A stretch of 64,000 nt of DNA from sequence record CP132210.1. One strand, 5' to 3'. How positions within the stretch are numbered: the first letter of the stretch is position 1; each line of letters starts with the position of its first letter. The translations under genes and the position numbers were made by a program. Below are positions 1-64,000 of this stretch, piece by piece. Under the pieces are notes generated by a model. That model made no database searches. It was not told where the DNA came from and worked only from the letters and a program-made list of their open reading frames with translations. Source of the stretch: a plasmid.

Positions 1-46
1 CCGCCCGGTTCGGGACGTGGTGCGCCCCCAACTATTGGAGTGCATC

Positions 47-1324
47 ATGACTAAAGTGAACCATCTACAAAGCCTCTGTGTTATCCACGTTGACTTTGAT
101 ATTTGGAGTGGACAAACCCGTTTGTCTGCATCTGATCTCAAGCTGGGCGAGGGTGGTGAAATTCCACCGGAGAAAGTAGCTCAACTGGGGAGTAAGAAGA
201 TCTGTGATCCGGCGAAGCTGAAAGGCTTTCACCGCCTGAAAACAGAAACCCGTCGTCTCCTGTTGAAATTCGGTATGCCGTTCATGAACGGATTTGCCGT
301 CCCAGTCAGCAAGACCGATGAAATCTGTAACAAGCTGAATGAGATCAGCTTTCAGTTCAACCAACTGAAACAGGACTTCATCAACGGTTACAACAACGCC
401 GTGGATGAATGGTGTCAGGAAAACCCTGAGTACGAACGAGCTATCCGTGCCGGATCTCTTCCAAAGGAAACGGTCGAGGAGCGGATTGGCTTTGAGTTCC
501 AGGTGTTCATGATCCAGCCGGTGAACGATGATGAGGCCAACGCCAAAAGCCTTAACCGTAAGGTTGAGCGCTTGGGTGACGATCTCATCTCCGAAGTGGT
601 TCAGGAAGCGAATAAGTTCTATATGGAACGTTTGGCCGGTCGAGACCAATGTGCTGTCACGACTCGGCTGACTCTCCGTAATATCCGCGACAAGGTGGAT
701 GGACTTAGCTTCTTGAACAGCGCTTTTAACCCTCTGGTAAAGCTGCTCGACCAAACCCTCCGGGGATATGAGAAACATGCCGATGGTCGAAACATCGTTG
801 CGCCTTTCTTCTATCAGGTCGTGGCCGCTGTGCTGATCATGAGCGAGAGAGACCGCATCGAGCAGTATGCCAATGGCTCAATTACTGTAGAGAGCATGGC
901 TAATAACATTGGCGGTTCGGAAGCCCAAATGGGGGACTGTTCCAAAGATGAAAAGCCTGAACGGAAAAGCGATACATCCGGTGAGCCCACTCTTGCATTT
1001 GAGGGGGGCGAAACCAAGACGCAACAGGTAGGCGGAAACGACTCTGTTCTATCCGAACAGACTAACAGCAATGGTAACGTTGTTGACCTGGATGAAGACA
1101 TCGACAACTTCTTCAAGAGTTTTGCAGAGCGAGGCGAGGGTGAATCGGAAGATGAATCCAAGGCCGGTGATGCGATTCAAGAAGAGCGAGTTGAAGTTGA
1201 GGATGAGCCTGTTTTGCCTGGGGATACTCCGGTAGAGCAAGAACCTATCCAAGAGCTACCCACTGAGGAACCCCTCATCCAGGTGCCGCCTAAAACTGAT
1301 GATGATGACGACTGTTTCTTCTAA
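47..1324 (+). CDS. DUF3150-like protein with a strongly acidic C-terminal tail ending DDDDDCFF
   Basis: ATG at 47 preceded by GGAGTG. The same upstream element, RBS and start are repeated at 9238-9294. Read by eye as the DUF3150 family that sits beside CobS/CobT-like pairs on mobile elements. Confidence 0.65.
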   Translation: MTKVNHLQSLCVIHVDFDIWSGQTRLSASDLKLGEGGEIPPEKVAQLGSKKICDPAKLKGFHRLKTETRRLLLKFGMPFMNGFAVPVSKTDEICNKLNEISFQFNQLKQDFINGYNNAVDEWCQENPEYERAIRAGSLPKETVEERIGFEFQVFMIQPVNDDEANAKSLNRKVERLGDDLISEVVQEANKFYMERLAGRDQCAVTTRLTLRNIRDKVDGLSFLNSAFNPLVKLLDQTLRGYEKHADGRNIVAPFFYQVVAAVLIMSERDRIEQYANGSITVESMANNIGGSEAQMGDCSKDEKPERKSDTSGEPTLAFEGGETKTQQVGGNDSVLSEQTNSNGNVVDLDEDIDNFFKSFAERGEGESEDESKAGDAIQEERVEVEDEPVLPGDTPVEQEPIQELPTEEPLIQVPPKTDDDDDCFF

Positions 1325-1408
1325 TAGTCACTTCAACTAAATCGACCCGGAGGGGATAGCCATTCCCTCCAGGGGTGGACTATCTCCTTCCCTACCAGGA
1401 GAAAAGAT

Positions 1409-3205
1409 ATGTCCAAAAAACACACCATTTACAGCGCTCTACCAATCGTGGCCGCAGCCTATGGTGAAAAACTCGGTGTCAAAGTCGCCATCGGTAACGA
1501 TGACGCATACACCGATGGCAAGACCATCGTGGTTCCGAATATTCCCGACGACTATCCGCACATGGATGCTGTCTGGGGATATTTGGCCCATGAAGCTGCC
1601 CATGTCCGGTTTACGGACTTTGGTGTTGAACGCCGCAGAGGCCTTCATGCTGAGTTGTCCAACATTTTGGAGGACTGCCGCATAGAACGCGCCATGATGG
1701 AGCTCTTCCCAGGCACTTCACAGACCCTGAATGAAGTCGCTCGCTACATGGCTCAAGCCGGTCATTACGAACACGTCACAGATAAAGAGGCTCCGGCCTC
1801 CATTCTGACTGGGTTCTGCTTGTACTGGCTGCAAACCAAGGCTGTAGGGCAATCCGTCCTTCAACCCTATCTCGATTCGGCTACCTCCGTATTCGAGCGC
1901 GTGTTTCCTCAAGGGGTTGTTGTTCGGCTGAACGCTTTGCTGCGTAAGGCTGTGAACACTAAGTCAACCGCAGAGGTGACATCCTTGGCCGACAAAATCA
2001 TCAAGATGATCGAGGAGGAAAAGGAGAAAGAAGAGCAGAAGCCTAAGAATGGTGAGGATGGTAACAATCAGCAGAATGCTGGTAGCAACCAATCTCAGAA
2101 CAATCAAGGCGGAGGTGGGAACGATCAAAACCAAGGGCAAGGTGCCAATGGTGGTGATCAGCAAGGCAAAGACCAGAAGCAAGACGATGCTGGTGGAAAG
2201 TCTGATCCGAAAGGGCAAGGCGACCAAAGCAAGTCGGATACTGATGGTGGCAGCAAGGCTGGACAAAGCCAGGCTGGTGGCAATTCTGACGCAGCAAAGC
2301 AAGATGCGGCCAAAATGCTCCAGCAGGTTCTGAATGCCGGTGCCGGTGACTTGCGTGGTGACGCGCATGATGCACTTAAAGCTGAGCTCAACCGGGTGGC
2401 TCAAGATAAGGGAGACAGTAGTTATATGACTGTTCGCTCTGCTGTGAACACCCAGGATAACCCTGCTGTTGGCAAAAGCCTCGTAGGTGATGTGAAGAGC
2501 ACCACTTCAAAGATAAGAACGCAGCTTTACGGATTGGTCCAGGCCAGCCAGCGAGTTGCTCACCGCAACCAACGATCAGGAAAGCGTGTGGATGCCCGGA
2601 AGCTACATCGTGTAGTGACAGGTGATACCCGCGTATTCCTCAAGCCGGAAGCCAAGAAACGCCCTAACACGGCGGTTCACATCCTGGTTGATATGAGCTC
2701 CTCGATGGCCTACAAGGCCGCCAATGGAAAGGAGCGTCAAGATATTGCGCGGGAAGCATCCTTAGCTATTTCTATGGCTCTGGAAGCGATCCCCGGCGTA
2801 AATCCGGCAGTCACCTTTTTTGGTGGCAACCGGAACCAGCCAGTGTTCAGTGTCGTGAAGCATGGAGATACGGTTCAGAATCGGGCCGGTCGGTTTGGGT
2901 TCAAAGCAACTGGCGGTACACCTATGGCGGAAGCTATGTGGTATGCAGCCTTTGAACTCACCAAGACCCGTGAAGAGCGGAAAATGTTGATCGTAGTGAC
3001 TGATGGGCAGCCTCAAAGCGCCCCTGCATGTCGCTCTGTGATCGACCTCTGTGAACGAAGCGATGTTGAGGTGATAGGCATAGGGGTAGAGACTACCGCA
3101 GTGTCAGGACTGTTCCAAAAGAACATTGTCATTGACGATGCGGCAGCTCTGCAACGCACACTGTTTAAGCTGATGGAGCGGTCACTGACTGCTTTTGCGG
3201 CCTAG
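1409..3205 (+). CDS. CobT-like von Willebrand factor A (VWA) domain protein with a long Gln/Asn/Gly/Asp/Lys-rich disordered linker
   Basis: AGGAGA RBS. C-terminal VWA signature: VHILVDMSSSM...GGTPMAEAMWYA...LIVVTDGQP. A low-complexity stretch spans about residues 195-300. Confidence 0.75.
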   Translation: MSKKHTIYSALPIVAAAYGEKLGVKVAIGNDDAYTDGKTIVVPNIPDDYPHMDAVWGYLAHEAAHVRFTDFGVERRRGLHAELSNILEDCRIERAMMELFPGTSQTLNEVARYMAQAGHYEHVTDKEAPASILTGFCLYWLQTKAVGQSVLQPYLDSATSVFERVFPQGVVVRLNALLRKAVNTKSTAEVTSLADKIIKMIEEEKEKEEQKPKNGEDGNNQQNAGSNQSQNNQGGGGNDQNQGQGANGGDQQGKDQKQDDAGGKSDPKGQGDQSKSDTDGGSKAGQSQAGGNSDAAKQDAAKMLQQVLNAGAGDLRGDAHDALKAELNRVAQDKGDSSYMTVRSAVNTQDNPAVGKSLVGDVKSTTSKIRTQLYGLVQASQRVAHRNQRSGKRVDARKLHRVVTGDTRVFLKPEAKKRPNTAVHILVDMSSSMAYKAANGKERQDIAREASLAISMALEAIPGVNPAVTFFGGNRNQPVFSVVKHGDTVQNRAGRFGFKATGGTPMAEAMWYAAFELTKTREERKMLIVVTDGQPQSAPACRSVIDLCERSDVEVIGIGVETTAVSGLFQKNIVIDDAAALQRTLFKLMERSLTAFAA

Positions 3206-3319
3206 TGTGTGTAAATAAACGCGGTCGCCCATTTTGGGTGGCCGCCATTTTTTAACCTAGCAGGGGCGTCCTATCTCCTGTTAGGAGGGGGAGCCTCTTT
3301 TGAATAGAGAGCAACTCAA

Positions 3320-3808
3320 ATGTCTGTACTTACTTTTAAAATCCATGATGTGAAAAAGTTGATTGAAGAGCTTGATGCAGCAAGCAGTTTTTCACCATCA
3401 ACGGACGATTTGTTCAATCCTGAAATGTACTCTGACGGCATAGTCAGGGATAAAAATGGAAGGACTGAGCAGGAAGCTGAAAAACATGGCGGGATGTTCT
3501 GGCCTTCAGAAGACTTTATTGACCAGAGCAAAGTTAAACCCGCCTTGATTTTGGTAGGAGATCATGGAGTTTACCTCATCACTAATGCAAAAGCTGATGG
3601 GTCTCCAAGCTCTCGCGGAACAGTCGCTTATGCTAAGGGCTGTAATCCAAGGCTCGATGATGATTTCTACGAAAATAAATGCAACTTGTTTGGTGGTGAT
3701 GATGGTTCGGTTCGCATCCCTTCTGAATGGGCCCGGTGGGCTATCCAGAACCAGAAGGCGTTTCGGATCAAATTGACCACAAACTCGGTTGAGCTGATGC
3801 AGGGGTAA
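3320..3808 (+). CDS. hypothetical protein
   Basis: 162-aa ORF, co-oriented, family A element upstream. Confidence 0.5.
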   Translation: MSVLTFKIHDVKKLIEELDAASSFSPSTDDLFNPEMYSDGIVRDKNGRTEQEAEKHGGMFWPSEDFIDQSKVKPALILVGDHGVYLITNAKADGSPSSRGTVAYAKGCNPRLDDDFYENKCNLFGGDDGSVRIPSEWARWAIQNQKAFRIKLTTNSVELMQG

Positions 3809-3873
3809 TACAGGTAATCCCTGTTGATGTATACGGTCGTCGGTAACGATGGCCGTTTTTATTTGGAGAATCT

Positions 3874-4206
3874 ATGAACCAATTCCATCGGTTGGATTTG
3901 TATCATCAGAACAAGGGTAGAAGAGCATCTGAGCCTGATACACCTTTCTTACTGCTTGCCAAACGCATCCCTCCAATGTACTGGAGACTGTTCCAGGGTG
4001 TCACACTGGATAGTCGTATGGGGTACACCGGCAAGCGGCAGTTCCACGGTCTTGGGCAAGCAATCAACTGGGCAAAATCATCAGTTGGTTATTCCTGGTC
4101 AAACAAGCACTTTCATAAGCCCGTAGACCTCGATCTTTTGCTGGCCTGTACTGCGAGTAAGTTGCCTGAACATCTGGTCGAAGATCTGAAAAGACGGGGC
4201 AATTGA
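3874..4206 (+). CDS. hypothetical protein
   Basis: 110-aa ORF with GGAG RBS 7 nt upstream. Confidence 0.5.
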   Translation: MNQFHRLDLYHQNKGRRASEPDTPFLLLAKRIPPMYWRLFQGVTLDSRMGYTGKRQFHGLGQAINWAKSSVGYSWSNKHFHKPVDLDLLLACTASKLPEHLVEDLKRRGN

Positions 4207-4407
4207 TGCGTCTTTGATCTTGCACCCGAAAAGGGCAGTTTGAGCGTTCCTGTTCATGCCGCTCTCGTGGAAAAATAAAAGTGAGGAGGGGATACCCTCC
4301 CACTTTCTCAGAGGCCTTCATTGAGGGTTGCTGAGAAAGTGAATTTTGTCCTCTCTGAGGGCGAAAACGTGCGATAGCTGGTCGCCAAAAACAAACAGCA
4401 ACCTATC
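4207..4407 (+). repeat. family B intergenic module 1 (hairpin plus conserved GTAGCTGG-N-CCAAAAACAAACAGCAA core)
   Basis: Core 4343-4401 is 59/59 identical to 17941-17999. Confidence 0.7.
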
Positions 4408-4467
4408 TTGGCCCATAGGGCGCACTGCGCCTGTTGGGCAACGTGCGTCCTCAAAAAGGAGATACGC

Positions 4468-5007
4468 ATGTCTATCCTTGAAAAGATGAAAGCAGAAATG
4501 CTTAATCTCTCTCAAAAGCTCAAGTTACCGGAGGTTTATGCCGGTGATGTAGAGCAAGATCTAACCCTGATTGAGCAGTTCAGTGGCTATCAAATGTTAT
4601 GGGTGCTCAGAACCTGTGGTTCGGCATTGATACCGTTAAAGGCCGGAGTTCACCCTGTTCATGTTACTCACTGGATCTGGGGTAATTCAGGGCAACAAAT
4701 CTTTGTGTTTCATGTCAATACGCAGCACGGAACCATAGAGAAAGTTGACTTCGAGGAAGCTGAACGTCTCATCATGCAGCAACCTTGCCATTTGAGCTCT
4801 TCAATGAAGCGCGAAGAGATAATCAGCTATGTTGATCGTGTTCTATCTAATGGCTGCAACCTTCGTATATGGGGTGTTTTTGACTCACCGAAACACTCTT
4901 GTTCGGTCGGGGACTGGTCACAATGGCAACAGTATTTCAGATCGTCAGGTAATCACCTGATGGCCGATTTTATTGGTAAAGCCATTCGATTCACGAACCC
5001 TCGATAA
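4468..5007 (+). CDS. hypothetical protein
   Basis: AAGGAG RBS then ATG at 4468. First gene after family B module 1. Confidence 0.55.
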   Translation: MSILEKMKAEMLNLSQKLKLPEVYAGDVEQDLTLIEQFSGYQMLWVLRTCGSALIPLKAGVHPVHVTHWIWGNSGQQIFVFHVNTQHGTIEKVDFEEAERLIMQQPCHLSSSMKREEIISYVDRVLSNGCNLRIWGVFDSPKHSCSVGDWSQWQQYFRSSGNHLMADFIGKAIRFTNPR

Positions 5008-5087
5008 ATCGCCGTTCAACCATTAACCCTTTGGGGCTCCGATAGCCCTGAGGGGCCGGGGCTCCGCAATCGCATTAAGGAGTCCCT

Positions 5088-5588
5088 ATGAAAAACCTAT
5101 CAGCTTTGGAAGCAGTTCTTGACTACGACAAACCTTCTCGGCGTTTTCTTGATGAGCTCAACGAAAACCAGATGAAGGACCTGTCCGGGGAAATCTTCGC
5201 CAAGCTCTACTGGAGCAAGCGGAATCCTCAGTGGTACGAGAAAGACACCAACAGACTGTTTGCACGACTTCGTTGGGTTCGGCGCATCATCAAGAAGCGC
5301 TTGAGTTCCGGCCAGGTTAAACCTGAACTGACTGAAAATGGTTCAGTGATGGATCGCTTCAACTTCCCTTGCGGTGACACTCTCGATTTCTTCCATCGGT
5401 ACTTGCAACATCCCAAATGGGCTGTTGTGTATCAAGAGTCGGGTTGTATTGCCTTTTGGAAAAATGAAGCAACGCTTGAGCTATGCACCTACTGCGAAGG
5501 TGATGTGGTCATGATGAAGGCACCTGATGAAACGGCCTTCTTTCGTGATTGCAATCGCCTGAGCTGGTGGTATGCAGATAACGCTTGA
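5088..5588 (+). CDS. hypothetical protein
   Basis: AAGGAG RBS, 166 aa. Confidence 0.55.
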   Translation: MKNLSALEAVLDYDKPSRRFLDELNENQMKDLSGEIFAKLYWSKRNPQWYEKDTNRLFARLRWVRRIIKKRLSSGQVKPELTENGSVMDRFNFPCGDTLDFFHRYLQHPKWAVVYQESGCIAFWKNEATLELCTYCEGDVVMMKAPDETAFFRDCNRLSWWYADNA

Positions 5589-5661
5589 TCTTAATCCCTA
5601 ACCAGGGGCGAACCAGCCCCTGATGGGAGCATGGTGCGCCCCATCTACGATGGAGGACGCC

Positions 5662-6546
5662 ATGTTCAAATCATCAGTATGCTCCTACGAAAATAGGGGG
5701 CCTTACGGAAACAACAAGTACCGAGGCAATTGCTCTGGCTTCATCATAAAAGACTTTGTTGAGTCCTACATGAGGAGGCCGAATGGGCTGGTGGCAGACC
5801 CCAGTGTTGGGGGCGGCTCAAGCATCGACGTTGCCAATGAACTTGGAATCCGTTTCAAAGGGACAGACTTGCATCAGGGTTTCAATCTGTTGCGGGATGA
5901 CTTCCTTTCGTTCCTCGGAGAGCCTGCACACCTTATCTGGTGGCACCCTCCTTACTGGGACATGATCCAGTATTCAGGTAAACAGTGGGGAGAACCCAAC
6001 AAATGGGACATGAGCCGCATGAGTTTGCCTGAGTTCGTTGAAGCCCTTGAGTTGGCTGTTATGAACATTCATGACGCTTGTGAGCAAGGGGGACATTACG
6101 GAATCCTCATGGGGAACCTGAGGCGCGATGGGGATTACTTCAACCTGTCCAGCCTTGTGGAACGTATCGCACCTGGAAAGCTGGTGGATGAAATCATCAA
6201 AACACAGCACAACTGTGTGAGTGATCGAACTCAGTATTCCGGGAAGCTAGTGCGCATCGCCCATGAGAAGCTGTTGGTGTTTCGTCGTAACGACGTTGCC
6301 TCATCGCTCTGTCTTCTTGCTGCCGTACACCGCCGATCAACCAACATGGTTTCGACTACGTGGAAAGCTGCAATACGCCGAACCCTACAGGGGAAAACGT
6401 TGAAGCTGGAGCAGATTTACAAAGAGATTGAACCCTACGCAAAGCATCGAGAGAACAACCACTGGCAAGCAAAGGTCAGGCAAGTTCTTCAAGATGCCAG
6501 GTTCTTTAGTCGCATCGAGGTAGGTGCCTATGCACTTGCTGAGTAG
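5662..6546 (+). CDS. putative DNA amino-methyltransferase (N6-adenine or N4-cytosine)
   Basis: GGAGG RBS. Motif I-like DPSVGGGSS followed by motif IV-like WHPPYW (DPPY-type). Confidence 0.6.
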   Translation: MFKSSVCSYENRGPYGNNKYRGNCSGFIIKDFVESYMRRPNGLVADPSVGGGSSIDVANELGIRFKGTDLHQGFNLLRDDFLSFLGEPAHLIWWHPPYWDMIQYSGKQWGEPNKWDMSRMSLPEFVEALELAVMNIHDACEQGGHYGILMGNLRRDGDYFNLSSLVERIAPGKLVDEIIKTQHNCVSDRTQYSGKLVRIAHEKLLVFRRNDVASSLCLLAAVHRRSTNMVSTTWKAAIRRTLQGKTLKLEQIYKEIEPYAKHRENNHWQAKVRQVLQDARFFSRIEVGAYALAE

Positions 6547-6611
6547 CCCAACCGGGGCGTGACATCCCGGAGGGGATTGGTCGCGCTCATTAACATCAAA
6601 GGAGCGTGACC

Positions 6612-6836
6612 ATGAACATACAACTTCAAGCCAACAACATTGTTCTGTTGGCGCAAATCGAAAACAAAGGCCTCACTGTTGAAACGCATTGTCGCAGTGG
6701 CTTTTGTGGCATGTGCCGGGTTCGTCTAATCGAAGGTCAGGTGGCCTACGAAGAGACCCCCATCGCACTTGTCAAAGAAGGGGAAGTGTTGGTTTGCTGC
6801 GCTAAAGCAAAAACCGATGTGACCTTGGAAATTTAA
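6612..6836 (+). CDS. YfaE-like 2Fe-2S ferredoxin
   Basis: 74 aa. Cys cluster CRSGFCGMCRV plus a distal Cys pair (VCC). AAGGAG RBS. Confidence 0.6.
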   Translation: MNIQLQANNIVLLAQIENKGLTVETHCRSGFCGMCRVRLIEGQVAYEETPIALVKEGEVLVCCAKAKTDVTLEI

Positions 6837-6897
6837 CCCATCCGGAGGAGCCTTTCCTGCGGGTGGGGCTCCTCTATCCATTACGAGGAGAAACACT

Positions 6898-7287
6898 ATG
6901 TCTATCAAAACCAAAGTCGAACAAATCGCATACGGCCATGCTACTGCTCAAGTGCTCAGTGAAATGGGTCCACAAGAGAATTGGTATAAGGCTTATGAGT
7001 ATTTGTCGGAGTGTGTAGAACTGGGAGACGACCCTGAGGATCTGGTCGTTTGGCAAAAGTTTGAGCACTGGGAATGGAAAGACATTCTGGAGCAAATCGA
7101 GAGCGAAGCTGAGTCTCTGCTTTCGACTATCAAGTTGGTTTTAGGCTTGGCCCACAAAGGCATCATTCAGTCAGCAATTGACTGCTCTCTCGATTCGGAC
7201 ATGACTCAGCTTGACCTGATTGGAATGGTCGAGCTCGGCAGTGAAATCGAAGAAAGGGAGTGTGCTGGAGGTGGCTATGCAGCTTAA
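6898..7287 (+). CDS. hypothetical acidic protein
   Basis: GAGGAG RBS, 129 aa. Confidence 0.5.
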   Translation: MSIKTKVEQIAYGHATAQVLSEMGPQENWYKAYEYLSECVELGDDPEDLVVWQKFEHWEWKDILEQIESEAESLLSTIKLVLGLAHKGIIQSAIDCSLDSDMTQLDLIGMVELGSEIEERECAGGGYAA

Positions 7288-7729
7288 CCGATACACGGCC
7301 AGAGAGTCTGACAAAGGTCGGGTTCTTCGGACCATTGGTTGGTGCAAACGCAACCACCTTACACTTGCCGGTCTTCCATATGACGACAACCTTGTAGGAA
7401 ACGATGGGATCAGCATAGAGATCATCACTCCTCCAGGTATGTCTCGGGAAATGCTGGAGCAAGCCGTCCAAGAGGGGTACTCAGAGCGAGATGTCGTAAG
7501 GCATCGCATTTTGGAGTGCCCTATCGGTTGGTTCATTGAAGCTGATGGCAAGGCATTTGATCATGAAGTTTTCCACGATTACGTGGCTGCTCATGGTTAT
7601 GGTGAACCTTCCAGTGAAGCCTATGAACTGGCGGAGCGGTGGTTCTGGCAGGGTAACGATTATGCGTTGATAGCTGCGGAAATAGTTGCTCGTGATCTTT
7701 GTGTTCGTGATGACGAAGATGAGGACTGA
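7277..7729 (+). CDS. hypothetical protein
   Basis: GGAGGTGG RBS then ATG at 7277, overlapping the upstream gene end (translational coupling). Confidence 0.45.
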   Translation: MQLNRYTARESDKGRVLRTIGWCKRNHLTLAGLPYDDNLVGNDGISIEIITPPGMSREMLEQAVQEGYSERDVVRHRILECPIGWFIEADGKAFDHEVFHDYVAAHGYGEPSSEAYELAERWFWQGNDYALIAAEIVARDLCVRDDEDED

Positions 7730-7733
7730 GCCT

Positions 7734-8009
7734 ATGGCCGCTGTAGCGCATATAGCAGCAGATAACCTTGTACCGGCATGTGGAGGGGCAGAGAAGCCGT
7801 TTACCGTCAATGACAGGCAATGGCTTTACTGTTATCACCCGGCTAGTGGAAAGCACTGCTACTTAGACCTCGATAACGACCGTCCAGTTTGGCATCGAGG
7901 ATTCCATCCTGCTTTTCATCCTGAGCTTGAGTTCGTTGATGAAGCTGAATTGTTTCGGCCAGTCGAGCAAAAGCCTGACCATGAAGATCTGGAGGATTTT
8001 TATTTTTAA
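7734..8009 (+). CDS. hypothetical protein
   Basis: GAGGA RBS then ATG at 7734. Confidence 0.45.
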   Translation: MAAVAHIAADNLVPACGGAEKPFTVNDRQWLYCYHPASGKHCYLDLDNDRPVWHRGFHPAFHPELEFVDEAELFRPVEQKPDHEDLEDFYF

Positions 8010-8065
8010 CCCACGGGGCTGCTTTTCCTGATGGGAGACAGCCTCCATTCTCAAAGGAGAAGACC

Positions 8066-8257
8066 ATGACAGATCACAGTCACATGATTGTGTTCCCTGG
8101 GAGCAATGTCGAATCACTTGCTGAGGCTAACGCCATGTTGAGCGCAGTGTCGGAAGACGCACGTAAAGCCAGCAATATGGAAGACAAACGTGACCTTGAA
8201 TCGCTTCAAGGCTGGCTGGAAGAGAACATCAATTCTCAACTGGCAGGCGTGAAGTAA
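8066..8257 (+). CDS. hypothetical small protein
   Basis: AAAGGAGAAG RBS, 63 aa. Confidence 0.45.
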   Translation: MTDHSHMIVFPGSNVESLAEANAMLSAVSEDARKASNMEDKRDLESLQGWLEENINSQLAGVK

Positions 8258-8324
8258 CGATGACTGTAACCCCATTGGGGGCTTCATGCCCCAGTGGGGG
8301 CATGGTGCCCGTAAAGGAGCCGCC

Positions 8325-8678
8325 ATGAACGCAGTGAAGATGATTCAGAAGGGAAACCAGCTAGAGCTGCCACTTTTCTTCTTGGATGAAGAGCCGAAAA
8401 CCGCAGAAGTAATTCCATTTGAGCCAAAGCCCGCATGGAATGATGATGAGGTAAGGTTGTTACGTGATGGGCTTTTATGGCATAGCCTTAGAGTCCTTGC
8501 TGATGGACGAGCTGGGAGTGAAATCAAGCAGGAAACTATGACTTGGGTGATGTCCGATGAGGTGCATCCATTCTCATTTGTGGTCTGCTGCGATGAAGCC
8601 GGTTACGATCCATCTGGAGTCAGGGAAGGCGTAAAGTCTATCCTAAAACGCTTAGCGCGGATTAAAGCGGGGGGTTAA
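8325..8678 (+). CDS. hypothetical protein
   Basis: AAAGGAG RBS. The TAA stop lies in the loop of the GGGGGTTAACCCCC hairpin. Confidence 0.5.
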   Translation: MNAVKMIQKGNQLELPLFFLDEEPKTAEVIPFEPKPAWNDDEVRLLRDGLLWHSLRVLADGRAGSEIKQETMTWVMSDEVHPFSFVVCCDEAGYDPSGVREGVKSILKRLARIKAGG

Positions 8679-8808
8679 CCCCCTGCTTTCCCAGCGACAT
8701 CGACTTTCACATGTGAAAGTTTTGTGCCCCTCGGAAAGCAAGATTTTGCTCTCTGACGAGAGTGAAAAGTGAGGTAGCTGGCCTCCCCAAACAAACAGTA
8801 TTCAACAT
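8664..8808 (+). repeat. family B intergenic module 2
   Basis: GGGGGTTAACCCCC hairpin at 8670-8683, then the TTTCACATGTGAAA palindrome, then the core ...GAGGTAGCTGGCCTCCCCAAACAAACAG. Confidence 0.65.
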
Positions 8809-8870
8809 AACCCTTGGGGATCACCGCCCCTTGGGCAGGTGGTTCCCTGAAAAAACATGGAGCCACAACT

Positions 8871-9215
8871 ATGACTACTCTTGCCAACTTTGCGAACCCG
8901 ATTTCTGTTATTCAACGCTCTCCAACCAGTGGGGTGTTTGGCTCAAATCAGTTCGTAGGAGACAAAGAGGGATTTGTACAAAAGGTGATCGGAAAGTGGT
9001 ACTGCACTCCAGGGAATACCATTCCTGTTGAGAGCATGTCCCACCTGGAGCAGGCGGAGAAACTCTATGACTTCTACGTCAAGTATCTCCAAGTAAAAGA
9101 AAAGACCTCTGTGAACCTTGGCCTGGTGCTGCACAAGCTGTACAGCACCGGTTCTATCCAGGAAGCAGAGATCGCTCTTGAAGCAATAAAAACTCAAGCT
9201 GGCGTCACGGCTTGA
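8871..9215 (+). CDS. hypothetical protein
   Basis: GGAG RBS then ATG at 8871. First gene after family B module 2. Confidence 0.5.
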   Translation: MTTLANFANPISVIQRSPTSGVFGSNQFVGDKEGFVQKVIGKWYCTPGNTIPVESMSHLEQAEKLYDFYVKYLQVKEKTSVNLGLVLHKLYSTGSIQEAEIALEAIKTQAGVTA

Positions 9216-9291
9216 GCCATCAACCAAACCCAACCGGGTGCATCCGCCCGGTTCGGGACGTGGTGCGCCCCCAAACTATTTGGAGTGCATC

Positions 9292-9594
9292 ATGGAAAAA
9301 CATAACCTCAAATCTGGATTCAGCATCTATTTCGCTGACATCCATTTCGAGAAACAGGTCTACGCATTCGGCTCAGGACTTGGCTTCACCTCTGTGATCT
9401 ACGCCTACTCTCTGGGCCGAGATCCGGAAGAAGCTGAAAAGCTGGCGCTTGAGAAGTACGACTCTGACGAAACGAAGGTAAAAAAGGTACATGTCAATCT
9501 GGCTCGCAGCCAGGACATCAACCGCTACACCTTTCCAGAACAAATGGCTGGCTTTGCTAATGCCATTCAGTCTCACGGCGCGGCTGTGAACTGA
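9292..9594 (+). CDS. hypothetical protein
   Basis: Same upstream element, RBS and ATG context as gene 1 (GGAGTGCATCATG). Confidence 0.5.
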   Translation: MEKHNLKSGFSIYFADIHFEKQVYAFGSGLGFTSVIYAYSLGRDPEEAEKLALEKYDSDETKVKKVHVNLARSQDINRYTFPEQMAGFANAIQSHGAAVN

Positions 9595-9671
9595 GAACCA
9601 CTTTAAACCCATCGGGGCCATTACTTCCCGATTGGGACGGTAGTGGCCTCTCAACCGAAAGGAGAGAGTTC

Positions 9672-11297
9672 ATGGCTACTATCGTAAACACCAAGTTAGG
9701 AGAACATCGAGGCAAGAAGCGCGTCTGGCTGGAAGGCCAAAAGCTGCTGCGTGAGGGGTACTATCCTGGCATGAAGTACGATCTGGAGTTGAAAGATTCC
9801 CAGGTTGTGCTTCGCGTCAAAGAGGAAGGTAAATTCACAATCAGTAAGCGTGAGCGCAATGGCCGAGTGTCTCCAATCATCGATCTGACCGCGCAAGAGC
9901 TCGCTACCGTTTTTGACGGTGTTGAGATGCTCCGCGTGTTCATTCGGAATGGCGCAATTGTAATCTCCGCTCATCATCAACAAGAGCGAGTGATCGAGCG
10001 CGTCAACCGGCTTATCAGCAAGCTGGAGAATGGAGAATCGCTTTCGGTATGCAGCCTCTTTCATGGGGGTGGGGTGCTTGATAAAGCGATTCACGCCGGT
10101 TTTCACAAATCGGGAATTGCCAGCGCCATATCAGTGGCCGTAGAGATGGAGGGTAAATACCTCGATTCGTCTTTGGCAAATAACCCGGAGCTTTGGAACG
10201 AAGATTCAATTGTTATCGAATCGCCAATCCAGGCTGTGAATCTCAGCAAGCGGCCACCGCAGGTGGATGTTTTGATGGGGGGGATACCATGTACTGGCGC
10301 ATCAAAGTCAGGTCGCAGTAAGAACAAATTGGAGTTTGCCGAATCGCATGAGGAGGCCGGGTCCATGTTCTTTAACTTCCTGCAATTCGTAGAAGCGCTT
10401 AACCCAGCCGTTGTGCTGATTGAGAACGTGCCTGAGTACCAGAACACTGCTTCGATGGAAGTGATCCGTTCGGTACTCTCTTCGTTGGGTTACTCCCTAC
10501 AAGAGCGCATTCTCGACGGCAATGAGTTTGGGGTGATTGAACGCCGCAAGCGTCTTTGTGTTGTTGCGCTTTCCCACGGGATCGACGGTTTTGAACTTGA
10601 AAAGGTTCAGCCTGTTCGTACCAAGGAAAGCCGCATCCAGGACATTCTTGAGCCGGTGCCGCTCGATTCTGAACGTTGGAAGTCATTTGACTATCTGGCT
10701 GAGAAGGAGTTGAGAGACAAAGCTGCTGGCAAGGGATTTTCTCGTCAGCTTCTGACTGGCGACGATGAGTTTTGCGGCACCATAGGGAAGGACTATGCAA
10801 AATGCAGAAGTACCGAACCTTTCATTGTTCATCCGGAACAGCCTGAGTTATCTCGCATTTTTACACCGACAGAACATTGTCGAGTGAAAGGGATACCTGA
10901 GGAACTCATCCAAGGTCTGTCGGACACCGTAGCTCATCAGATTCTCGGGCAATCGGTAGTCTTTCCCGCGTTCGAGGCTTTAGCCCTCGCATTAGGGAAC
11001 AGTCTTTGGAGCTGGGTGGGAATGATGCCAATCATGGTCGAAGTCGTGGATGAATCACAGCCGGTGATCGGTGGTGATGACTTCCATTGGGCAACGGCAT
11101 TGGTTGACGCAAAGGGCACGCTAAAGCTGTCACCGGCAGCTCAAAAACAGGGGATGCCCTTCAACATTATGGACGGTCAATTGGCTGTCTATTCACCTAA
11201 CGGAACCCAAAAGAGCTGCGGCCATAAGCCTTGCGAATATCTTCCGGTAATGATGTCCGGAGACGCAATCATGGTCACTTCATCTTTGGTTCATTAG
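9672..11297 (+). CDS. DNA (cytosine-5) methyltransferase with N- and C-terminal extensions
   Basis: Motif I LFHGGGVL, motif IV GGIPCTGASKSG (catalytic PC), motif VI ENV. AAAGGAGAGAG RBS. Confidence 0.85.
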   Translation: MATIVNTKLGEHRGKKRVWLEGQKLLREGYYPGMKYDLELKDSQVVLRVKEEGKFTISKRERNGRVSPIIDLTAQELATVFDGVEMLRVFIRNGAIVISAHHQQERVIERVNRLISKLENGESLSVCSLFHGGGVLDKAIHAGFHKSGIASAISVAVEMEGKYLDSSLANNPELWNEDSIVIESPIQAVNLSKRPPQVDVLMGGIPCTGASKSGRSKNKLEFAESHEEAGSMFFNFLQFVEALNPAVVLIENVPEYQNTASMEVIRSVLSSLGYSLQERILDGNEFGVIERRKRLCVVALSHGIDGFELEKVQPVRTKESRIQDILEPVPLDSERWKSFDYLAEKELRDKAAGKGFSRQLLTGDDEFCGTIGKDYAKCRSTEPFIVHPEQPELSRIFTPTEHCRVKGIPEELIQGLSDTVAHQILGQSVVFPAFEALALALGNSLWSWVGMMPIMVEVVDESQPVIGGDDFHWATALVDAKGTLKLSPAAQKQGMPFNIMDGQLAVYSPNGTQKSCGHKPCEYLPVMMSGDAIMVTSSLVH

Positions 11298-11357
11298 TAA
11301 CACTCCGGGGCAATGCCGAAAGGCCTTTGCCCCGGCCTATCCGAAAGGGGAGTGATC

Positions 11358-11789
11358 ATGAAAATCGAAACTGTTGTGCCTTTACCTCCCGAGGATTCAG
11401 GCCTTCAACACTGCATTGTCAGGTTCCATAACCGCAATATGGATTCCAAGCGAAAAGACACAGCCCGTTTTTTCAGGAGGGAGCCGGTTATGATCGTAAA
11501 TCCAGAGACCAAAGCAAAGGTTCTCCGATATGCGATGGGCAACCCAGGGAATTTATCCATCACCAAGCTGGCGGTCGCGCTGGATTACGATGCGGTTGAT
11601 GTCCTGGGGGTTCGTTTTAAAGACACTGTAAATCTTGAGGTTCGCAGAGCCAGGCGCTGGGAAGTCTGGCAGTGGTTCTGGAACCATCCGGATCAAAGTG
11701 TTCAACTGTCAATCAAACTGGGCGTGGTTGGCGCTGTGTTAGGAGTCATGGGCTTCTTGACCGGCGTAGCCCCGTTTCTCTTGGGATAA
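11358..11789 (+). CDS. hypothetical protein with C-terminal transmembrane helix
   Basis: RBS GGGGAG. Hydrophobic C-terminus VVGAVLGVMGFLTGVAPFLLG. Confidence 0.5.
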   Translation: MKIETVVPLPPEDSGLQHCIVRFHNRNMDSKRKDTARFFRREPVMIVNPETKAKVLRYAMGNPGNLSITKLAVALDYDAVDVLGVRFKDTVNLEVRRARRWEVWQWFWNHPDQSVQLSIKLGVVGAVLGVMGFLTGVAPFLLG

Positions 11790-11801
11790 ACCAATAAGCC
11801 G

Positions 11802-11839
11802 TTAACGGGCAATGTAAGCCCGGAGACGGCTTACATTGC
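11802..11839 (+). repeat. family A-like 5'-UTR hairpin (perfect 12-bp inverted repeat)
   Basis: GCAATGTAAGCC at 11809-11820 pairs with GGCTTACATTGC at 11828-11839. Confidence 0.6.
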
Positions 11840-11861
11840 TCTCTCGTAAGTGGAGAGTTAA

Positions 11862-12416
11862 ATGAACACATTAGAACAACTTGTAAATCAGAGGGTGCTT
11901 GAGGAAGGCCTGAAAAAGGCGAAGCCATTGGCCGCGCAAATGGGGCTTGAATCAGTGCCTGATGAGATGCTTGAGATGATCTGCCCGAACTTGAACTACT
12001 CTGGGCAATTTACGCCAGCTCTTTACGCAAGGTTCCAAAGCGTAAAGCAATTGCTGAAAGAGCTGTCGGAACAAACCTCACCTAAGCACGGGCATATTGT
12101 AAAGTTTACCAACCAATATGGGAGCTACGATGAGTCAGCTTTGCTGTTCAAAGAGGGCGATGTCAGAAACCAGAACTTGGTTGCTTGTGTGGGCGGGAAA
12201 ACGCTAAACCTCGGAGAGCTAGAGCTTCAAGATTACGGGCTCAATATGCACATCGGTTGCGGTGGGCCATTTGAGCCGGTCTCAGAAGCGCAGATTCAGT
12301 CTTTGTCTGAGTTTGACCTCTATGAGACGACTTACAGGTTCTGGGGCCAGAGTCCATGTGGAAACGGAATGTTAGACATCACCGTACCTATGAAGCGCTG
12401 GTTCTTGACTGTGTAG
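11862..12416 (+). CDS. hypothetical protein
   Basis: GGAGAG RBS, 184 aa. Confidence 0.55.
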   Translation: MNTLEQLVNQRVLEEGLKKAKPLAAQMGLESVPDEMLEMICPNLNYSGQFTPALYARFQSVKQLLKELSEQTSPKHGHIVKFTNQYGSYDESALLFKEGDVRNQNLVACVGGKTLNLGELELQDYGLNMHIGCGGPFEPVSEAQIQSLSEFDLYETTYRFWGQSPCGNGMLDITVPMKRWFLTV

Positions 12417-12419
12417 ATT

Positions 12420-12585
12420 CAATCTGAGTGCGCCGAGAAATCGGCGTACCGTTCCCTTGAGAAGGGTAATCGGCGCAGGGGGAAACCCCGCGCTTTCCCA
12501 AGTTTCTCGGATTCCCAGGATGCTTCGGAAAGTGCCTTAGGCGCTCAAGTGCGGTAGCTGGCTGCCAAAAACAAACAGCAAATTA
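12420..12585 (+). repeat. family B intergenic module 3
   Basis: Terminator-like CAGGGGGAAACCCCGCGCTTTCCC at 12475-12498. Core GCGGTAGCTGGCTGCCAAAAACAAACAGCAA at 12549-12581. Confidence 0.65.
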
Positions 12586-12648
12586 TCAACCCTGACGGGA
12601 GCACCTCCTGTTAGGGGGTCTCCGTCATAAACTGAATGGAGATATAGC

Positions 12649-13035
12649 ATGTCTAAAAACGTCAATGATGTTTTTTCAAACCGATCTTCCTTGGAGTGTA
12701 CTGTGAATGCAGCGCTGGACCGTCGTATTGGTCTGCGTGTCGGGTTCCCTCATTACCGAGAAGGAGCAAACGGTGTGGTTTGTGAGATCGAAGCAGAGTA
12801 CCCATTGCTGAACACTCATTCGGGTGTTGTATGGACTCAGCTCGATGAACTCAACAGTTACACCATCAAAAAAAACCAATCACTCATTGATCACATTGAT
12901 AATGCGATCGCTGAACTGTTGAAACACAAGGCTCGTCTACAGCTTGATATTCAAAAGCTGCGAGACGGTGACATTGATCTGGTGAAACAGGCCAAGCAGC
13001 AATACGAAGACAACCAGATGTCGAGTACCCGCTAG
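12649..13035 (+). CDS. hypothetical protein
   Basis: ATGGAGA RBS. First gene after family B module 3. Confidence 0.55.
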   Translation: MSKNVNDVFSNRSSLECTVNAALDRRIGLRVGFPHYREGANGVVCEIEAEYPLLNTHSGVVWTQLDELNSYTIKKNQSLIDHIDNAIAELLKHKARLQLDIQKLRDGDIDLVKQAKQQYEDNQMSSTR

Positions 13036-13120
13036 TAAGGTCTGATAGCCAGATTCAATTTTAACCCTACCGGGGTGCTTTCCCGGAAGGGATGGGCACC
13101 CTGCTTATCCAGGAGGCCCT

Positions 13121-15574
13121 ATGCAACAAGCATTAAACTTTGACCTACCAGAACAACCAACCCCAGTGCTCTTGCGAGGGGATAAGTGGGACTCTGTTTG
13201 GTCAGAACTGACTGATAACGAGGATTTGAACTTCGTTGATGCCAGTAGAGGAACCAGCTTGTCATCGTTGATCACGTCATCGGTTGAAGCCATTCACACG
13301 GCCTTGAACGATGGGTGGACCATGATGGTCGGCTATTCCAGTGGTAAGGATTCTGAAACGGTTTTGCATCTGTTTCTGATGGCTCTTGTCCGGGCGGTTA
13401 GGAGTGGAGCAACCATCAGCCAACACCACTTCATCTTGCACACTGACACACTGATAGAAAGCCCAGAAGTAAGATGGCTGGCGGATCAGAAACTGGCCGA
13501 GTTGGAGCGTTTCATTGTGAAGGAAAACCTTCCTCTGACCATCGTTCTGGCAAAGCCGGGGATCACGCAGAGTTGGACGGGCCGAATCCTTACGGGGAGG
13601 GGGTTGCCTACATTTTCCAACTCTTCGGCCCGTCAGTGTAGCCAAGAACTCAAAATCACCTCAGCCAAAAGAGCGAAGGCGGCTTATATGCGAGAACTCC
13701 CCAAGGATGTTCGGCAGAAAGTGTGCCTCCTGTTGGGGAGCCGTGATGCTGAAAGCGCTATTCGTGCAGCCAACATTGCAAAGCAGCGAGGAAGCTCAAA
13801 TCGCGTCATTAAGACGAAAGATGGGGGGGAGCTGTATGTGGTGAAAAACTGGTTGGCGAGTGATGTCTGGGAGTTCTTGCTATCTGCTGGCATGGGCTCA
13901 CCATACCCCCTGCCAAGTTACCTAGAGAGCAATGTCACTACGGCAGAGCTCTACAAGGCAGCGACGGGGGAGTGCGTGTGGTCGGCAACAGAGAAAAAGG
14001 CCAGTGATGCGTGTGGTGCTCGCTTCGGTTGCTGGGCCTGCCAAGCTGTAGGGTTGGATAAGTCGATGGAGACATTGCTTGCCACAGACCCTGAAAGGCA
14101 TGGCTACATGTCTGGGCTGAACCGCATCCAGCGCTACCTGGCAAAACGCCGGTACGCTTGGGAAGATCGCCATCCCGTAGGTCGAACGATTTATGAGGGG
14201 GGTTACATCAAAATACAGCCGGACGTTTACAGTCCTGTTTTCCTTGAGCGATTGCTTCATGTCTGTTGCAGCATGGACTACATGGAGCAAAAAAGAGCTG
14301 ATGAGCTTGCTTACAAGCTGGCTACTGGGCAAGCCGAGGATAACGACTGGAACCGTCGAATGGCAGAGCCGCAATTCCGGATCATATCGGAAGAAGCTTT
14401 AGTCCATATCGACTTCATGTGGGCCTTCCATCATTTCAATGATAAGCCTTTCCATGCCCTGGAGATTTACCACAGGGTTTGGTCGATGGGTGATCTGGAT
14501 TTGCTGGAAGATGAGCCGCAGTGCGAAACCGTTCCTCAGTCACCAATTCCGAAACCATTGTGGTTGAGAGTTGGGCGCTGGGGCGATGGTTCGCTGTCTG
14601 ATGGCTTGGCCGACCCGTTAGCGGAAATGGCTTACTTTGACGGCGGGGATGACCCGTTGGCAGTGAAAGTTATCAATACCGCAGATGGAAAGAGAAGGGT
14701 GGTTTGTTTCGCAGAGGATGATGAGGTGAAGGTCGATCCCGACTCCGCTGCATTCATCATCTGGAATGAATACCCGCGACTTAGGGAGTCGGTACTAAAG
14801 GGAAATTATACGCCCGGTAGTGCTGCTCAGTTCTACCTTCGGTTCGGAGCCATCCAGCTTGCGAAAGGAAAAGGCGCTTTGTATCACCGCATGATGCAAA
14901 GAGGTCAAACCTACCACCAGATGGGCCTTACAGGGCTACAGACGATGGAAGGAATCCAACAGCGCAAGGACCTCAAAGTGCTTTGTGATGACAAGTACAA
15001 AGATCTGGTGAAGCGAAAAATCAAGGGAAGACTGGCTACGGTACGCTGGTGGATCAACTTGCACTTAACGTTCAAGTACCACCTGCACCACCGGACTCCG
15101 ACGGGGTTATTCGTCGAGAGGCAACTTGACCAGGAAGCAATGGAAGAGCAGAAACGGCACCAGGAGCGATGGTTTAACTACGTGACTGACGCGATGCTCT
15201 GTTACTCCAGCGCATTCTGTATGAGCGTCATGGAGGGGCGAGAGGGAAGCGGAAACGCCAACATCCGTCGTTACATGGCTGCGACCAGAAGAAAGGCTTA
15301 TACGGCCCTCTGTGAGCTCCTACGCCACACTAACGCCCTCTGGGCGACAGATGTGGCCTTGAGTGCTGTAGGGAAGTATGAGGAGATACAGGCAGCCCTA
15401 ACCGAAGGTTCCGCGCTGGCTACCTACCTCGACTGGATCAACCTACTATCAAAACGTCATCCAGCCTCTTTGAAGCGACATGTCAGAACGATGATCAAAG
15501 TGGTTCAACGACTACATCGCCGCGACGACACAATGTTGCAAAGAGGACAGCAAGGCTTGTCCTTGGCCGCATAA
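13121..15574 (+). CDS. PAPS reductase-family (PP-loop ATP pyrophosphatase fold) protein with large C-terminal extension; DndC/IbrA-like
   Basis: N-terminal PP-loop motif GYSSGKDSETVLHLFL. 817 aa. CAGGAGG RBS. Confidence 0.7.
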   Translation: MQQALNFDLPEQPTPVLLRGDKWDSVWSELTDNEDLNFVDASRGTSLSSLITSSVEAIHTALNDGWTMMVGYSSGKDSETVLHLFLMALVRAVRSGATISQHHFILHTDTLIESPEVRWLADQKLAELERFIVKENLPLTIVLAKPGITQSWTGRILTGRGLPTFSNSSARQCSQELKITSAKRAKAAYMRELPKDVRQKVCLLLGSRDAESAIRAANIAKQRGSSNRVIKTKDGGELYVVKNWLASDVWEFLLSAGMGSPYPLPSYLESNVTTAELYKAATGECVWSATEKKASDACGARFGCWACQAVGLDKSMETLLATDPERHGYMSGLNRIQRYLAKRRYAWEDRHPVGRTIYEGGYIKIQPDVYSPVFLERLLHVCCSMDYMEQKRADELAYKLATGQAEDNDWNRRMAEPQFRIISEEALVHIDFMWAFHHFNDKPFHALEIYHRVWSMGDLDLLEDEPQCETVPQSPIPKPLWLRVGRWGDGSLSDGLADPLAEMAYFDGGDDPLAVKVINTADGKRRVVCFAEDDEVKVDPDSAAFIIWNEYPRLRESVLKGNYTPGSAAQFYLRFGAIQLAKGKGALYHRMMQRGQTYHQMGLTGLQTMEGIQQRKDLKVLCDDKYKDLVKRKIKGRLATVRWWINLHLTFKYHLHHRTPTGLFVERQLDQEAMEEQKRHQERWFNYVTDAMLCYSSAFCMSVMEGREGSGNANIRRYMAATRRKAYTALCELLRHTNALWATDVALSAVGKYEEIQAALTEGSALATYLDWINLLSKRHPASLKRHVRTMIKVVQRLHRRDDTMLQRGQQGLSLAA

Positions 15575-15576
15575 AA

Positions 15577-15718
15577 GGCCCTCCTTCGGGAGGGCTTTTT
15601 CTTTTGCACCCCAAAAGGGCAATTACAGCGTTTTACCCTTTTAAGGTGGCTGTCATACTCTTTGCTCATTGTCAGCGCTTGCTGGCTATAACGGTAGCTG
15701 GCCCAAAACAGCAATAAC
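15577..15718 (+). repeat. family B intergenic module 4
   Basis: Terminator GGCCCTCCTTCGGGAGGGCTTTTT followed by core ACGGTAGCTGGCCCAAAACAGCAA at 15691-15714. Confidence 0.6.
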
Positions 15719-15775
15719 CTAACCCCTCGGGAGGCAACCCTCCTGGGTTCTCTCCCATAACCAAAGGAGAGAAGC

Positions 15776-15979
15776 ATGAGCCTAGACAAGTTAAGTCGGC
15801 TGGTGGACCAACAGCGAAAGACCCAGGATGAAATCAACAACGAAGTCATTCTGGCCGTCAAAGAGGTGTTGTCTACAAATTCCATCAGCTTGGCCCGTGA
15901 GCTTGTTGGGTGTGTCCCGCAAGATCATCCATTCCATCCGTTTTTGCTCGCCATAGCTAAGCAGCTTGACCCGAGATAA
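15776..15979 (+). CDS. hypothetical small protein
   Basis: AAAGGAGAGAAG RBS, 67 aa. First gene after family B module 4. Confidence 0.45.
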   Translation: MSLDKLSRLVDQQRKTQDEINNEVILAVKEVLSTNSISLARELVGCVPQDHPFHPFLLAIAKQLDPR

Positions 15980-15984
15980 CGAAG

Positions 15985-16029
15985 TAACCCAACCGGGTAC
16001 ACCAAGGCCCGGTCGGGTTTGGTGTACCT
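15985..16029 (+). repeat. family A 5'-UTR element with interleaved inverted repeats (A-B-A'-B')
   Basis: AACCCAACCGGG / TACACCAA / CCCGGTCGGGTT / TTGGTGTA, immediately 5' of the RBS of gene 16051. Confidence 0.6.
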
Positions 16030-16050
16030 CCAGCCAATTTAGGAGGCACT

Positions 16051-16656
16051 ATGTCTGATTCAAATTTCGGCTTTCTAGCTCTGGCCTTGCGCCAACGCCT
16101 GATCAAGCGCTGGTCGCTGATGCACTCTGTTCAACCAGAGTCTGTGTTGGAGCACAGCGCTGTTGTTACCTTGCTTTCCTACCTGGCTGGCAATATCGCC
16201 ATTCAGCAAGGGAAGTCGGTGGATCTGGCAATCATGCTGGCTCATGCGTCGTTGCATGATGCAGCCGAGGTTCTTTGTTCGGATGTTGTCACGCCGGTCA
16301 AGAAAGCAAATGCTGTTTTGCAGCGTGAGTTTGAACGACTGGAAAAGGCCGCAGAGGACAAACTTATCCAGACTCTTCCCGAAGAACTCCAGGATGCAGT
16401 TTCCAGAGCCTTTGCTCCCGGTGGCTATGAACAATCACTGGTTAAGGCCTGTGATACCTACTCCGCTTACATCAAGTGCAAACTTGAGGTGGCCGCAGGT
16501 AATGGCATTGAGTTCCAAGATGCTCTCAGCAAAATGGAACGTATTGTTGCTCAGGTGAAATTGGACTTCCCGGAAATCGACGCTCTGGACAAATGGTTTG
16601 GTGACGGACTGGGCCATTCAGTAGATAAATTGCTGGCCGGGGGTAACGATGACTAA
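16051..16656 (+). CDS. YfbR-like HD-domain 5'-deoxynucleotidase
   Basis: Collinear with E. coli YfbR: RWSLM..ESVLEHSAVV..LAHASLHDAAEVL..GD(V)VTPVK. TTAGGAGG RBS. Confidence 0.7.
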   Translation: MSDSNFGFLALALRQRLIKRWSLMHSVQPESVLEHSAVVTLLSYLAGNIAIQQGKSVDLAIMLAHASLHDAAEVLCSDVVTPVKKANAVLQREFERLEKAAEDKLIQTLPEELQDAVSRAFAPGGYEQSLVKACDTYSAYIKCKLEVAAGNGIEFQDALSKMERIVAQVKLDFPEIDALDKWFGDGLGHSVDKLLAGGNDD

Positions 16657-16921
16657 TCCAATCGCTGGCGACATCAAGATTAAGAACTTTGGCCGTGACC
16701 GGAAATTTCGTTCGGTTGATGAGCTTCAAGGCACTTTGTCTGAACAGTACAAAGGTCAGCATGTCAGTGTCGTTTACCCTACAAAGCCTCACGGATTACT
16801 CCGTACCGTCTTTGTCAGTGTTGATGATGCCGGTGGCATAAATGAGACTTACGGAAAGCAGTCTCCAGTCGATTTTAATGCCATCAAAGATGACCTGTTT
16901 GTACCAAGTGTACTGAATTAA
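16649..16921 (+). CDS. hypothetical protein
   Basis: ATG overlaps the stop of the upstream gene (coupled). 90 aa. Confidence 0.45.
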   Translation: MTNPIAGDIKIKNFGRDRKFRSVDELQGTLSEQYKGQHVSVVYPTKPHGLLRTVFVSVDDAGGINETYGKQSPVDFNAIKDDLFVPSVLN

Positions 16922-17000
16922 GCCGCAAGGCTTCTTAACCCCACGGGGGACATCTGTCCCTGAGGGGGGGGTGTCTCCCTCTGAAACTAAGGAGATACCA

Positions 17001-17861
17001 ATGATTAAGCAGCATTTTCAAAACGAACTGGTCAAATGCGGATACCCTGATGACCTGACCATTGAGTACCGTCTTGGGTACTGTCAGGGTGATGGAGTGG
17101 CATTCTACGGATGTTTGGGTGTTGATAATGCTCAGGCGTTGATGAAGCGCTTGTTAAGCACCACAAAGGGGCAAGTAGATGCTGTCAGCAGAGTGAAAAA
17201 CCTGATAGCACAAAAAGACATTGACAATATGTTTCTTGTCCTTCGTGAGTATGCTGAGCTCCAGTTCTGCGAACTGGACATCAACAGAAACAGCTACGGC
17301 CATCATTACAGTCACTGGAACACCATGCGTATTGATAGCAACGTAGACTTCACTGGGATCTTTCCTGATGATGACACCATGCTTGGAACAGGCATCGAAG
17401 GGATTGACCAAGCGATGTTAGAGCGTTGGCAAGGCATCTGGGAGCGTTTCGTGTTGGAACTGTCGGGTGATGTTAAACAGCTTTCCAAGAAGCTCGAATC
17501 CGACGGTTATGCGTTGATAGAAGCCTCGCCACACGAAGAGAAAGTGGTTTGGGAACGGACTACTCAAAATTACTTGGTGCGAGTGACAGAACTCCCTGAA
17601 CGGGATTTCGACATGGACCACTGGGATGACGACATCAGAGACCAAACGATTCGTTCTATCCTGGAGGGAAAAGAGCGAGTGCTTGGCCTACGTGTTGAGG
17701 TGCTCTCTCGTGAAAACGAGATTGTTCTGGGTGAAGAGAGTCTGCACGGTTTGACCGTTGCCAGTGATGACAAGAGCTACGCTGGCTACAGACGAGAACT
17801 CCTCCGGGGCGCTATCCAGCAAACCAGAGATTTTTTCTCTCGCCACCTCAAAGCGGCATAA
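17001..17861 (+). CDS. hypothetical protein
   Basis: TAAGGAGATACCAATG, 286 aa. Confidence 0.55.
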   Translation: MIKQHFQNELVKCGYPDDLTIEYRLGYCQGDGVAFYGCLGVDNAQALMKRLLSTTKGQVDAVSRVKNLIAQKDIDNMFLVLREYAELQFCELDINRNSYGHHYSHWNTMRIDSNVDFTGIFPDDDTMLGTGIEGIDQAMLERWQGIWERFVLELSGDVKQLSKKLESDGYALIEASPHEEKVVWERTTQNYLVRVTELPERDFDMDHWDDDIRDQTIRSILEGKERVLGLRVEVLSRENEIVLGEESLHGLTVASDDKSYAGYRRELLRGAIQQTRDFFSRHLKAA

Positions 17862-17865
17862 CAAA

Positions 17866-18000
17866 GCAGGGGGAAACCCCTGCTTTACTCCCCAAGTCTC
17901 CTTACTCATGGTGAAGCCATCAGTAAGCAGATTTTGTCCTCTCTGAGGGCGAAAACGTGCGATAGCTGGTCGCCAAAAACAAACAGCAAATTAACGTTAA
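17866..18000 (+). repeat. family B intergenic module 5
   Basis: Terminator-like AGCAGGGGGAAACCCCTGCTTT, then a 59-bp core identical to module 1. Confidence 0.7.
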
Positions 18001-18093
18001 AAATCTCGGCTTTGGCCGTGATCTTTCAATAACCCATGCGGGTACACCTCCCCGCACGGGCTAGGTGTACCCATTAACTTTGGAGTACACCTC

Positions 18094-18480
18094 ATGAACC
18101 AAGTAGCTAAATTGGACCTCGCCCAAATCCGTCAACAAGCCATCAATGATGGACTGCTGGTGGACCAATCCTCCATCGGCACACAAGCTGGTTTCCTGAC
18201 CAATGTGGCAGTGACCCCAGCCATTGTCGATGGAGTATTTGGTGCGGATGGTAAGCACTCGGCAGAAGACTTCCTTCTCATGTTTTTGCAGCTTTGTGTT
18301 GCCCAAACAAAGGTCGCTTTTACCGACAACAAGAACTGGGGAAAGATTCGCCTCTATTACCCCATGCCCACTGTAAATGGCTTTTTCAAACCCACTGAGG
18401 TTGTGATTAAGTCAGACCCTGTAACCGCAGATGTCACAATCATGATGGCCTCAGAAGAGGGCACCCATTTGTGTTTGTGA
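18094..18480 (+). CDS. hypothetical protein
   Basis: TTTGGAG RBS. First gene after family B module 5. Confidence 0.5.
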   Translation: MNQVAKLDLAQIRQQAINDGLLVDQSSIGTQAGFLTNVAVTPAIVDGVFGADGKHSAEDFLLMFLQLCVAQTKVAFTDNKNWGKIRLYYPMPTVNGFFKPTEVVIKSDPVTADVTIMMASEEGTHLCL

Positions 18481-18657
18481 TGTTCACAAAATTCGCCTCC
18501 GTCTCGGGGGCGATCTTTTTAAACCCCTCGCCGGGGAGTTCTCCCCGGCTGGGGAGCCTCCTTGGCACATCCTCCCGGTGTCGGGGTTTCCTTAAAACCC
18601 TGGCGACGGGGGTTTAAGGAAGCCTCGATGCTGGGGTTCACGCTAAGGAGAAAACCT

Positions 18658-20385
18658 ATGTCTTACTACAAAGCTGACACCGTTCGTGAAGCTGCAAACG
18701 GAAACTGGCTATTCATCCTGGCGGCTCTAGCGCCCCATCTTGAACCAGCTCTCCGTAAACCAGGTCGTCATGTTTCTTGCCCTATCCACGGTGGGAAAGA
18801 TGGCTTCCGCCTGTTCAAGGATGCCCACCTGACTGGTGGCGGCGTATGCAATACATGCGGTGCTAATCATGACGGTTTTGAGTTGCTGATGTGGCTCAAT
18901 AATTGGGACTTTAAGCAGTGTCTGAGCGAGGTTGGTGATTATCTGGGAGTTGAGAAAGAGCAACCCCAGTGTCAACAAGCCGCTGCACCGACACGAGCTC
19001 CTGCACAGGCCAAAGCGCCTGTTCAGCAAGGGCCCATGAAGGTGAATAACAAGGTCCTCGATTCCAAGAATCGCAAAAAATCCATTGCCGGTACTCTGAT
19101 TGCCCACGGTAAAGCTCCCTATGAGCATAACGAAGACAATGAGCTCAGCTACTTTGCCTTCATCCGTGACAGGAGCGGTTTGGAACGCACCATTTGGGGC
19201 GTGGATCTTGAAAGAGCCATCGGTGAAAGCGAAGCCAAGTATGGTGATGAGGTCGTCATGACAAACCTCGGGCGCGAGCCTGTAACTGTCGTCGTTGAAG
19301 TTAAGGACGATCAGGGGAATGTTGTGAGAGAACAACCTATGCAAACGCATCGCAACACCTGGCTGGTGGAACGTCGTGGCGCTTCGGTGACGCAGTTCCG
19401 CGCACGCTCAAACGGTGGTGTTGAGTCGGTGAGTCACCATGTTGAGTTGCCCCCTGTGGTCAACCGCACGGTAGAAGCTCCGGCACCGCAAGCACAAGCT
19501 TCGGCCATACAACTGGAAGGGCAAAGCAGCGAAAACAAGCCGAAAGTTGTTCCAATGTTTCGTGAACAACCCAAGCCTTGGTTGCTTGAGCTCCAAGAGG
19601 AAATGGAGAAGAGAATGGAGCGTGAACGCGCTTACAGCGCTCGCCTCCGTGAGAAAATTGAGAAGGTATGGAACGAGTGTTTGCCGTTCTCTAGTCGTGT
19701 GACTGAACCAATGCGTCTGTATTTCAAAAACCGCGAGCTGCTGTTCAACGTTGATGAAGTAGAAAAAACAGACTGTTTGCGGTTCAATCCGGCTATGCCC
19801 TACTACGACGAAGATGGCAATGAAGTTGGGAAATTCCCGGCTATCGTCTGCGCTATCCGAGATGTGGAAGGCAACCTGGTAACGCTCCACCGCACCTATC
19901 TCACCCAAAACGGTAAAAAAGCCAAGGTTGGCAACGCCAAGAAAATGATGCCCATTCCTGACGGCTTGGATGTTAATGGCGCGGCCATCCGCCTCGGTGA
20001 ACCGAGTGAGGGTATCCTGGGTGTTGCAGAAGGGCTGGAAACGGCTCTGTCCGCTTATCGAGTCACTCAAATTCCGGTTTGGTCAACGGTCAATGCGACC
20101 CTGATGGAGTCCTTCGAGGTTCCAGAAGGTGTTCACACAGTATTGATCTGGGCTGACAAAGATAAGTCTGTGACTGGTGAAAAGTCAGCTAACGTGCTGA
20201 AAGCCAAGCTGGAGAAGCGCGGCATTCGTGTTTACGTCCTGCTGCCTAAACTCCCAATCCCACCCAGAGCGAAAGGGATTGACTGGAACGATGTCCTGAT
20301 GAGTCAGGGAAGCCTCGGTTTCCCAAATGCTCGCTACCTGCGCGATTTTATTGCGAGAAGGAGAGCTGAGTATGCCCGTCATTGA
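18658..20385 (+). CDS. DNA primase (P4-alpha-type zinc-ribbon N-terminus plus C-terminal TOPRIM domain)
   Basis: CPIHGGKDGFRLF...CNTCG Zn-ribbon. TOPRIM-like EGILGVAEGLETALS...LIWADKDKS. CTAAGGAGAAAACCTATG. Confidence 0.7.
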   Translation: MSYYKADTVREAANGNWLFILAALAPHLEPALRKPGRHVSCPIHGGKDGFRLFKDAHLTGGGVCNTCGANHDGFELLMWLNNWDFKQCLSEVGDYLGVEKEQPQCQQAAAPTRAPAQAKAPVQQGPMKVNNKVLDSKNRKKSIAGTLIAHGKAPYEHNEDNELSYFAFIRDRSGLERTIWGVDLERAIGESEAKYGDEVVMTNLGREPVTVVVEVKDDQGNVVREQPMQTHRNTWLVERRGASVTQFRARSNGGVESVSHHVELPPVVNRTVEAPAPQAQASAIQLEGQSSENKPKVVPMFREQPKPWLLELQEEMEKRMERERAYSARLREKIEKVWNECLPFSSRVTEPMRLYFKNRELLFNVDEVEKTDCLRFNPAMPYYDEDGNEVGKFPAIVCAIRDVEGNLVTLHRTYLTQNGKKAKVGNAKKMMPIPDGLDVNGAAIRLGEPSEGILGVAEGLETALSAYRVTQIPVWSTVNATLMESFEVPEGVHTVLIWADKDKSVTGEKSANVLKAKLEKRGIRVYVLLPKLPIPPRAKGIDWNDVLMSQGSLGFPNARYLRDFIARRRAEYARH

Positions 20386-20650
20386 TGTCACGAAGGTTGA
20401 TACGACGCCTGGTAACGACGCAGTATGCCCCTTCTCTCCCCCTGAGGGGTGGGGGGGGGACTCTGCGGCCTATGTTGAGCTTATGCGGTCTCGGTATCGC
20501 CATCTGATGCACGGCCAGAGAATGATGGTGACAGCCTCCTTCGCAAGAAGGGAGCCTATCCAAGTTACCGGTCCGTTCGCTGATGAGGCGATGAAGATCA
20601 TTAGCTCAATGAAGATGAACAAGGCGAAGCCTACAGCTTTGTCTGTCTAA
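20372..20650 (+). CDS. hypothetical protein (contains a G9 homopolymer in the coding sequence)
   Basis: AAGGAGAG RBS. Overlaps the primase 3' end. G9 tract at 20451-20459 encodes GWGGD. Confidence 0.45.
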   Translation: MPVIDVTKVDTTPGNDAVCPFSPPEGWGGDSAAYVELMRSRYRHLMHGQRMMVTASFARREPIQVTGPFADEAMKIISSMKMNKAKPTALSV

Positions 20651-20655
20651 AACCT

Positions 20656-20698
20656 TAACCCGGAGGGGGTGTTCATGCCCTCTCGGGCATGATTCGCC
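20656..20698 (+). repeat. family A 5'-UTR element
   Basis: TTAACCCGGAGGGGG followed by the palindrome CATGCCCTCTCGGGCATG at 20674-20691. Confidence 0.55.
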
Positions 20699-20710
20699 TC
20701 CTCTTCAACT

Positions 20711-20962
20711 ATGGAGGTAATCATGAAAAAGTTTTTGCGTATTAAGACGTGGTTTGTGCGCCTGTTCTCTCCTGACAAGAAGACGCTGGGAGCTATCGGT
20801 GAAGACCTGCGCAAGGTCGCCGTAACAGCTATCGGTGTTGGTATTGTAGGATTGGCTGTATCTGGGGACACCATAACCGTCGAAGAAGCCGGTTTGGTGT
20901 TGGTCATTGGGGTTATCCTGTGGATCTATGGTATAATCTTAACCAAGGTCAGCAATTCCTAA
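20711..20962 (+). CDS. small membrane protein
   Basis: TATGGAGG RBS. Hydrophobic segments AVTAIGVGIVGLAV and LVLVIGVILWIYGIIL. Confidence 0.5.
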   Translation: MEVIMKKFLRIKTWFVRLFSPDKKTLGAIGEDLRKVAVTAIGVGIVGLAVSGDTITVEEAGLVLVIGVILWIYGIILTKVSNS

Positions 20963-20971
20963 GGGGGTCGA

Positions 20972-21088
20972 ATGAACGCATTCACATTAGGCATGTTGGG
21001 GTTGCTCATATTTTTCACTGCCGTCACTGGCGGTAGCCTGTATCTCTACCATGAGAGACAGAAAGAAAAAAAGCATCACAACGCCTGA
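20972..21088 (+). CDS. 38-aa single-pass membrane peptide
   Basis: AAGGGGG RBS, MNAFTLGMLGLLIFFTAVTGGSLYLY..., followed by a strong terminator. Below the ORF-track length cutoff. Confidence 0.3.
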   Translation: MNAFTLGMLGLLIFFTAVTGGSLYLYHERQKEKKHHNA

Positions 21089-21113
21089 GTCATAATCGCG
21101 AACATGAAACAAA

Positions 21114-21140
21114 GGGCCAGCAATAGCTGGCCCTTTTTTT
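21114..21140 (+). terminator. rho-independent terminator closing the 21-kb co-oriented gene array
   Basis: GGGCCAGC-AATA-GCTGGCCC stem followed by T7. Confidence 0.8.
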
Positions 21141-21354
21141 ATGCCTGGCGTTTATGTTTTTTGGTGGGTAGGTAAGTTCCTCAGCAGCGACCAGCAGGTC
21201 ATGTTGGATAAAAATAAAGTGCCACCCCTGAAAATAGAGTTTCATTCTTCAAAATAAAGTTTCATCCTAACTTTAGTGGGATTCGTGGCTTGTATTCAGG
21301 TGTAGATCTGCCAAACAATAGCAACGAACGAATCTACCCTAGAAGGACAACGGA

Positions 21355-21966
21355 ATGAGTTTTGCTAGCTTAATGAGAGACAAGGTTAACGTGTTGAAAG
21401 CTGATGGCACCAAACACGAGGGGATCAAGTGTTCAGTGTCAGGTAGTGACACCATCATGATTATGAGCCCTACGTTTGCTGTTGATCATGATGACCTGGT
21501 TGTGAGAACAACCAGCCTTGGCCAAGATGAAACCTATAAAGTTATTGATCCTAAGTTCAGTGAAGGGAGCGGCAGTGGCGCTATTCCTCCACACTACAAG
21601 TTGAAGGTCAAAAAGCTAGGTATCCCAGAAGCCAAAGCAGCCGTCCAGAGCATCACCTATAACTTCAATGGCCACAACGCTCGGGTCAATAACAGCAGCG
21701 TAGACAACTCCGTGAACACTGTGCAGATAGACAACCGTGCGCAGACCTATATCAATGAGCTACGCGAGGTATTGAAGACTGCTCCGTTGAGCGATTCTGA
21801 ACGTGAAGAGGCTCTTGAAGTAGCTGATGCGATAGAGGCTCAATTTGAATCTGGAAAGCCCAAGAAAAGTGTTATAGGTGCATTGCTAGCTGGTCTCCCG
21901 TCCATTGAATCTGTTTTGTCTATCGCTGCAAGTATCGCTGAACTTGTGCAACAACCCGTCGCTTGA
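21355..21966 (+). CDS. hypothetical protein flanked by GGATGAAAC-like repeats
   Basis: 203 aa with own promoter region. AT-rich repeat-bearing DNA lies upstream and downstream. Confidence 0.55.
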   Translation: MSFASLMRDKVNVLKADGTKHEGIKCSVSGSDTIMIMSPTFAVDHDDLVVRTTSLGQDETYKVIDPKFSEGSGSGAIPPHYKLKVKKLGIPEAKAAVQSITYNFNGHNARVNNSSVDNSVNTVQIDNRAQTYINELREVLKTAPLSDSEREEALEVADAIEAQFESGKPKKSVIGALLAGLPSIESVLSIAASIAELVQQPVA

Positions 21967-22336
21967 TGAAAAATTGAGCAATAGGATGAAACTATATTTT
22001 CATCTGAATGGGATGAACGATACCATCGCTTCAATGTAAGGATGATAGTTTACACTCGAATGGGAACCCAAAGTCGCCACTATTGGCGGCTTTTGTCTAT
22101 ATGTGGGATGTAACTTTATTTCCATCCCACAGGTCAAGCTGGCGACGTCTATCCGGCAGAACCATTGGCGGGGGGGGAGGGGCGTTTGATCCGGGCCTAC
22201 CACCTATCAGGGGATGCTAAATAGACAGTCACCAAGGTTGCATTTTAAAATCCCGTGATAGCATCTAAATGAACCCTATCGAACAGGGGTGCTGGCGGCG
22301 ATGCCGACCACTATCCCAGCAACGGAGAAATTTGCC

Positions 22337-23062
22337 ATGATGATATTGACCACCGTCTCTAAAAAAACATCAAACAACTCAGCTCTTGTTTTTTGGCGCG
22401 TCGGCACAAAGCGAAAAGGCATCCTCGATGTTCATATTGATTTTGATCACGAGGAAGCTGACCTATTGGCTGAGCTCGTAGCCATTCGCTATCTGGCCTT
22501 GGATAAGCAGGTTTTTTGCCGCGAACCTGGTGCCGGTTCTGGTTACAAGCTGGTGGTGTCTAAAGGCGCAATCAAGAAGCTGGCGATGGGCAAATCCAGC
22601 AAGAAGTTTGCTTTCAAGTTTGCTTCTTGCCTCACCGGTCGTCTGAAAGGCGCAACCATTGAGGTCTCGCAGAGCATGGAGTTTATGGATGAGCCAGGGG
22701 AGGGTAATGTCGAGCTCCTCGATGTGGACAAGCAGGCCTATACCCAGACCCATGAGGAAATCTCTACACCGGCCATTGGCCCCGTCCTGGTTACTCAACA
22801 TGCTATCGATCAGTATCAGGCCCGGATAACCTCTGGAGACCCCAAAAAACCGTGGGCCTCACTGGTTGGCCGCCTCCAGCATCCGGAGCTACAGGTCCAG
22901 CCTTTTGACGAGAAGGTTGCTCGCCATAAAGCCAGAAAGTATGGCCGCGTCGATAACGTGGAAGTCTGGGGCCACCGCGATTCCAAGTTCAAGTACCTAA
23001 TGGTGATCAACGATGACAACAAGAAGCGCGTTCTCGTGACGGTGTTTGAGCGCAATGAATGA
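22337..23062 (+). CDS. hypothetical protein
   Basis: GGAG 8 nt upstream of ATG at 22337. The ORF track offers an alternative start at 22289. Confidence 0.5.
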   Translation: MMILTTVSKKTSNNSALVFWRVGTKRKGILDVHIDFDHEEADLLAELVAIRYLALDKQVFCREPGAGSGYKLVVSKGAIKKLAMGKSSKKFAFKFASCLTGRLKGATIEVSQSMEFMDEPGEGNVELLDVDKQAYTQTHEEISTPAIGPVLVTQHAIDQYQARITSGDPKKPWASLVGRLQHPELQVQPFDEKVARHKARKYGRVDNVEVWGHRDSKFKYLMVINDDNKKRVLVTVFERNE

Positions 23063-23117
23063 TGTATTGACCTGGAGCGGGGATATTCACGATATATTTA
23101 AAAGGGAATCAAGGGAA

Positions 23118-23570
23118 ATGAAAAATAAGAAGTTGATAGCTTTGATAATATCCGCTGCCACATCATGCTCGTCAGTTTACGCAGCTACATTACCGGCCAA
23201 TGAGGTGGGCTCATATATACTTGCAATGAACACTATGTCACCGATCACTGCAAAGTACACCATCCAGTACAAGCAAGCAGTTGAGCAGAAATGCAATACG
23301 GTTCTTGGTGTTGAACAACTCAACTCGACGGCATTCACCAATGTTGTTCAGGCAATGGTGAGTAGTGAGACTGTCGATAGAATGGGGCTGGATGCTGCTG
23401 GTGGCTCTCTCCAAGATACTTTGTCTATGATCGGGAAAAACGTCACTTGTAGCGACCTGAACGCGCCATTTAAAGCTCTTCTGGATGATAAAGACTTCAC
23501 TAGCAAGCATCAGCACTTATCGAAGGTTTTGCATACATGGGATGATGTGGTTTCGCAAAGCAAACCATGA
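23118..23570 (+). CDS. secreted protein of unknown function (signal peptide)
   Basis: MKNKKLIALIISAATSCSSVYA signal sequence. Followed by a bidirectional terminator. Confidence 0.55.
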   Translation: MKNKKLIALIISAATSCSSVYAATLPANEVGSYILAMNTMSPITAKYTIQYKQAVEQKCNTVLGVEQLNSTAFTNVVQAMVSSETVDRMGLDAAGGSLQDTLSMIGKNVTCSDLNAPFKALLDDKDFTSKHQHLSKVLHTWDDVVSQSKP

Positions 23571-23580
23571 ATAATAAAAA

Positions 23581-23603
23581 GGAGCCTAACTGGCTCCTTT
23601 TTT
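23581..23603. terminator. bidirectional rho-independent terminator between convergent genes
   Basis: GGAGCC-TAACT-GGCTCC stem with A-run on one side and T-run on the other. Confidence 0.7.
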
Positions 23604-24188
23604 AATGGGGATAATATTGCTTTCATGGATGTTATTTTCACTCGGGATGTGTAACGTTGAAAATGGGGTTCCAAAAAGAGAGTGATCACACAGCTCCCCA
23701 TAATAAATAAGCGACAAGATTTCTTGTTCATTTATTTTACCCACCTTGGAGAGGTAGTTAATTATTGCTGTATCCAGCAAGTCGTGACACCCATTAAGCA
23801 AGTCCACGATACTGGCCGCAGCCTCATTTTCCTCTTCGTCATCTCGACCGGCCAATACCAATTCAAGCCAAGCCTCAAGGCTAGGATGTCCTTCGGCAAG
23901 CTGTATTTGACGGCACTCATTCTCGATCAACTTAGTGATTGCTTCGTTGAGGGTTCCGCCATAAGTCGGCATGTTTAGAACGACACCGAATCCGGGGATT
24001 TCTTTTTGGATTGGCTTTGCATCCTTGGGGGCTGATTTAAGCCATAGAAAAAACCAGATCCCGGAGCTTATGTCTTCTGGCTTGACCTGGTTGGCCGCAA
24101 GGAACTTGGAAACCTCGTTACAGATGATGCCATGTGGTGCGGCCATCTCGTAAATACCCGCCATCAGCTCTTCAAGGCTCTTATACAT
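23586..24188 (-). CDS. hypothetical protein
   Basis: 200-aa ORF convergent with the secreted protein gene. No recognisable motifs. Confidence 0.45.
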   Translation of the reverse strand: MYKSLEELMAGIYEMAAPHGIICNEVSKFLAANQVKPEDISSGIWFFLWLKSAPKDAKPIQKEIPGFGVVLNMPTYGGTLNEAITKLIENECRQIQLAEGHPSLEAWLELVLAGRDDEEENEAAASIVDLLNGCHDLLDTAIINYLSKVGKINEQEILSLIYYGELCDHSLFGTPFSTLHIPSENNIHESNIIPIKKGAS

Positions 24189-24448
24189 ATTATTTCTCGC
24201 ACCCGCACATTATGTATTTCACTATCGCTGTTATGCCGACCCCTCGCAAGTATGTTCCAGCGCGACAATATACCAATTTGCTACAACACCCCAAATTACC
24301 GTATTACGGTAATTATGATGATTACCGTAAATCTGGCGCGATCTCTGTGTGATTGCCTCTACTTATTAAAATGACGCTTTGAAAAAGTAGTGTTTTTGAA
24401 ATAGGATAGGTGGTAGCGAATACCCACTTTTTACGAGGAGCGCGATCA

Positions 24449-24730
24449 GTGATTTTTGATGTAAGAGCGACCTTCGAGATAGCACTCCAGACGGACACCA
24501 ACCTGATACTTATCGATCTGGATCAAGGAGCATCAGTTACGAGCGATGCTGATGCGGTGATCTCCTGGTTGGCCGCAAACCTCGAAGGTGGAATTGGAAA
24601 GCGTAAGGTTTACTACCGGGATACCGACGGACGCTTTGATGAGCTCAAGGTTAATGCCGGTGCATTCGTCGGTTTCGCACCTTGTAGCGAAGGCCAGCAG
24701 ACCGCCTTTTCTAAGATGCTAGGTCAGTAA
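24449..24730 (+). CDS. hypothetical protein
   Basis: GAGGAG then GTG at 24449. The track gives an alternative start at 24410. Confidence 0.4.
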   Translation: MIFDVRATFEIALQTDTNLILIDLDQGASVTSDADAVISWLAANLEGGIGKRKVYYRDTDGRFDELKVNAGAFVGFAPCSEGQQTAFSKMLGQ

Positions 24731-24748
24731 CCCTGAGTGGAGAACTCG

Positions 24749-25312
24749 ATGCCAAACGAAAACAAATTGTGGGAGAGGCCCACGAAAAATGTCATCTTCA
24801 TCAGCCAGTCTGAGGCCGAAAGGCTGGAGCCAGTAGCCGGTGCGGCCATGATCTCCATAACTGATCCTGATAAGTCCCCTGCCACTCTCGGTCCGTGGGA
24901 GCTGCTGTACCGCGATAGCTTCTATGATGGCGGCTATTCTGAGAGCACTATCCACACGATGAAGGCTGCGTTCCGGATGAATTACGCCTCCTATATCGAC
25001 TCTTCTCAGGCTGAAAGGCTGTCCACCTTCCTGGATGGATTGGCTGGTAGTGGTATCGATCAGATCTTCGTTCATTGCTATTACGGCGAATCAAGAAGTG
25101 GCGCGATAGCGCTGTACCTCCAGAACAAACATGGATTCACCCCGAACAAGCCAATCACCAAGCCCAACCGAACAGTTTACGAGTTGCTGTGCAACCCAGC
25201 CAAGTTTGAACCGCTGATACAAAGCTACGAAACGCAAGATATAGAGGAGGATCCACCTCTCCACCTCAAAATATGGGATTTGCTTCTCGTTGCGGTGGGG
25301 CTTAGGAGGTAA
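24749..25312 (+). CDS. putative protein phosphatase of the Cys-X5-Arg (tyrosine/dual-specificity phosphatase-like) type
   Basis: VHCYYGESRSGA matches the HCX5R(S/T) P-loop. GGAG 5 nt upstream of ATG at 24749. Confidence 0.45.
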   Translation: MPNENKLWERPTKNVIFISQSEAERLEPVAGAAMISITDPDKSPATLGPWELLYRDSFYDGGYSESTIHTMKAAFRMNYASYIDSSQAERLSTFLDGLAGSGIDQIFVHCYYGESRSGAIALYLQNKHGFTPNKPITKPNRTVYELLCNPAKFEPLIQSYETQDIEEDPPLHLKIWDLLLVAVGLRR

Positions 25313-25314
25313 CT

Positions 25315-33501: not shown

Positions 33502-36463
33502 GTTTTCCGGGCATCCGTAAGGGCCGAAACTTCCCGTCTTCCAGTCTGCGGCTCTGCCGCCAGACGTAATCGCCGGTTAGGTTGATGTGCTCCCAGCCCA
33601 GCGGCGACAGGAATTGCAGCAGCTCGCCGTCCACCGGCTTGCCGGCCTCGACCAACCCCTGGGTGGCGCGTTCCAGGTACACCGTGTTCCACAGCACGAT
33701 AGCCGCCGTCACCAGGTTGAGGCCGCTGGCCCGGTAGCGCTGCTGCTCGAAGCTCCGATCCCTGATTTCCCCAAGGCGGTTGAAGAACACCGCCCTGGCC
33801 AGCGAGTTGCGCGCCTCACCTTTGTTCAGGCCGGCATGCACGCGGCGGCGCAGTTCAACACTTTGCAGCCAGTCCAGGATGAACAGCGTGCGCTCGATCC
33901 GGCCCAGCTCGCGCAGGGCCACGGCCAGTCCGTTCTGGCGCGGGTAGCTGCCGAGCTTGCGCAGCATCAGCGAGGCGGTGACGGTGCCCTGCTTGATCGA
34001 GCTGGCCAGGCGCAGGATGTCGTCCCAGTGGGCACGCACGTGCTTGATGTTCAGGGTGCCGCCGATCAGCGGGCGCAACGTCGGGTAGGCTTGCACGCCC
34101 TGCGGCACGTACAGCTTGGTTTCGCCGAGGTCGCGGATGCGCGGCGCGAAGCGGAAGCCTAGCAGGTGCATCAGGGCAAAGACGTGATCGGTGAAGCCGG
34201 CCGTGTCGGTGTAGTGCTCCTCGATCCGCAGGTCGGACTCGTGGTACAGCAGGCCGTCGAGCACATAGGTGGAATCGCGGACGCCGACATTCACCACGCG
34301 GGTGCTGAACGGCGCGTACTGGTCGGAGATATGGGTATAGAACAGCCGTCCCGGCTCGCTACCGTACTTCGGGTTGACGTGCCCGGTGCTCTCGCCCCGG
34401 CCACCCGCGCGGAAGCGCTGGCCATCGGAGGATGAGGTCGTGCCGTCGCCCCAGTGGGCGGCAAAGGCGTGGCGATACTGGTGGTTGACCAGCTCGGCCA
34501 AGGCCGCCGAATAGGTTTCGTCGCGGATGTGCCAGGCTTGCAGCCAGGACAGCTTGGCGTAGGTCAGGCCGGGGCTCGACTCGGCCATCTTGGTCAGCCC
34601 GAGGTTGATCGCATCACCGAGGATTGCGGACAGCAGCAACGTCCTGTCTTTGGCCTCGGCCCCGTCCTTCAAGTGGGTGAAGTGGCGGCTGAAGCCCGTC
34701 CAGTCGTCCACGTCCATCAGCAGTTCGGTGATCTTGATGCGCGGCAGTAACTGGCTGGTTTGGTCGATCAGCGCCTGCGCCCGATCCGGCACCGCCGCAT
34801 CCAGCGGGGTGATTTTCAGCCCTGACTCGGTGAGGATGGCATCGGGCAGCTCGTTGTCCTTGGCCAGGCGGGTGACGGTGGCCAACTGCTCGTCCAGCAG
34901 CTGCAAACGCTCTTCCAGGTACTGGTCGCTGTTCGGGTTGATCGCCAGGGGCAGGGCCTGCTCGCGCTTGAGTGCGGCGAACTTCTCGGCCGGCAGCAGG
35001 TAGTCGTCGAAGTCGCGGAACTGCCGCGAGCCCTTGACCCAGATGTCGCCGGAGCGCAGGGCGTTCTTCAGCTCGGACAGGGCGCAGATTTCGTAGAATT
35101 TCCGGTCGAGGCCTTCCGGGGTGATCACCAGCGGCTTCCAGCGCGGCTTGATGAAGGCCGTGGGTGCATCGGCCGGCACCTTGCGCAGGTTGTCGGCGTT
35201 CATCTCACGCAGGGTCTGCACGGCTGCCAGCACGCCTTGCGCGGCCGGCGCGGCGCGCAGTTCCAGCACCTCCAGCAAGGCCGGCGTGTAACGGCGCAGG
35301 GTGGCGAAGTTCTCGCCGACCAGGTGCAGGTGGTCGAAGCCTTCCGGCCGGGCCAGCAGCTCGGCCTCGCTGACGCTCTCGGTGAACTCGTCCCAGGGAA
35401 TCACCGCCTCGATGGCGGCATAGGGGTCGCTGCCGCTTTCCTTCGCTTCCAGCAGCGCCTGGCCGATCCTGGAGTACAGGCGCACCTTGTCGTTGATCGC
35501 CTTGCCCTGCTTCTGGAACTGCTGCTGATGCTTGTGCTTCGCGCCGCTGAACAGCTTGACCAGGATGCGGTCATGCAGATCGACCAGCTCATCGATCACG
35601 GTCGCGGTGCTCTCCAGCACCACGGCGGCCAGGGTCGCGTAGCGGCGCTGCGGCTCGAACTTACCGAGGTCTTTGGGCGTCATCTGCCCACCCTCGCGGG
35701 CCAGCTTGAGCAGGCGGTTCTGGTGGATGTGCCGGCCCAGGCCTTCGGGCAAGTCCACCAACTGAAATGTCTTCAGCCGCTCGATGTGTTCCAGCATGTG
35801 CCGAGAGTTGGGTTTCAGCGGTGCCTGGCGCAGCCAGGTCAACCAGGTGATGCTGCTGCCGGCCTTGAGCTTCAACAGCTCGTCCAGCTTGGCCCGATGC
35901 GAGTCCGTGAGTGGTTCGACCAGGGCGCGGTAGACCCGCCGATTGGCTCGCGCAATGGCTTCCGAGCAGGCCCGGTCAATCACGCTCAGCGCCGGCAGGA
36001 TGCGTCGTTTCTGCCGTAGGCTCTCCAGGGCCTGACCGGCCAGCAGCAAGCCTTTGTCGGTCTGCTGGGCCAGCTCGGTTAGCTCGCGCACCAGGGCGCG
36101 GAAGTCGGACAGGCCGAACGGGGCCAGTTGCAGGTAGGTGCGCAGTTCCTGGGCATGCTCGCGACGGGTCACGTCGCGCTCGCCGTACTTTGCCCAGCTC
36201 GCCGGCTCGGCCTGGACTTGCTTCGCCACCCACAGGATGACCGGCTCGGGCAGCTCGCTGTCGGTTCCCAGCGCGTAACCGGGGTAGCGCAGCAGGCAGA
36301 GCTGCACGGCGAAGCCGAGGCGGTTGGCGTCGCCGCGTCGCTGGCGGATCAGCGACAGGTCGGAGTCGTTGAAGGTGTAGTAGCGGATCAGGTCATCCTG
36401 GCTTTCCGGCAGCGCAAGCAGGGTGTCCCGCTCCGTGGCCGAGAGGATCAAGCGACGCGGCAT
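33497..36463 (-). CDS. tnpA: Tn3-family transposase (Tn21 subgroup)
   Basis: 988 aa, recognised by eye as a Tn21/Tn501-type TnpA. Confidence 0.95.
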
Positions 36464-36466
36464 GTG

Positions 36467-37027
36467 TCAGTCGTCCGTGCGGAGGTACTGGTAGAGGGTT
36501 TCCCGGCTGATGTTGAACTCGCGGGCAAGCTGCGCCTTGGGCTCGCCGGCCGTCGCTCGCTGCCGCAGGGTAGCAGCCTGCTCATCGGACAGGGCTTTCT
36601 TGCGGCCCCGGTACGCGCCACGCTGCTTGGCCAAGGCGATGCCCTCACGCTGCCGCTCGCGGATCAGGGCGCGCTCGAACTCAGCGAAGGCCCCCATCAC
36701 CGACAGCATCAGGTTGGCCATCGGCGAGTCCTCGCCAGTGAACACCAGGCCCTCCTTCAGGAACTCGATGCGCACGCCGCGCTGAGTCAGCTTCTGTACC
36801 AAGCGACGCAGGTCATCGAGGTTGCGGGCCAGCCGATCCATGCTGTGCACCACCACTGTATCGCCTTCGCGGACGAAGCTCAGCAGCGCTTCGAGCTGGG
36901 GGCGCTGGGTGTCCTTGCCCGATGCCTTGTCGGTGAACACCTTGCTCACCTGGGTTTGTTCCAGCTGGCGTTCCGGGTTCTGGTCAAAGCTGCTGACCCG
37001 GACGTAGCCGATGCGGTGCCCCTGCAC
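36467..37027 (-). CDS. tnpR: serine resolvase TnpR (Tn21 subgroup)
   Basis: 186 aa, MQGHRIGYVRVSSFDQNPERQ... Confidence 0.95.
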   Translation of the reverse strand: MQGHRIGYVRVSSFDQNPERQLEQTQVSKVFTDKASGKDTQRPQLEALLSFVREGDTVVVHSMDRLARNLDDLRRLVQKLTQRGVRIEFLKEGLVFTGEDSPMANLMLSVMGAFAEFERALIRERQREGIALAKQRGAYRGRKKALSDEQAATLRQRATAGEPKAQLAREFNISRETLYQYLRTDD

Positions 37028-37202
37028 GATGTCTCCTTGGTTGAAGGCGGCTTAAGTGCACTTTCTGTTCCGTTGTGCCTCAAAGCCCATTTCTGTCAGG
37101 CTGAAATCTATAACCTTCGCGGGCATGTGTCAAAAAATGGGAAAGCAGACTCTATTCTGACGAAGCGGCGCGGCCCTGCCTGACATCAAGTTAGGGTATG
37201 CC
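37028..37202. promoter_or_regulatory. res site region between tnpR and tnpM
   Basis: Position within the Tn21 module. Inference from family architecture. Confidence 0.55.
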
Positions 37203-37553
37203 TCAACCTGACGGCGGCGAATCACAAGCGTCCGGTTTGACGCTGGTTTCGGTCGCAGTGCTGGCCCGCGCCTGGAAGCGCTGATAGCACTCCAGCCCGC
37301 AGAAATGCTCCACGTACTCGGCCCCTTCCGGCGTGAAGGCGGCATCGAGCGGGATTTCCTTGCAGCACACGCAGCAACTGGTGCTCGGTTCATTGGCGTT
37401 CATGGTGGTGTTCCTCCATTGGTTGACGAAGCCGACGAAGGCCGCCGCCGGCATCGGCCTGGCGAACAGGAAACCCTGCACCGTGTCGCAACCCGCCTGC
37501 CGCAACCACGCAAGGCAGTCGGGTGTTTCCACACCCTCGGCTACCACCTCCAT
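37203..37553 (-). CDS. tnpM: TnpM (3' part of ancestral urf2M split by integron insertion)
   Basis: 351-bp reading frame abutting IRi of the integron, as in Tn21. Confidence 0.7.
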
Positions 37554-37578
37554 TGTCGTTTTCAGAAGACGGCTGCAC
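37554..37578 (+). repeat. class 1 integron IRi (copy 1)
   Basis: TGTCGTTTTCAGAAGACGGCTGCAC. Confidence 0.9.
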
Positions 37579-37755
37579 TGAACGTCAGAAGCCGACTGCA
37601 CTATAGCAGCGGAGGGGTTGGATCCATCAGGCAACGACGGGCTGCTGCCGGCCATCAGCGGACGCAGGGAGGACTTTCCGCAACCGGCCGTTCGATGCGG
37701 CACCGATGGCCTTCGCGCAGGGGTAGTGAATCCGCCAGGATTGACTTGCGCTGCC

Positions 37756-38769
37756 CTACCTCTCACTAGTGAGGGGCGGCAGCGCATCAAGCGGTGAGCG
37801 CACTCCGGCACCGCCAACTTTCAGCACATGCGTGTAAATCATCGTCGTAGAGACGTCGGAATGGCCGAGCAGATCCTGCACGGTTCGAATGTCGTAACCG
37901 CTGCGGAGCAAGGCCGTCGCGAACGAGTGGCGGAGGGTGTGCGGTGTGGCGGGCTTCGTGATGCCTGCTTGTTCTACGGCACGTTTGAAGGCGCGCTGAA
38001 AGGTCTGGTCATACATGTGATGGCGACGCACGACACCGCTCCGTGGATCGGTCGAATGCGTGTGCTGCGCAAAAACCCAGAACCACGGCCAGGAATGCCC
38101 GGCGCGCGGATACTTCCGCTCAAGGGCGTCGGGAAGCGCAACGCCGCTGCGGCCCTCGGCCTGGTCCTTCAGCCACCATGCCCGTGCACGCGACAGCTGC
38201 TCGCGCAGGCTGGGTGCCAAGCTCTCGGGTAACATCAAGGCCCGATCCTTGGAGCCCTTGCCCTCCCGCACGATGATCGTGCCGTGATCGAAATCCAGAT
38301 CCTTGACCCGCAGTTGCAAACCCTCACTGATCCGCATGCCCGTTCCATACAGAAGCTGGGCGAACAAACGATGCTCGCCTTCCAGAAAACCGAGGATGCG
38401 AACCACTTCATCCGGGGTCAGCACCACCGGCAAGCGCCGCGACGGCCGAGGTCTTCCGATCTCCTGAAGCCAGGGCAGATCCGTGCACAGCACCTTGCCG
38501 TAGAAGAACAGCAAGGCCGCCAATGCCTGACGATGCGTGGAGACCGAAACCTTGCGCTCGTTCGCCAGCCAGGACAGAAATGCCTCGACTTCGCTGCTGC
38601 CCAAGGTTGCCGGGTGACGCACACCGTGGAAACGGATGAAGGCACGAACCCAGTGGACATAAGCCTGTTCGGTTCGTAAACTGTAATGCAAGTAGCGTAT
38701 GCGCTCACGCAACTGGTCCAGAACCTTGACCGAACGCAGCGGTGGTAACGGCGCAGTGGCGGTTTTCAT
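37756..38769 (-). CDS. intI1: class 1 integron integrase IntI1
   Basis: 337 aa, [20 protein letters not shown]... Identical copy at 51385-52398. Confidence 0.97.
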
Positions 38770-38840
38770 GGCTTGTTATGACTGTTTTTTTGTACAGTCT
38801 ATGCCTCGGGCATCCAAGCAGCAAGCGCGTTACGCCGTGG

Positions 38841-38905
38841 GTCGATGTTTGATGTTATGGAGCAGCAACGATGTTACGCAGCAGGGCAGTCGCCCTAAAA
38901 CAAAG
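38841..38905 (+). promoter_or_regulatory. attI1 recombination site (integron 1), cassette junction after G at 38905
   Basis: ...GCAGCAACGATGTTACGCAGCAGGGCAGTCGCCCTAAAACAAAG|TTAAC. Confidence 0.7.
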
Positions 38906-38915
38906 TTAACCCAGG

Positions 38916-39398
38916 ATGAGAACCTTGAAAGTATCATTGATGGCTGCGAAAGCGAAAAACGGCGTGATTGGTTGCGGTCCAGACATACCCTGGTCCGCGA
39001 AAGGGGAGCAGCTACTTTTTAAAGCATTGACCTACAATCAGTGGCTTCTGGTGGGTCGCAAGACGTTTGAATCTATGGGCGCACTCCCCAATAGGAAATA
39101 CGCGGTCGTTACCCGCTCAGGTTGGACATCAAATGATGACAATGTAGTTGTATTTCAGTCAATCGAAGAGGCCATGGACAGGCTAGCTGAATTCACCGGT
39201 CACGTTATAGTGTCTGGTGGCGGAGAAATTTACCGAGAAACATTACCCATGGCCTCTACGCTCCACTTATCGACGATCGACATCGAGCCAGAGGGGGATG
39301 TTTTCTTCCCGAGTATTCCAAATACCTTCGAAGTTGTTTTTGAGCAACACTTTACTTCAAACATTAACTATTGCTATCAAATTTGGAAAAAGGGTTAA
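38916..39398 (+). CDS. dfrA: trimethoprim-resistant dihydrofolate reductase DfrA (gene cassette; allele not assignable by eye)
   Basis: 160 aa ...[61 protein letters not shown]... First cassette after attI1. Confidence 0.9.
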
Positions 39399-39615
39399 CA
39401 AAGCTATGCAATCGACGGCAAAAAGCTTCGTTCGCTTCGCGCACTACGCCTTTTCCGCGATTGATAGCGACGTTATGTGAATATTGAAATGAGCATTCCA
39501 AAGAAAGGAAGTAGAAAAATTATCGTGGGCGAAAATGAGTTTTTGTGGCTCATTAGGTCAAAACTCACATATTCGCAGGACTGTTTAGGTACAGAAATGA
39601 CTGCGGTCGTTGAAC

Positions 39616-39885
39616 CGGATGCCGGTCCTCACTGATGAAGAAGTGAACACCGTACGGGAATCGTGCCGGCAGCTTGGAGCTATCGGCCGGAACCTCAACC
39701 AGGTGGCCAGGGCCTTGAACATCGAGTTCAGGGAAAGTGACAAGCTCAAGCAAGAGGCCATCGAAAAACTGGCCGAACGGATCGACCAGCATTTGGACCA
39801 TGTGTCTGAGCTGTTCGATAAGACCTGGAGCCGGTGGCACGATTGTCATTTTCAGAAGACGACTGCACCAGTTGATTGGGCGTAA
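39616..39885 (+). pseudogene. MobC-like mobilisation protein fragment reading into IRt
   Basis: GRNLNQVARALN motif. The ORF terminates inside the 25-bp IRt, implying insertion of a Tn402-type end into a mob region. Confidence 0.4.
39844..39868 (+). repeat. Tn402/class 1 integron IRt, inverted relative to integron 1, with a 123-bp tni-end fragment running to 39966
   Basis: TGTCATTTTCAGAAGACGACTGCAC. Bases 39940-39966 are the reverse complement of the sequence just upstream of tniA at 61101-61145. Confidence 0.85.
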
Positions 39886-39966
39886 TGGCTGTTGTGCAGC
39901 CAGCTCCTGACAGTTCAATATCAGAAGTGATCTGCACCAATCTCGACTATGCTCAATACTCGTGTG

Positions 39967-40846
39967 GGCTCTGTTGCAAAAATCGTGAAGCTTGAGCATG
40001 CTTGGCGGAGATTGGACGGACGGAACGATGACGGATTTCAAGTGGCGCCATTTCCAGGGTGATGTGATCCTGTGGGCGGTGCGCTGGTATTGTCGCTATC
40101 CGATCAGCTATCGCGACCTTGAGGAAATGCTGGCGGAACGCGGCATTTCGGTCGACCATACGACGATCTATCGCTGGGTCCAGTGCTACGCCCCGGAGAT
40201 GGAGAAGCGGCTGCGCTGGTTCTGGCGGCGTGGCTTTGATCCGAGCTGGCGCCTGGATGAAACCTACGTCAAGGTGCGGGGCAAGTGGACCTACCTGTAC
40301 CGGGCAGTCGACAAGCGGGGCGACACGATCGATTTCTACCTGTCGCCGACCCGCAGCGCCAAGGCAGCGAAGCGGTTCCTGGGCAAGGCCCTGCGAGGCC
40401 TGAAGCACTGGGAAAAGCCTGCCACGCTCAATACCGACAAAGCGCCGAGCTATGGTGCAGCGATCACCGAATTGAAGCGCGAAGGAAAGCTGGACCGGGA
40501 GACGGCCCACCGGCAGGTGAAGTATCTCAATAACGTGATCGAGGCCGATCACGGAAAGCTCAAGATACTGATCAAGCCGGTGCGCGGTTTCAAATCGATC
40601 CCCACGGCCTATGCCACGATCAAGGGATTCGAAGTCATGCGAGCCCTGCGCAAAGGACAGGCTCGCCCCTGGTGCCTGCAGCCCGGCATCAGGGGCGAGG
40701 TGCGCCTTGTGGAGAGAGCTTTTGGCATTGGGCCCTCGGCGCTGACGGAGGCCATGGGCATGCTCAACCACCATTTCGCAGCAGCCGCCTGATCGGCGCA
40801 GAGCGACAGCCTACCTCTGACTGCCGCCAATCTTTGCAACAGAGCC
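39967..40846 (+). mobile_element. IS6100 (IS6 family), 880 bp
   Basis: Terminal IRs GGCTCTGTTGCAAA at 39967 and TTTGCAACAGAGCC ending at 40846. Confidence 0.95.
40028..40792 (+). CDS. tnp: IS6100 transposase
   Basis: [34 protein letters not shown]... Confidence 0.9.
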   Translation: MTDFKWRHFQGDVILWAVRWYCRYPISYRDLEEMLAERGISVDHTTIYRWVQCYAPEMEKRLRWFWRRGFDPSWRLDETYVKVRGKWTYLYRAVDKRGDTIDFYLSPTRSAKAAKRFLGKALRGLKHWEKPATLNTDKAPSYGAAITELKREGKLDRETAHRQVKYLNNVIEADHGKLKILIKPVRGFKSIPTAYATIKGFEVMRALRKGQARPWCLQPGIRGEVRLVERAFGIGPSALTEAMGMLNHHFAAAA

Positions 40847-41284
40847 CGCCGTGCTAGTCTGCTCGGTGATGGTGGAGTGAAGCCAACCCGCAATCGGGTT
40901 ATGAATCTGCATCGCGATTCGCAATCAGCTGTCTCTTGAGCATGTCGAACTCCTGCGATGTTATCTCGCCGTGCTCGTGCTGCTACACCAACTTGTCCAA
41001 CTCATCCGCCACACCGCTCCCCACCACCTGCGATGGCCAGGTTGTTTGCTGGGCGCATTGGCGGAGTATCGTCTCGACCCGGGACACCCACACCGGCACA
41101 ACCTTACGGGAGTGATTCACTGTCAAAGAATCGGCCCGGTGCTCTGACGCAAGTATCGGGATGGTCACCATTTGTAAGCCGTAGACCTGAGTGGTGATCA
41201 AGACTTCGATACCACCGACCGTACCGGTACTAATCGACGACGGTCGTGTTCGTCGCCTGCCGCAGGGACTCTGCACACCTCCGT

Positions 41285-41869
41285 TTACGCATGTGCCTGG
41301 AGGAGTTGGAAATCGTCGTGTTCGGGAAACATTAAACACAGGATGGCAGCGATCTGAGCCAGCACATGATCAGCTAGCTCACCATCCGGATCGACGGCCC
41401 ACTGCATCGTCGCGCCAGCGATGACCGAGTGCAGGAGCAACTCAGCTGCCGCAGGAGCACCTGGGGGCAGTCGCTTGCGGATCCCCTCCACCACCGCGCG
41501 GTTCCGCTGGATCGCAAGCGTGCGTAGCTCCGGCACCTGGAGCTCGTACCAGGAGATGAGATAGTTCACCGAGAAGTCGTTGCGAGTGTTCATGCTCCGA
41601 ACGAGCACCTGCAAAAATTCCCAGAGCCCTTGCGGCCCTGCGCCTATCGGTATCGCATTCAGGTAATGCCGCACCTGCTCGACGCCGCGCTCCATCATCC
41701 TCACCAGCAGCGTATCGCGGTTGGTGAAGCGCTGGATTAACGCTGCGCGGGAGAGCCCCACCTCCTTTGCTACTCCGCTGAGCGTGAACTCTATGGGACC
41801 GCAACGCTTCAGCACTACGGTGGCGGCCTCGAGTACCTCGTCATCGGACTTGAGCTTGGGGCGGGGCAT
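41285..41869 (-). CDS. mphR(A): TetR-family repressor MphR(A)
   Basis: 194 aa, MPRPKLKSDDEVLEAATVVLKRCGP... Confidence 0.93.
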   Translation of the reverse strand: MPRPKLKSDDEVLEAATVVLKRCGPIEFTLSGVAKEVGLSRAALIQRFTNRDTLLVRMMERGVEQVRHYLNAIPIGAGPQGLWEFLQVLVRSMNTRNDFSVNYLISWYELQVPELRTLAIQRNRAVVEGIRKRLPPGAPAAAELLLHSVIAGATMQWAVDPDGELADHVLAQIAAILCLMFPEHDDFQLLQAHA

Positions 41870-43107
41870 CAGTGTTCACCTTCTGTATGGGTTGGGGCGG
41901 AGGCTGTGGCTGCCGCCGCCATTGTAGCAAATTGAAGACGGAGCGAGAGTAGAGCCACGAGCCCCGCAAACACGGCCGATACAACGAGGCCAGGGAGCGG
42001 ACCAGCAAGGTCGACAAACGCGCCGGCCGCAAGCATAACCATGGGCGAGGCTGACAGCATCACCGCCGAGACCGTGCCGAGTACCCGGCCGAGAAGTTCT
42101 GGCGGCGTGCGGTTGTAGATGGCAGCGTTGAGAATGGGAGAGACTGAGCCGGTCAGCAGTCCCACGAGCGCGCCCAACAACATCAGCACCGGCACGCCTG
42201 GCAACTGTGAAAGCAGAAGCGAGCCCACCGCAGAGCCACAAAATGCCACCGCCAGCCAGTTCTGCGCTGATATCCGGGCGCCGACCGACGCATGAATGGC
42301 AATGCCAAGGAGACCACCAGCCCCCATCATTGAGGAGAACAGCCCGAGCTCTGCTACTTGGCGTCCTGCATCTACAAACAGCGCAGGCATGATGACGCTG
42401 CCGTTGGCGCCAACGATGCCCACGAAGATCATCACTATACCAAAGAGAGGGCGCAGCAGGGGTTCGCTCCAGAGAAAAGCGACGCCGGCGCGCATGGAGA
42501 GAGTCGCCGTCGTGGTCATCGTCCGAGCGGCACGCGCGGGAAGCACCCACGCGCCGAGCAGACCTGCAAGGACGGAGCAGAACGCCGTCAGCCCGAGCGT
42601 TGGCGCAGCGCCAAGCAGGCCGATTGCGGCCCCCCCAAGGGCCGGGCCACCTAGAATCGCGACGTTCCCGATCACCGCTTTCAGTGACGAGACGCGCTCA
42701 ACGGAGAGCCCGGCGACGTGGCCGAGTTTGGGCAGCTCACTGTCCTGCGCGGCCATACCGGGTGCGTCGAACGCGGCACCGAGCACCACGCAAGCGATCA
42801 GCCCAGTGTTCGAGAGGGCGCCAACGGCATCGAGCAGTGGGATGCTCGCCATGGCCACGCCGCCCACCACACCCGAGATCAATGCGACGGGCGCGCGCCC
42901 GAACCGATCGACGAGGCCACCACCAACCCACGCGCCGATGATGGTCGCGATGACGCTGCTAGCGGCCGTGGCGCCCGCCCAGGCCGCGCTCTTTGTATGA
43001 GACAGGACGAACCATGGAAGCGCGAGGGCCGCCACCGCGTTGCCGATCCGGAAGAGAAAGGTCGCCGCGAACAGCGTCGCGAGCGGGCTATATCGACGTT
43101 CGCTCAT
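41869..43107 (-). CDS. mrx: MFS transporter Mrx
   Basis: 412-aa multi-TM protein between mphR(A) and mph(A). Confidence 0.9.
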   Translation of the reverse strand: MSERRYSPLATLFAATFLFRIGNAVAALALPWFVLSHTKSAAWAGATAASSVIATIIGAWVGGGLVDRFGRAPVALISGVVGGVAMASIPLLDAVGALSNTGLIACVVLGAAFDAPGMAAQDSELPKLGHVAGLSVERVSSLKAVIGNVAILGGPALGGAAIGLLGAAPTLGLTAFCSVLAGLLGAWVLPARAARTMTTTATLSMRAGVAFLWSEPLLRPLFGIVMIFVGIVGANGSVIMPALFVDAGRQVAELGLFSSMMGAGGLLGIAIHASVGARISAQNWLAVAFCGSAVGSLLLSQLPGVPVLMLLGALVGLLTGSVSPILNAAIYNRTPPELLGRVLGTVSAVMLSASPMVMLAAGAFVDLAGPLPGLVVSAVFAGLVALLSLRLQFATMAAAATASAPTHTEGEH

Positions 43108-44009
43108 TCCGCTGCGGCGAGCTGCGCCTTCGCCGCAGCGAGGTACTCTTCGTTACCCGAGTCGAGGGCGAAGAGTGCGTAGGTGACCGCCCCGAACGCA
43201 AGGCGCTCCGCGATGTGGTGGGCGAGCCGCGGCCACACCCGGCCACCGGCCGCTTCATACGTGAGGAGGAGCTTCGCGAGCCCCTCTTCACCAAAGACCA
43301 TAAGGTGCGCGGCCATGTCGATGGCAGGGTCATCAACGCGGGCCTCGCTCCAGTCGATCATCCCGCTGACGCGCTCCGTGTTGTCGATGAGCACATGGCC
43401 CACGTAGAGATCGCCATGCACCACCACGGAGAAATCTGGCCACGACGAATCGTCGTCGAGCCAGCGCTGCCACCGGTGGAGGCGCTTGTCGTTCACCACG
43501 AACTCGCGTCGGACGCGGTCAACGTCGTCGGCCACCTTCTGACGGGCCTGCGTCGGTGTACGGATGAGCATCCCCGCATCCACGGCGGCGGAAATGGGGA
43601 CGGCATGCAGGGCGGCGAGCGCGGTCGCGAAGCTCTCCGCGAAGACCTCCGAGTCCTGCGGCACGACCCAGTCGGGCGTGGACGAACCAGGCTGGATGAC
43701 CATCGCAGTCGAGTCTTCGAGCATGGGATAGGCAACGAGCTCGGCGTTGGCCACGCGCCAGTCCGGCACCGCGAACGGCAGGCGATTCTTGAGCATTGCC
43801 AGCACCCGCGCCTCTGGTTCGACCTTCGCGCTTACCTCGGCTCGGCGCGGGATGCGCAGCACCCACCGACGTCCATCGTCGACGGTGGCGATCACGATCC
43901 TATAGTCGAGCCCAAGCTCATTGACAGTCAGCGGGCCATGGAGCTTGAGCCCATGTCGGGCTGCAAGTGCGTACAGTTGGGAGGTATCGGCGGTCGTGAC
44001 TACGGTCAT
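43104..44009 (-). CDS. mph(A): macrolide 2'-phosphotransferase Mph(A)
   Basis: 301 aa, MTVVTTADTSQLYALAARHGLKLHG... Confidence 0.95.
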   Translation of the reverse strand: MTVVTTADTSQLYALAARHGLKLHGPLTVNELGLDYRIVIATVDDGRRWVLRIPRRAEVSAKVEPEARVLAMLKNRLPFAVPDWRVANAELVAYPMLEDSTAMVIQPGSSTPDWVVPQDSEVFAESFATALAALHAVPISAAVDAGMLIRTPTQARQKVADDVDRVRREFVVNDKRLHRWQRWLDDDSSWPDFSVVVHGDLYVGHVLIDNTERVSGMIDWSEARVDDPAIDMAAHLMVFGEEGLAKLLLTYEAAGGRVWPRLAHHIAERLAFGAVTYALFALDSGNEEYLAAAKAQLAAAE

Positions 44010-44078
44010 GATTCACTCCTGAGGGCTTGACGGGTTTAGCCACCTAAATGTAACAGTCACATCGGTTATATTCAATCC

Positions 44079-44898
44079 GGCACTGTTGCAAAGTTAGCGA
44101 TGAGGCAGCCTTTTGTCTTATTCAAAGGCCTTACATTTCAAAAACTCTGCTTACCAGGCGCATTTCGCCCAGGGGATCACCATAATAAAATGCTGAGGCC
44201 TGGCCTTTGCGTAGTGCACGCATCACCTCAATACCTTTGATGGTGGCGTAAGCCGTCTTCATGGATTTAAATCCCAGCGTGGCGCCGATTATCCGTTTCA
44301 GTTTGCCATGATCGCATTCAATCACGTTGTTCCGGTACTTAATCTGTCGGTGTTCAACGTCAGACGGGCACCGGCCTTCGCGTTTGAGCAGAGCAAGCGC
44401 GCGACCATAGGCGGGCGCTTTATCCGTGTTGATGAATCGCGGGATCTGCCACTTCTTCACGTTGTTGAGGATTTTACCCAGAAACCGGTATGCAGCTTTG
44501 CTGTTACGACGGGAGGAGAGATAAAAATCGACAGTGCGGCCCCGGCTGTCGACGGCCCGGTACAGATACGCCCAGCGGCCATTGACCTTCACGTAGGTTT
44601 CATCCATGTGCCACGGGCAAAGATCGGAAGGGTTACGCCAGTACCAGCGCAGCCGTTTTTCCATTTCAGGCGCATAACGCTGAACCCAGCGGTAAATCGT
44701 GGAGTGATCGACATTCACTCCGCGTTCAGCCAGCATCTCCTGCAGCTCACGGTAACTGATGCCGTATTTGCAGTACCAGCGTACGGCCCACAGAATGATG
44801 TCACGCTGAAAATGCCGGCCTTTGAATGGGTTCATGTGCAGCTCCATCAGCAAAAGGGGATGATAAGTTTATCACCACCGACTATTTGCAACAGTGCC
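44079..44898 (-). mobile_element. IS26 copy 1 (820 bp)
   Basis: GGCACTGTTGCAAA at 44079 and TTTGCAACAGTGCC ending 44898. tnp26 on the minus strand. Confidence 0.97.
44131..44835 (-). CDS. tnp26: IS26 transposase Tnp26
   Basis: [31 protein letters not shown]... Confidence 0.95.
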
Positions 44899-46214
44899 AA
44901 AATGGCGACCACTATTGGGTAAGTGCTTATGTAACGCCAATAGCTAAGAATGGTTCGATTGTTGAATACCAGTCTGTAAGGACCAAGCCTGAACCTGAGC
45001 AGGTTTTGGCTGCGGAAAAATTATATGCTCAATTGAGAAGCGGGAAGGCCGCGAGGCCGAAATTGGCTGCTAGCTTTTCCGTGAAAATACTCTTGCTCAT
45101 ATGGGGTAGTATTATATCAAGCGCAATGGCTGCCGGCATGCTTACTGATACATCAATAAGCAGCTTATTGTTAGCCACTTTAATGTCAGGAAGCTTAAGC
45201 TCTGTTAGTGTTTTGGCTATTCTCTCTCCTCTTGGAAGACTGGTTGAAAGAGCCAGGAATATTTCCAATAACCCATTAAGTCAATCCCTCTACACTGGGC
45301 GCACCGATGAGTTTGGCCAAATAGAGTTTGCTTTACGAATGATGCAAGCTGAAACAGGCGCCATAGTAGGTCGCATAGGTGATGCATCAAATCGGCTTAG
45401 CGAACACACCCGAGGCCTACTAAAGGATATTGAGTCAAGCAATGTACTTACAGTTGAGCAGCAGGCAGAGACAGATCAAATAGCAACGGCAGTAAACCAA
45501 ATGGTGGCAAGCATTCAAGAGGTTGCGAGCAATGCACAGCATGCTGCAGATGCGGCCGGAAGAGCAGACACTGAGACGGCATCTGGCCAGCGTCTGGTAG
45601 CCCACACAAGCCAGTCAATCACTGCCCTTGAAGGTGAAATTAGGCAAGCCACTCAGGTTATTCATGAGCTTGAAGGTCAAAGTAACGAGATATCAAAAGT
45701 TCTTGACGTTATACGAGGGATCGCCGAGCAAACGAATTTGTTGGCACTCAACGCAGCAATTGAGGCCGCGCGTGCTGGTGAGCAGGGGCGTGGTTTTGCT
45801 GTTGTCGCCGATGAGGTTCGCAGTCTTGCTGCTCGCACACAGCAATCGACAACGGATATTCAAAGCATGATCAGCGCTCTACAAGAGCGAGCGCAATCCG
45901 CTGTTACAGTCATGGAGCAAAGTAGTCGGCAAGCGCACACGAGTGTAGCTCACGCAGAGGAAGCAGCTACAGCTCTTGATGGAATTGGCCAACGCGTTAA
46001 CGAAATTACCGACATGAACGCGCAAATAGCGACTGCGGTCGAGCAGCAGGGAGCAGTAAGTGAAGACATAAACCGCAGTATTATCAATATACGCGATGCT
46101 GCTGATACCAATGTACAGACCGGGCAGAATAATTTGCAAAGTGCGAAATCTGTCGCTCAGTTAACTAGCGCTCTGAGCGAACTGGCAAAACAGTTTTGGG
46201 AAAAACGAGGATAA
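44899..46214 (+). pseudogene. methyl-accepting chemotaxis protein fragment, 5'-truncated by IS26; Tn1721/Tn1722-type mcp remnant
   Basis: Low-GC segment with MCP signalling domain ...[30 protein letters not shown]... Confidence 0.7.
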
Positions 46215-46365
46215 CGCTTTTCAGTATCTCGACAGGGATAACTTACTTTACCATCGGTTATCCCTTTTAGCCGCACAAATTTTAGCCATGGCTTTTCAGG
46301 AAGTCAGGGCTATCAGAATGGCCTTAGAAAGCCTAGTCAAAGAGCTGTCACGAGAACACCGTTAG

Positions 46366-46403
46366 CTTAGCGTACGATTTTTTCCGAATTCTGCGGTTCC
46401 CCC
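46366..46403 (-). repeat. Tn1721/Tn501-type 38-bp terminal inverted repeat
   Basis: Reverse complement GGGGGAACCGCAGAATTCGGAAAAAATCGTACGCTAAG, adjacent to the mcp fragment. Confidence 0.75.
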
Positions 46404-46541
46404 AAAGAGGCTGCACAGCGGCGATTCTTGCCCTAAAATAGCGTAAAAAACAGCGGCAAAGCGCGATAACAACACCGGGTGTCGCCAGGGCCGTAGCCTG
46501 GGTGGTGACGCCTGGTGTGAAAAAATGGTAAGGGGAGAGCG

Positions 46542-47303
46542 GTGATTCCAATAGAACGACATCAGCGTATTTTAGCCCTGGTGGAGCAGCGTGGGGCGGT
46601 AAGCATTAACGAGCTGACGGAGATCCTCGGCGTGTCCCATATGACCATCCGTCGGGACGTCAGTAAACTGGAGGAGCAGGGGCTGCTGGTCAGCGTCTCG
46701 GGCGGCGTACGCGCCGTCAGCCGGCTGGCCGCGGAACCCAGTCATCTGGTGAAAAGCACGCTGCAGAGTGAGGAGAAACAGGCGATCGGCGCGCTGGCGG
46801 CGAGTCATATCGCTAAAAACAGTTGCATCTATCTGGATGCCGGGACTACCACCCTGGCGCTGGCGCGGGCGATCCTCGACCGGAACGATCTCCAGGTGGT
46901 CACCAATGATTTTGAGATAACCCAGCTGCTGATCGATGCCAGCCAGTGCGGCGTGATCCACACCGGCGGCACTCTGTGCCGGGAGAACCGCTCCTGCGTG
47001 GGCGAATCGGCGGCGCGTACGTTACGCCACCTGGCTATCGATACGGCCTTTATCTCCGCCAGCGGCTGGGACAGTCGCGGGATATTCACCCCTGATGAGA
47101 ACAAGGTTACCGTCAAGGAGACCGTCAGCCAGGTCAGCGCGAGAAGCATCCTGCTGTGCGACAGTTCGAAATACAATCAGGTGGCCACGTTTATGGCGTT
47201 ACCTTTGACCCGGTTCACCACCATCATTACCGACCGGCATCTTTCCGATGCCGCCGCCAGTCATATCGCCCGGCACGCCTGCGAGGTGCTGCGGGCCGGA
47301 TAA
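46542..47303 (+). CDS. ygbI: DeoR-family transcriptional regulator (Klebsiella chromosomal ygbI-like, neighbour of blaSHV)
   Basis: GTG start with AAGGGGAGAG RBS. DeoR HTH ...VSINELTEILGVSHMTIRRDV... Confidence 0.8.
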   Translation: MIPIERHQRILALVEQRGAVSINELTEILGVSHMTIRRDVSKLEEQGLLVSVSGGVRAVSRLAAEPSHLVKSTLQSEEKQAIGALAASHIAKNSCIYLDAGTTTLALARAILDRNDLQVVTNDFEITQLLIDASQCGVIHTGGTLCRENRSCVGESAARTLRHLAIDTAFISASGWDSRGIFTPDENKVTVKETVSQVSARSILLCDSSKYNQVATFMALPLTRFTTIITDRHLSDAAASHIARHACEVLRAG

Positions 47304-47323
47304 CGCGCGCGGCCACCGCCGGG

Positions 47324-48184
47324 TTAGCGTTGCCAGTGCTCGATCAGCGCCGCGCCGATCCCGGCGATTTGCTGATTTCGCTCGGCCATGCTCGCCGGCG
47401 TATCCCGCAGATAAATCACCACAATGCGCTCTGCTTTGTTATTCGGGCCAAGCAGGGCGACAATCCCGCGCGCACCCCGCTTGCTAGCTCCGGTCTTATC
47501 GGCGATAAACCAGCCCGCCGGCAGCACGGAGCGGATCAACGGTCCGGCGACCCGATCGTCCACCATCCACTGCAGCAGCTGCCGTTGCGAACGGGCGCTC
47601 AGACGCTGGCTGGTCAGCAGCTTGCGCAGGGTCGCGGCCATGCTGGCCGGGGTAGTGGTGTCGCGGGCGTCGCCGGGAAGCGCCTCATTCAGTTCCGTTT
47701 CCCAGCGGTCAAGGCGGGTGACGTTGTCGCCGATCTGGCGCAAAAAGGCAGTCAATCCTGCGGGGCCGCCGACGGTGGCCAGCAGCAGATTGGCGGCGCT
47801 GTTATCGCTCATGGTAATGGCGGCGGCGCAGAGTTCGCCGACCGTCATGCCGTCGGCAAGGTGTTTTTCGCTGACCGGCGAGTAGTCCACCAGATCCTGC
47901 TGGCGATAGTGGATCTTTCGCTCCAGCTGTTCGTCACCGGCATCCACCCGCGCCAGCACTGCGCCGCAGAGCACTACTTTAAAGGTGCTCATCATGGGAA
48001 AGCGTTCATCGGCGCGCCAGGCGGTCAGCGTGCGGCCGCTGGCCAGATCCATTTCTATCATGCCTACGCGGCCCGACAGCTGGCTTTCGCTTTGTTTAAT
48101 TTGCTCAAGCGGCTGCGGGCTGGCGTGTACCGCCAGCGGCAGGGTGGCTAACAGGGAGATAATACACAGGCGAATATAACGCAT
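47324..48184 (-). CDS. blaSHV-12: SHV extended-spectrum beta-lactamase; substitutions consistent with SHV-12
   Basis: [12 protein letters not shown]... 286 aa. EQIKQSESQ gives L35[11 protein letters not shown] gives G238S and E240K. Confidence 0.92.
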
Positions 48185-48257
48185 AACCACAATACATCCT
48201 TGAGTGAAGGCCGATAAAGGCGAGTAAAGAAGCGACAAATAAGAATAACCCGGCGTT

Positions 48258-49077
48258 GGCACTGTTGCAAATAGTCGGTGGTGATAAACTTATCATCCCC
48301 TTTTGCTGATGGAGCTGCACATGAACCCATTCAAAGGCCGGCATTTTCAGCGTGACATCATTCTGTGGGCCGTACGCTGGTACTGCAAATACGGCATCAG
48401 TTACCGTGAGCTGCAGGAGATGCTGGCTGAACGCGGAGTGAATGTCGATCACTCCACGATTTACCGCTGGGTTCAGCGTTATGCGCCTGAAATGGAAAAA
48501 CGGCTGCGCTGGTACTGGCGTAACCCTTCCGATCTTTGCCCGTGGCACATGGATGAAACCTACGTGAAGGTCAATGGCCGCTGGGCGTATCTGTACCGGG
48601 CCGTCGACAGCCGGGGCCGCACTGTCGATTTTTATCTCTCCTCCCGTCGTAACAGCAAAGCTGCATACCGGTTTCTGGGTAAAATCCTCAACAACGTGAA
48701 GAAGTGGCAGATCCCGCGATTCATCAACACGGATAAAGCGCCCGCCTATGGTCGCGCGCTTGCTCTGCTCAAACGCGAAGGCCGGTGCCCGTCTGACGTT
48801 GAACACCGACAGATTAAGTACCGGAACAACGTGATTGAATGCGATCATGGCAAACTGAAACGGATAATCGGCGCCACGCTGGGATTTAAATCCATGAAGA
48901 CGGCTTACGCCACCATCAAAGGTATTGAGGTGATGCGTGCACTACGCAAAGGCCAGGCCTCAGCATTTTATTATGGTGATCCCCTGGGCGAAATGCGCCT
49001 GGTAAGCAGAGTTTTTGAAATGTAAGGCCTTTGAATAAGACAAAAGGCTGCCTCATCGCTAACTTTGCAACAGTGCC
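48258..49077 (+). mobile_element. IS26 copy 2 (820 bp)
   Basis: IRs at 48258 and 49077. tnp26 on the plus strand, inverted relative to copies 1 and 3. Confidence 0.97.
48321..49025 (+). CDS. tnp26: IS26 transposase Tnp26
   Basis: Identical to the other copies. Confidence 0.95.
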   Translation: MNPFKGRHFQRDIILWAVRWYCKYGISYRELQEMLAERGVNVDHSTIYRWVQRYAPEMEKRLRWYWRNPSDLCPWHMDETYVKVNGRWAYLYRAVDSRGRTVDFYLSSRRNSKAAYRFLGKILNNVKKWQIPRFINTDKAPAYGRALALLKREGRCPSDVEHRQIKYRNNVIECDHGKLKRIIGATLGFKSMKTAYATIKGIEVMRALRKGQASAFYYGDPLGEMRLVSRVFEM

Positions 49078-49598
49078 GTCTTGCTCACCTTGAGCCGTGT
49101 AGCGGCCTCTCGGACATTAAGCCCGTTGGCGATGTGCTCCCGCGCTCGCTGCAACTTGTCGGCGGTGACAACCGGCTTTCGCCCGCCCTTCCTCCCACGA
49201 GCGGCGGCGGCAGTCAACCCGGCCTTGGTGCGCTCGCGGATCAAGTCGCGCTCGAACTGGCCCAGCGCGCCGAACACGTGGAAGATGAGCCGCCCGCCTG
49301 GCGTGGTGGTGTCGATGGCTTCCGTCAGAGAACGGAAGCCGACGCCTCGCGCTTCCAGCGCGCCTATCGTTTCGATTAGGTGCGGCATAGAGCGCCCGAG
49401 CCGATCCAGCCGCCAGACGGCCAGCACGTCGCCGTCGCGCAGGTAGGCCAGCGCATCAGCCAAGCCGGGGCGGTCGGCCTTGGCCCCGGAAGCCGTGTCC
49501 TCGAAAACGCGCTCGCAGCCTGCCTTGCGTAGCGCATCCGTCTGCAAGGCGGTGTCCTGTTCCGCCGTCGATACCCGCGCATAGCCGATCAGTGCCAT
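49078..49598 (-). pseudogene. serine recombinase/resolvase (TniR/ParA-resolvase-like), 3'-truncated by IS26
   Basis: MALIGYARVSTAEQDTALQTDAL...WRLDRLGRS... The reading frame runs into the IS26 IR. Confidence 0.7.
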
Positions 49599-49779
49599 TT
49601 GCCGCCTCTCTTGTCCGTCATTCCGTCCGCCTATCTTAATGTCCGACAACCCGTTGTGCAATAACTTTGCTGGACAGTGTCCGGCATGGCCGACTAATGA
49701 TCGTTTGACGGACATTGACGGTAAGGCATTTTTGCATTACTATGTGAAGCATCAACCTTGATTGCGAGGGCAAACCACC

Positions 49780-50031
49780 ATGACCACATTGACCGTTACC
49801 GCACGGGGACAAGTGACGTTTCGGAAGGACGTACTGCAACACCTCGGCATCAGGCCAGGCGACAAGATCGAGCTGGACTTGTTGCCAGACGGTCGGGGCG
49901 TGCTCAAGGCGGCACGGCCCGCAGGGACGATAGCCAGCTTTGTCGGCCTGCTCGCGGGCAAGACGCAGAAGGTTGCCACCATCGAAGAAATCAACGAGGC
50001 GGCGGCGCAAGGCTGGGCAGGTAAGCAATGA
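49780..50031 (+). CDS. vapB: AbrB/MazE-type antitoxin (VapB-like)
   Basis: 83 aa. Immediately upstream of and overlapping the PIN-domain gene. Confidence 0.65.
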   Translation: MTTLTVTARGQVTFRKDVLQHLGIRPGDKIELDLLPDGRGVLKAARPAGTIASFVGLLAGKTQKVATIEEINEAAAQGWAGKQ

Positions 50032-50423
50032 AGGTCGCAGTCGATACCAACGTCCTTGTGCGTGCGGTTGTGCGTGACGATCCCGCACAAGCGGACGTTG
50101 CCGCCGCAGTCTTGACCGACGCCGAGTTGATCGCGGTCGCGCTGCCGTGCCTATGCGAATTTGTTTGGGTGCTGCTGCGTGTCTACGGCTTCCAGCAAGC
50201 CGACGCGGCCAGCGCGATCCGGGCACTACTGGCCGCCGCGAATGTGGAAGTGAACCGGCCTGCCGTGGAGGCTGGCTTGCTGGTGCTCGACGCGGGCGGA
50301 GACTTTGCCGATGGCGTCATTGCCTACGAAGGCAACTGGCTTGGCGGGGAAACCTTCGTTTCCTTCGATAAGAAGGCGGTGGCACTTCTCACGGCGCAAG
50401 GGCAATCAACGCGCCTTTTGTGA
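50028..50423 (+). CDS. vapC: PIN-domain toxin VapC
   Basis: MKVAVDTNVLVRAVVRDD... PIN signature. 4-nt overlap with vapB. Confidence 0.8.
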   Translation: MKVAVDTNVLVRAVVRDDPAQADVAAAVLTDAELIAVALPCLCEFVWVLLRVYGFQQADAASAIRALLAAANVEVNRPAVEAGLLVLDAGGDFADGVIAYEGNWLGGETFVSFDKKAVALLTAQGQSTRLL

Positions 50424-50971
50424 CGGACATGAGCATGAACGAATTCCGCCGACTGGCCGCGAAGATCGACCAACACATGCAGCAGCTTGCCGCCCAGGGT
50501 GTCAGCGAGGCCCATGCCATCATCAATCGCATGATGGGGTACGGGCCTGACCTGCACAGGATTTGGGTCGGCACATCCGATCAGCAGCTCATGGCGCTGT
50601 CCCGCGAGTTCCCAGGGTTCTACCGCTACGCCCGCATCATGGAAGAGGCATCCGAAGCCGAGCGCCGCAAGGCTTCGCGGCCCTATGACGGCATGGCCGA
50701 GTTCTCCGAACAGCACAAGCAAATGGGCGCGCAACTGCTGACCACGGCGGCCACGCTTGAGCGTGGCTACCAGGCGTTTCGTGCGAGCGGCAGTCTCCAA
50801 GACTTCCGGCCTCAGCTCGACGAGCTGGGCCGCCTGCATCGGCAATGGCTGTCCGACCTGGAAGCCTTCAAAGACTCGCTGCGCACGCAGGGCGCAGAAC
50901 CCAAGGTGCTGGAATACGTGAACGAGGCTTTCGGCCGCCTGGCCGAGCGCATCAAGCAGCTTGCCGGTTGA
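50420..50971 (+). CDS. hypothetical protein
   Basis: 183-aa ORF coupled to vapC. Confidence 0.45.
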   Translation: MTDMSMNEFRRLAAKIDQHMQQLAAQGVSEAHAIINRMMGYGPDLHRIWVGTSDQQLMALSREFPGFYRYARIMEEASEAERRKASRPYDGMAEFSEQHKQMGAQLLTTAATLERGYQAFRASGSLQDFRPQLDELGRLHRQWLSDLEAFKDSLRTQGAEPKVLEYVNEAFGRLAERIKQLAG

Positions 50972-51120
50972 TCGCCGGAATTTTCGGCGGTTCCGGCTTT
51001 GTCGCGCCGTGCACAAGAGTTCTGAGCAATTCCGATCTCTCGCGGCGCTTCGTGCATAGAACTTCTGACCGTTCCCGGTCAGAAGTTCTATGCACACACG
51101 GCGGCCAGCCCAGTGAACTG

Positions 51121-51145
51121 GTGCAGTCGCCTTCTGAAAACGACA
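51121..51145 (-). repeat. Tn402-family IRt-like 25-bp repeat (variant) in inverted orientation, 37 bp from IRi
   Basis: Reverse complement TGTCGTTTTCAGAAGGCGACTGCAC. Confidence 0.6.
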
Positions 51146-51182
51146 GCGGCAGCCTGTCGCGTAACTTAGGACTTGTGCGACA

Positions 51183-51207
51183 TGTCGTTTTCAGAAGACG
51201 GCTGCAC
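51183..51207 (+). repeat. class 1 integron IRi (copy 2)
   Basis: TGTCGTTTTCAGAAGACGGCTGCAC. Duplicated 5'-CS identical to 37554-38905. Confidence 0.9.
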
Positions 51208-51384
51208 TGAACGTCAGAAGCCGACTGCACTATAGCAGCGGAGGGGTTGGATCCATCAGGCAACGACGGGCTGCTGCCGGCCATCAGCGGACGCAGGGAG
51301 GACTTTCCGCAACCGGCCGTTCGATGCGGCACCGATGGCCTTCGCGCAGGGGTAGTGAATCCGCCAGGATTGACTTGCGCTGCC

Positions 51385-53365
<1,981 letters not shown>

Positions 53366-53472
53366 CAGATGCGGCATAACAAATCGTTGGAGCGGGACTT
53401 TTGCTACGCAGGCTGCGCCTACTCCGCAAAAGCCCCTCAACTCAGGCGTTAGGCATCACAAAGTACAGCATC

Positions 53473-54027
53473 GTGACCAACAGCAACGATTCCGTCACAC
53501 TGCGCCTCATGACTGAGCATGACCTTGCGATGCTCTATGAGTGGCTAAATCGATCTCATATCGTCGAGTGGTGGGGCGGAGAAGAAGCACGCCCGACACT
53601 TGCTGACGTACAGGAACAGTACTTGCCAAGCGTTTTAGCGCAAGAGTCCGTCACTCCATACATTGCAATGCTGAATGGAGAGCCGATTGGGTATGCCCAG
53701 TCGTACGTTGCTCTTGGAAGCGGGGACGGATGGTGGGAAGAAGAAACCGATCCAGGAGTACGCGGAATAGACCAGTCACTGGCGAATGCATCACAACTGG
53801 GCAAAGGCTTGGGAACCAAGCTGGTTCGAGCACTGGTTGAGTTGCTGTTCAATGATCCCGAGGTCACCAAGATCCAAACGGACCCGTCGCCGAGCAACTT
53901 GCGAGCGATCCGATGCTACGAGAAAGCGGGGTTTGAGAGGCAAGGTACCGTAACCACCCCAGATGGTCCAGCCGTGTACATGGTTCAAACACGCCAGGCA
54001 TTCGAGCGAACACGCAGTGATGCCTAA
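53473..54027 (+). CDS. aac(6')-Ib: aminoglycoside 6'-N-acetyltransferase AAC(6')-Ib family, Leu-to-Ser variant (AAC(6')-Ib'-like) (cassette 2)
   Basis: GTG start at 53473. Alternative ATG at 53509 and TTG at 53401. ...[18 protein letters not shown] has Ser where standard Ib has Leu. Confidence 0.85.
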
Positions 54028-54097
54028 CCCTTCCATCGAGGGGGACGTCCAAGGGCTGGCGCCCTTGGCCGCCCCTCATGTCAAACGTTAGACCGCT

Positions 54098-54892
54098 ATG
54101 ACAGTCGCCCTCGACGAAGTATCTGAACTAAAGAATTTGCTTTCACCCTTGTTGGATGAATGCACTTTTGAAGAAGTTGAGTATGGTCAGTCAGATGCTC
54201 GAGTGATTCGAGTTCTATTTCCTGATCGCAATACCGCGTATCTAAAGTACGCCTCCGGATCTTCTGCTCAAGAAATTCTTCAAGAGCATCAGCGCACTAG
54301 ATGGCTCAGAACACGAGCTCTCGTACCGGAAGTGATCTCATATGTCTCGACTTCAACTGTCACCATCCTGTTGACAAAAGCATTGATTGGCCACAATGCC
54401 GCTGACGCCGCAGATGCAGATCCAGTTATTGTTGTTGCAGAGATGGCACGAGCGTTACGCGACCTCCATTCGATCTCGCCTGACGATTGCCCATTCGACG
54501 AAAGGCTCCACCTGCGACTGAAGCTGGCTTCGGGCCGTTTGGAAGCCGGGTTAGTTGATGAGGAGGACTTTGATCACGCAAGGCAAGGCATGCTGGCGCG
54601 GGATGTTTACGAGCAACTTTTTATACAAATGCCTGGAGCGGAGCAGCTGGTAGTCACACATGGCGACGCCTGTCCCGAGAACTTCATCTTCCAAGGTAAT
54701 GCCTTCGTCGGCTTCATAGACTGCGGTCGGGTCGGGCTTGCCGATAAGTATCAAGACCTGGCGCTTGCATCGAGAAACATTGACGCGGTATTTGGACCAG
54801 AACTCACTAACCAGTTCTTCATCGAGTATGGAGAGCCAAATCCGAACATAGCTAAGATTGAGTACTACCGGATCTTGGATGAGTTCTTCTAA
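54098..54892 (+). CDS. aphA15: aminoglycoside 3'-phosphotransferase APH(3')-XV-like (cassette 3)
   Basis: 264 aa. APH(3') motifs HGDACPENFIF and GFIDCGRVGLADKYQD. Confidence 0.85.
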   Translation: MTVALDEVSELKNLLSPLLDECTFEEVEYGQSDARVIRVLFPDRNTAYLKYASGSSAQEILQEHQRTRWLRTRALVPEVISYVSTSTVTILLTKALIGHNAADAADADPVIVVAEMARALRDLHSISPDDCPFDERLHLRLKLASGRLEAGLVDEEDFDHARQGMLARDVYEQLFIQMPGAEQLVVTHGDACPENFIFQGNAFVGFIDCGRVGLADKYQDLALASRNIDAVFGPELTNQFFIEYGEPNPNIAKIEYYRILDEFF

Positions 54893-55008
54893 GCGCGGTC
54901 TAACAATTCGTTCAAGCCGAGATCGCTTCGCGGCCGCGGAGTTGTTCTGTAAATTGTCACAACGCCGCGGCCGCAAAGCGCTCCGGCTTAACTCAGGCGT
55001 TAAACATC

Positions 55009-55800
55009 ATGAGGGAAGCGGTGATCGCCGAAGTATCGACTCAACTATCAGAGGTAGTTGGCGTCATCGAGCGCCATCTCGAACCGACGTTGCTGGCCGT
55101 ACATTTGTACGGCTCCGCAGTGGATGGCGGCCTGAAGCCACACAGTGATATTGATTTGCTGGTTACGGTGACCGTAAGGCTTGATGAAACAACGCGGCGA
55201 GCTTTGATCAACGACCTTTTGGAAACTTCGGCTTCCCCTGGAGAGAGCGAGATTCTCCGCGCTGTAGAAGTCACCATTGTTGTGCACGACGACATCATTC
55301 CGTGGCGTTATCCAGCTAAGCGCGAACTGCAATTTGGAGAATGGCAGCGCAATGACATTCTTGCAGGTATCTTCGAGCCAGCCACGATCGACATTGATCT
55401 GGCTATCTTGCTGACAAAAGCAAGAGAACATAGCGTTGCCTTGGTAGGTCCAGCGGCGGAGGAACTCTTTGATCCGGTTCCTGAACAGGATCTATTTGAG
55501 GCGCTAAATGAAACCTTAACGCTATGGAACTCGCCGCCCGACTGGGCTGGCGATGAGCGAAATGTAGTGCTTACGTTGTCCCGCATTTGGTACAGCGCAG
55601 TAACCGGCAGAATCGCGCCGAAGGATGTCGCTGCCGACTGGGCAATGGAGCGCCTGCCGGCCCAGTATCAGCCCGTCATACTTGAAGCTAGACAGGCTTA
55701 TCTTGGACAAGAAGAAGATCGCTTGGCCTCGCGCGCAGATCAGTTGGAAGAATTTGTTCACTACGTGAAAGGCGAGATCACCAAGGTAGTCGGCAAATAA
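55009..55800 (+). CDS. aadA1: aminoglycoside 3''-adenylyltransferase AadA1 (cassette 4)
   Basis: MREAVIAEVSTQLSEVVGVIERHLEPTLLAVHLYGSAVDGGLKPHSDIDLLV... Confidence 0.95.
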   Translation: MREAVIAEVSTQLSEVVGVIERHLEPTLLAVHLYGSAVDGGLKPHSDIDLLVTVTVRLDETTRRALINDLLETSASPGESEILRAVEVTIVVHDDIIPWRYPAKRELQFGEWQRNDILAGIFEPATIDIDLAILLTKAREHSVALVGPAAEELFDPVPEQDLFEALNETLTLWNSPPDWAGDERNVVLTLSRIWYSAVTGRIAPKDVAADWAMERLPAQYQPVILEARQAYLGQEEDRLASRADQLEEFVHYVKGEITKVVGK

Positions 55801-55852
55801 TACATGTTAGGCGACGCGTGGAGTCGCTCTAGAATTTTCGGGTACAAATTTT

Positions 55853-56485
55853 ATGACGAATTATTTTGAGAGTCCCTTCAAAGGGAAGCTTCTGACTGAG
55901 CAGGTGAAGAATCCGAACATCAAGGTAGGGCGGTATAGCTACTATTCCGGCTATTACCATGGGCACTCGTTTGATGATTGTGCTCGCTACCTTCTACCAG
56001 ACCGTGATGACGTTGATCAGCTGATTATCGGCAGCTTCTGCTCCATCGGATCAGGCGCAGCTTTTATTATGGCTGGGAATCAAGGCCACCGATATGATTG
56101 GGTCTCTTCTTTCCCTTTCTTCTACATGAACGAGGAGCCCGCGTTTGCAAAATCAGTCGATGCATTCCAGCGGGCTGGCGACACAGTTATAGGAAGTGAT
56201 GTGTGGATCGGTTCGGAGGCCATGATCATGCCCGGGATCAAGATCGGGCATGGAGCGGTGATAGGTAGCCGCGCTTTGGTTGCCAAAGACGTGGAACCCT
56301 ACACCATAGTGGGGGGAAACCCTGCAAAGTCGATTAGGAAGCGCTTTTCTGAAGAAGAAATTTCTATGCTTTTAGATATGGCTTGGTGGGATTGGCCGCT
56401 GGAACAAATCAAGGAAGCAATGCCTTTTCTTTGTTCGTCTGGCATTGCCAGCCTGTATCGTCGCTGGCAAGGCACAAGCGCCTAA
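55853..56485 (+). CDS. catB2: CatB-type chloramphenicol acetyltransferase (catB2-like) (cassette 5)
   Basis: [37 protein letters not shown]... Hexapeptide-repeat acetyltransferase. Confidence 0.88.
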
Positions 56486-56653
56486 CAATACGCTACACAC
56501 GGACAAATTACTCGCTGCGCTCCTAATTTGCCGGTGAGCGTGGCGTTAGATGCACTAAGCACATAATTGCTCACAGCCAAACTATCAGGTCAAGTCTGCT
56601 TTTATTATTTTTAAGCGTGCATAATAAGCCCTACACAAATTGGGAGATATATC

Positions 56654-57001
56654 ATGAAAGGCTGGCTTTTTCTTGTTATCGCAATAGTTGGCGAAGTAAT
56701 CGCAACATCCGCATTAAAATCTAGCGAGGGCTTTACTAAGCTTGCCCCTTCCGCCGTTGTCATAATCGGTTATGGCATCGCATTTTATTTTCTTTCTCTG
56801 GTTCTGAAATCCATCCCTGTCGGTGTTGCTTATGCAGTCTGGTCGGGACTCGGCGTCGTCATAATTACAGCCATTGCCTGGTTGCTTCATGGGCAAAAGC
56901 TTGATGCGTGGGGCTTTGTAGGTATGGGGCTCATAATTGCTGCCTTTTTGCTCGCCCGATCCCCATCGTGGAAGTCGCTGCGGAGGCCGACGCCATGGTG
57001 A
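56654..57001 (+). CDS. qacEdelta1: QacEdelta1 (3'-conserved segment)
   Basis: 115 aa, [22 protein letters not shown]... The 3'-CS begins at GTTAGAT at 56535. Confidence 0.95.

Positions 57002-64000: not shown

What the first reader, a model, noticed from the sequence alone, without database searches (positions are those of the whole stretch)
47..21140. 21-kb co-oriented array of about 29 genes, punctuated by two repeat families and divided into six terminator/promoter-delimited units
Every gene from 47 to 21088 is on the plus strand, with 60-230-bp spacers. Five larger spacers carry a conserved family B module, each a hairpin followed by a conserved core. Almost every cistron is immediately preceded by a short GC-rich family A hairpin element. 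The array ends with a strong terminator at 21114-21140. This regular architecture looks like the leading regions of conjugative plasmids, where many small co-oriented early genes each have their own structured promoter. It could also be a phage-like early operon. The gene content (orphan methyltransferases, nucleotide-metabolism and replication-associated proteins) fits an anti-defence or establishment island. The repeat architecture is not explained by any single annotated feature type.
Basis: partly seen in the sequence, partly recalled or inferred. Interest (0 to 1): 0.8.

Follow-up and report, generated by a model that had tools for sequence, protein, structure and literature searches.

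The report
Repeated RNA switches in plasmid gene array
A 21-kb one-directional gene array on an IncA/C-type resistance plasmid has a conserved folded RNA element in front of most genes that can hide or expose the ribosome-binding site, plus a second conserved hairpin at the head of each sub-unit, which points to an undescribed layer of translational control rather than many separate promoters.

Summary
Window 1-21136 is the larger part of a ~28-kb co-oriented array of IncA/IncC plasmids, running from traN to a strong terminator. Published data show the whole array depends on the activator AcaCD through three promoters; two of them lie in the window (4219-4247, 15602-15630).

Family B has five copies here and eight per plasmid. 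It is a 4-bp covarying stem with an invariant UAGCUGG loop and a CA-rich tail, folds on the sense strand, and starts 28-31 nt after two mapped transcription starts. It equals the published "rptI" repeats used by Bet/Exo repair.

Family A has about 19 copies here. It is a conserved hairpin (UAACCC..GGG) whose loop pairs with a 3' tail, and that tail is also complementary to the gene's own Shine-Dalgarno/start region. All pairings are copy-specific (0/20,000 permutations), use G.U pairs on the sense strand, sit ~34 nt before start codons, occur only in this array, and recur in Beta- and Gammaproteobacteria. Neither family is in Rfam 15.

Best reading: A is a per-cistron translational switch and B is a leader RNA. 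The "leading region with many structured promoters" reading is not supported. The anti-defence/establishment gene content is supported by published work.

The parts
1..21136 (+). Window part of the AcaCD-dependent co-oriented array (29 genes, DUF3150 gene to vcrx125-like small ORF); the array begins ~6 kb upstream of the window
4219..4247 (+). AcaCD box of the published vcrx098 promoter (core GCACCCGAAAAGGGCA at 4222)
   Evidence: spacing to the second box is 11,384 bp vs 11,383 bp in pVCR94
15602..15630 (+). AcaCD box of the published vcrx114 promoter; mapped TSS corresponds to ~15666
4334..4401 (+). Family B copy B1 (hairpin, then 4-bp stem with TAGCTGG loop at 4375-4381, then CA-rich tail); whole leader from ~4285
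   Evidence: z -6.1 sense vs -2.9 antisense
8734..8801 (+). Family B copy B2 (loop 8775-8781; stem GAGG/CCTC)
12514..12581 (+). Family B copy B3 (loop 12555-12561; stem GCGG/CUGC with a G.U pair)
15666..15722 (+). Family B copy B4, shortened tail (loop 15695-15701); starts at the mapped TSS of the vcrx114 promoter
17922..17989 (+). Family B copy B5 (loop 17963-17969); whole module from 17862
   Evidence: z -5.1 sense vs -3.2 antisense
1..31 (+). Family A copy cut by the window edge (identical to 9244-9274), before the gene at 47
   Evidence: (D7)
1346..1388 (+). Family A copy before the gene at 1409
4412..4451 (+). Family A copy before the start at 4471 (follows B1)
5027..5066 (+). Family A copy before the gene at 5088
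6547..6588 (+). Family A copy before the start at 6612; abuts the upstream stop codon; tail GGTCGCGCTC pairs with GAGCGTGACC at the start region
   Evidence: z -5.4
6837..6875 (+). Family A copy before the gene at 6898; abuts the upstream stop codon
8010..8044 (+). Family A copy before the gene at 8066; abuts the upstream stop codon
8271..8305 (+). Family A copy before the gene at 8286/8324
8811..8845 (+). Family A copy before the start at 8871 (follows B2)
9229..9270 (+). Family A copy before the start at 9292; loop GGGTGCATC repeats the start region GGAGTGCATCATG
   Evidence: z -4.5
9608..9648 (+). Family A copy before the dcm gene at 9672 (10-bp loop-tail helix)
12590..12625 (+). Family A variant before the gene at 12649 (follows B3)
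13065..13102 (+). Family A copy before the 817-aa gene at 13121
15723..15760 (+). Family A variant before the gene at 15776 (follows B4)
15988..16027 (+). Family A copy before the yfbR-like gene at 16051 (10-bp loop-tail helix)
   Evidence: z -3.1
16939..16978 (+). Family A copy before the start at 16995
18033..18072 (+). Family A copy before the gene at 18094 (follows B5); loop GGTACACCT repeats the start region GGAGTACACCTCATG
   Evidence: z -4.6
18524..18625 (+). Two tandem family A-like elements before the primase start at 18658
20659..20692 (+). Family A copy before the gene at 20711
3221..3255 (+). Intrinsic terminator inside the first unit (published RPKM falls 3015 to 1372 across it)
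3833..3866 (+). Intrinsic terminator (published RPKM falls 1372 to 56 across it)
15578..15605 (+). Terminator-like hairpin with T-run just before the vcrx114 AcaCD box
18493..18523 (+). Intrinsic terminator between the gene at 18094 and the primase gene
21111..21146 (.). Strong bidirectional terminator that ends the array
   Evidence: downstream genes are not AcaCD-induced

Best explanation
The region is the major part of one AcaCD-dependent, ~28-kb polycistronic 'establishment/host-defence-evasion' array of IncA/IncC-type conjugative elements. It is transcribed from three class-II activator promoters, not from many promoters (shown by published data).

Family A (inferred mechanism): it is a cis-acting 5'-leader RNA placed ~34 nt before most start codons. 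A sequence-conserved GC hairpin (UAACCC-N-CGGG...CCCG-N-GGG) presents a variable loop strand. The 16 nt after the hairpin (the 'tail') can pair either with that loop, forming a pseudoknot, or with the gene's own Shine-Dalgarno/start codon. This makes it a per-cistron translational switch. The loop and tail are transcribed before the start region, and the tail:start pairing is the more stable one. The most likely working is therefore kinetic: on nascent RNA the pseudoknot holds the tail and the start site is open, and later refolding closes it. Each transcript would then give a short burst of translation. The conserved hairpin 'handle' may also bind a common factor that sets this balance.

Family B (structure shown, role inferred): it is a leader RNA module consisting of a hairpin, a 4-bp stem with an invariant UAGCUGG loop, and a single-stranded CA-rich tail. 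It forms the 5' end of the primary transcripts and recurs at the head of each sub-unit, 81-131 nt before the first start codon. It most likely serves as a 5' stabiliser or loading platform for ribosomes or a host factor on the first cistron of each unit. As DNA, the same repeats are the published rptI substrates of Bet/Exo single-strand annealing (shown by published data).
For: Transcription:
- AcaCD sites and TSSs are in Table S3, and the AcaCD dependence of every gene vcrx087-125 is in Dataset S1 of PMC4207636.
- The two boxes were located in the window.
- One mRNA spans vcrx087-094 (PMC7498323).
- Sigma-70-like sites are depleted.

Family A:
- The descriptor gives 17 hits on the + strand vs 0.9+-0.9 in shuffles, and only 0-2 chance-like hits per region elsewhere on the plasmid.
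- Loop:own-tail helix 7.04 vs 4.53 (sd 0.17); tail:own-start-region helix 6.83 vs 5.34 (sd 0.15); loop resembles own start region 3.96 vs 3.32. All 0/20,000 permutations.
- Replicated in 178 copies from distant genomes and in 118 from Betaproteobacteria-type loci, with no signal on the opposite strand.
- G.U but not A.C extends the loop-tail helix (27 vs 3 copies, p=1.7e-5).
- GGG-to-start distance has median 34 nt, IQR 31.5-37.
- MFE folds show the hairpin plus a start-sequestering helix, z -3.1 to -5.4.
- Freeing the loop strand raises start-site accessibility (p=0.004), and the gain depends on the loop (p=5e-5).
- Energies are -10.3 (loop:tail) vs -13.6 kcal/mol (tail:start), with the latter more stable in 52/69 copies.
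- One copy was already noted as an RBS-sequestering structure.

Family B:
- ~80 of 120 pattern hits have a perfect 4-bp stem (chance ~2%), and all four Watson-Crick combinations occur at each pair.
- The TSS lies 31 nt (vcrx087 promoter) and 28 nt (vcrx114 promoter) before the loop.
- Sense-strand z-scores are -6.1/-5.1 vs -2.9/-3.2 antisense.
- All 8 copies coincide with Rockhopper operon starts.
- B-to-B distances equal the published deletions 23,702, 10,310 and 9,268 bp.
Against: - No experiment shows that either element acts as RNA.
- Pseudoknots cannot be modelled with the tools used. With 0-2-nt linkers in some copies the outer CCC/GGG pairing and the loop-tail helix may be sterically exclusive.
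- In nested folds the start sites of array genes are not significantly less accessible than those of other backbone genes (0.39 vs 0.46, p=0.11), and the gain on freeing the loop strand is small on average (0.06).
- The tail:start helix shows no G.U preference.
- MAFFT+RNAalifold recovers no consensus for A, so the structure rests on my own descriptor and permutation tests.
- The invariant B loop implies a specific partner that I could not identify (no RNA-binding or NusG domain in 40 proteins).
- The kinetic order-of-folding argument is inference only.
- Table 2 of PMC7498323 is not held as text, so B = rptI rests on three exact distances rather than on sequence.
Confidence: 0.5

Rival explanations
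1. Operator model. The conserved handle of family A (UAACCC..CGGG..CCCG..GGG) and the invariant loop of family B are binding sites for one dedicated RNA-binding factor, either element-encoded or a conserved host protein such as Hfq, S1 or ProQ. This factor would gate translation, or anti-polarity, of the whole array as a post-transcriptional regulon. The cis alternative pairings would be only its read-out.
For: The handle is sequence-constrained from Vibrio to Betaproteobacteria while the loop-tail helix drifts freely. The B loop is invariant in 56 diverged representatives. UAA precedes CCC in 24/51 copies although it is the real stop codon in only 9. The B tail contains AAN repeats typical of Hfq distal-face sites (sequence reading; my own knowledge). 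A and B always co-occur on one strand.
Against: No candidate protein was found: 40 array proteins carry no known RNA-binding domain. A purely cis mechanism already explains the three-way complementarity. No binding data exist.
Confidence: 0.2
2. Punctuation for mRNA processing and stability. A and B would be intercistronic hairpins, like T7 early-region RNase III sites or REP elements, that segment the long transcript and protect the pieces, equalising the expression of ~35 cistrons without controlling initiation.
For: The leaders are far more structured than those of other backbone genes (-31.7 vs -20.7 kcal/mol, p=2e-10). RNA-seq operon boundaries fall at every B. B forms 5'-terminal hairpins on the primary transcripts.
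Against: This does not explain the copy-specific complementarity of the tail to the gene's own SD/start, the resemblance of the loop to the start region, or the tight anchoring to the start codon rather than to the upstream gene's 3' end.
Confidence: 0.15
3. DNA-level repeats only. The repeats would exist as substrates for Bet/Exo single-strand annealing (repair of CRISPR/restriction breaks, modular gene loss and gain) and have no RNA function.
For: Experimentally, rptI repeats mediate deletions of 9-24 kb that rescue cleaved plasmids (PMC7498323), and three deletion sizes equal B-B distances. Relatives differ by whole-gene indels at spacer boundaries.
Against: Annealing needs sequence identity, but selection has preserved pairing instead: compensatory changes at all four B stem pairs and a unique, covarying helix in each A copy. 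There is also the sense-strand G.U bias, the fixed distance to start codons, and conservation of the B loop across bacterial classes at <85% flank identity.
Confidence: 0.08
4. Family B is a processive-antitermination signal, either an RfaH ops-like site or a nut/put-like site, that makes RNA polymerase resistant to the terminators inside the long array.
For: B lies 28-31 nt after the TSS in long operons. B3 reads TGCGGTAGCTGG vs ops GGCGGTAGCGTG (ops from my own knowledge). The hairpin-plus-linear-element layout resembles boxB/boxA. Transcripts read through B(-1) and B0.
Against: Only TAGC of ops is conserved; the flanking G residues vary with compensatory partners. No NusG/RfaH paralog is on the plasmid. 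The terminators at 3221 and 3833 downstream of B0 appear effective (RPKM 3015 to 1372 to 56).
Confidence: 0.07
5. One reading: a leading region in which each small early gene has its own structured (ssDNA, Frpo-like) promoter, fired in the recipient before complementary-strand synthesis.
For: The gene content is establishment-like, and the hde genes are needed in the recipient. The spacers are regular and structured.
Against: oriT is >=27 kb away. The hairpins fold on the sense strand, are 4-10 bp long and contain no -35/-10 hexamers. All genes require AcaCD. A polycistronic mRNA has been shown.
Confidence: 0.03

Closest known systems
rptI direct repeats of IncC plasmids (Roy et al. 2020, PMC7498323)
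   Same: Same sequences as family B: three published deletion sizes equal B-to-B distances in pVCR94. They are intergenic and conserved among IncC plasmids.
   Different: They were described only as DNA repeats annealed by Bet/Exo. The covarying stem, invariant loop, sense-strand folding, position at transcript 5' ends and distribution across Beta- and Gammaproteobacteria were not described. That paper states SXT/R391 elements lack rptI by blastn.
Pseudoknot translational activators of IncI-alpha/IncB/IncL-M replication genes (repZ/repA; from my own knowledge)
   Same: An upstream hairpin loop pairs with a sequence next to the RBS of the downstream gene, and this competes with an RBS-sequestering structure. 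Both are on plasmids.
   Different: Those are single-copy, controlled by an antisense RNA, and require translation and termination of a leader peptide. Here there are ~20-35 copies per element, no antisense RNA is known, and only 16/51 copies lie within 12 nt of an upstream stop codon.
Delayed-folding control of the MS2 maturation gene and hok mRNA metastable folding (from my own knowledge)
   Same: The start site is closed at equilibrium, and translation is possible only while a transient 5' structure delays the inhibitory pairing. This fits the synthesis order loop, tail, start region and the energies.
   Different: Those are single cases in phage or toxin mRNAs. No kinetic data exist here, and the conserved handle suggests an additional partner.
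AcaCD regulon of IncA/C plasmids (Carraro et al. 2014, PMC4207636)
   Same: The array is part of it. Two of the 17 published AcaCD sites are in the window.
   Different: The published work stops at transcription. tra operons of the same regulon lack A and B.
RfaH ops / JUMPStart and lambda nut (boxA-boxB) leader signals (from my own knowledge)
   Same: A short conserved element in the leader of a very long operon; a hairpin followed by a linear motif.
   Different: The ops consensus is not met, no cognate factor was found, and the internal terminators seem to work.
Leading-region ssDNA promoters (Frpo/ssi) of F-like and IncI plasmids (from my own knowledge)
   Same: Structured repeats associated with early establishment and anti-defence genes.
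   Different: Those are long (~300 nt) template-strand hairpins carrying -35/-10 boxes next to oriT. Here the hairpins are short, fold on the sense strand, are promoter-free and lie far from oriT.

Membership tests
Conjugative-plasmid leading region | Lies next to oriT on the side transferred first | tested here: not met
   mobI/oriT is at ~133 kb of the 134-kb reference plasmid, beside repA, and the array is at 58.5-85 kb. There is a single oriT immediately upstream of mobI, with nick site and direction unknown (PMC5587640).
Conjugative-plasmid leading region | ssDNA (Frpo/ssi-type) promoters: long template-strand hairpins carrying -35/-10 boxes | tested here: not met
   G.U wobbles support folding of the sense strand (27 vs 3). 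Stems are 4-10 bp. Sigma-70 hexamer pairs are depleted, with none on the + strand.
Conjugative-plasmid leading region | Establishment/anti-defence gene content (ssb, anti-restriction, methylases) | tested here: met
   The hde operon lies upstream. Dam-like and Dcm methyltransferases, a primase and a YfbR-like nucleotidase lie in the window.
AcaCD regulon (class II activator promoters) | AcaCD box immediately upstream of the -35 region, with a mapped TSS | tested here: met
   Boxes at 4222 and 15606, 11,384 bp apart vs 11,383 bp for the vcrx098/vcrx114 sites. The vcrx114 TSS maps to ~15666.
AcaCD regulon (class II activator promoters) | Expression depends on AcaCD | not testable with these tools
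   Taken from published RNA-seq: all of vcrx087-125 are ~0 in the acaCD deletion and high when complemented.
rptI repeats (Bet/Exo annealing substrates) | Repeat positions account for the published deletion sizes | tested here: met
   66155 to 89857 = 23,702; 65113 to 75423 = 10,310; 66155 to 75423 = 9,268 bp. The repeat sequences themselves (Table 2) could not be read.
RfaH ops / JUMPStart | 12-nt consensus GGCGGTAGnnTG on the non-template strand | tested here: not met
   Only TAGC is invariant. The positions 5' of it take all four bases with compensatory partners.
RfaH ops / JUMPStart | Located in the 5' leader of a long operon | tested here: met
   28-31 nt after two mapped TSSs.
RfaH ops / JUMPStart | Dependence on RfaH or a NusG paralog | not testable with these tools
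   No NusG/KOW domain was found in 40 array proteins or in the plasmid annotation. Host RfaH was not testable.
repZ-type pseudoknot translational activator | A hairpin loop pairs with a sequence adjacent to the RBS, competing with RBS sequestration | tested here: met
   Copy-specific loop:tail and tail:start complementarity, 0/20,000 permutations; replicated in distant genomes.
repZ-type pseudoknot translational activator | Requires translation and termination of an upstream leader ORF at the structure | tested here: inconclusive
   The stop codon abuts the element in 9 of 51 copies and lies within 12 nt in 16 of 51; the rest are 13 to >100 nt away.
repZ-type pseudoknot translational activator | Antisense RNA targeting the hairpin loop | not tested
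   No promoter-like site was seen on the - strand at these elements, but no transcript data were examined.
Any Rfam 15 family | Covariance-model match | tested here: not met
   No hit at A or B at gathering score or at E<=5.
Integron attC sites | RYYYAAC...GTTRRRY core sites, folding of the bottom strand, and an integrase | tested here: not met
   The elements start UAACCC but end in GGG plus a variable tail, not GTTRRRY. Folding is on the sense strand. Gene order is syntenic between relatives with ~65% identity.

The most novel reading that the evidence does not exclude
Families A and B together would be the cis code of a dedicated post-transcriptional control system of MOBH-type conjugative elements. 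A single trans-acting factor (element-encoded or a conserved host protein) would read the invariant UAGCUGG loop and the UAACCC..GGG handle. It would thereby time the translation of ~35 establishment and anti-defence genes to the first minutes after entry into a new host. This would be a regulon defined at the level of mRNA leaders rather than promoters, conserved from Vibrio and Enterobacterales to Betaproteobacteria.
Probability: 0.25. Interest if true: 0.9.

Novelty: new variant of a known kind. Interest (0 to 1): 0.74.

Why it matters
IncA/IncC plasmids and their SXT/R391-like relatives are major carriers of multidrug resistance. The array studied here includes the genes that let them survive restriction and CRISPR attack on entry into a new host.

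Their regulation is currently described only at the level of the AcaCD/SetCD activators. A conserved leader switch in front of ~70% of the cistrons, and a second conserved leader module at the head of each sub-unit, would add a translational layer that nobody has tested.

The hypothesis is directly testable, because the helices are short and can be probed with compensatory mutations. It offers two new, widespread RNA motifs for Rfam-type curation. It also has practical consequences. Several public annotations start genes inside these elements (for example the DUF3150 gene of OR232699 starts inside a B copy). The published polar effects of deletions in the hde operon could be explained by a retained switch element.

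Tried and rejected
- **RfaH ops membership for B.** It was attractive at first (GCGGTAGC in B3), but the Vibrio and genome-wide copies show that only TAGC is constant and the flanking bases covary as a stem.
- **B as constitutive or sigma-70 promoters.** Rejected: all genes are silent without AcaCD, and no hexamer matches exist.
- **Terminating-ribosome coupling as the general trigger of A.** Rejected as general: only 16/51 copies lie within 12 nt of a stop codon, and the element is anchored to the start codon.
- **A mini-ORF between B and A as a starter.** Present by eye in one copy (B5) but not in others (reading).
- **Unconstrained helix descriptor.** Too permissive: 215 hits.
- **MAFFT+RNAalifold on A.** No consensus, so no covariance model was built for A.
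- **Pfam search for an RNA-binding or NusG-like protein.** Nothing found in 40 proteins.
- **Phage origin of B.** The viral-contig scan gave only chance-like matches, except one plasmid-like fragment.
- **Search for B-like sequence in SGI1-type islands through E. coli genomes.** Only IncA/C plasmids and one chromosomal copy were found.
- **attC and G-quadruplex readings.** Considered by eye and dropped.
- **Literature searches.** RfaH+IncC, pseudoknot+IncA/C and rptI found nothing beyond Roy et al. 2020.
- **The pAR060302 transcriptome paper.** It is not in the library.

Full report
**What the region is.** Window 1-21200 is 100% identical to a group of IncA-type, MOBH/MPF-F conjugative plasmids of Enterobacterales and ~94% identical to IncC plasmids. 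In a reference record the array follows traN, two minus-strand genes, an AAA ATPase gene, bet and exo. mobI, and therefore oriT, lies beside repA on the other side of the plasmid. The literature places a single oriT immediately upstream of mobI, with nick site and direction undetermined (PMC5587640). All 29 genes between 47 and 21088 are on the + strand. Pfam recognises DUF3150, a CobT/VWA protein, DUF3085, a Dam-like N6/N4 methyltransferase, a YfaE-like ferredoxin, a C5 methyltransferase, a weak PAPS-reductase match in an 817-aa protein, a YfbR-like HD nucleotidase and a zinc-ribbon/Toprim primase. Nineteen of the 30 proteins scanned have no family.

**Transcription is already known and is not one promoter per gene.** In the IncC plasmid pVCR94, ChIP-exo and 5'-RACE located 17 AcaCD sites. 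Three of them serve this array, upstream of vcrx087, vcrx098 and vcrx114 (Table S3 of PMC4207636). The motif GCACCCnAAAAGGGCA occurs at window 4222 and 15606. The spacing is 11,384 bp, against 11,383 bp between the vcrx098 and vcrx114 sites, so these are those two promoters; the third lies ~6 kb upstream of the window. In the published RNA-seq every gene from vcrx087 to vcrx125 is near zero in the acaCD deletion and high when AcaCD is supplied, and the two genes beyond the terminator are not induced. RT-PCR from a primer in vcrx094 detects vcrx087, vcrx089 and bet on the same mRNA (PMC7498323). Sigma-70-like promoter matches are depleted in window 1-20000 (3, none on the + strand, vs 15.3+-3.8 in shuffles). 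Strong + strand intrinsic terminators lie at 3221, 3833, ~15578, 18493 and 21111, mostly not at the family B spacers. Across the first two, published RPKM falls from 3015 to 1372 to 56.

**Family B.** The core, TAGCTGG followed by a CA-rich tail, occurs five times in the window (4375, 8775, 12555, 15695, 17963) and eight times per plasmid. All copies are on the + strand and all lie inside this array. A diverged Vibrio harveyi plasmid has a syntenic array whose genes are only ~65% identical. It carries at least nine copies whose flanking four bases differ but stay complementary. A pattern scan of 185,579 species genomes was capped at 120 loci. About 80 of these have a perfect 4-bp stem around the loop (chance ~2%). 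They come from many Gammaproteobacteria (Vibrio, Shewanella, Photorhabdus, Edwardsiella, Providencia, Marinobacterium, Alcanivorax and others) and Betaproteobacteria (Sulfuritalea, Gallionella, Comamonas, Tepidimonas and others). Viral contigs gave only chance-like matches. On 56 representatives (<85% identical) the four stem pairs show 4-5 pair types and 14, 30, 7 and 19 double changes. The fifth and sixth positions do not pair, and the loop is invariant. G.T wobbles occur in the sense orientation. The two mapped AcaCD transcripts start 31 and 28 nt before the loop, just upstream of a first, variable hairpin. Whole modules fold better on the sense strand (z -6.1 and -5.1) than on the antisense strand (-2.9 and -3.2). 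Each B lies 81-131 nt before the first start codon of a sub-unit, and every B coincides with an operon start called by Rockhopper.

**B is the published rptI repeat.** B-to-B distances in pVCR94 equal three published deletion sizes exactly: 23,702, 10,310 and 9,268 bp. B is therefore the 'rptI' repeat that Bet/Exo anneals to rescue Cas3-cut plasmids. Those deletions, up to 23.7 kb of the array, leave the plasmid transmissible. Table 2 of that paper is not held as text, so this identification rests on the distances rather than on sequence.

**ops is rejected.** My first idea, an RfaH ops site, fails as a membership claim. Only TAGC of GGCGGTAGnnTG is constant, and no NusG paralog is present.

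**Family A.** The spacers before most genes read (U/A)AACCC, 0-3 nt, a 4-8-bp GC helix (typically CGGG...CCCG), 0-3 nt, GGG, then a ~16-nt tail, and ~20 nt later the SD and start codon. A strict descriptor finds 17 copies on the + strand of the array, 14 with SD+start. It finds 0.9+-0.9 in block shuffles, 2 on the - strand and 5 in the upstream part of the array. Across the other ~140 kb it finds only 0-2 chance-like hits per region, none in a pre-cistronic context, and this includes the tra operons of the same regulon. With variants, 19 of the 29 window genes carry it. In pVCR94 and the Vibrio plasmid it precedes 23/30 and 28/40 genes that have spacers >=25 nt.

**The three-way pairing of family A.** I defined copies only by the CCC-helix-GGG part and then asked what the loop and tail pair with:
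- The loop pairs with its own tail far better than with the tails of other copies (mean longest helix 7.04 vs 4.53, sd 0.17).
- The tail pairs with its own SD-start region (6.83 vs 5.34, sd 0.15).
- The loop resembles its own start region (3.96 vs 3.32, sd 0.11).

None of 20,000 permutations reached the observed values. The result replicates in 178 copies from distant genomes (5.89 vs 4.46, sd 0.08; 6.61 vs 5.40, sd 0.09) and in 118 from Betaproteobacteria-type loci, with no signal on the opposite strand. Allowing G.U lengthens the loop-tail helix from 4.9 to 7.7 bp while allowing A.C gives 5.2 bp (27 vs 3 copies, p=1.7e-5). The sense strand is therefore the one that folds.

**How family A probably works.** The element is anchored to the downstream start codon (GGG-to-start median 34 nt, IQR 31.5-37), not to the upstream stop (0 to >100 nt; within 12 nt in only 16 of 51). 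TAA precedes CCC in 24 of 51 copies although it is the real stop codon in only 9. Nested MFE folds show the hairpin followed by a helix that buries the SD and AUG (z -3.1 to -5.4). Holding the 5' strands of the hairpin open raises start-site accessibility from 0.335 to 0.394 (p=0.004), and the gain vanishes if the loop strand is also masked (p=5e-5). Duplex energies average -16.2 (hairpin), -10.3 (loop:tail) and -13.6 kcal/mol (tail:start), and the last is the more stable in 52 of 69 copies. I infer a switch in which the tail is shared between the loop (start site open) and the start site (closed). Because the loop and tail are made first and the closed form is the more stable, the simplest working is a transient translation window on nascent RNA. 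This is analogous to delayed folding in the MS2 maturation gene (my own knowledge). The conserved handle may be read by a factor.

**Caveats.**
- Pseudoknots were not modelled.
- Start-site accessibility does not differ significantly from that of other backbone genes (0.39 vs 0.46, p=0.11), although the leaders are much more structured (-31.7 vs -20.7 kcal/mol, p=2e-10).
- MAFFT+RNAalifold gives no consensus for A.
- No experiment exists.

**Comparison with what is known.** Rfam 15 has no family for either element. RefSeq leaves the B region unannotated. Literature searches found only Roy et al. [quoted passage not shown] The closest mechanistic relatives are the single-copy pseudoknot activators of IncI-alpha/IncB rep genes. 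Here the element is multiplied ~20-35-fold per array and has no known antisense RNA or leader-peptide requirement. The distant B-bearing loci carry primase, AAA ATPase, bet, exo, DUF3150, VWA and dcm homologs in the same orientation (for example Comamonas: traN-ATPase-bet-exo-DUF3150). Both elements are therefore old features of this module of MOBH-type conjugative elements.

**Verdict.** The repeats are best explained as two conserved sense-strand RNA leader elements. B is partly known as a DNA repeat. A has not been described as a family. The mechanism is inferred, not shown.

Noticed in passing
window 38859-38931 and 52488-52554: Two matches to the Rfam AAC_AAD_leader/attI family (64 and 78 bits) inside the high-GC part of the window (30-64 kb, GC up to 0.66). 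This indicates two class 1 integron regions, i.e. resistance islands, downstream of the array.
   Followed up: no
window 8697-8712; L004 ~8500 and ~16770: A perfect 16-bp palindrome, CTTTCACATGTGAAAG, lies just upstream of B2 and recurs upstream of two B copies in the diverged Vibrio plasmid. It could be a protein-binding site or a weak terminator stem.
   Followed up: no
window 1-20000: Sigma-70-like promoter matches are strongly depleted (3 vs 15.3+-3.8 expected, none on the coding strand). This suggests selection against spurious initiation inside the array.
   Followed up: partly
window 12470-12545, 17862-17890; L004 spacers at 12299, 15187, 32355: A recurrent GC hairpin GCGCAGGGGGAAACCCCnCGC is followed by CTTTCC, which is complementary to GGAAAG just before the type-II B hairpin (GGAAAGTGCC..GGCGCT). 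The B module may therefore be a larger multi-helix RNA of ~130 nt with two subtypes of first hairpin.
   Followed up: partly
L001 12052 (OR232699 DUF3150 gene), L001 7578 (ATPase gene); window ORF starts at 4408, 8814, 9238, 16971, 18562: The longest-ORF or deposited start codons of several genes lie inside A or B elements. The SD-ATG pairs after the elements (4471, 8871, 9292, 16995, 18658) are the likely true starts, so public annotations over-extend these genes.
   Followed up: partly
L146 (pVCR94) 89755-90213 vs window 17862-18093; pVCR94 vcrx117/118 region: IncC and the IncA-type plasmid of the window differ by whole-gene and 226-bp indels located exactly at spacers carrying A/B elements. 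This is consistent with repeat-mediated gene gain and loss.
   Followed up: no
pVCR94 Dataset S1 (PMC4207636): vcrx088, vcrx098, vcrx120: The three highest RPKM values in the array (11025, 8357, 10485) belong to very short ORFs or leader-proximal genes next to B modules. This hints that leader fragments accumulate.
   Followed up: no
literature, PMC7498323: A 32-bp segment of rptIb (family B) is reported to be 100% identical in Salmonella genomic island 1, which hijacks AcaCD. I could not locate it because SGI1 is not in the searchable collections.
   Followed up: partly
window 20972-21088: A small hydrophobic ORF (38 aa, vcrx125-like) lies 9 nt after the preceding gene and is the last gene before the terminator.
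   Followed up: no
window 18524-18625: The primase gene is preceded by two tandem family A-like elements. The second has an unusually long (12-bp) loop-tail helix, and the arrangement is conserved in the Vibrio plasmid (L004 29023-29120).
   Followed up: no

What the first reader, a model, noticed from the sequence alone, without database searches (positions are those of the whole stretch)
47..20385. Candidate DNA-modification or anti-defence gene set without recognisable restriction partners
The array encodes a DUF3150-like protein, a CobT-like VWA protein, a putative amino-methyltransferase (5662-6546), a C5 cytosine methyltransferase with extra N- and C-terminal domains (9672-11297), an 817-aa PAPS-reductase-family protein (13121-15574), a YfbR-like 5'-deoxynucleotidase (16051-16656), a YfaE-like ferredoxin (6612-6836) and a primase (18658-20385). 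The putative CobS-like AAA+ partner would lie upstream of the window. No endonuclease, helicase or SMC-like ATPase partner is visible. Orphan methyltransferases on mobile elements classically act as broad anti-restriction self-protection. PP-loop (PAPS-reductase-fold) enzymes are the core of DNA backbone or base modification pathways such as DndC or SspD. An HD dNMP hydrolase could bias the nucleotide pool toward or away from a modified nucleotide. Together these may make up an undescribed DNA hypermodification or anti-defence module rather than unrelated cargo.
Basis: inference. Interest (0 to 1): 0.7.

Follow-up and report, generated by a model that had tools for sequence, protein, structure and literature searches.

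The report
Known IncA/C plasmid anti-restriction backbone
This 20-kb stretch is the already-sequenced, conjugation-induced accessory backbone of IncA/IncC multidrug-resistance plasmids: a mosaic of separate genes that help the plasmid establish in new hosts, plus one common but unexplained DndC-like enzyme, and not one new DNA-hypermodification pathway.

Summary
The genes are real and mostly named correctly. Window 1-20500 is 100% identical to IncA plasmids and gene-for-gene syntenic with IncC pVCR94 (vcrx094-vcrx122).

Published IncC work covers much of it:
- All these genes are induced roughly 100- to 3000-fold by the conjugation master activator AcaCD. The two mapped AcaCD boxes are conserved here.
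- Deleting the ortholog of the C5 methylase (dcm1) made an IncC plasmid about 2700-fold more sensitive to EcoRII.
- The "CobS-like" partner upstream is Vcrx089, a published anti-type-I-restriction ATPase.
- Bet/Exo-repaired IncC plasmids lacking vcrx089-vcrx119 stay transmissible.

New here:
- MoxR-DUF3150-VWA is a conserved block across distant MOBH plasmids. The stretch from VWA to traF is variable.
- The 817-aa protein is DndC-like, with a PP-loop and conserved cysteines. It travels alone on about 2800 plasmids and has no conserved neighbour or NTPase partner.
- pAQU1 keeps dcm3, YfaE and YfbR but has only remnants of dcm1 and the DndC-like gene.
- Terminators and separate promoters split the array.

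Verdict: observation confirmed; anti-restriction reading partly supported; single hypermodification module not supported. The DndC-like enzyme's function remains open.

The parts
47..1324 (+). DUF3150 protein (ortholog of pVCR94 vcrx094). It has a folded N-terminal domain and a disordered acidic tail with conserved DIDxFF and C-terminal DxxDxFF motifs.
   Evidence: Pfam E 4e-89. 91% aa identity to vcrx094. It always lies next to a VWA gene, and usually next to a MoxR ATPase, in distant MOBH plasmids. Tail.
1409..3205 (+). CobT-like VWA protein (vcrx095), the likely adaptor partner of the upstream MoxR-type ATPase Vcrx089.
   Evidence: VWA and CobT Pfam hits. 97% identity to vcrx095. Conserved MoxR-DUF3150-VWA synteny.
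3221..3245 (+). Strong intrinsic-terminator-like hairpin that ends the hde/DUF3150/VWA transcription unit.
   Evidence: 11-bp stem with 8 GC pairs followed by a T run.
3320..3808 (+). DUF3085 protein (vcrx096), followed by a second terminator at 3833-3856.
   Evidence: Pfam E 1.6e-16. Terminator. It recurs near DndC-like genes of IncHI2-type loci and in pAQU1.
4218..4245 (+). AcaCD activator box of the vcrx098-type promoter.
   Evidence: The core is identical to the ChIP-exo-mapped site 75267-75295 of pVCR94.
4334..4401 (+). Conserved leader repeat (rptI of Roy 2020). Further copies lie at 8734-8801, 12514-12581 and 17922-17989.
   Evidence: Repeat family D1. The spacings of the pVCR94 copies equal the published Bet/Exo deletion sizes. 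It contains a hairpin with two compensatory pairs.
4468..5007 (+). vcrx098 ortholog, the first gene after the AcaCD promoter. It is unusually divergent.
   Evidence: Only 53% aa identity to IncC, against 84-98% for its neighbours. No family hit.
5623..6546 (+). dcm3 (vcrx100): a divergent amino-methyltransferase with motif I before an atypical HPPY motif IV, plus a C-terminal DpnI_C-like winged helix. Its specificity is unknown.
   Evidence: 924 bp, as in Wang 2019. 96% identity to IncC.
6612..6836 (+). YfaE-like 2Fe-2S ferredoxin (vcrx101).
   Evidence: NCBIfam YfaE equivalog, 89.9 bits against a cutoff of 75. The Cx4Cx2C...C cysteines are visible in the translation.
9672..11297 (+). dcm1 (vcrx109): an orphan C5-cytosine methyltransferase with extra N- and C-terminal regions. 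Its IncC ortholog protects against EcoRII.
   Evidence: PF00145 E 6e-29 over residues 128-441. PC and ENV motifs. 98% identity to pVCR94 WP_000201432.1. Knockout primer match at 9650-9674. Phenotype.
13121..15574 (+). Solo DndC-like PP-loop/Fe-S enzyme (vcrx113) with a family-specific C-terminal half that includes a basic helical domain. Its function is unknown.
15577..15598 (+). GC-rich hairpin followed by a T run directly after the DndC-like stop codon; it looks like a terminator.
   Evidence: Read from the sequence. The scan reported the same hairpin on the minus strand.
15604..15632 (+). AcaCD activator box of the vcrx114-type promoter, which drives the unit containing YfbR.
   Evidence: Identical to the ChIP-exo-mapped site 86650-86678 of pVCR94.
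16051..16656 (+). YfbR-type HD 5'-deoxynucleotidase (vcrx115).
   Evidence: NCBIfam equivalog, 127.5 bits against a cutoff of 122; Pfam YfbR-like E 3e-38. Retained at 76% identity in pAQU1, which has lost the DndC-like gene.
18493..18513 (+). Terminator-like hairpin ahead of the primase gene.
   Evidence: 9-bp stem with 7 GC pairs followed by a T run.
18562..20385 (+). Plasmid primase (Zn-ribbon, DUF7146, Toprim_3). It is part of the ancestral MOBH block that directly follows VWA in some distant elements.
   Evidence: Pfam. Primase or toprim gene directly after VWA in the Marinobacter and Hydrogenophaga plasmids.

Best explanation
The region is the conserved accessory backbone of an IncA (pRA1-type, MOBH/MPF_F) conjugative plasmid. 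It corresponds to vcrx094-vcrx122 of IncC pVCR94. It is a mosaic of independently acting establishment and anti-restriction genes that are switched on together with the transfer genes by the master activator AcaCD.

Three units can be read:
1. The tail of the hde operon, DUF3150 and VWA. Inferred: these are partners of the upstream MoxR-type ATPase Vcrx089, which with Vcrx090 blocks type I restriction (shown in IncC).
2. A unit starting at the AcaCD box at 4218-4245 that carries dcm3, YfaE, dcm1 and the DndC-like gene. Shown in IncC: dcm1 methylation protects against EcoRII. Inferred: the donor methylates the plasmid before transfer, so the entering strand is protected.
3. A unit starting at the AcaCD box at 15604-15632 that carries YfbR. 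It is followed by a primase that would prime complementary-strand synthesis in the recipient (inferred from family).

The DndC-like enzyme is probably an active ATP-pyrophosphatase/Fe-S protein that acts alone on a nucleic-acid substrate. Its reaction is unknown. YfaE and YfbR most likely tune the deoxynucleotide supply (inferred).

The stretch between VWA and traF is an accretion hotspot, positionally like hotspot 3 of SXT/R391 elements.
For: - Identity: 100% nt identity over 20.5 kb to IncA plasmids, and 912 related plasmid records. Gene-for-gene synteny with pVCR94 at 84-98% aa identity, except one gene at 53%.
- Regulation: AcaCD ChIP-exo sites lie upstream of vcrx087, vcrx098 and vcrx114. 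RNA-seq values without and with AcaCD: vcrx094 5 to 2868, dcm3 1 to 1288, dcm1 4 to 2677, vcrx113 6 to 979, yfbR 50 to 6412. The two boxes are conserved in the window. Sigma-70-like promoters are depleted, 3 against 15.3 +/- 3.8 expected.
- Function: dcm1 knockout gives about 2700-fold more EcoRII restriction. Deleting vcrx089-090 gives 400- to 900-fold more EcoKI/EcoBI restriction. A triple dcm deletion lost transfer.
- Mosaic origin: MoxR-DUF3150-VWA is contiguous in 5 distant MOBH plasmids at 25-32% identity, and DUF3150-VWA-primase in a sixth. It is followed by 0-9 unrelated small genes and then traFHG in three of them. SXT/R391 hotspot 3 lies between s073 and traF.
- Independence of the DndC-like gene. 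Gene loss pattern in pAQU1.
- Dispensability: the repeat spacings of 23,702, 10,310 and 9,268 bp in pVCR94 equal the published Bet/Exo deletion sizes. The commonest rescued plasmids lack vcrx089-vcrx119 and remained transmissible.
- Purifying selection on all measurable ORFs.
Against: - All functional data come from IncC orthologs, not from this IncA plasmid.
- The role of DUF3150 and VWA in anti-restriction is inferred from synteny only. Complementation with vcrx089-090 alone restored the deletion mutant, but that plasmid still carried vcrx094-095.
- dcm3, YfaE, dcm1 and the DndC-like gene may be co-transcribed from one AcaCD promoter, so a functional link between some of them is not excluded.
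- The methylome study of Wang 2019 gave no clean motif for any of the methylases.
- The region lies 49-65 kb from oriT, so early expression in the recipient is an assumption.
Confidence: 0.75

Rival explanations
1. One reading: the methylases, DndC-like enzyme, YfaE ferredoxin and YfbR nucleotidase together form one undescribed DNA hypermodification pathway.
For: - dcm3, YfaE, dcm1 and the DndC-like gene lie between one AcaCD box and one terminator and are all AcaCD-dependent.
- A ferredoxin could in principle serve an Fe-S enzyme.
- The order is conserved between IncA and IncC.
Against: - No co-occurrence outside IncA/C in 17 loci.
- pAQU1 retains dcm3, YfaE and YfbR but only a 59-aa remnant of the DndC-like gene and a 126-aa fragment of dcm1.
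- YfbR is in a different transcription unit, behind a terminator and its own AcaCD box.
- No base-modifying enzymes such as a TGT/DpdA, a hydroxymethylase or a glycosyltransferase were found.
- YfaE and YfbR score as orthologs of housekeeping enzymes.
Confidence: 0.07
2. The DndC-like protein is a self-sufficient DNA (or transferred-strand) modifying enzyme, for example a phosphorothioating or thiolating enzyme. Its own C-terminal basic domain would replace the DndD/DndE-type partners, and it would act as a broad anti-restriction device of conjugative plasmids.
For: - PP-loop SGKDS and the Cys cluster are conserved with sequences labelled DndC.
- Confident model with a basic helical C-terminal domain, pI 9.8.
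- Found on 2785 plasmid records, 2154 of them conjugative, often among establishment-type genes (RadC, N6 methylase, DndB-like).
- AcaCD-induced.
- Under purifying selection, dN/dS 0.09.
Against: - Every established phosphorothioation system needs a P-loop NTPase beside the PAPS-reductase protein, and isolates lacking that pairing (PAPS-reductase protein plus Dnd/Ssp/Brx-type NTPase) lacked PT. None is in the window, and none of the DndD/SspC/BrxC type is annotated in the parts of reference plasmid p253A read.
- Scores are far below the DndC equivalog cutoff.
- The gene was lost from pAQU1.
- It is dispensable for transfer in the laboratory.
- No modification signal attributable to it was seen in Wang 2019.
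Confidence: 0.15
3. The genes are neutral hitch-hiking cargo with no role in plasmid biology.
For: Plasmids lacking the whole block are still transmissible. Most small ORFs have no family.
Against: - dN/dS of 0.03-0.39 for all measurable ORFs.
- Conserved across IncA, IncC and partly pAQU1.
- Tightly controlled by AcaCD.
- Measured anti-restriction phenotypes for dcm1 and the adjacent hde genes.
Confidence: 0.03

Closest known systems
IncC plasmid pVCR94 backbone, vcrx094-vcrx122 (AcaCD regulon; Carraro 2014, Roy 2020)
   Same: Same genes in the same order at 84-98% aa identity, the same AcaCD boxes and the same rptI leader repeats.
   Different: IncA rather than IncC replicon. The vcrx098 ortholog is only 53% identical. 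pVCR94 has a few extra small ORFs between yfbR and the vcrx119 ortholog.
DndC of the Dnd phosphorothioation system (also SspD, and BrxP of BREX type 4)
   Same: PP-loop ATP-pyrophosphatase core with a conserved Cys cluster; PAPS-reductase fold.
   Different: About 25-30% identity. Scores are below the equivalog cutoff. It has about 350 extra C-terminal residues. There are no DndA/D/E, SspB/C or BrxC/Z/L partners, and it travels alone on plasmids.
Orphan anti-restriction methyltransferases of conjugative plasmids and phages
   Same: No cognate nuclease. The IncC ortholog of dcm1 protects against EcoRII. CCWGG sites are not avoided in the backbone, 73 against 75 +/- 9 expected.
   Different: It lies 49-65 kb from oriT rather than in the leading region, and it is controlled by AcaCD. 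dcm1 carries unassigned N- and C-terminal regions.
MoxR AAA+ / VWA chaperone pairs (CobS-CobT, NorQ-NorD, RavA-ViaA)
   Same: An AAA_5/CbbQ_C ATPase with a CobT-like VWA protein that has a MIDAS motif.
   Different: It always comes with a DUF3150 protein of unknown fold. It sits on MOBH conjugative elements next to SSB/RecT/Exo. The ATPase has an anti-restriction phenotype, not a metal-insertion role.
SXT/R391 ICE region s063-s073 plus hotspot 3 (s073-traF)
   Same: The same block of ssb/bet/exo/ATPase genes is shared with IncA/C, followed by a variable insertion site before traF.
   Different: In IncA/C the variable stretch is fixed across the family and much longer. I did not align SXT sequence here, so the equivalence is positional and rests on the literature.

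Membership tests
IncA/IncC conjugative plasmid backbone (AcaCD regulon block) | Near-identical DNA and synteny with typed IncA/IncC plasmids | tested here: met
   100% identity over 20.5 kb to plasmids typed IncA, MOBH, MPF_F. Synteny with IncC pVCR94.
IncA/IncC conjugative plasmid backbone (AcaCD regulon block) | AcaCD-binding boxes upstream of the vcrx098- and vcrx114-type genes | tested here: met
   Window 4218-4245 and 15604-15632 match the ChIP-exo-mapped pVCR94 sites. Binding itself was not tested in IncA.
Dnd DNA phosphorothioation system | DndC: PP-loop ATP pyrophosphatase with a Cys cluster | tested here: inconclusive
   The domain and motifs are present, but TIGR03183 scores 121.6 bits against a cutoff of 290.4. 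It is DndC-like, not a DndC equivalog.
Dnd DNA phosphorothioation system | Adjacent DndD-type P-loop/SMC-like NTPase (and DndE, DndA/IscS) | tested here: not met
   No such protein among the window ORFs or in 17 homologous loci. Requirement stated in PMC12914056.
Dnd DNA phosphorothioation system | Phosphorothioate linkages in DNA | not testable with these tools
   Needs LC-MS/MS or iodine cleavage.
Ssp / BREX type 4 phosphorothioation systems | SspB/SspC or BrxC/BrxZ/BrxL partners; DUF4007 fused to the PAPS-reductase domain | tested here: not met
   No PADLOC or Pfam hits to these. The C-terminal half matches only its own family.
Orphan C5-cytosine DNA methyltransferase (anti-restriction) | Complete C5-MTase motifs (FxGxG, PC, ENV, QxRxR) | tested here: met
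   PF00145 nearly full length, E 6e-29. The motifs are visible in the translation.
Orphan C5-cytosine DNA methyltransferase (anti-restriction) | No cognate restriction endonuclease nearby | tested here: met
   No nuclease family hit in 1-23.5 kb.
Orphan C5-cytosine DNA methyltransferase (anti-restriction) | Protects the plasmid against a restriction system | not testable with these tools
   Shown for the 98%-identical IncC ortholog against EcoRII. Not tested for this plasmid.
MoxR-VWA AAA+ chaperone system | VWA protein with a MIDAS motif, encoded with a MoxR-class AAA+ ATPase | tested here: met
   VWA domain and DMSSS motif. AAA_5 plus CbbQ_C ATPase upstream in the IncA reference plasmid. Contiguous in 5 distant plasmids.
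Aerobic cobaltochelatase CobS/CobT/CobN | CobN subunit and a cobalamin pathway context | tested here: not met
   No CobN or cob genes in the window or in the parts of reference plasmid p253A read. The CobT_C match is below threshold.
Leading-region anti-defence island of plasmids (Samuel and Burstein 2024) | Location within the first genes to enter, next to oriT | tested here: not met
   mobI/oriT lies at about 133 kb of the 134-kb reference plasmid and the region at 64-84 kb, so 49-65 kb away either way.
YfbR 5'-deoxynucleotidase / YfaE ferredoxin | Score above the NCBIfam equivalog cutoffs and catalytic residues present | tested here: met
   YfbR 127.5 against 122; YfaE 89.9 against 75. The HD motif and four Cys are visible in the translations.

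The most novel reading that the evidence does not exclude
Two readings remain open.

(a) The solo DndC-like protein (vcrx113 family) is a self-contained nucleic-acid-modifying enzyme. It is found on about 2800 plasmids, including IncA/C and IncHI2. It would work without the NTPase partner that all known phosphorothioation systems need, which would make it a new kind of plasmid counter-defence.

(b) DUF3150 and VWA are missing subunits of the Vcrx089/090 anti-type-I-restriction machine, giving a four-part MoxR-based anti-restriction system conserved across MOBH elements.

The probability given is for (a). I would put (b) at about 0.5, with lower interest.
Probability: 0.15. Interest if true: 0.7.

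Novelty: already known. Interest (0 to 1): 0.3.

Why it matters
IncA/IncC plasmids are major carriers of carbapenemase genes; this window itself carries a blaVIM-1 integron. Their broad host range depends on getting past restriction and CRISPR. The region explains part of that, and the main parts are already published (dcm1, and the adjacent hde operon). Two questions remain: what a DndC-like enzyme does on its own on thousands of plasmids, and whether DUF3150 and VWA complete the MoxR anti-restriction machine. Both can be tested with existing IncC genetics.

Tried and rejected
- **Fold of DUF3150.** The AF2 model is good for the domain, but Foldseek against the PDB gave no hit with E below 0.09.
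- **Small ORFs.** PHROGs and Pfam on the 20 or so small ORFs gave essentially nothing.
- **Rfam on 1-24 kb.** No family matched the leader repeats. I considered an ops/JUMPstart-like reading of the GCGRTAGCTGG core but did not test it beyond this.
- **Leading-region hypothesis.** Rejected from the position of oriT.
- **Cobaltochelatase reading of CobT.** Rejected because there is no CobN and no cob context.
- **Roy 2020 Tn-seq table.** The supplementary table is not held, so per-gene insertion data for vcrx094-122 could not be read.
- **First search for related loci attempt.** It failed on a too-divergent alignment and was repeated with closer sequences.
- **AcaCD consensus scan.** Counting matches alone was not significant, 5 against 3.8 expected. 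The two sites were accepted only after they matched the published mapped sites.

Full report
**1. What is there**

The region holds about 25 same-strand ORFs.
- DUF3150, CobT-like VWA, an amino-methyltransferase, a Fer2/YfaE ferredoxin, a C5 methylase whose Pfam domain covers only residues 128-441 of 541, a YfbR-type HD nucleotidase and a Zn-ribbon/Toprim primase.
- The 817-aa protein barely touches Pfam PAPS_reduct (E 0.005, below threshold). It is clearly DndC-like in PADLOC (E 5e-42) and NCBIfam (TIGR03183 E 4e-35), though far below the equivalog cutoff (121.6 against 290 bits).
- No nuclease, helicase or SMC-like ATPase was found among the ORFs.
- Against an IncC-type relative, 24 of 25 ORFs have dN/dS of 0.03-0.39. 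The 25th is saturated. So even the small unknown ORFs are real genes.

**2. Identity**

- Window 1-20500 is 100% identical to several plasmids typed IncA, MOBH, MPF_F. It is about 90-95% identical to hundreds of IncC plasmids.
- It is gene-for-gene syntenic with IncC pVCR94. DUF3150 is vcrx094, VWA is vcrx095, dcm3 is vcrx100, YfaE is vcrx101, dcm1 is vcrx109, the DndC-like gene is vcrx113 and YfbR is vcrx115.
- Just upstream of the window lies the hde operon: Vcrx089 (AAA_5 plus CbbQ_C ATPase), Vcrx090, then bet and exo. An ssb gene sits between them in pVCR94; none is annotated in the IncA reference plasmid p253A.
- oriT/mobI lies next to repA, 49-65 kb away. This is therefore not a leading region.

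**3. What is already published for the IncC orthologs**

- *Regulation.* Carraro 2014 mapped AcaCD sites upstream of vcrx087, vcrx098 and vcrx114. Every gene here is strongly AcaCD-dependent, for example dcm1 4 to 2677 and vcrx113 6 to 979. The two internal boxes are conserved in the window at 4218-4245 and 15604-15632. Sigma-70-like promoters are depleted, 3 against 15.3 +/- 3.8 expected.
- *hde genes.* Roy 2020 showed that vcrx089-090 block type I restriction and that ssb/bet/exo repair CRISPR-made breaks. Dimitriu 2024 confirmed 400- to 900-fold effects on EcoKI/EcoBI.
- *dcm1.* Dimitriu 2024 also found about 2700-fold more EcoRII restriction after deleting one dcm gene. Their knockout primer maps to 9650-9674, the start of the window's dcm1, with one mismatch. 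CCWGG sites are not avoided in the backbone, which fits protection by methylation.
- *Methylome.* Wang 2019 reported loss of transfer after a triple dcm deletion but no clean motifs.

**4. Is it one module?**

Four lines of evidence say no.

(i) *Synteny of the DndC-like gene.* I collected 17 loci from at least five other element families: IncHI2-type, a Citrobacter plasmid with a DndB-like gene upstream, Vibrio elements, and Kluyvera/Morganella elements. None carries any other window gene within 10 kb, apart from DUF3085 in IncHI2-type loci. No neighbour family is shared across these families. The family occurs on 2785 plasmid records, 2154 of them conjugative.

(ii) *Gene loss.* pAQU1, a sister MOBH plasmid, keeps dcm3 (72%), YfaE, YfbR (76%) and the primase in the same order. 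Its dcm1 is a 126-aa fragment and its DndC-like gene a 59-aa remnant.

(iii) *Transcription units.* A strong terminator follows VWA. A hairpin with a T run follows the DndC-like stop codon and is immediately followed by a separate AcaCD promoter for the YfbR unit.

(iv) *Missing partner.* All known phosphorothioation systems (Dnd, Ssp, Tdp, BREX type 4) need a P-loop NTPase beside the PAPS-reductase protein. None is present.

In favour of some link: dcm3, YfaE, dcm1 and the DndC-like gene may share one AcaCD-driven transcript.

**5. What I add**

*A conserved MoxR-DUF3150-VWA block.* In five distant MOBH plasmids (25-32% identity) the order is MoxR ATPase, DUF3150, VWA; four of them have RecT and Exo (two also an annotated SSB) just upstream. 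In a sixth it is DUF3150, VWA, primase. MoxR ATPases normally work with VWA partners (abstracts). DUF3150 and VWA are therefore the likely partners of Vcrx089. Two published results do not contradict this:
- The Tn-seq compared Cas+ and Cas- recipients that both had the type I system, so it could not reveal anti-RM genes.
- The complemented deletion plasmid still carried vcrx094-095.

*A variable stretch.* After VWA come 0-9 unrelated small genes and then traFHG. In pPrY2001 traF follows VWA directly. VWA-to-traF is thus a variable stretch, positionally like SXT/R391 hotspot 3. In the Marinobacter plasmid, homologs of the window's 8286 and 11313 ORFs, the primase and two downstream ORFs surround the block. 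This suggests an ancestral core into which the methylases, the DndC-like gene, YfaE and YfbR were later added.

*The DndC-like protein.*
- Invariant SGKDS, with C173, C285, C298, C304 and C307 at least 90% conserved, including in sequences labelled DndC.
- A confident AF2 model, pLDDT 88.
- A PAPS-reductase-fold core.
- A family-specific C-terminal half ending in a basic helical domain.

**6. Dispensability**

The window contains four copies of a leader repeat. In pVCR94 the spacings between copies (23,702, 10,310 and 9,268 bp) equal exactly the Bet/Exo deletion sizes that Roy 2020 reported for a break placed just downstream of vcrx093. The commonest rescued plasmids (44 of 85) therefore lack vcrx089 to vcrx119. 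That is everything in this finding except the primase. They remained transmissible. The block is accessory, as expected for counter-defence genes.

**7. Verdict**

Two open sub-questions remain: the reaction of the solo DndC-like enzyme, and the role of DUF3150/VWA.

Noticed in passing
window 4334-4401, 8734-8801, 12514-12581, 17922-17989 (also window 1-62 against 9244-9307): A conserved leader element precedes each gene block. It has a short hairpin (GCGAT-AGCTG-GTCGC, two pairs with compensatory changes), then an invariant AAACAAACAGCA, then a second GC-rich hairpin before the ribosome-binding site. It equals the rptI repeats that Bet/Exo use for repair, but its conservation and position in the 5' leader suggest an additional RNA-level role. 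No Rfam family matches.
   Followed up: partly
window 4468-5007: The first gene after the AcaCD promoter (vcrx098 ortholog) is only 53% identical between IncA and IncC, while its neighbours are 84-98% identical and dS is saturated. pAQU1 has a 41% homolog at a different position. This is a possible fast-evolving host-interaction or exclusion factor.
   Followed up: no
window 890-1324: The DUF3150 protein ends in a roughly 145-aa disordered acidic tail (pI 4.1). It has a conserved DIDxFF helix and a conserved C-terminal DxxDxFF, reminiscent of the acidic tip of SSB. The IncA reference plasmid p253A differs by about 110 bp in this part.
   Followed up: partly
window 1-20000: Sigma-70-like promoter matches are strongly depleted, 3 found against 15.3 +/- 3.8 in shuffles. 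This fits a block that is silent without the AcaCD activator.
   Followed up: no
L002 2571-3686 (reference IncA plasmid p253A, outside the window): A second, shorter PAPS-reductase-family gene (371 aa, Pfam E 8e-8) lies next to repA. Two N6 methylases and dcm2 lie near parAB. The plasmid therefore carries five methylases and two PP-loop proteins in all.
   Followed up: partly
L007 8443-9558 (Citrobacter 84-kb plasmid): In one plasmid family a DndB-like gene (PF14072) sits just upstream of the DndC-like homolog, among RadC, N6-methylase and DUF4942 genes. No DndB-like gene is in the window.
   Followed up: no
L026 31176-31406 (pAQU1): pAQU1 carries a tusA sulfur-carrier gene inside the syntenic region, while its DndC-like gene has decayed to a remnant.
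   Followed up: no
window 33497-36463 and 51183-64000: The rest of the window is a resistance region. It holds a TnAs1-type Tn3 transposase and, by alignment to pIB2020_IncA, a class 1 integron with blaVIM-1, aac(6')-Ib4, aph(3')-XV, aadA1, catB2 and sul1, plus IS26 and mer genes. Backbone genes at 24-32 kb include a phosphatase, a tyrosine recombinase, HipA and a PAAR protein.
   Followed up: partly

What the first reader, a model, noticed from the sequence alone, without database searches (positions are those of the whole stretch)
1344..20698. Family A: about 20 copies of a TAACCC-N(3-6)-GGGG hairpin-containing element immediately upstream of the RBS of successive genes
Elements occur at about 1344-1378, 3253-3292, 5025-5068, 5592-5627, 6544-6580, 6834-6873, 8007-8046, 8267-8310, 8808-8848, 9227-9273, 9604-9650, 11298-11335, 11802-11839, 12585-12626, 13062-13103, 15715-15751, 15985-16029, 16936-16979, 18521-18561 and 20656-20698. 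A truncated copy lies at 1-46. Each begins with (T)TAACCC, often re-using the TAA stop codon of the upstream gene. Each then has GGGG followed by one or two GC-rich inverted repeats and ends 5-15 nt before the Shine-Dalgarno. Examples are CCGGGGCAA...TTGCCCCGG, GCAATGTAAGCC...GGCTTACATTGC and CATGCCC-TCTC-GGGCATG. A conserved position plus a conserved 5' motif with variable stems suggests a structured RNA or ssDNA element. It could be a site for a sequence-plus-structure-specific binding protein, an RNase processing or stabiliser hairpin, a translational coupling or attenuation device, or an ssDNA promoter-like hairpin.
Basis: seen in the sequence. Interest (0 to 1): 0.75.

Follow-up and report, generated by a model that had tools for sequence, protein, structure and literature searches.

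The report
Repeated RNA switches gating plasmid genes
About 22 genes in one block of this IncA resistance plasmid are each preceded by a 60-70-base RNA module whose predicted fold hides the ribosome-binding site; relatives occur across the SXT/R391-IncA/C group of resistance vectors, where only one copy has been tested.

Summary
The window is a pRA1-like IncA plasmid. All 20 listed sites hold a structured element, as do a truncated copy at 1-50 and two unlisted copies at 4409 and 18030. All lie on the gene-sense strand.

The element is longer than described. Hairpin HP1 has a CCC...GGG clamp. Hairpin HP2 pairs an anti-SD strand with the Shine-Dalgarno sequence and start codon. The HP1 5' arm and loop copy the ribosome-binding site, so they can pair with the anti-SD strand instead and free the real site.

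All three helices are specific to their own copy and covary. The predicted chance that the SD is open is about 100 times lower than for other plasmid genes. The copies are confined to one 26-kb block running from the hde/bet-exo genes to the primase gene. Similar modules occur in IncC, pAQU1-like plasmids, SXT/R391 ICEs and more distant elements.

The copy upstream of bet in SXT is cited as a "strong translational attenuator" (Garriss 2013, via PMC4542580).

Best reading: a dispersed family of two-state translational attenuators. Predicted barriers suggest the state is fixed during transcription. The trigger is unknown. Simple occlusion by a terminating ribosome, a thermometer, ssDNA promoters and REP-like elements fit poorly.

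Verdict: new variant of a known kind.

The parts
1..50 (+). 3' part of a module cut by the window edge (B, anti-SD strand, SD, ATG at 48) upstream of the DUF3150 gene
   Evidence: Almost identical to 9245-9294. The full copy is seen in pRA1 at 79089-79150.
1343..1411 (+). Module upstream of the VWA gene. HP1 1343-1378, HP2 1383-1402, SD 1397, ATG 1409. Alternative hairpin 1351-1388.
   Evidence: (z -2.1). CM hit E=0.015. The orthologous site carries a module in pAQU-like, SXT, Azomonas, P. duriflava and Mycoavidus loci.
3253..3322 (+). Module (CCU variant) upstream of the DUF3085 gene, following a terminator-like hairpin at 3221-3245. HP1 3256-3285, HP2 3288-3317.
   Evidence: (z -2.8).
4409..4470 (+). 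HP1 4411-4439, HP2 4442-4470 (SD 4457, ATG 4468). Lies in the long leader after an AcaCD-like box at 4222.
   Evidence: (z -5.3).
5024..5090 (+). Module. HP1 5027-5055, HP2 5058-5086, SD 5078, ATG 5088.
   Evidence: E=3.6e-7; z -3.5.
5593..5664 (+). Module. HP1 5595-5628, HP2 5630-5664, which includes the ATG at 5662.
   Evidence: (z -4.4).
6544..6614 (+). Module whose abutting TAG (6544-6546) is the true stop of the upstream gene. HP1 6547-6575, HP2 6578-6612.
   Evidence: E=5.6e-5; z -5.5.
6834..6900 (+). Module whose abutting TAA is the true stop of yfaE. HP1 6837-6867, HP2 6869-6890.
   Evidence: (z -4.7).
8007..8068 (+). Module whose abutting TAA is a true stop. The predicted minimum-energy fold is the alternative (state 2) hairpin at 8015-8045.
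   Evidence: (z -2.7).
8267..8327 (+). Module. HP1 8270-8299, HP2 8301-8327 including the ATG at 8325.
   Evidence: E=3.3e-5; z -3.7.
8808..8873 (+). Module in a leader region after the TAGCTGG...AAACAG repeat. HP1 8811-8835, HP2 8839-8866.
   Evidence: (z -3.6). The IncC orthologue keeps both folds despite indels.
9226..9294 (+). Module. HP1 9229-9257, HP2 9259-9294. Direct repeat of the copy at 1-50.
   Evidence: (z -5.6).
9605..9674 (+). Module upstream of the cytosine methyltransferase gene. The predicted minimum-energy fold is state-2-like (9617-9647).
   Evidence: z -3.3; E=0.007.
11298..11360 (+). Divergent copy (TAACAC...). A long hairpin whose outer stem pairs the 5' end with the GGGGAG SD region.
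   Evidence: (z -3.6). Not detected by the CM.
11803..11864 (+). Divergent copy (TAACGG...). Hairpin 11807-11841 plus a small SD hairpin at 11842-11856. Its SD is predicted to be mostly open.
   Evidence: (z -4.9).
12587..12651 (+). Module in a leader region. HP1 12590-12616, HP2 12618-12643.
   Evidence: E=0.017; z -5.3.
13062..13123 (+). Module upstream of the 817-aa PAPS-reductase-like gene. HP1 13065-13091, HP2 13094-13119.
   Evidence: E=1.5e-5; z -3.3.
15720..15778 (+). Module in the leader after the AcaCD-like box at 15606. HP1 15726-15747, HP2 15748-15773.
   Evidence: (z -3.2).
15985..16053 (+). Module upstream of yfbR. HP1 15986-16019, HP2 16020-16051.
   Evidence: E=0.0014; z -3.6.
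16936..17003 (+). Module. HP1 16939-16968 (contains a G8 run), HP2 16970-16999.
   Evidence: E=1.2e-7; best window hit; z -3.3.
18030..18096 (+). HP1 18033-18060, HP2 18063-18092. The RBS mimic GGGUACACCUC closely matches the real RBS GGAGUACACCUC.
   Evidence: E=0.0013; z -5.1.
18521..18662 (+). Composite leader of the toprim/primase gene. HP1-like hairpin 18524-18554, then a 93-nt hairpin 18558-18650 that reaches the SD at 18646. ATG at 18660.
20656..20725 (+). Last module of the block. HP1 20659-20687, HP2 20688-20725 including the ATG at 20723.
   Evidence: (E=2.8e-4).

Best explanation
Each element is a cis-acting mRNA module of about 60-70 nt that controls translation initiation of the gene after it.

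Anatomy, 5' to 3':
- An A/U-rich flank, usually UAA or UAG in IncA/C and pAQU-like elements.
- A5' (CCCnnn).
- A3' (GGGG plus loop). This is a near copy of the gene's own SD plus spacer, so I call it an RBS mimic.
- B (CCCn'n'n'GGG).
- C, an anti-SD strand ending in CCCC or CUCC.
- D (SD, spacer, AUG).

State 1 is HP1 (A:B) plus HP2 (C:D). The SD and start codon are paired, so translation is attenuated. This is the predicted equilibrium fold.

State 2 pairs A3' with C in one long hairpin. B folds on itself as a cap. The 5' CCC strand and the real SD and AUG are left free.

Shown by computation:
- All three helices exist, are specific to their own copy and covary.
- The SD is predicted to be about 100 times less accessible than in other genes of the plasmid.
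- The predicted barriers between the states are high.

Taken from the literature: the copy upstream of bet in SXT acts as a strong translational attenuator.

Inferred: the choice of state is made during transcription. If HP1 closes when B emerges, the mRNA stays off. If the 5' CCC strand is masked at that moment, C captures the RBS mimic and the mRNA stays on. The masking agent could be a closely following ribosome in copies with an abutting stop codon, or a host or element factor. The trigger is not identified.

Net effect: the ~26-kb establishment and defence-evasion block can be transcribed strongly while protein output from each cistron is held low or gated.
For: - Fold. The two-hairpin fold with paired SD and AUG recurs in 20 of 20 window modules, z -2.1 to -5.6, and in 23 modules of a pAQU-like plasmid.
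- SD occlusion. Median P(SD core unpaired) is 3.8e-4 for 27 module genes and 0.045 for 73 other pRA1 genes, Mann-Whitney p=1e-6.
- Copy specificity. In chimeras, HP1, A3':C and C:D are each far more stable with the cognate partner: -18.3 vs -11.7, -23.8 vs -18.0 and -12.5 vs -7.4 kcal/mol. The median cognate rank is 2 of 33.
- HP1 covariation. The score is 0.384 against 0.127 in shuffles (0 of 500 reach it) and at most 0.067 when partners are slid. There are 3 invariant C-G pairs at the base and 3 near-invariant G-C pairs at the top.
- Orthologues. IncA versus IncC substitutions preserve both states better than random mutations: z -1.15 (p=3e-5) and z -0.93 (p=1e-4).
- Strand. The sense strand folds better than the antisense in 33 of 43 (p=2e-4), with 85 G-U pairs against 44. 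Scanner hits number 5-25 per locus on the gene strand and 0-1 on the other.
- Energies. State 2 exists in almost all copies: mean -23.2 against -30.1 kcal/mol for state 1. For the nascent RNA ending at C, the minimum-energy fold is state-2-like in 35 of 43.
- Barriers. Direct-path barriers are about 15-22 kcal/mol.
[quoted passage not shown] The bet-upstream spacer of an SXT-like ICE, of IncA and of IncC each folds as this module.
Against: - All structures and energies are predictions. No probing or reporter data were available for this plasmid.
- I could not read Garriss 2013 itself. The link rests on one sentence in a review plus position.
- At equilibrium state 2 is about 6-7 kcal/mol less stable, so it may never be populated in vivo.
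- No trigger was found. A plain attenuator would need only C:D.
- The barrier figures are heuristic upper bounds.
- Part of the wider data set was selected with energy thresholds, which favours cognate pairing there.
- All genes in the block point the same way. Gene-sense and DNA-strand effects therefore cannot be fully separated.
Confidence: 0.65

Rival explanations
1. Translational-coupling relay. A ribosome terminating at the UAA or UAG that abuts HP1 covers the 5' CCC strand. HP1 cannot form, the RBS mimic captures the anti-SD strand, and the downstream SD is released. Each gene would then be translated only if the previous one is.
For: - UAA or UAG abuts HP1 in 33 of 44 IncA and pAQU-like copies; UGA is never seen there.
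- The 5' strand left free in state 2 is about 6 nt long.
- Forcing the first 3-6 nt unpaired raises median P(SD open) about 50-fold.
- Genes joined by overlaps or gaps of 14 nt or less (starts at 7277, about 7744, 16649, 20372, 20972) carry no module.
Against: - The abutting triplet is a real stop in only 11 of 33, and no credible upstream small ORFs exist.
- Over 50 modules from 7 elements the stop-to-HP1 distance is 0-3 nt in 11 and mostly 7-30 nt in the rest.
- Copies in 5' leaders with no upstream ORF have the same three-helix design.
- Blocking 9-12 nt, roughly the ribosome's reach beyond a stop codon by my estimate, leaves the SD closed.
- SXT, Pseudomonas and Azomonas copies mostly lack the UAA.
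Confidence: 0.2
2. Static attenuator plus stabiliser or insulator. HP2 simply lowers initiation. HP1 is a GC-clamped hairpin that protects the mRNA or insulates the RBS from upstream context. The A3':C complementarity is never used.
For: - State 1 is the predicted ground state in most copies.
- The literature describes the bet copy only as an attenuator.
- P(SD open) spans 1e-8 to about 0.3 among pRA1 copies, which would suit gene-specific set points.
Against: - A3':C pairing is copy-specific and involves the HP1 loop, which has no partner in state 1.
- It is preserved between IncA and IncC.
- The invariant orientation of the C and G runs in HP1 is explained by the need for B to self-cap in state 2 and for A3' to mimic an SD. 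A mere hairpin would not require it.
Confidence: 0.2
3. A switch operated by a factor. A host or element-encoded RNA-binding protein, helicase or small RNA recognises the conserved (U)UAACCC strand or the clamped HP1 and flips all modules together, for example after entry into a recipient.
For: - Sequence is invariant beyond what pairing needs: CCC/GGG at the base, GGG/CCC at the top, and U-A-R at positions -3 to -1 in 34, 42 and 43 of 44 copies.
- High barriers imply an active or co-transcriptional agent.
- The copies are confined to one co-regulated block.
Against: - No RNA-binding domain was found in 20 small ORFs of the block.
- The UAA is not conserved in SXT and more distant copies.
- No candidate small RNA was seen.
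Confidence: 0.15
4. A DNA-level element. Options are short direct repeats that serve Bet/Exo single-strand annealing or pause Exo, REP-like hairpins spread by an HUH enzyme, or ssDNA promoter or primosome sites on the transferred strand.
For: - Roy et al. 2020 (PMC7498323) showed that Bet/Exo repairs breaks in IncC by recombining intergenic repeats rptI-IV that contain palindromes.
- The IncC exo-DUF3150 spacer has repeats at offsets that match their rptI deletions after subtracting about 5.4 kb.
- Copies at 1-50 and 9245-9294 are near identical.
Against: - Most copies share only CCC and GGG runs, not the sequence identity that annealing needs.
- The element is built around each gene's own SD, spacer and AUG.
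- G-U pairs favour the sense strand.
- The helices of 10-13 bp cannot hold -35 and -10 boxes.
- The block is at least 44 kb from oriT.
- Nothing in the annotation tables I read points to an HUH or RAYT-type enzyme.
- Serving as annealing substrates is best seen as a side effect.
Confidence: 0.07
5. RNA thermometer. The SD hairpin melts at host temperature.
For: The SD is sequestered in a hairpin. The elements move between aquatic and enteric hosts.
Against: Predicted median P(SD open) rises smoothly from 1e-6 at 15 C to only 1.4e-3 at 42 C and 7e-3 at 50 C. HP2 plus HP1 is far more stable than known thermometers (my own knowledge).
Confidence: 0.03

Closest known systems
[quoted passage not shown]
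   Same: Same element family and same genomic position. The ssb-bet spacer of an SXT-like ICE and the bet-upstream spacers of IncA and IncC each fold as HP1 plus HP2 with GGAG and AUG paired. Reported to hinder bet and exo expression strongly despite high transcription.
   Different: In the accessible literature it is described as one attenuator in front of one gene. I found no mention of a family of more than 20 copies, of the RBS mimic, or of the alternative fold. I could not read the original paper.
ColIb-P9 repZ and IncB repA control (leader peptide repY/repB, RBS-sequestering structure III, activating pseudoknot with the loop of stem-loop I); from my own knowledge
   Same: The RBS is buried in a hairpin. 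An upstream hairpin loop pairs with the sequence next to the RBS to give the active form. The active form depends on remodelling from the 5' side.
   Different: That system is single-copy, controlled by antisense RNA, and its trigger is known (leader-peptide translation ending inside the inhibitory structure). There is no sequence relation. Here the partner of the loop is the anti-SD strand itself, and a classical pseudoknot is sterically unlikely because the linker is only 0-4 nt.
Kinetically controlled RBS access: MS2 maturation gene (delayed folding) and hok-type mRNAs with metastable folds; my own knowledge (a related type I toxin paper, PMC5416894, surfaced but was not read)
   Same: The equilibrium fold hides the SD. 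Competence for translation depends on which fold forms during or just after synthesis.
   Different: Those are single genes that use long-range pairing or 3' processing. Here the unit is compact, self-contained, and repeated before many cistrons.
Translational coupling by RNA unfolding, e.g. rpmI-rplT with +52 nt spacing (review PMC12548453)
   Same: Spacers of 55-85 nt with the downstream RBS in secondary structure, inside polycistronic operons.
   Different: In rpmI-rplT, by my recollection, the inhibitory partner lies inside the translated upstream gene. Here all partners lie in the untranslated spacer, and most upstream stop codons are out of ribosome reach.
rptI-IV intergenic repeats of IncC plasmids (Roy et al. 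2020, PMC7498323)
   Same: Same intergenic spacers of the same block. The repeats are noted to contain palindromes.
   Different: They are treated there as DNA substrates for Bet/Exo annealing. No RNA structure or translational role is proposed in the text I could read.
REP/BIME elements of enterobacterial chromosomes; my own knowledge
   Same: Dispersed GC-rich imperfect palindromes in intergenic regions of operons.
   Different: REPs sit downstream of genes, occur in both orientations and in clusters, and do not include the RBS. Here there is one orientation, one copy per gene, and the RBS is part of the element.
Synthetic toehold switches and bicistronic RBS designs; my own knowledge
   Same: The RBS is hidden in a hairpin and released by strand exchange with a competing complementary strand. 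Portable, self-contained RBS cassettes.
   Different: These are engineered and triggered by a trans RNA or by a leader ORF. In the natural module the competing strand is carried in cis, inside a second hairpin.

Membership tests
SXT/R391 bet translational attenuator | Lies in the spacer directly upstream of bet in the SetCD/AcaCD-activated operon | tested here: met
   A module is present upstream of bet in SXT-like L012 (4246-4313), IncA pRA1 (76,804-76,885) and IncC L002 (4345-4430). The window copies are paralogues of it in the same block.
SXT/R391 bet translational attenuator | RNA structure that sequesters the Shine-Dalgarno sequence | tested here: met
   GGAG and AUG are paired in the predicted fold. 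Median P(SD open) is 3.8e-4 against 0.045 in control genes. This is prediction only.
SXT/R391 bet translational attenuator | Lowers translation of the downstream gene in vivo | not testable with these tools
   Reported for SXT bet only (review sentence). The original paper is not held.
Any Rfam family | Match to a curated covariance model | tested here: not met
   No relevant match at E<=1 over 1-30,000, and none at E<=10 over 3200-3330 with lax filters.
Ribosome-mediated translational coupling (RNA unfolding) | The upstream ribosome reaches the inhibitory structure, either through a stop codon within about 10 nt or because a partner strand lies inside the upstream ORF | tested here: inconclusive
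   Met for about 11-18 of 50 modules (distance 0-9 nt) and not for the rest. Leader copies have no upstream ORF. Blocking 9-12 nt does not open the SD in the model.
RNA thermometer (ROSE/fourU type) | The SD hairpin melts in the physiological temperature range | tested here: not met
   Median predicted P(SD open) is 4e-4 at 37 C and 1.4e-3 at 42 C.
Intrinsic terminator or transcription attenuator | GC-rich hairpin followed by a U tract | tested here: not met
   HP1 and HP2 are not followed by T runs. The terminator-like sites with long, GC-rich stems and a clear T run are separate hairpins at 3221, 3833 and 18493. Three weak terminator-like matches do overlap modules (3274-3291/3292 and 18573-18586).
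Single-strand DNA promoters or initiation sites of plasmid leading regions (Frpo/ssi) | A long hairpin that mimics a -35/-10 promoter, located next to oriT on the transferred strand | tested here: not met
   Helices are 10-13 bp. No sigma-70-like site on the + strand in 1-20 kb. The block lies at pRA1 73.7-99.8 kb, and oriT is next to mobI at about 0.1 kb.
REP/BIME-like dispersed palindromes | Both orientations, downstream of genes, independent of the RBS | tested here: not met
   5-25 copies per locus on the gene strand against 0-1 on the other. Each copy ends at a start codon.
rptI-type annealing repeats (Roy 2020) | Stretches of sequence identity between copies that are used for Bet/Exo recombination | tested here: inconclusive
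   Some copies qualify: 1-50 against 9245-9294, and the IncC repeats at offsets that fit the reported deletions. Most modules share only the C and G runs.

The most novel reading that the evidence does not exclude
The modules are kinetically locked two-state riboregulators that work as a natural in-cis strand-exchange relay (RBS mimic, anti-SD strand, RBS). Their state would be set while the RNA is being made, by the lead ribosome or by a still unknown host or element factor that masks the 5' CCC strand. The whole block of about 25 genes for defence evasion, recombination, methylation and priming would then be translated only in a defined window, such as the burst after entry into a new host. 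The same device is shared across the SXT/R391, IncA/C and pAQU1 group and more distant elements.
Probability: 0.3. Interest if true: 0.8.

Novelty: new variant of a known kind. Interest (0 to 1): 0.6.

Why it matters
[quoted passage not shown] The block that carries these modules includes the hde operon (anti-restriction genes, ssb, bet, exo), which lets IncC plasmids survive restriction and CRISPR attack on entry (PMC7498323).

If nearly every cistron of this block is gated at the level of translation, then RNA-seq overstates how much these genes are expressed. The true control point of establishment functions would be an RNA fold, which could be probed or targeted.

For RNA biology this would be a rare case of a compact, portable RBS-gating cassette copied more than 20 times in one replicon. 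The three mutually exclusive helices covary across many paralogues, which makes a ready-made natural data set for studying co-transcriptional folding decisions.

In practice the modules also mark true start codons. They explain the unusually regular 55-85-nt spacers. They account for at least some of the intergenic repeats used in Bet/Exo-mediated deletions.

Tried and rejected
- The literal motif TAACCC-N3-6-GGGG is too strict. It finds 5 true copies and 2 hipBA operator repeats.
- MAFFT on unequal HP1 segments misaligned the 3' arms. I replaced it with 14 equal-length seeds and a covariance model.
- My energy-threshold scanner is specific in the ~50% GC backbone but gives false hits on both strands in the 60-65% GC resistance region. 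I used stricter cut-offs and only backbone-type loci afterwards.
- Thermometer idea: rejected.
- Small upstream ORFs ending at the abutting UAA: none credible.
- Gene-proximal promoters that would start transcripts inside HP1: no sigma-70-like site on the + strand.
- A tandem in-frame back-up stop: by my reading of the sequence (distances), the abutting triplet is out of frame with the true stop in 5 of 6 window copies. The one in-frame case has another in-frame stop in between.
- An RNA-binding protein encoded in the block: no Pfam signal in 20 ORFs.
- A classical H-type pseudoknot (HP1 loop with C while HP1 stays closed): judged sterically unlikely because the linker is 0-4 nt across a 10-bp stem. 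This is an inference and was not computed.
- In the IncA-IncC comparison, one apparent pair with 20 substitutions (8811) was an indel artefact and was excluded.
- Garriss 2013 and the supplementary repeat tables of Roy 2020 could not be obtained.
- Rfam: nothing.

Full report
**What the window is**

Bases 1-20,000 are 99-100% identical to pRA1-like IncA plasmids and about 94% identical to several hundred IncC plasmids. Window 1-21.1 kb corresponds to pRA1 79.1-100.2 kb. This is a run of co-oriented genes downstream of bet and exo: DUF3150, VWA, DUF3085, a methylase, yfaE, a cytosine methyltransferase, an 817-aa PAPS-reductase-like protein, yfbR, a toprim primase and many small ORFs. The rest of the window holds hipBA and a GC-rich resistance region.

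**Check of the observation**

All 20 listed sites, and the truncated copy at 1-50, hold a structured element that ends at an annotated start codon.
- The literal motif matches only 5 of them, plus 2 unrelated hipBA operator repeats. The chance expectation is 0.24.
- The other copies are degenerate at the 5' motif.
- Two modules were missed, at 4409-4470 and 18030-18096. The 18521 copy is followed by a 93-nt hairpin.
- All 20 modules tested fold better than dinucleotide shuffles, z -2.1 to -5.6.

**Anatomy**

The element is not a single hairpin placed before the RBS. Reading 5' to 3':
- An A/U-rich flank almost free of G. In IncA and pAQU-like copies positions -3 to -1 are U, A and A/G in 34, 42 and 43 of 44 copies.
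- A5' = CCCnnn.
- A3' = GGG(G) plus 5-9 loop bases.
- B = CCCn'n'n'GGG.
- A linker of 0-4 nt.
- C, which ends in CCCC or CUCC.
- An A-rich loop.
- D = SD, spacer and AUG.

The predicted ground state (state 1) is HP1 (A:B) plus HP2 (C:D). The SD, and usually the AUG, are paired.

A3' is a near copy of D. Examples are GGGUACACCUC against GGAGUACACCUC at 18030, and GGGGCGUGAC against GGAGCGUGAC at 6544. C can therefore pair with A3' instead.

That gives state 2. It is one long hairpin, capped by B folded on itself, with the 5' CCC strand and the real RBS left free. Mean energies are -30.1 kcal/mol for state 1 and -23.2 kcal/mol for state 2. In several copies (8007, 9605 and some pAQU-like copies) state 2 is the predicted minimum.

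**Is it more than composition?**

- *Chimeras.* I used 33 modules chosen by position, not by energy, and swapped partners between copies. The cognate partner wins for all three helices:
  - HP1: -18.3 against -11.7 kcal/mol.
  - A3':C: -23.8 against -18.0.
  - C:D: -12.5 against -7.4.
  - The median cognate rank is 2 of 33.
- *Covariance model.* A model built on HP1 alone from 14 seeds found 160 matches at E<=1 in 423 kb. By my count about 125 are on the gene strand. Almost all of the other 35 are weaker echoes of the same palindromes.
- *Covariation.* On the 116 distinct sequences, 89.9% of cells pair, against 74.4% in shuffles. The covariation score is 0.384 against 0.127 (0 of 500 shuffles reach it) and at most 0.067 when partners are slid. 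There are 3 invariant C-G pairs at the base, 4 strongly covarying middle pairs, and 3 near-invariant G-C pairs at the top.
- *Strand.* The sense strand folds better than the antisense in 33 of 43 (p=2e-4) and has twice as many G-U pairs.
- *Orthologues.* Between IncA and IncC, 28 substitutions in 12 modules preserve both the ground state and state 2 better than random mutations: z -1.15 (p=3e-5) and z -0.93 (p=1e-4). One pair was dropped as an indel artefact.
- *Wider test.* A test on 78 modules from 7 elements gives p about 1e-14 for each helix. Those modules were picked with energy thresholds, so it is supportive only.

**Distribution**

In the whole of pRA1, 23 of 26 strict scanner hits on the + strand lie between 73.7 and 99.8 kb. 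Each is about 30-35 nt before an annotated start. The - strand has 2 hits, both in the resistance region. The CM finds nothing in pRA1 1-50 kb, which holds rep, par, a second block of unknown genes and traI/traD. In 100-144 kb it finds only the hipBA operator.

In the window block, genes joined by overlaps or gaps of 14 nt or less have no module. Most spacers over 55 nt have one. The exception is the 65-nt spacer before the gene at 3874, which holds a terminator-like hairpin instead.

A search with the VWA protein found 46 loci. Modules are present in:
- IncC.
- pAQU1-like Vibrio plasmids, about 25 per 28 kb.
- SXT/R391 ICEs in many genera, about 6 per 21 kb.
- Elements in Azomonas, Paraglaciecola, Pseudomonas duriflava and the betaproteobacterium Mycoavidus.

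They are absent from two Thorsellia loci. At the orthologous DUF3150-VWA junction the stems differ completely between lineages, while the architecture is kept.

**Function**

The predicted probability that the four SD core bases are all unpaired has a median of 3.8e-4 for 27 module genes of pRA1 and 0.045 for 73 other genes of the same plasmid. 85% of module genes and 30% of the others fall below 0.01 (p=1e-6).

[quoted passage not shown] The bet-upstream spacers of an SXT-like ICE, of pRA1 and of an IncC plasmid each fold as this module with GGAG and AUG paired. So one member of the family has an experimentally assigned role. The window copies are its paralogues.

**What could flip the switch?**

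- *Folding order.* For the nascent RNA that ends after C, the minimum-energy fold is state-2-like in 35 of 43. State 1 becomes the minimum only once D is made.
- *Barriers.* Direct-path barrier estimates, which are upper bounds, are:
  - About 21 kcal/mol for HP1 to state 2.
  - About 15 kcal/mol for state 2 to state 1.
  - About 22 kcal/mol for state 1 to state 2.

  Taken at face value, neither state would interconvert within an mRNA lifetime. The choice would then fall at the moment HP1 can first close.
- *Masking the 5' strand.* Forcing the first 3-6 nt to stay unpaired raises median P(SD open) about 50-fold. Masking 9-12 nt or more closes it again, because the RBS mimic is then masked too.
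- *The abutting stop.* A ribosome at the abutting UAA or UAG is the obvious candidate, but the fit is poor.
  - The triplet is a true stop in only 11 of 33 copies, and no plausible upstream small ORFs exist.
  - The stop-to-HP1 distance is 0-3 nt in 11 of 50 modules and mostly 7-30 nt otherwise.
  - Leader copies behind AcaCD-like boxes have the same design.
  - SXT and more distant copies often lack the UAA.
- *Other candidates.* Temperature does not open the SD in the model. There are no sigma-70-like promoters on the + strand that could start transcripts inside HP1. No RNA-binding domain was detected in 20 small ORFs of the block.

**Mechanism I commit to**

The modules are a family of cis-acting translational attenuators with a built-in anti-sequestor. 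Confidence is 0.65 overall: about 0.8 for attenuation and about 0.5 for real use of the second state.

The invariant orientation of the C and G runs supports a working second state. A3' must be G-rich to mimic an SD and pair with the CCUCC-like end of C. B must be CCC...GGG to cap state 2. A5' must be CCC to close HP1 on B.

The trigger is inferred, not shown. It is probably co-transcriptional masking of the 5' strand by a closely following ribosome in copies with an abutting stop, or by a factor.

Rivals, with their refutation tests given in the rival section:
- Ribosome-driven coupling relay, 0.2.
- Static attenuator with a stabiliser hairpin, 0.2.
- Factor-operated switch, 0.15.
- DNA-level repeat, 0.07.
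- Thermometer, 0.03.

The DNA-level reading has real support as a side effect. Roy et al. showed Bet/Exo repair by annealing of the intergenic repeats rptI-IV. The IncC exo-DUF3150 spacer, which combines a terminator-like hairpin, the TAGCTGG...AAACAG repeat and a module, is repeated at offsets that fit their deletion sizes after subtracting about 5.4 kb.

**Comparison with known systems**

The family works like other RBS-sequestering leaders. It is closest in logic to ColIb-P9 repZ activation, to delayed-folding control in MS2 or hok mRNAs, and to unfolding-type coupling such as rpmI-rplT. It is also close to synthetic toehold switches.

It is not a member of any Rfam family. It fails the defining features of REP elements, intrinsic terminators, ssDNA promoters and thermometers.

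Its only true relative in the literature is the SXT bet attenuator. I found no paper that describes the multi-copy family, the RBS mimic or the alternative fold. Subscription papers, including Garriss 2013, were not readable.

**Caveats**

- Everything structural is prediction with nearest-neighbour energies.
- The barrier figures are heuristic.
- The functional link rests on one sentence in a review plus homology of position and fold.
- All genes in the block share one orientation.

Noticed in passing
window 4363-4400, 8763-8800, 12543-12580, 15683-15715, 17951-17990 (TAGCTGG at 4375, 8775, 12555, 15695, 17963): A second repeat family, GTGCGRTAGCTGGYCGCC-AAAAACAAACAGCAA, lies 20-70 nt upstream of five modules. 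It forms a small hairpin followed by a CA-rich tract, and most copies begin with a three-codon frame GTG-CGR-TAG. It is also present in the pAQU-like plasmid. It lies inside the predicted 5' leaders rather than at a promoter, and probably corresponds to part of rptI of Roy et al. 2020.
   Followed up: partly
window 4222-4250 and 15606-15634: Two near-identical boxes, TTGCACCC(G/C)AAAAGGGCA(G/A)TT..AGCGTT, fit the position of AcaCD-dependent promoters. Table S3 of PMC4207636 places the start site about 36 nt after the box. That puts the transcription starts near 4285 and 15671 and gives leaders of about 105-180 nt that carry a module.
   Followed up: partly
window 26575-26680: Four inverted repeats of the type ATAACC-N8-GGTTAT lie upstream of the HTH/hipA pair and look like HipB operators. 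They produce false matches to the TAACCC...GGGG pattern and to the HP1 covariance model.
   Followed up: partly
window 1-20000, both strands: Sigma-70-like promoter matches are strongly depleted: 3 found against 15.3 +/- 3.8 in shuffles, and none on the gene strand.
   Followed up: no
window 16964-16971, 20451-20459, 22170-22177, 26389-26397: Homopolymer runs of G8, G9, G8 and C9. The first lies inside the 16936 module (3' arm of HP1). The second lies inside the small ORF 20372-20650. Such runs are prone to slippage or sequencing error.
   Followed up: no
window 18558-18650: A 93-nt, nearly perfect hairpin of about 40 bp lies between an HP1-like hairpin and the SD of the toprim/primase gene. 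It is long enough to be an RNase III substrate, unlike the other modules.
   Followed up: no
window 3221-3252, 3833-3864, 15575-15600, 17865-17890, 18493-18521: Terminator-like hairpins (not all followed by a clear T run) sit inside the co-oriented block, several of them just before a module or a leader repeat. Some modules may therefore be read only on read-through or re-initiated transcripts.
   Followed up: partly
window 1-50 and 9245-9294; IncC locus L002 6491-6689 with repeats at offsets -4835, +3832, +8246, +8655, +12028, +18285: Near-identical direct repeats occur among spacers of the block. In IncC the offsets match the Bet/Exo deletion sizes reported by Roy et al. 2020 if about 5.4 kb is added.
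   Followed up: partly
window 37756-38769 and 51385-52398: Two identical 337-aa ORFs on the - strand, with identical surrounding ORF patterns, lie in the GC-rich resistance region. pRA1 carries IS4321/IS5075-type (IS110-like) transposases, but I did not compare them with these ORFs.
   Followed up: no
loci L045 and L047 (Thorsellia): Distant VWA homologues (30-32% identity) sit in AT-rich contexts with plain terminators and no modules at all. These could serve as a natural negative control for factors that co-occur with the modules.
   Followed up: no

What the first reader, a model, noticed from the sequence alone, without database searches (positions are those of the whole stretch)
15985..16979. 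Interleaved inverted repeats able to form mutually exclusive hairpins in two consecutive 5' leaders (riboregulator- or attenuator-like)
At 15986-16026 the arms are arranged A-B-A'-B'. These are AACCCAACCGGG, TACACCAA, CCCGGTCGGGTT and TTGGTGTA. The two helices A/A' and B/B' therefore cannot both form as simple hairpins. This gives a pseudoknot or alternative-structure switch directly upstream of the RBS of the HD-nucleotidase gene. At 16944-16979 GGGACA can pair either with the adjacent TGTCCC or with the downstream TGTCTCCC next to a G8 tract. Such arrangements are typical of attenuators, thermosensors or ligand-responsive switches rather than simple terminators.
Basis: seen in the sequence. 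Interest (0 to 1): 0.55.

Follow-up and report, generated by a model that had tools for sequence, protein, structure and literature searches.

The report
Repeated translation-silencing leader RNA switch
The two leaders are copies of a roughly 70-base RNA element, repeated about 24 times in one gene block of this IncA resistance plasmid and in its relatives, that hides each gene's ribosome-binding site and carries a built-in competing helix able to expose it; this points to block-wide control of translation, but what flips the element is unknown.

Summary
At 15986-16028 and at 16945-16979, interleaved inverted repeats can form mutually exclusive helices.

These are not two isolated oddities. 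They are copies of one leader element that ends at the start codon. Its parts, in order:
- H1, a 10-bp hairpin: AACCC-N4-GGG, loop, CCC-N4-GGG.
- B', an anti-Shine-Dalgarno (anti-SD) strand.
- A loop.
- GGAG plus flank, then ATG.

B' pairs either with the SD and start codon (helix H2, OFF) or with B (ON). B is the GGG of H1 plus the H1 loop.

All three helices covary across more than 40 paralogues, and in orthologues of the HD-gene leader.

A covariance model finds 20 plus-strand copies in the window, all between 1 and 26.7 kb, and about 24 in the plasmid. All lie in one block between traN and hipBA. It finds 83 more in related plasmid-type contigs and at least four in an SXT/R391-type ICE, but almost none in about 1.3 Mb of controls. 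Rfam has no such family.

Published work calls the copy upstream of SXT bet a "strong translational attenuator", and predicts an RBS-sequestering structure at vcrx089. I found no description of the family or of the competing helix.

No terminator, thermometer or ligand-pocket signature was found. The trigger is unknown.

The parts
15986..16053 (+). Leader element of the HD/YfbR gene (focal copy 1), from AACCC to the ATG
   Evidence: Covariance-model hit 15982-16060, 25.8 bits, E 1.9e-6. Fold.
15988..15997 (+). H1 5' arm, CCCAACCGGG. The conserved AA lies at 15986-15987.
   Evidence: Pairs with 16008-16017 in 9 of 10 positions. Columns 7-16 of alignment A5.
16008..16017 (+). H1 3' arm, CCCGGTCGGG
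15995..16005 (+). B, the anti-anti-SD strand (an SD mimic): GGG of the H1 5' arm plus the H1 loop, GGGTACACCAA
   Evidence: 10 bp perfect with 16019-16028. Duplex energy -18.0 kcal/mol. This helix is the RNAalifold consensus of nine orthologous HD leaders.
16019..16031 (+). B', the anti-SD strand TTGGTGTACCTCC. It pairs either with B or with the SD and start region.
16042..16053 (+). SD GGAGG (16042-16046), spacer and ATG (16051-16053). This is the 3' arm of H2.
   Evidence: In the minimum-energy fold, 16020-16024 and 16027-16031 pair with 16042-16051. Predicted opening cost 7.6 kcal/mol at 37 C.
16937..17003 (+). Leader element of the NgrC gene (focal copy 2)
   Evidence: Best covariance-model hit in the window: 16933-17010, 34.9 bits, E 2e-9. 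Fold.
16939..16948 (+). H1 5' arm, CCCCACGGGG
Evidence: Pairs with 16958-16967 (CCCTGAGGGG) in 9 of 10 positions.
16958..16967 (+). H1 3' arm, CCCTGAGGGG. Its GGGG forms the first half of the G8 run.
   Evidence: IncC has GGGGATGG here.
16945..16954 (+). B strand, GGGGGACATC
   Evidence: Pairs with 16970-16979. Duplex energy -18.3 kcal/mol. Fold with B/B' enforced: -33.6 kcal/mol, against a minimum of -40.0.
16970..16979 (+). B', the anti-SD strand GGTGTCTCCC
   Evidence: Positions 16970-16978 pair with 16991-16999 (GGAGATACC) in the minimum-energy fold.
16991..17003 (+). SD GGAG (16991-16994), spacer and ATG (17001-17003)
1..56 (+). Family copy, cut at its 5' end by the window edge (leader of the DUF3150 gene)
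   Evidence: 14.6 bits, 5'-truncated. The full copy is L015:49781-49857, 23.1 bits.
1340..1418 (+). Family copy (VWA gene)
   Evidence: 17.9 bits.
3250..3329 (+). Family copy, variant (DUF3085 gene)
   Evidence: 16.4 bits.
4400..4470 (+). Family copy identified by eye, starting GGCCC instead of AACCC. It follows an AcaCD-type promoter box.
   Evidence: opening cost 12.3 kcal/mol; B/B' duplex -16.8 kcal/mol. Not reported by the covariance model.
5021..5097 (+). Family copy
   Evidence: 18.7 bits.
5596..5671 (+). Family copy (DNA adenine methylase gene)
   Evidence: 15.0 bits.
6541..6621 (+). Family copy, weak score (yfaE). The upstream stop codon TAG directly abuts the CCC.
   Evidence: 9.8 bits. 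Fold.
6831..6907 (+). Family copy. The upstream stop codon is the TAA of TAACCC.
   Evidence: 18.7 bits.
8004..8075 (+). Family copy
   Evidence: 14.7 bits.
8264..8334 (+). Family copy
   Evidence: 22.7 bits.
8805..8878 (+). Family copy, weak score. It follows a promoter box.
   Evidence: 9.6 bits. Fold.
9223..9301 (+). Family copy
   Evidence: 32.1 bits.
9602..9681 (+). Family copy (dcm gene)
   Evidence: 23.0 bits.
12584..12658 (+). Family copy. It follows a promoter box.
   Evidence: 21.0 bits.
13059..13130 (+). Family copy (PAPS-reductase-like gene)
   Evidence: 24.0 bits.
15717..15785 (+). Family copy (67-aa ORF). It follows a terminator and a promoter box.
   Evidence: 17.8 bits.
18027..18103 (+). 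Family copy. It follows a promoter box. B (GGGTACACCTC) and the SD arm (GGAGTACACCTC) are near-direct repeats.
   Evidence: 25.4 bits. Sequence.
20653..20732 (+). Family copy
   Evidence: 24.0 bits.
26606..26693 (+). Family copy upstream of the HTH gene that precedes hipA. This is the last copy in the block.
   Evidence: 27.4 bits.

Best explanation
Both leaders are copies of one cis-acting mRNA leader element, about 60-75 nt long, that ends at the start codon and keeps the downstream gene translationally silent by default.

**Anatomy, 5' to 3'.**
1. A G-poor flank, then AA.
2. H1, a 10-bp hairpin: CCC-N4-GGG, a 5-14 nt loop, CCC-N4-GGG.
3. B', an anti-SD strand ending in CyCC.
4. A loop of about 10 nt.
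5. GGAG plus about 5 flanking nt.
6. ATG.

**Two states.**
- OFF: H1 forms, and B' pairs with the SD, its flank and often the start codon (helix H2).
- ON: B pairs with B' instead. B is the GGG of the H1 5' arm plus the H1 loop, and it resembles the SD arm. This pairing releases the SD.
- B/B' is incompatible with the inner part of H1 and with H2.

**What is shown.**
- The three helices exist, covary, and are mutually exclusive.
- OFF is the predicted ground state, by about 4-13 kcal/mol.
- The structure is read on the + strand, as RNA.
- The element is confined to one AcaCD-driven accessory block, part of which is known to act in host-defence evasion.
- According to the literature, the copy upstream of SXT bet strongly attenuates translation.

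**What is inferred.** The switch would flip when the outer 5' arm of H1 (AACCC plus N4) is occupied or unwound while the GGG of B stays free. The simplest agents are a ribosome finishing the upstream cistron, or a 30S subunit (possibly with protein S1) waiting on the G-poor 5' flank. B would then displace the SD from B', and the ribosome would load.
For: **Structure.**
- Minimum-energy folds of nearly all leaders between window 47 and 20723 consist of H1 plus an SD-sequestering hairpin. When the SD is forced open, the best alternative fold is in most leaders a long B/B' hairpin.
- Covariation among paralogues: H1 is 89% paired, with 6 of 10 pairs changed on both sides. H2 is 81% paired, with 5 of 9.
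- B/B' is 87% paired, with 10 of 11 pairs changed on both sides. Slid-register controls give 40-55%.
- The same holds on 72 model-aligned natural sequences.
- Cognate B/B' duplexes average -17.6 kcal/mol against -12.1 for non-cognate pairs in the window, and -15.6 against -10.2 in pVPS91. Permutation p <= 2e-5 for each.
- On nine orthologous HD leaders aligned by sequence alone, RNAalifold picks B/B' as the consensus helix. The sequences themselves show compensatory changes.

**RNA strand.**
- H1 contains 38 G-U pairs against 14 A-C mismatches.
- The + strand folds more stably than the - strand in 35 of 42 copies, p = 4e-6.
- 67 of 72 model hits are on the + strand, and 69 of 72 end at a start codon.

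**Specificity.**
- 20 + strand hits in the window, all within 1-26.7 kb, and none in the 37-kb resistance region.
- Six more hits just upstream on the same plasmid, and none in the tra operons.
- None in the remaining 92 kb of the plasmid.
- 83 + strand hits in related plasmid-type contigs, against 1 weak hit in 60 chromosomal yfbR loci.
- 2 marginal hits in 76 phage RecT loci.

**Energetics of the proposed trigger.** Blocking AACCC lowers the mean predicted SD-opening cost from 7.2 to 3.5 kcal/mol. Blocking through the GGG restores it to 6.2.

**Literature.**
- The bet leaders of IncA (31.1 bits) and of an SXT/R391-type ICE (18.4 bits) are family members.
- A structure sequestering the RBS of vcrx089 was predicted by Roy et al. 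2020.
Against: - Nothing here is experimental for these two leaders. Energies are nearest-neighbour predictions that ignore pseudoknots, proteins and co-transcriptional folding.
- The padded alignments used for pair counts were fitted to the structures, although the permutation test and the RNAalifold result are not affected by this.
- The upstream stop codon lies anywhere from 0 to 31 nt before the CCC. A terminating ribosome is therefore not consistently placed at the energetic sweet spot.
- Five copies in the window sit in primary 5' UTRs behind promoter boxes. In other lineages the orthologous HD leader directly follows such a box. An upstream translating ribosome therefore cannot be the universal trigger.
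- Leaders of other genes on the same plasmid are also fairly structured by the same measure: mean opening cost 5.4 kcal/mol against 8.5 for element leaders, p = 1.7e-4.
- I could not read Garriss et al. 2013. The equivalence of their attenuator with this element rests on its location and on the review's wording.
Confidence: 0.6

Rival explanations
1. The RNA element is the same, but it is flipped by a dedicated trans-acting factor. This could be a plasmid-, ICE- or host-encoded RNA-binding protein, or a small RNA, that recognises AACCC and H1. All of about 24 cistrons in the block would then form one post-transcriptional regulon, perhaps licensed only in a new recipient cell.
For: - AA plus CCC is nearly invariant (66-70 of 72 hits), even though the AA is unpaired and the rest of the element varies freely.
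- H1 has a fixed geometry: G-C clamps at both ends of a 10-bp helix.
- Copies in primary 5' UTRs are closed as tightly as intercistronic copies and have no upstream ribosome.
- OFF is favoured both thermodynamically and by the order of synthesis, so something must supply the opening energy.
- Blocking AACCC is predicted to give about 3.7 kcal/mol toward ON.
- The hde genes of this block act in the recipient cell (PMC7498323).
Against: - Pfam finds no RNA-binding domain in 20 hypothetical proteins of the block.
- Few proteins are shared among the three plasmids compared.
- No candidate sRNA was found. TAACCC on the - strand, i.e. GGGTTA on the + strand, occurs only 13 times, against about 8 expected per strand.
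- The model was seeded only with AACCC copies, so AA conservation among its hits is inflated. Copies in the SXT-type ICE often begin CACCC.
Confidence: 0.25
2. The element is a constitutive damper and insulator with no regulated switching. H2 simply lowers translation of every cistron, H1 and H2 protect the long polycistronic mRNA from RNases, and B/B' only sets the basal fraction of open SD for each gene.
For: - The literature describes the bet copy as an attenuator and reports no inducer.
- Predicted opening costs differ widely between copies, from 3.5 to 13.4 kcal/mol, as expected for gene-specific tuning.
- The position of the upstream stop codon is not constrained.
Against: - A plain damper needs neither a covarying third helix that is better conserved than H2, nor a conserved AACCC.
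- Maintaining three mutually constrained helices in more than 100 copies across lineages whose HD proteins are only 43% identical is costly for a static role.
Confidence: 0.2
3. The interleaved helices form simultaneously as a static pseudoknot (outer H1 plus B/B') that acts as a translational enhancer or as a barrier, as in the IncI-alpha repZ leader, rather than as two alternating states.
For: - The A-B-A'-B' order has H-type pseudoknot topology.
- In the IncI-alpha/IncB replication leaders, the loop of an upstream hairpin pairs next to a sequestered RBS (my own knowledge of that system).
Against: - With full-length stems, the connecting loops would be 0 nt (L1) and 0-2 nt (L3, 1 nt in leader 1). 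That is too short to cross helices of 7-11 bp. This is read from the sequence.
- B shares its GGG with H1.
- ViennaRNA cannot score pseudoknots, so truncated versions remain untested.
Confidence: 0.1
4. One reading: a transcription attenuator, an RNA thermometer, or a ligand-binding riboswitch.
For: Alternative hairpins in a leader are typical of all three classes. The predicted fraction of open SD rises about 500-fold between 25 and 42 C.
Against: - No terminator-like hairpin with a T-run in either leader.
- The SD remains closed by 6.5-6.7 kcal/mol at 42 C.
- No conserved loop or bulge nucleotides that could form a ligand pocket.
- The element precedes about 24 unrelated genes.
- No Rfam family reaches its threshold.
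Confidence: 0.04
5. The element acts at the DNA level: integron attC-like recombination sites, REP/MITE-type repeats, or operators for a DNA-binding protein.
For: The layout is one structured repeat of about 70 bp between many short co-oriented genes. A tyrosine recombinase gene lies in the block at 25315-26319.
Against: - G-U pairs exceed A-C mismatches (38 to 14), and the + strand folds better than the - strand.
- The SD and the ATG are part of the structure.
- Copies share structure but little sequence, and lie on one strand only.
- Genuine class 1 integron cassettes at 32-64 kb of the same window give no model hits.
- Gene order is conserved between IncA and pVPS91.
- The indel between IncA and IncC near leader 2 has its junction inside coding sequence, not at an element boundary.
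Confidence: 0.02

Closest known systems
[quoted passage not shown] 2020, PMC7498323)
   Same: - Same gene block (the SetCD/AcaCD-driven operons after traN), same position immediately upstream of a start codon, and the same SD sequestration.
- My model scores the IncA bet leader at 31.1 bits, the leader of the IncA vcrx089-like (CbbQ) gene at 20.0 bits, and an SXT-type bet leader at 18.4 bits.
- The focal HD and NgrC leaders are paralogues of these.
   Different: - The accessible literature treats these as single local structures.
- I found no description of the roughly 24-copy family, the conserved AACCC-H1 hairpin, or the covarying anti-anti-SD helix B/B'.
- I could not read the 2013 paper in full, so it may contain more than the review reports.
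Replication-control leaders of IncI-alpha/IncB/IncK/IncL-M plasmids (repY-repZ; leader-peptide-coupled pseudoknot). This comparison rests on my own knowledge of the work of Asano and Mizobuchi.
   Same: - A plasmid mRNA in which the RBS is locked in a stem.
- The loop of an upstream hairpin is complementary to the strand that locks it.
- Upstream translation is needed to rearrange the fold.
   Different: - There it is one copy per plasmid, controlled by an antisense RNA. The leader-peptide stop codon lies inside the RBS stem, and the loop contact is only a few bp.
- Here there are about 24 copies and no antisense RNA is evident.
- The stop codon lies 0-31 nt before H1, or is absent, and the competing helix is 8-13 bp.
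Translational attenuation leaders such as ermC and cat, and three- or four-segment attenuators in general
   Same: Nested alternative pairings in which an upstream segment frees the SD once another segment is occupied by a ribosome.
   Different: There is no dedicated leader peptide and no antibiotic-stalling signal. The element also occurs in primary 5' UTRs that contain no ORF.
Ribosome standby sites (tisB mRNA; MS2 coat gene) and translational activation of mom by phage Mu Com. This comparison rests on my own knowledge.
   Same: - A structured RBS is reached by way of an unstructured upstream platform (standby sites).
- Or it is opened by a protein that binds a hairpin just 5' of the inhibitory stem (Com).
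- Like mom, the genes controlled here include DNA-modification and anti-restriction functions.
   Different: No standby binding and no Com-like protein has been shown here. Pfam finds no candidate in 20 proteins of the block.
hok/sok-type mRNAs (tac/fbi and ucb/dcb alternative pairings)
   Same: Plasmid mRNAs that use competing and metastable helices to keep an SD closed until a defined event.
   Different: - Those work through long-range 5'-3' pairing, 3' processing and an antisense RNA, in a single toxin mRNA.
- Here the module is compact and local, and is repeated before many unrelated genes.

Membership tests
SXT/IncA-C accessory-block translational attenuator (bet leader type) | Lies immediately upstream of a start codon in the co-oriented SetCD/AcaCD-driven block between traN and traF | tested here: met
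   Both focal leaders lie in the block. All model hits on the plasmid fall between record positions 58.6 and 90.7 kb. 69 of 72 hits end at a start codon.
SXT/IncA-C accessory-block translational attenuator (bet leader type) | The Shine-Dalgarno sequence is sequestered in a local hairpin | tested here: met
   Predicted minimum-energy folds pair GGAGG 16042-16046 and GGAG 16991-16994 with the upstream anti-SD strand. H2 covaries. This is a prediction only.
SXT/IncA-C accessory-block translational attenuator (bet leader type) | Homology in sequence and structure to the bet leader | tested here: met
   One covariance model scores the HD leader at 25.8 bits, the NgrC leader at 34.9, IncA bet at 31.1 and SXT-type bet at 18.4.
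SXT/IncA-C accessory-block translational attenuator (bet leader type) | Reduces translation without reducing transcript level | not testable with these tools
   Reported for SXT bet by Garriss et al. 2013, as cited in PMC4542580. No data exist for the HD or NgrC leaders.
Intrinsic-terminator-based transcription attenuator | A G+C-rich hairpin followed by a U-run, alternating with an antiterminator | tested here: not met
   No terminator-like site at 15980-16050 or 16922-17000. H1 is followed by TTTGG in leader 1 and by G-rich sequence in leader 2.
RNA thermometer (ROSE or fourU type) | An SD hairpin of marginal stability that melts between about 30 and 42 C | tested here: not met
   Predicted opening cost is 8.2-8.9 kcal/mol at 30 C and 6.5-6.7 at 42 C. 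P(open) is about 2-3e-5 at 42 C.
Metabolite riboswitch | A conserved ligand-binding core, or a match to a curated family | tested here: not met
   No Rfam 15 family reaches its threshold over 1-30000. Loops and the helix centres vary freely.
H-type pseudoknot | Both stems form at once, with connecting loops long enough to cross the grooves | tested here: inconclusive
   The topology fits. However, L1 is 0 nt and L3 is 0-2 nt for full stems, and the stems share the GGG. Truncated versions could not be scored with ViennaRNA.
IncI-alpha-type leader-peptide/pseudoknot coupling | An upstream hairpin loop is complementary to the strand that locks the RBS | tested here: met
   B/B' is 87% paired, with 10 of 11 pairs covarying.
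IncI-alpha-type leader-peptide/pseudoknot coupling | The stop codon of a leader ORF lies inside the RBS-sequestering stem, and an antisense RNA targets the upstream loop | tested here: not met
   Stop codons lie 0-31 nt 5' of H1 or are absent. No antisense promoter or RNA family was detected.
Integron attC site | RYYYAAC and GTTRRRY core sites, folding of the bottom strand, and a cassette array next to intI | tested here: not met
   The conserved motif is AACCC...GGG, with AAC on the outer side. The folded strand is the sense strand, with 38 G-U pairs against 14 A-C mismatches. Real cassettes at 32-64 kb give no hits.
REP/BIME or MITE repeats | Near-identical copies, found in both orientations, not tied to start codons | tested here: not met
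   Mean column identity among copies is about 53%. 67 of 72 hits lie on one strand. 69 of 72 end at a start codon.

The most novel reading that the evidence does not exclude
The AACCC-H1 hairpin would be the common handle of a post-transcriptional regulon. A single trigger would switch on translation of about 24 cistrons at once. That trigger could be a dedicated RNA-binding factor, or 30S subunits loading on the G-poor flank under particular conditions.

The cistrons concerned include anti-restriction, methylase, Bet/Exo, primase-like and nucleotide-metabolism genes of IncA/IncC plasmids, SXT/R391 ICEs and their marine relatives. The switch would gate the establishment and host-defence-evasion programme, for example to the first minutes in a new recipient. 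This would be a second regulatory layer beneath the AcaCD/SetCD transcriptional activators.
Probability: 0.25. Interest if true: 0.85.

Novelty: new variant of a known kind. Interest (0 to 1): 0.68.

Why it matters
[quoted passage not shown] The block that carries these leaders includes the hde genes, which let the incoming DNA survive restriction and CRISPR attack in the recipient (PMC7498323).

[quoted passage not shown] The results here suggest that this is not a peculiarity of bet. It appears to be a property of the whole block, carried by one recognisable RNA module with a built-in release helix.

This turns a vague "additional translational regulation" into specific tests. One can mutate AACCC, H1, B/B' or H2, look for the trigger, and compare donors with new transconjugants.

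The family could also be submitted to Rfam. It would help correct start-codon annotation in these elements, and it offers a compact natural SD/anti-SD/anti-anti-SD relay that could be reused in synthetic operons.

Tried and rejected
- **Rfam.** Scans of 14500-18500 and 1-30000 at permissive E-values gave only chance hits, plus a terminator-like match at 15573-15607.
- **Frameshift or readthrough signal.** I considered a pseudoknot placed 6 nt after the stop codon of the 67-aa ORF. There is no slippery site. The zero frame stops again at 16040-16042, and the HD frame is closed by the TAA at 15985-15987. This was read from the sequence.
- **Terminator and promoter scan of 15400-18200.** Nothing was found in the leaders.
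- **Thermometer hypothesis.** Rejected on predicted energies.
- **MAFFT alignments of the copies (A3, A4).** These mis-registered the arms by 1-2 columns. I replaced them with N-padded structural alignments (A5, A6). Because those are fitted to the structure, I added permutation tests, model-based realignment and a sequence-only orthologue alignment.
- **Search for a trans-acting factor.** Pfam on 20 hypothetical proteins of the block found no RNA-binding domain. Few proteins are shared by the three plasmids compared.
- **Literature searches.** TAACCC plus plasmid, AcaCD plus secondary structure, conjugative plasmid plus anti-SD, and IncC plus RNA-binding returned nothing on a repeated leader family.
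- **Garriss et al. 2013.** It could not be opened. The supplement of Roy et al. 2020 is not held.
- **Bet contigs L098/L099.** I suspected they were SXT. They turned out to be an Alcanivorax-type lineage. An SXT/R391-type locus was then obtained through P0106.
- **Genome-collection scan with the HD protein.** It returned only 8 loci. The metagenome scan was more useful.
Full report
**Context.** The window is the backbone of an IncA conjugative plasmid. Positions 15500-17900 are 100% identical to many IncA plasmids and about 90% identical to IncC. Window coordinates 1-36000 equal CP132325.1 positions 64001-100000.

The finding covers two intercistronic leaders on the + strand:
- 15980-16050, between a 67-aa ORF and the HD/YfbR-type 5'-deoxynucleotidase gene (start 16051).
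- 16922-17000, between a 90-aa ORF and the NgrC gene (start 17001).

- The repeat finder reports arms 15986-15997/16008-16019 (12 nt, one mismatch) and 15996-16005/16019-28 (10 nt, perfect). They interleave and overlap.
- In leader 2, GGGACA (16947-52) can pair with TGTCCC (16955-60) or with TGTCTCCC (16972-79).
- Both leaders fold better than dinucleotide shuffles, z = -3.1 and -3.8.

The 3' strand of the second helix (B') continues into CCUCC/CUCC and pairs with the Shine-Dalgarno sequence, the spacer and the first base of the start codon. The ground state is therefore hairpin A/A' (called H1 here) plus an SD-sequestering hairpin (H2). If the SD is forced open, the best fold in both leaders is a long B/B' hairpin. 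The cost is 7.4-7.6 kcal/mol at 37 C.

**The two leaders are not unique.**
- TAACCCNNNNGGG occurs 8 times in the window, all on the + strand, against 0.34 expected. TAACCC occurs 42 times against 15.6.
- Printing every intergenic region of the + strand genes from 1 to 27 kb shows the same module in about twenty of them.
- The module reads: G-poor flank, AA, CCC-N4-GGG, a 5-14 nt loop, CCC-N4-GGG, an anti-SD strand ending CyCC, a loop of about 10 nt, GGAG plus about 5 nt, ATG.
- Folding each leader gives H1 plus H2 in nearly all. In most, B/B' appears as the alternative when the SD is held open. The opening cost is 3-14 kcal/mol.
- In some copies B and the SD arm are near-direct repeats. An example is 18031-18096, with GGGTACACCTC and GGAGTACACCTC. 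B is therefore an SD mimic and a decoy for the anti-SD strand.

**The same family fills the syntenic block in distant relatives.**
- pVPS91 of Vibrio parahaemolyticus, whose HD protein is 76% identical.
- V. coralliilyticus p380, 43% identical.
- Metagenomic lineages at 80, 64, 59 and 54% identity.
- An SXT/R391-type ICE.

**Covariation.** In 42 copies the H1 stem is an ungapped 10-mer.
- Its outer and inner three pairs are C-G/G-C clamps.
- Its central four pairs take every Watson-Crick and wobble type.
- Cognate arms pair at 3.33 of 4 central positions, against 1.62 of 4 for non-cognate arms.
- G-U pairs (38) far exceed A-C mismatches (14).

On structure-anchored, N-padded alignments:
- H1 is 89% paired (6 of 10 pairs with double changes).
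- H2 is 81% paired (5 of 9).
- B/B' is 87% paired (10 of 11).
- Sliding the partner columns by 1-3 gives 40-55%.

Those alignments were fitted to the helices, so I added three checks that are not:
- Duplex energies of each anti-SD strand with its own upstream region, compared with the upstream regions of other copies. Values are -17.6 against -12.1 kcal/mol in the window and -15.6 against -10.2 in pVPS91, with permutation p <= 2e-5 for each. An upstream-versus-SD control is flat.
- Model-based realignment of 72 natural sequences, which gives 86% paired and 14 of 19 pairs with double changes.
- A plain MAFFT alignment of nine orthologous HD leaders, on which RNAalifold returns B/B' as the consensus helix, with compensatory U-A to C-G changes (sequences).

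The + strand folds more stably than its reverse complement in 35 of 42 copies, p = 4e-6. The structure is therefore read as + strand RNA.

**Distribution.** A covariance model of H1 plus H2 (R1) gives the following.
- In the window: 20 + strand hits and 3 weak - strand hits, all within 1-26.7 kb. There are none in the 37-kb resistance region, which contains real integron cassettes.
- On the rest of the same plasmid: six more hits, all just upstream of the window. Five precede a hypothetical gene, the CbbQ-type ATPase gene, bet, exo and the DUF3150 gene, and the sixth lies in the gap before a 61-aa ORF. There are none in the traI-traN operons and none in the other 92 kb.
- The family is thus confined to one co-oriented block of about 32 kb between traN and hipBA, with about 24 copies.
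- In metagenomic loci recovered with the HD protein: 83 + strand hits in the 20 plasmid-type loci, and a single weak hit in 60 chromosomal yfbR loci, about 540 kb.
- In 80 viral-collection loci with a RecT/Bet homologue: only the two plasmid-type loci have real hits.
- 69 of 72 hits end at a start codon. AA and CCC are nearly invariant, and the four bases 5' of them are almost G-free. The AA figure is inflated, because the seed contained only AACCC copies. Copies in the SXT-type ICE often start CACCC.

**What is already known.** No Rfam 15 family matches. The literature I could reach describes single instances.
[quoted passage not shown] - Roy et al. [quoted passage not shown] They also show that the hde genes of this block act in the recipient against restriction and CRISPR (PMC7498323).
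- The bet leader of IncA scores 31.1 bits with my model. That of the SXT-type ICE scores 18.4 bits and has the full anatomy: UAACCC, H1, ACUCCC, GGAGU.

By location, then, one family member has experimental support as a translational silencer. I could not open the 2013 paper. My searches found no description of the repeated family, of AACCC-H1 or of the B/B' helix.

**Mechanism: what is shown.**
- There are three covarying helices, of which B/B' excludes H2 and the inner part of H1.
- The SD and start codon are sequestered in the predicted ground state.
- The element sits in mRNA leaders of AcaCD-type operons. Five long intergenic regions share a TAGCTGG-N3-CCAAAAAC box behind a GTCC...GGGCGAAAA motif. 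AcaCD control of bet/exo and of "numerous genes of unknown function" is published (PMC4207636).

**Mechanism: what is inferred.**
- OFF is favoured thermodynamically. It is also favoured by the order of synthesis, because arm 3 is made before B'. Opening therefore needs an input.
- Constraining AACCC, the outer three pairs of H1, to be unpaired lowers the mean predicted SD-opening cost from 7.2 to 3.5 kcal/mol. That is roughly a 400-fold gain in open fraction. Extending the block through the GGG of B brings the cost back to 6.2.
- Anything that holds the outer 5' arm but leaves B free should therefore flip the element.
- A ribosome terminating the upstream cistron could do this in some copies. 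However, the stop codon lies 0-31 nt before the CCC.
- Five copies in the window are in primary 5' UTRs. In the Alcanivorax-type lineages, the orthologous HD leader directly follows a promoter box.
- Coupling to upstream translation therefore cannot be the only trigger.
- A 30S subunit, possibly with S1, on standby on the G-poor flank would work in both contexts. So would a dedicated factor that recognises AACCC-H1, but none was identified.

**Rejected readings.**
- No terminator.
- Too stable for a thermometer.
- No conserved pocket and no Rfam match, so no sign of a riboswitch.
- No slippery site or open frame for recoding.
- Not attC, REP or a DNA operator, given strand asymmetry, G-U pairs, inclusion of the SD and ATG, low sequence identity among copies, and no hits on true cassettes.
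- A full-length pseudoknot is sterically doubtful, with connecting loops of 0-2 nt. Truncated forms were not testable.

**Verdict.** The two leaders are new members of a translational-attenuator type known from single cases (SXT bet, IncC vcrx089). Seen as a family, they form a compact SD/anti-SD/anti-anti-SD relay with a conserved AACCC hairpin. It is repeated before about 24 genes, is conserved from IncA/IncC to SXT/R391 and marine plasmids, and appears to be undescribed as such. The trigger is the open question.

Noticed in passing
window 4330-4392, 8775-8792, 12555-12572, about 15693-15712, 17920-17980: Five long intergenic regions share a box TAGCTGG-N3-CC(A)AAAAC(AAACAGCAA). In two of them it is preceded by an identical TTTTGTCCTCTCTGAGGGCGAAAACGTGCGA. 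These are probably AcaCD-dependent class II promoters, and each is followed by one of the leader elements. The same box precedes the HD leader in the Alcanivorax-type lineages (L024, L025, L028).
   Followed up: partly
window 16920-16933: AAGCC-GCAA-GGCTT, a 5-bp hairpin with a GNRA tetraloop, overlaps the stop codon of the 90-aa ORF. In IncC the identical sequence ends a different, 185-aa gene (L002:5263-5276). IncA therefore seems to have lost two genes through a deletion whose junction lies inside coding sequence.
   Followed up: partly
window 16964-16971: The G8 homopolymer is not conserved (IncC has GGGGATGG). It arises where the GGGG of H1 arm 3 meets the GGGG of the anti-SD strand. It could still be prone to slippage, which would change the spacer length.
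   Followed up: yes
window 15575-15607: A strong bidirectional intrinsic terminator, AAAAGGCCCTCC-TTCG-GGAGGGCTTTTTCTTTT, follows the PAPS-reductase-like gene. It is the only Rfam near-hit (ctRNA_p42d, 29.9 bits, below threshold).
   Followed up: partly
window 18481-18657: The leader of the toprim/primase-like gene is atypical. It has two AAACCC(C)-type starts and a long, nearly perfect hairpin (minimum-energy fold of the 86-nt leader -42.7 kcal/mol) in front of a weakly paired SD. It may be a degenerate or duplicated element.
   Followed up: no
window 11298-11357 and 11790-11861: Two variant leaders. In the first, the anti-SD strand (ACACTCC) lies 5' of the hairpin rather than 3' of it. In the second, B/B' is 12 bp (GCAATGTAAGCC/GGCTTACATTGC). 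The model does not find either.
   Followed up: no
window 26571-26693: The last copy precedes the HTH gene upstream of hipA. It contains two tandem TAACCC motifs within a long AT-rich palindrome. The 364-nt spacer before it (26320-26683) is unusually G+C-rich and contains a C9 run.
   Followed up: no
window 32000-64000: A resistance island with TnAs1, two class 1 integrons (dfrA14; blaVIM-1-aac(6')-Ib-aph(3')-XV-aadA1-catB2), mph(A), blaSHV-12, qnrS1 and IS26/IS6100. It served as an internal negative control for the model.
   Followed up: partly
L015:47503-47591 and L099:2400-2506: The bet leaders carry an extra small hairpin inserted in the H2 loop. This lowers the model score: the Alcanivorax-type bet leader is missed although it has the full anatomy. 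Counts from model R1 are therefore lower bounds.
   Followed up: partly
L012:20001-20840: In pVPS91 the HD gene is annotated as 279 aa, against 201 aa in IncA, and overlaps the next ORF. This may be a fusion or a mis-called stop codon.
   Followed up: no
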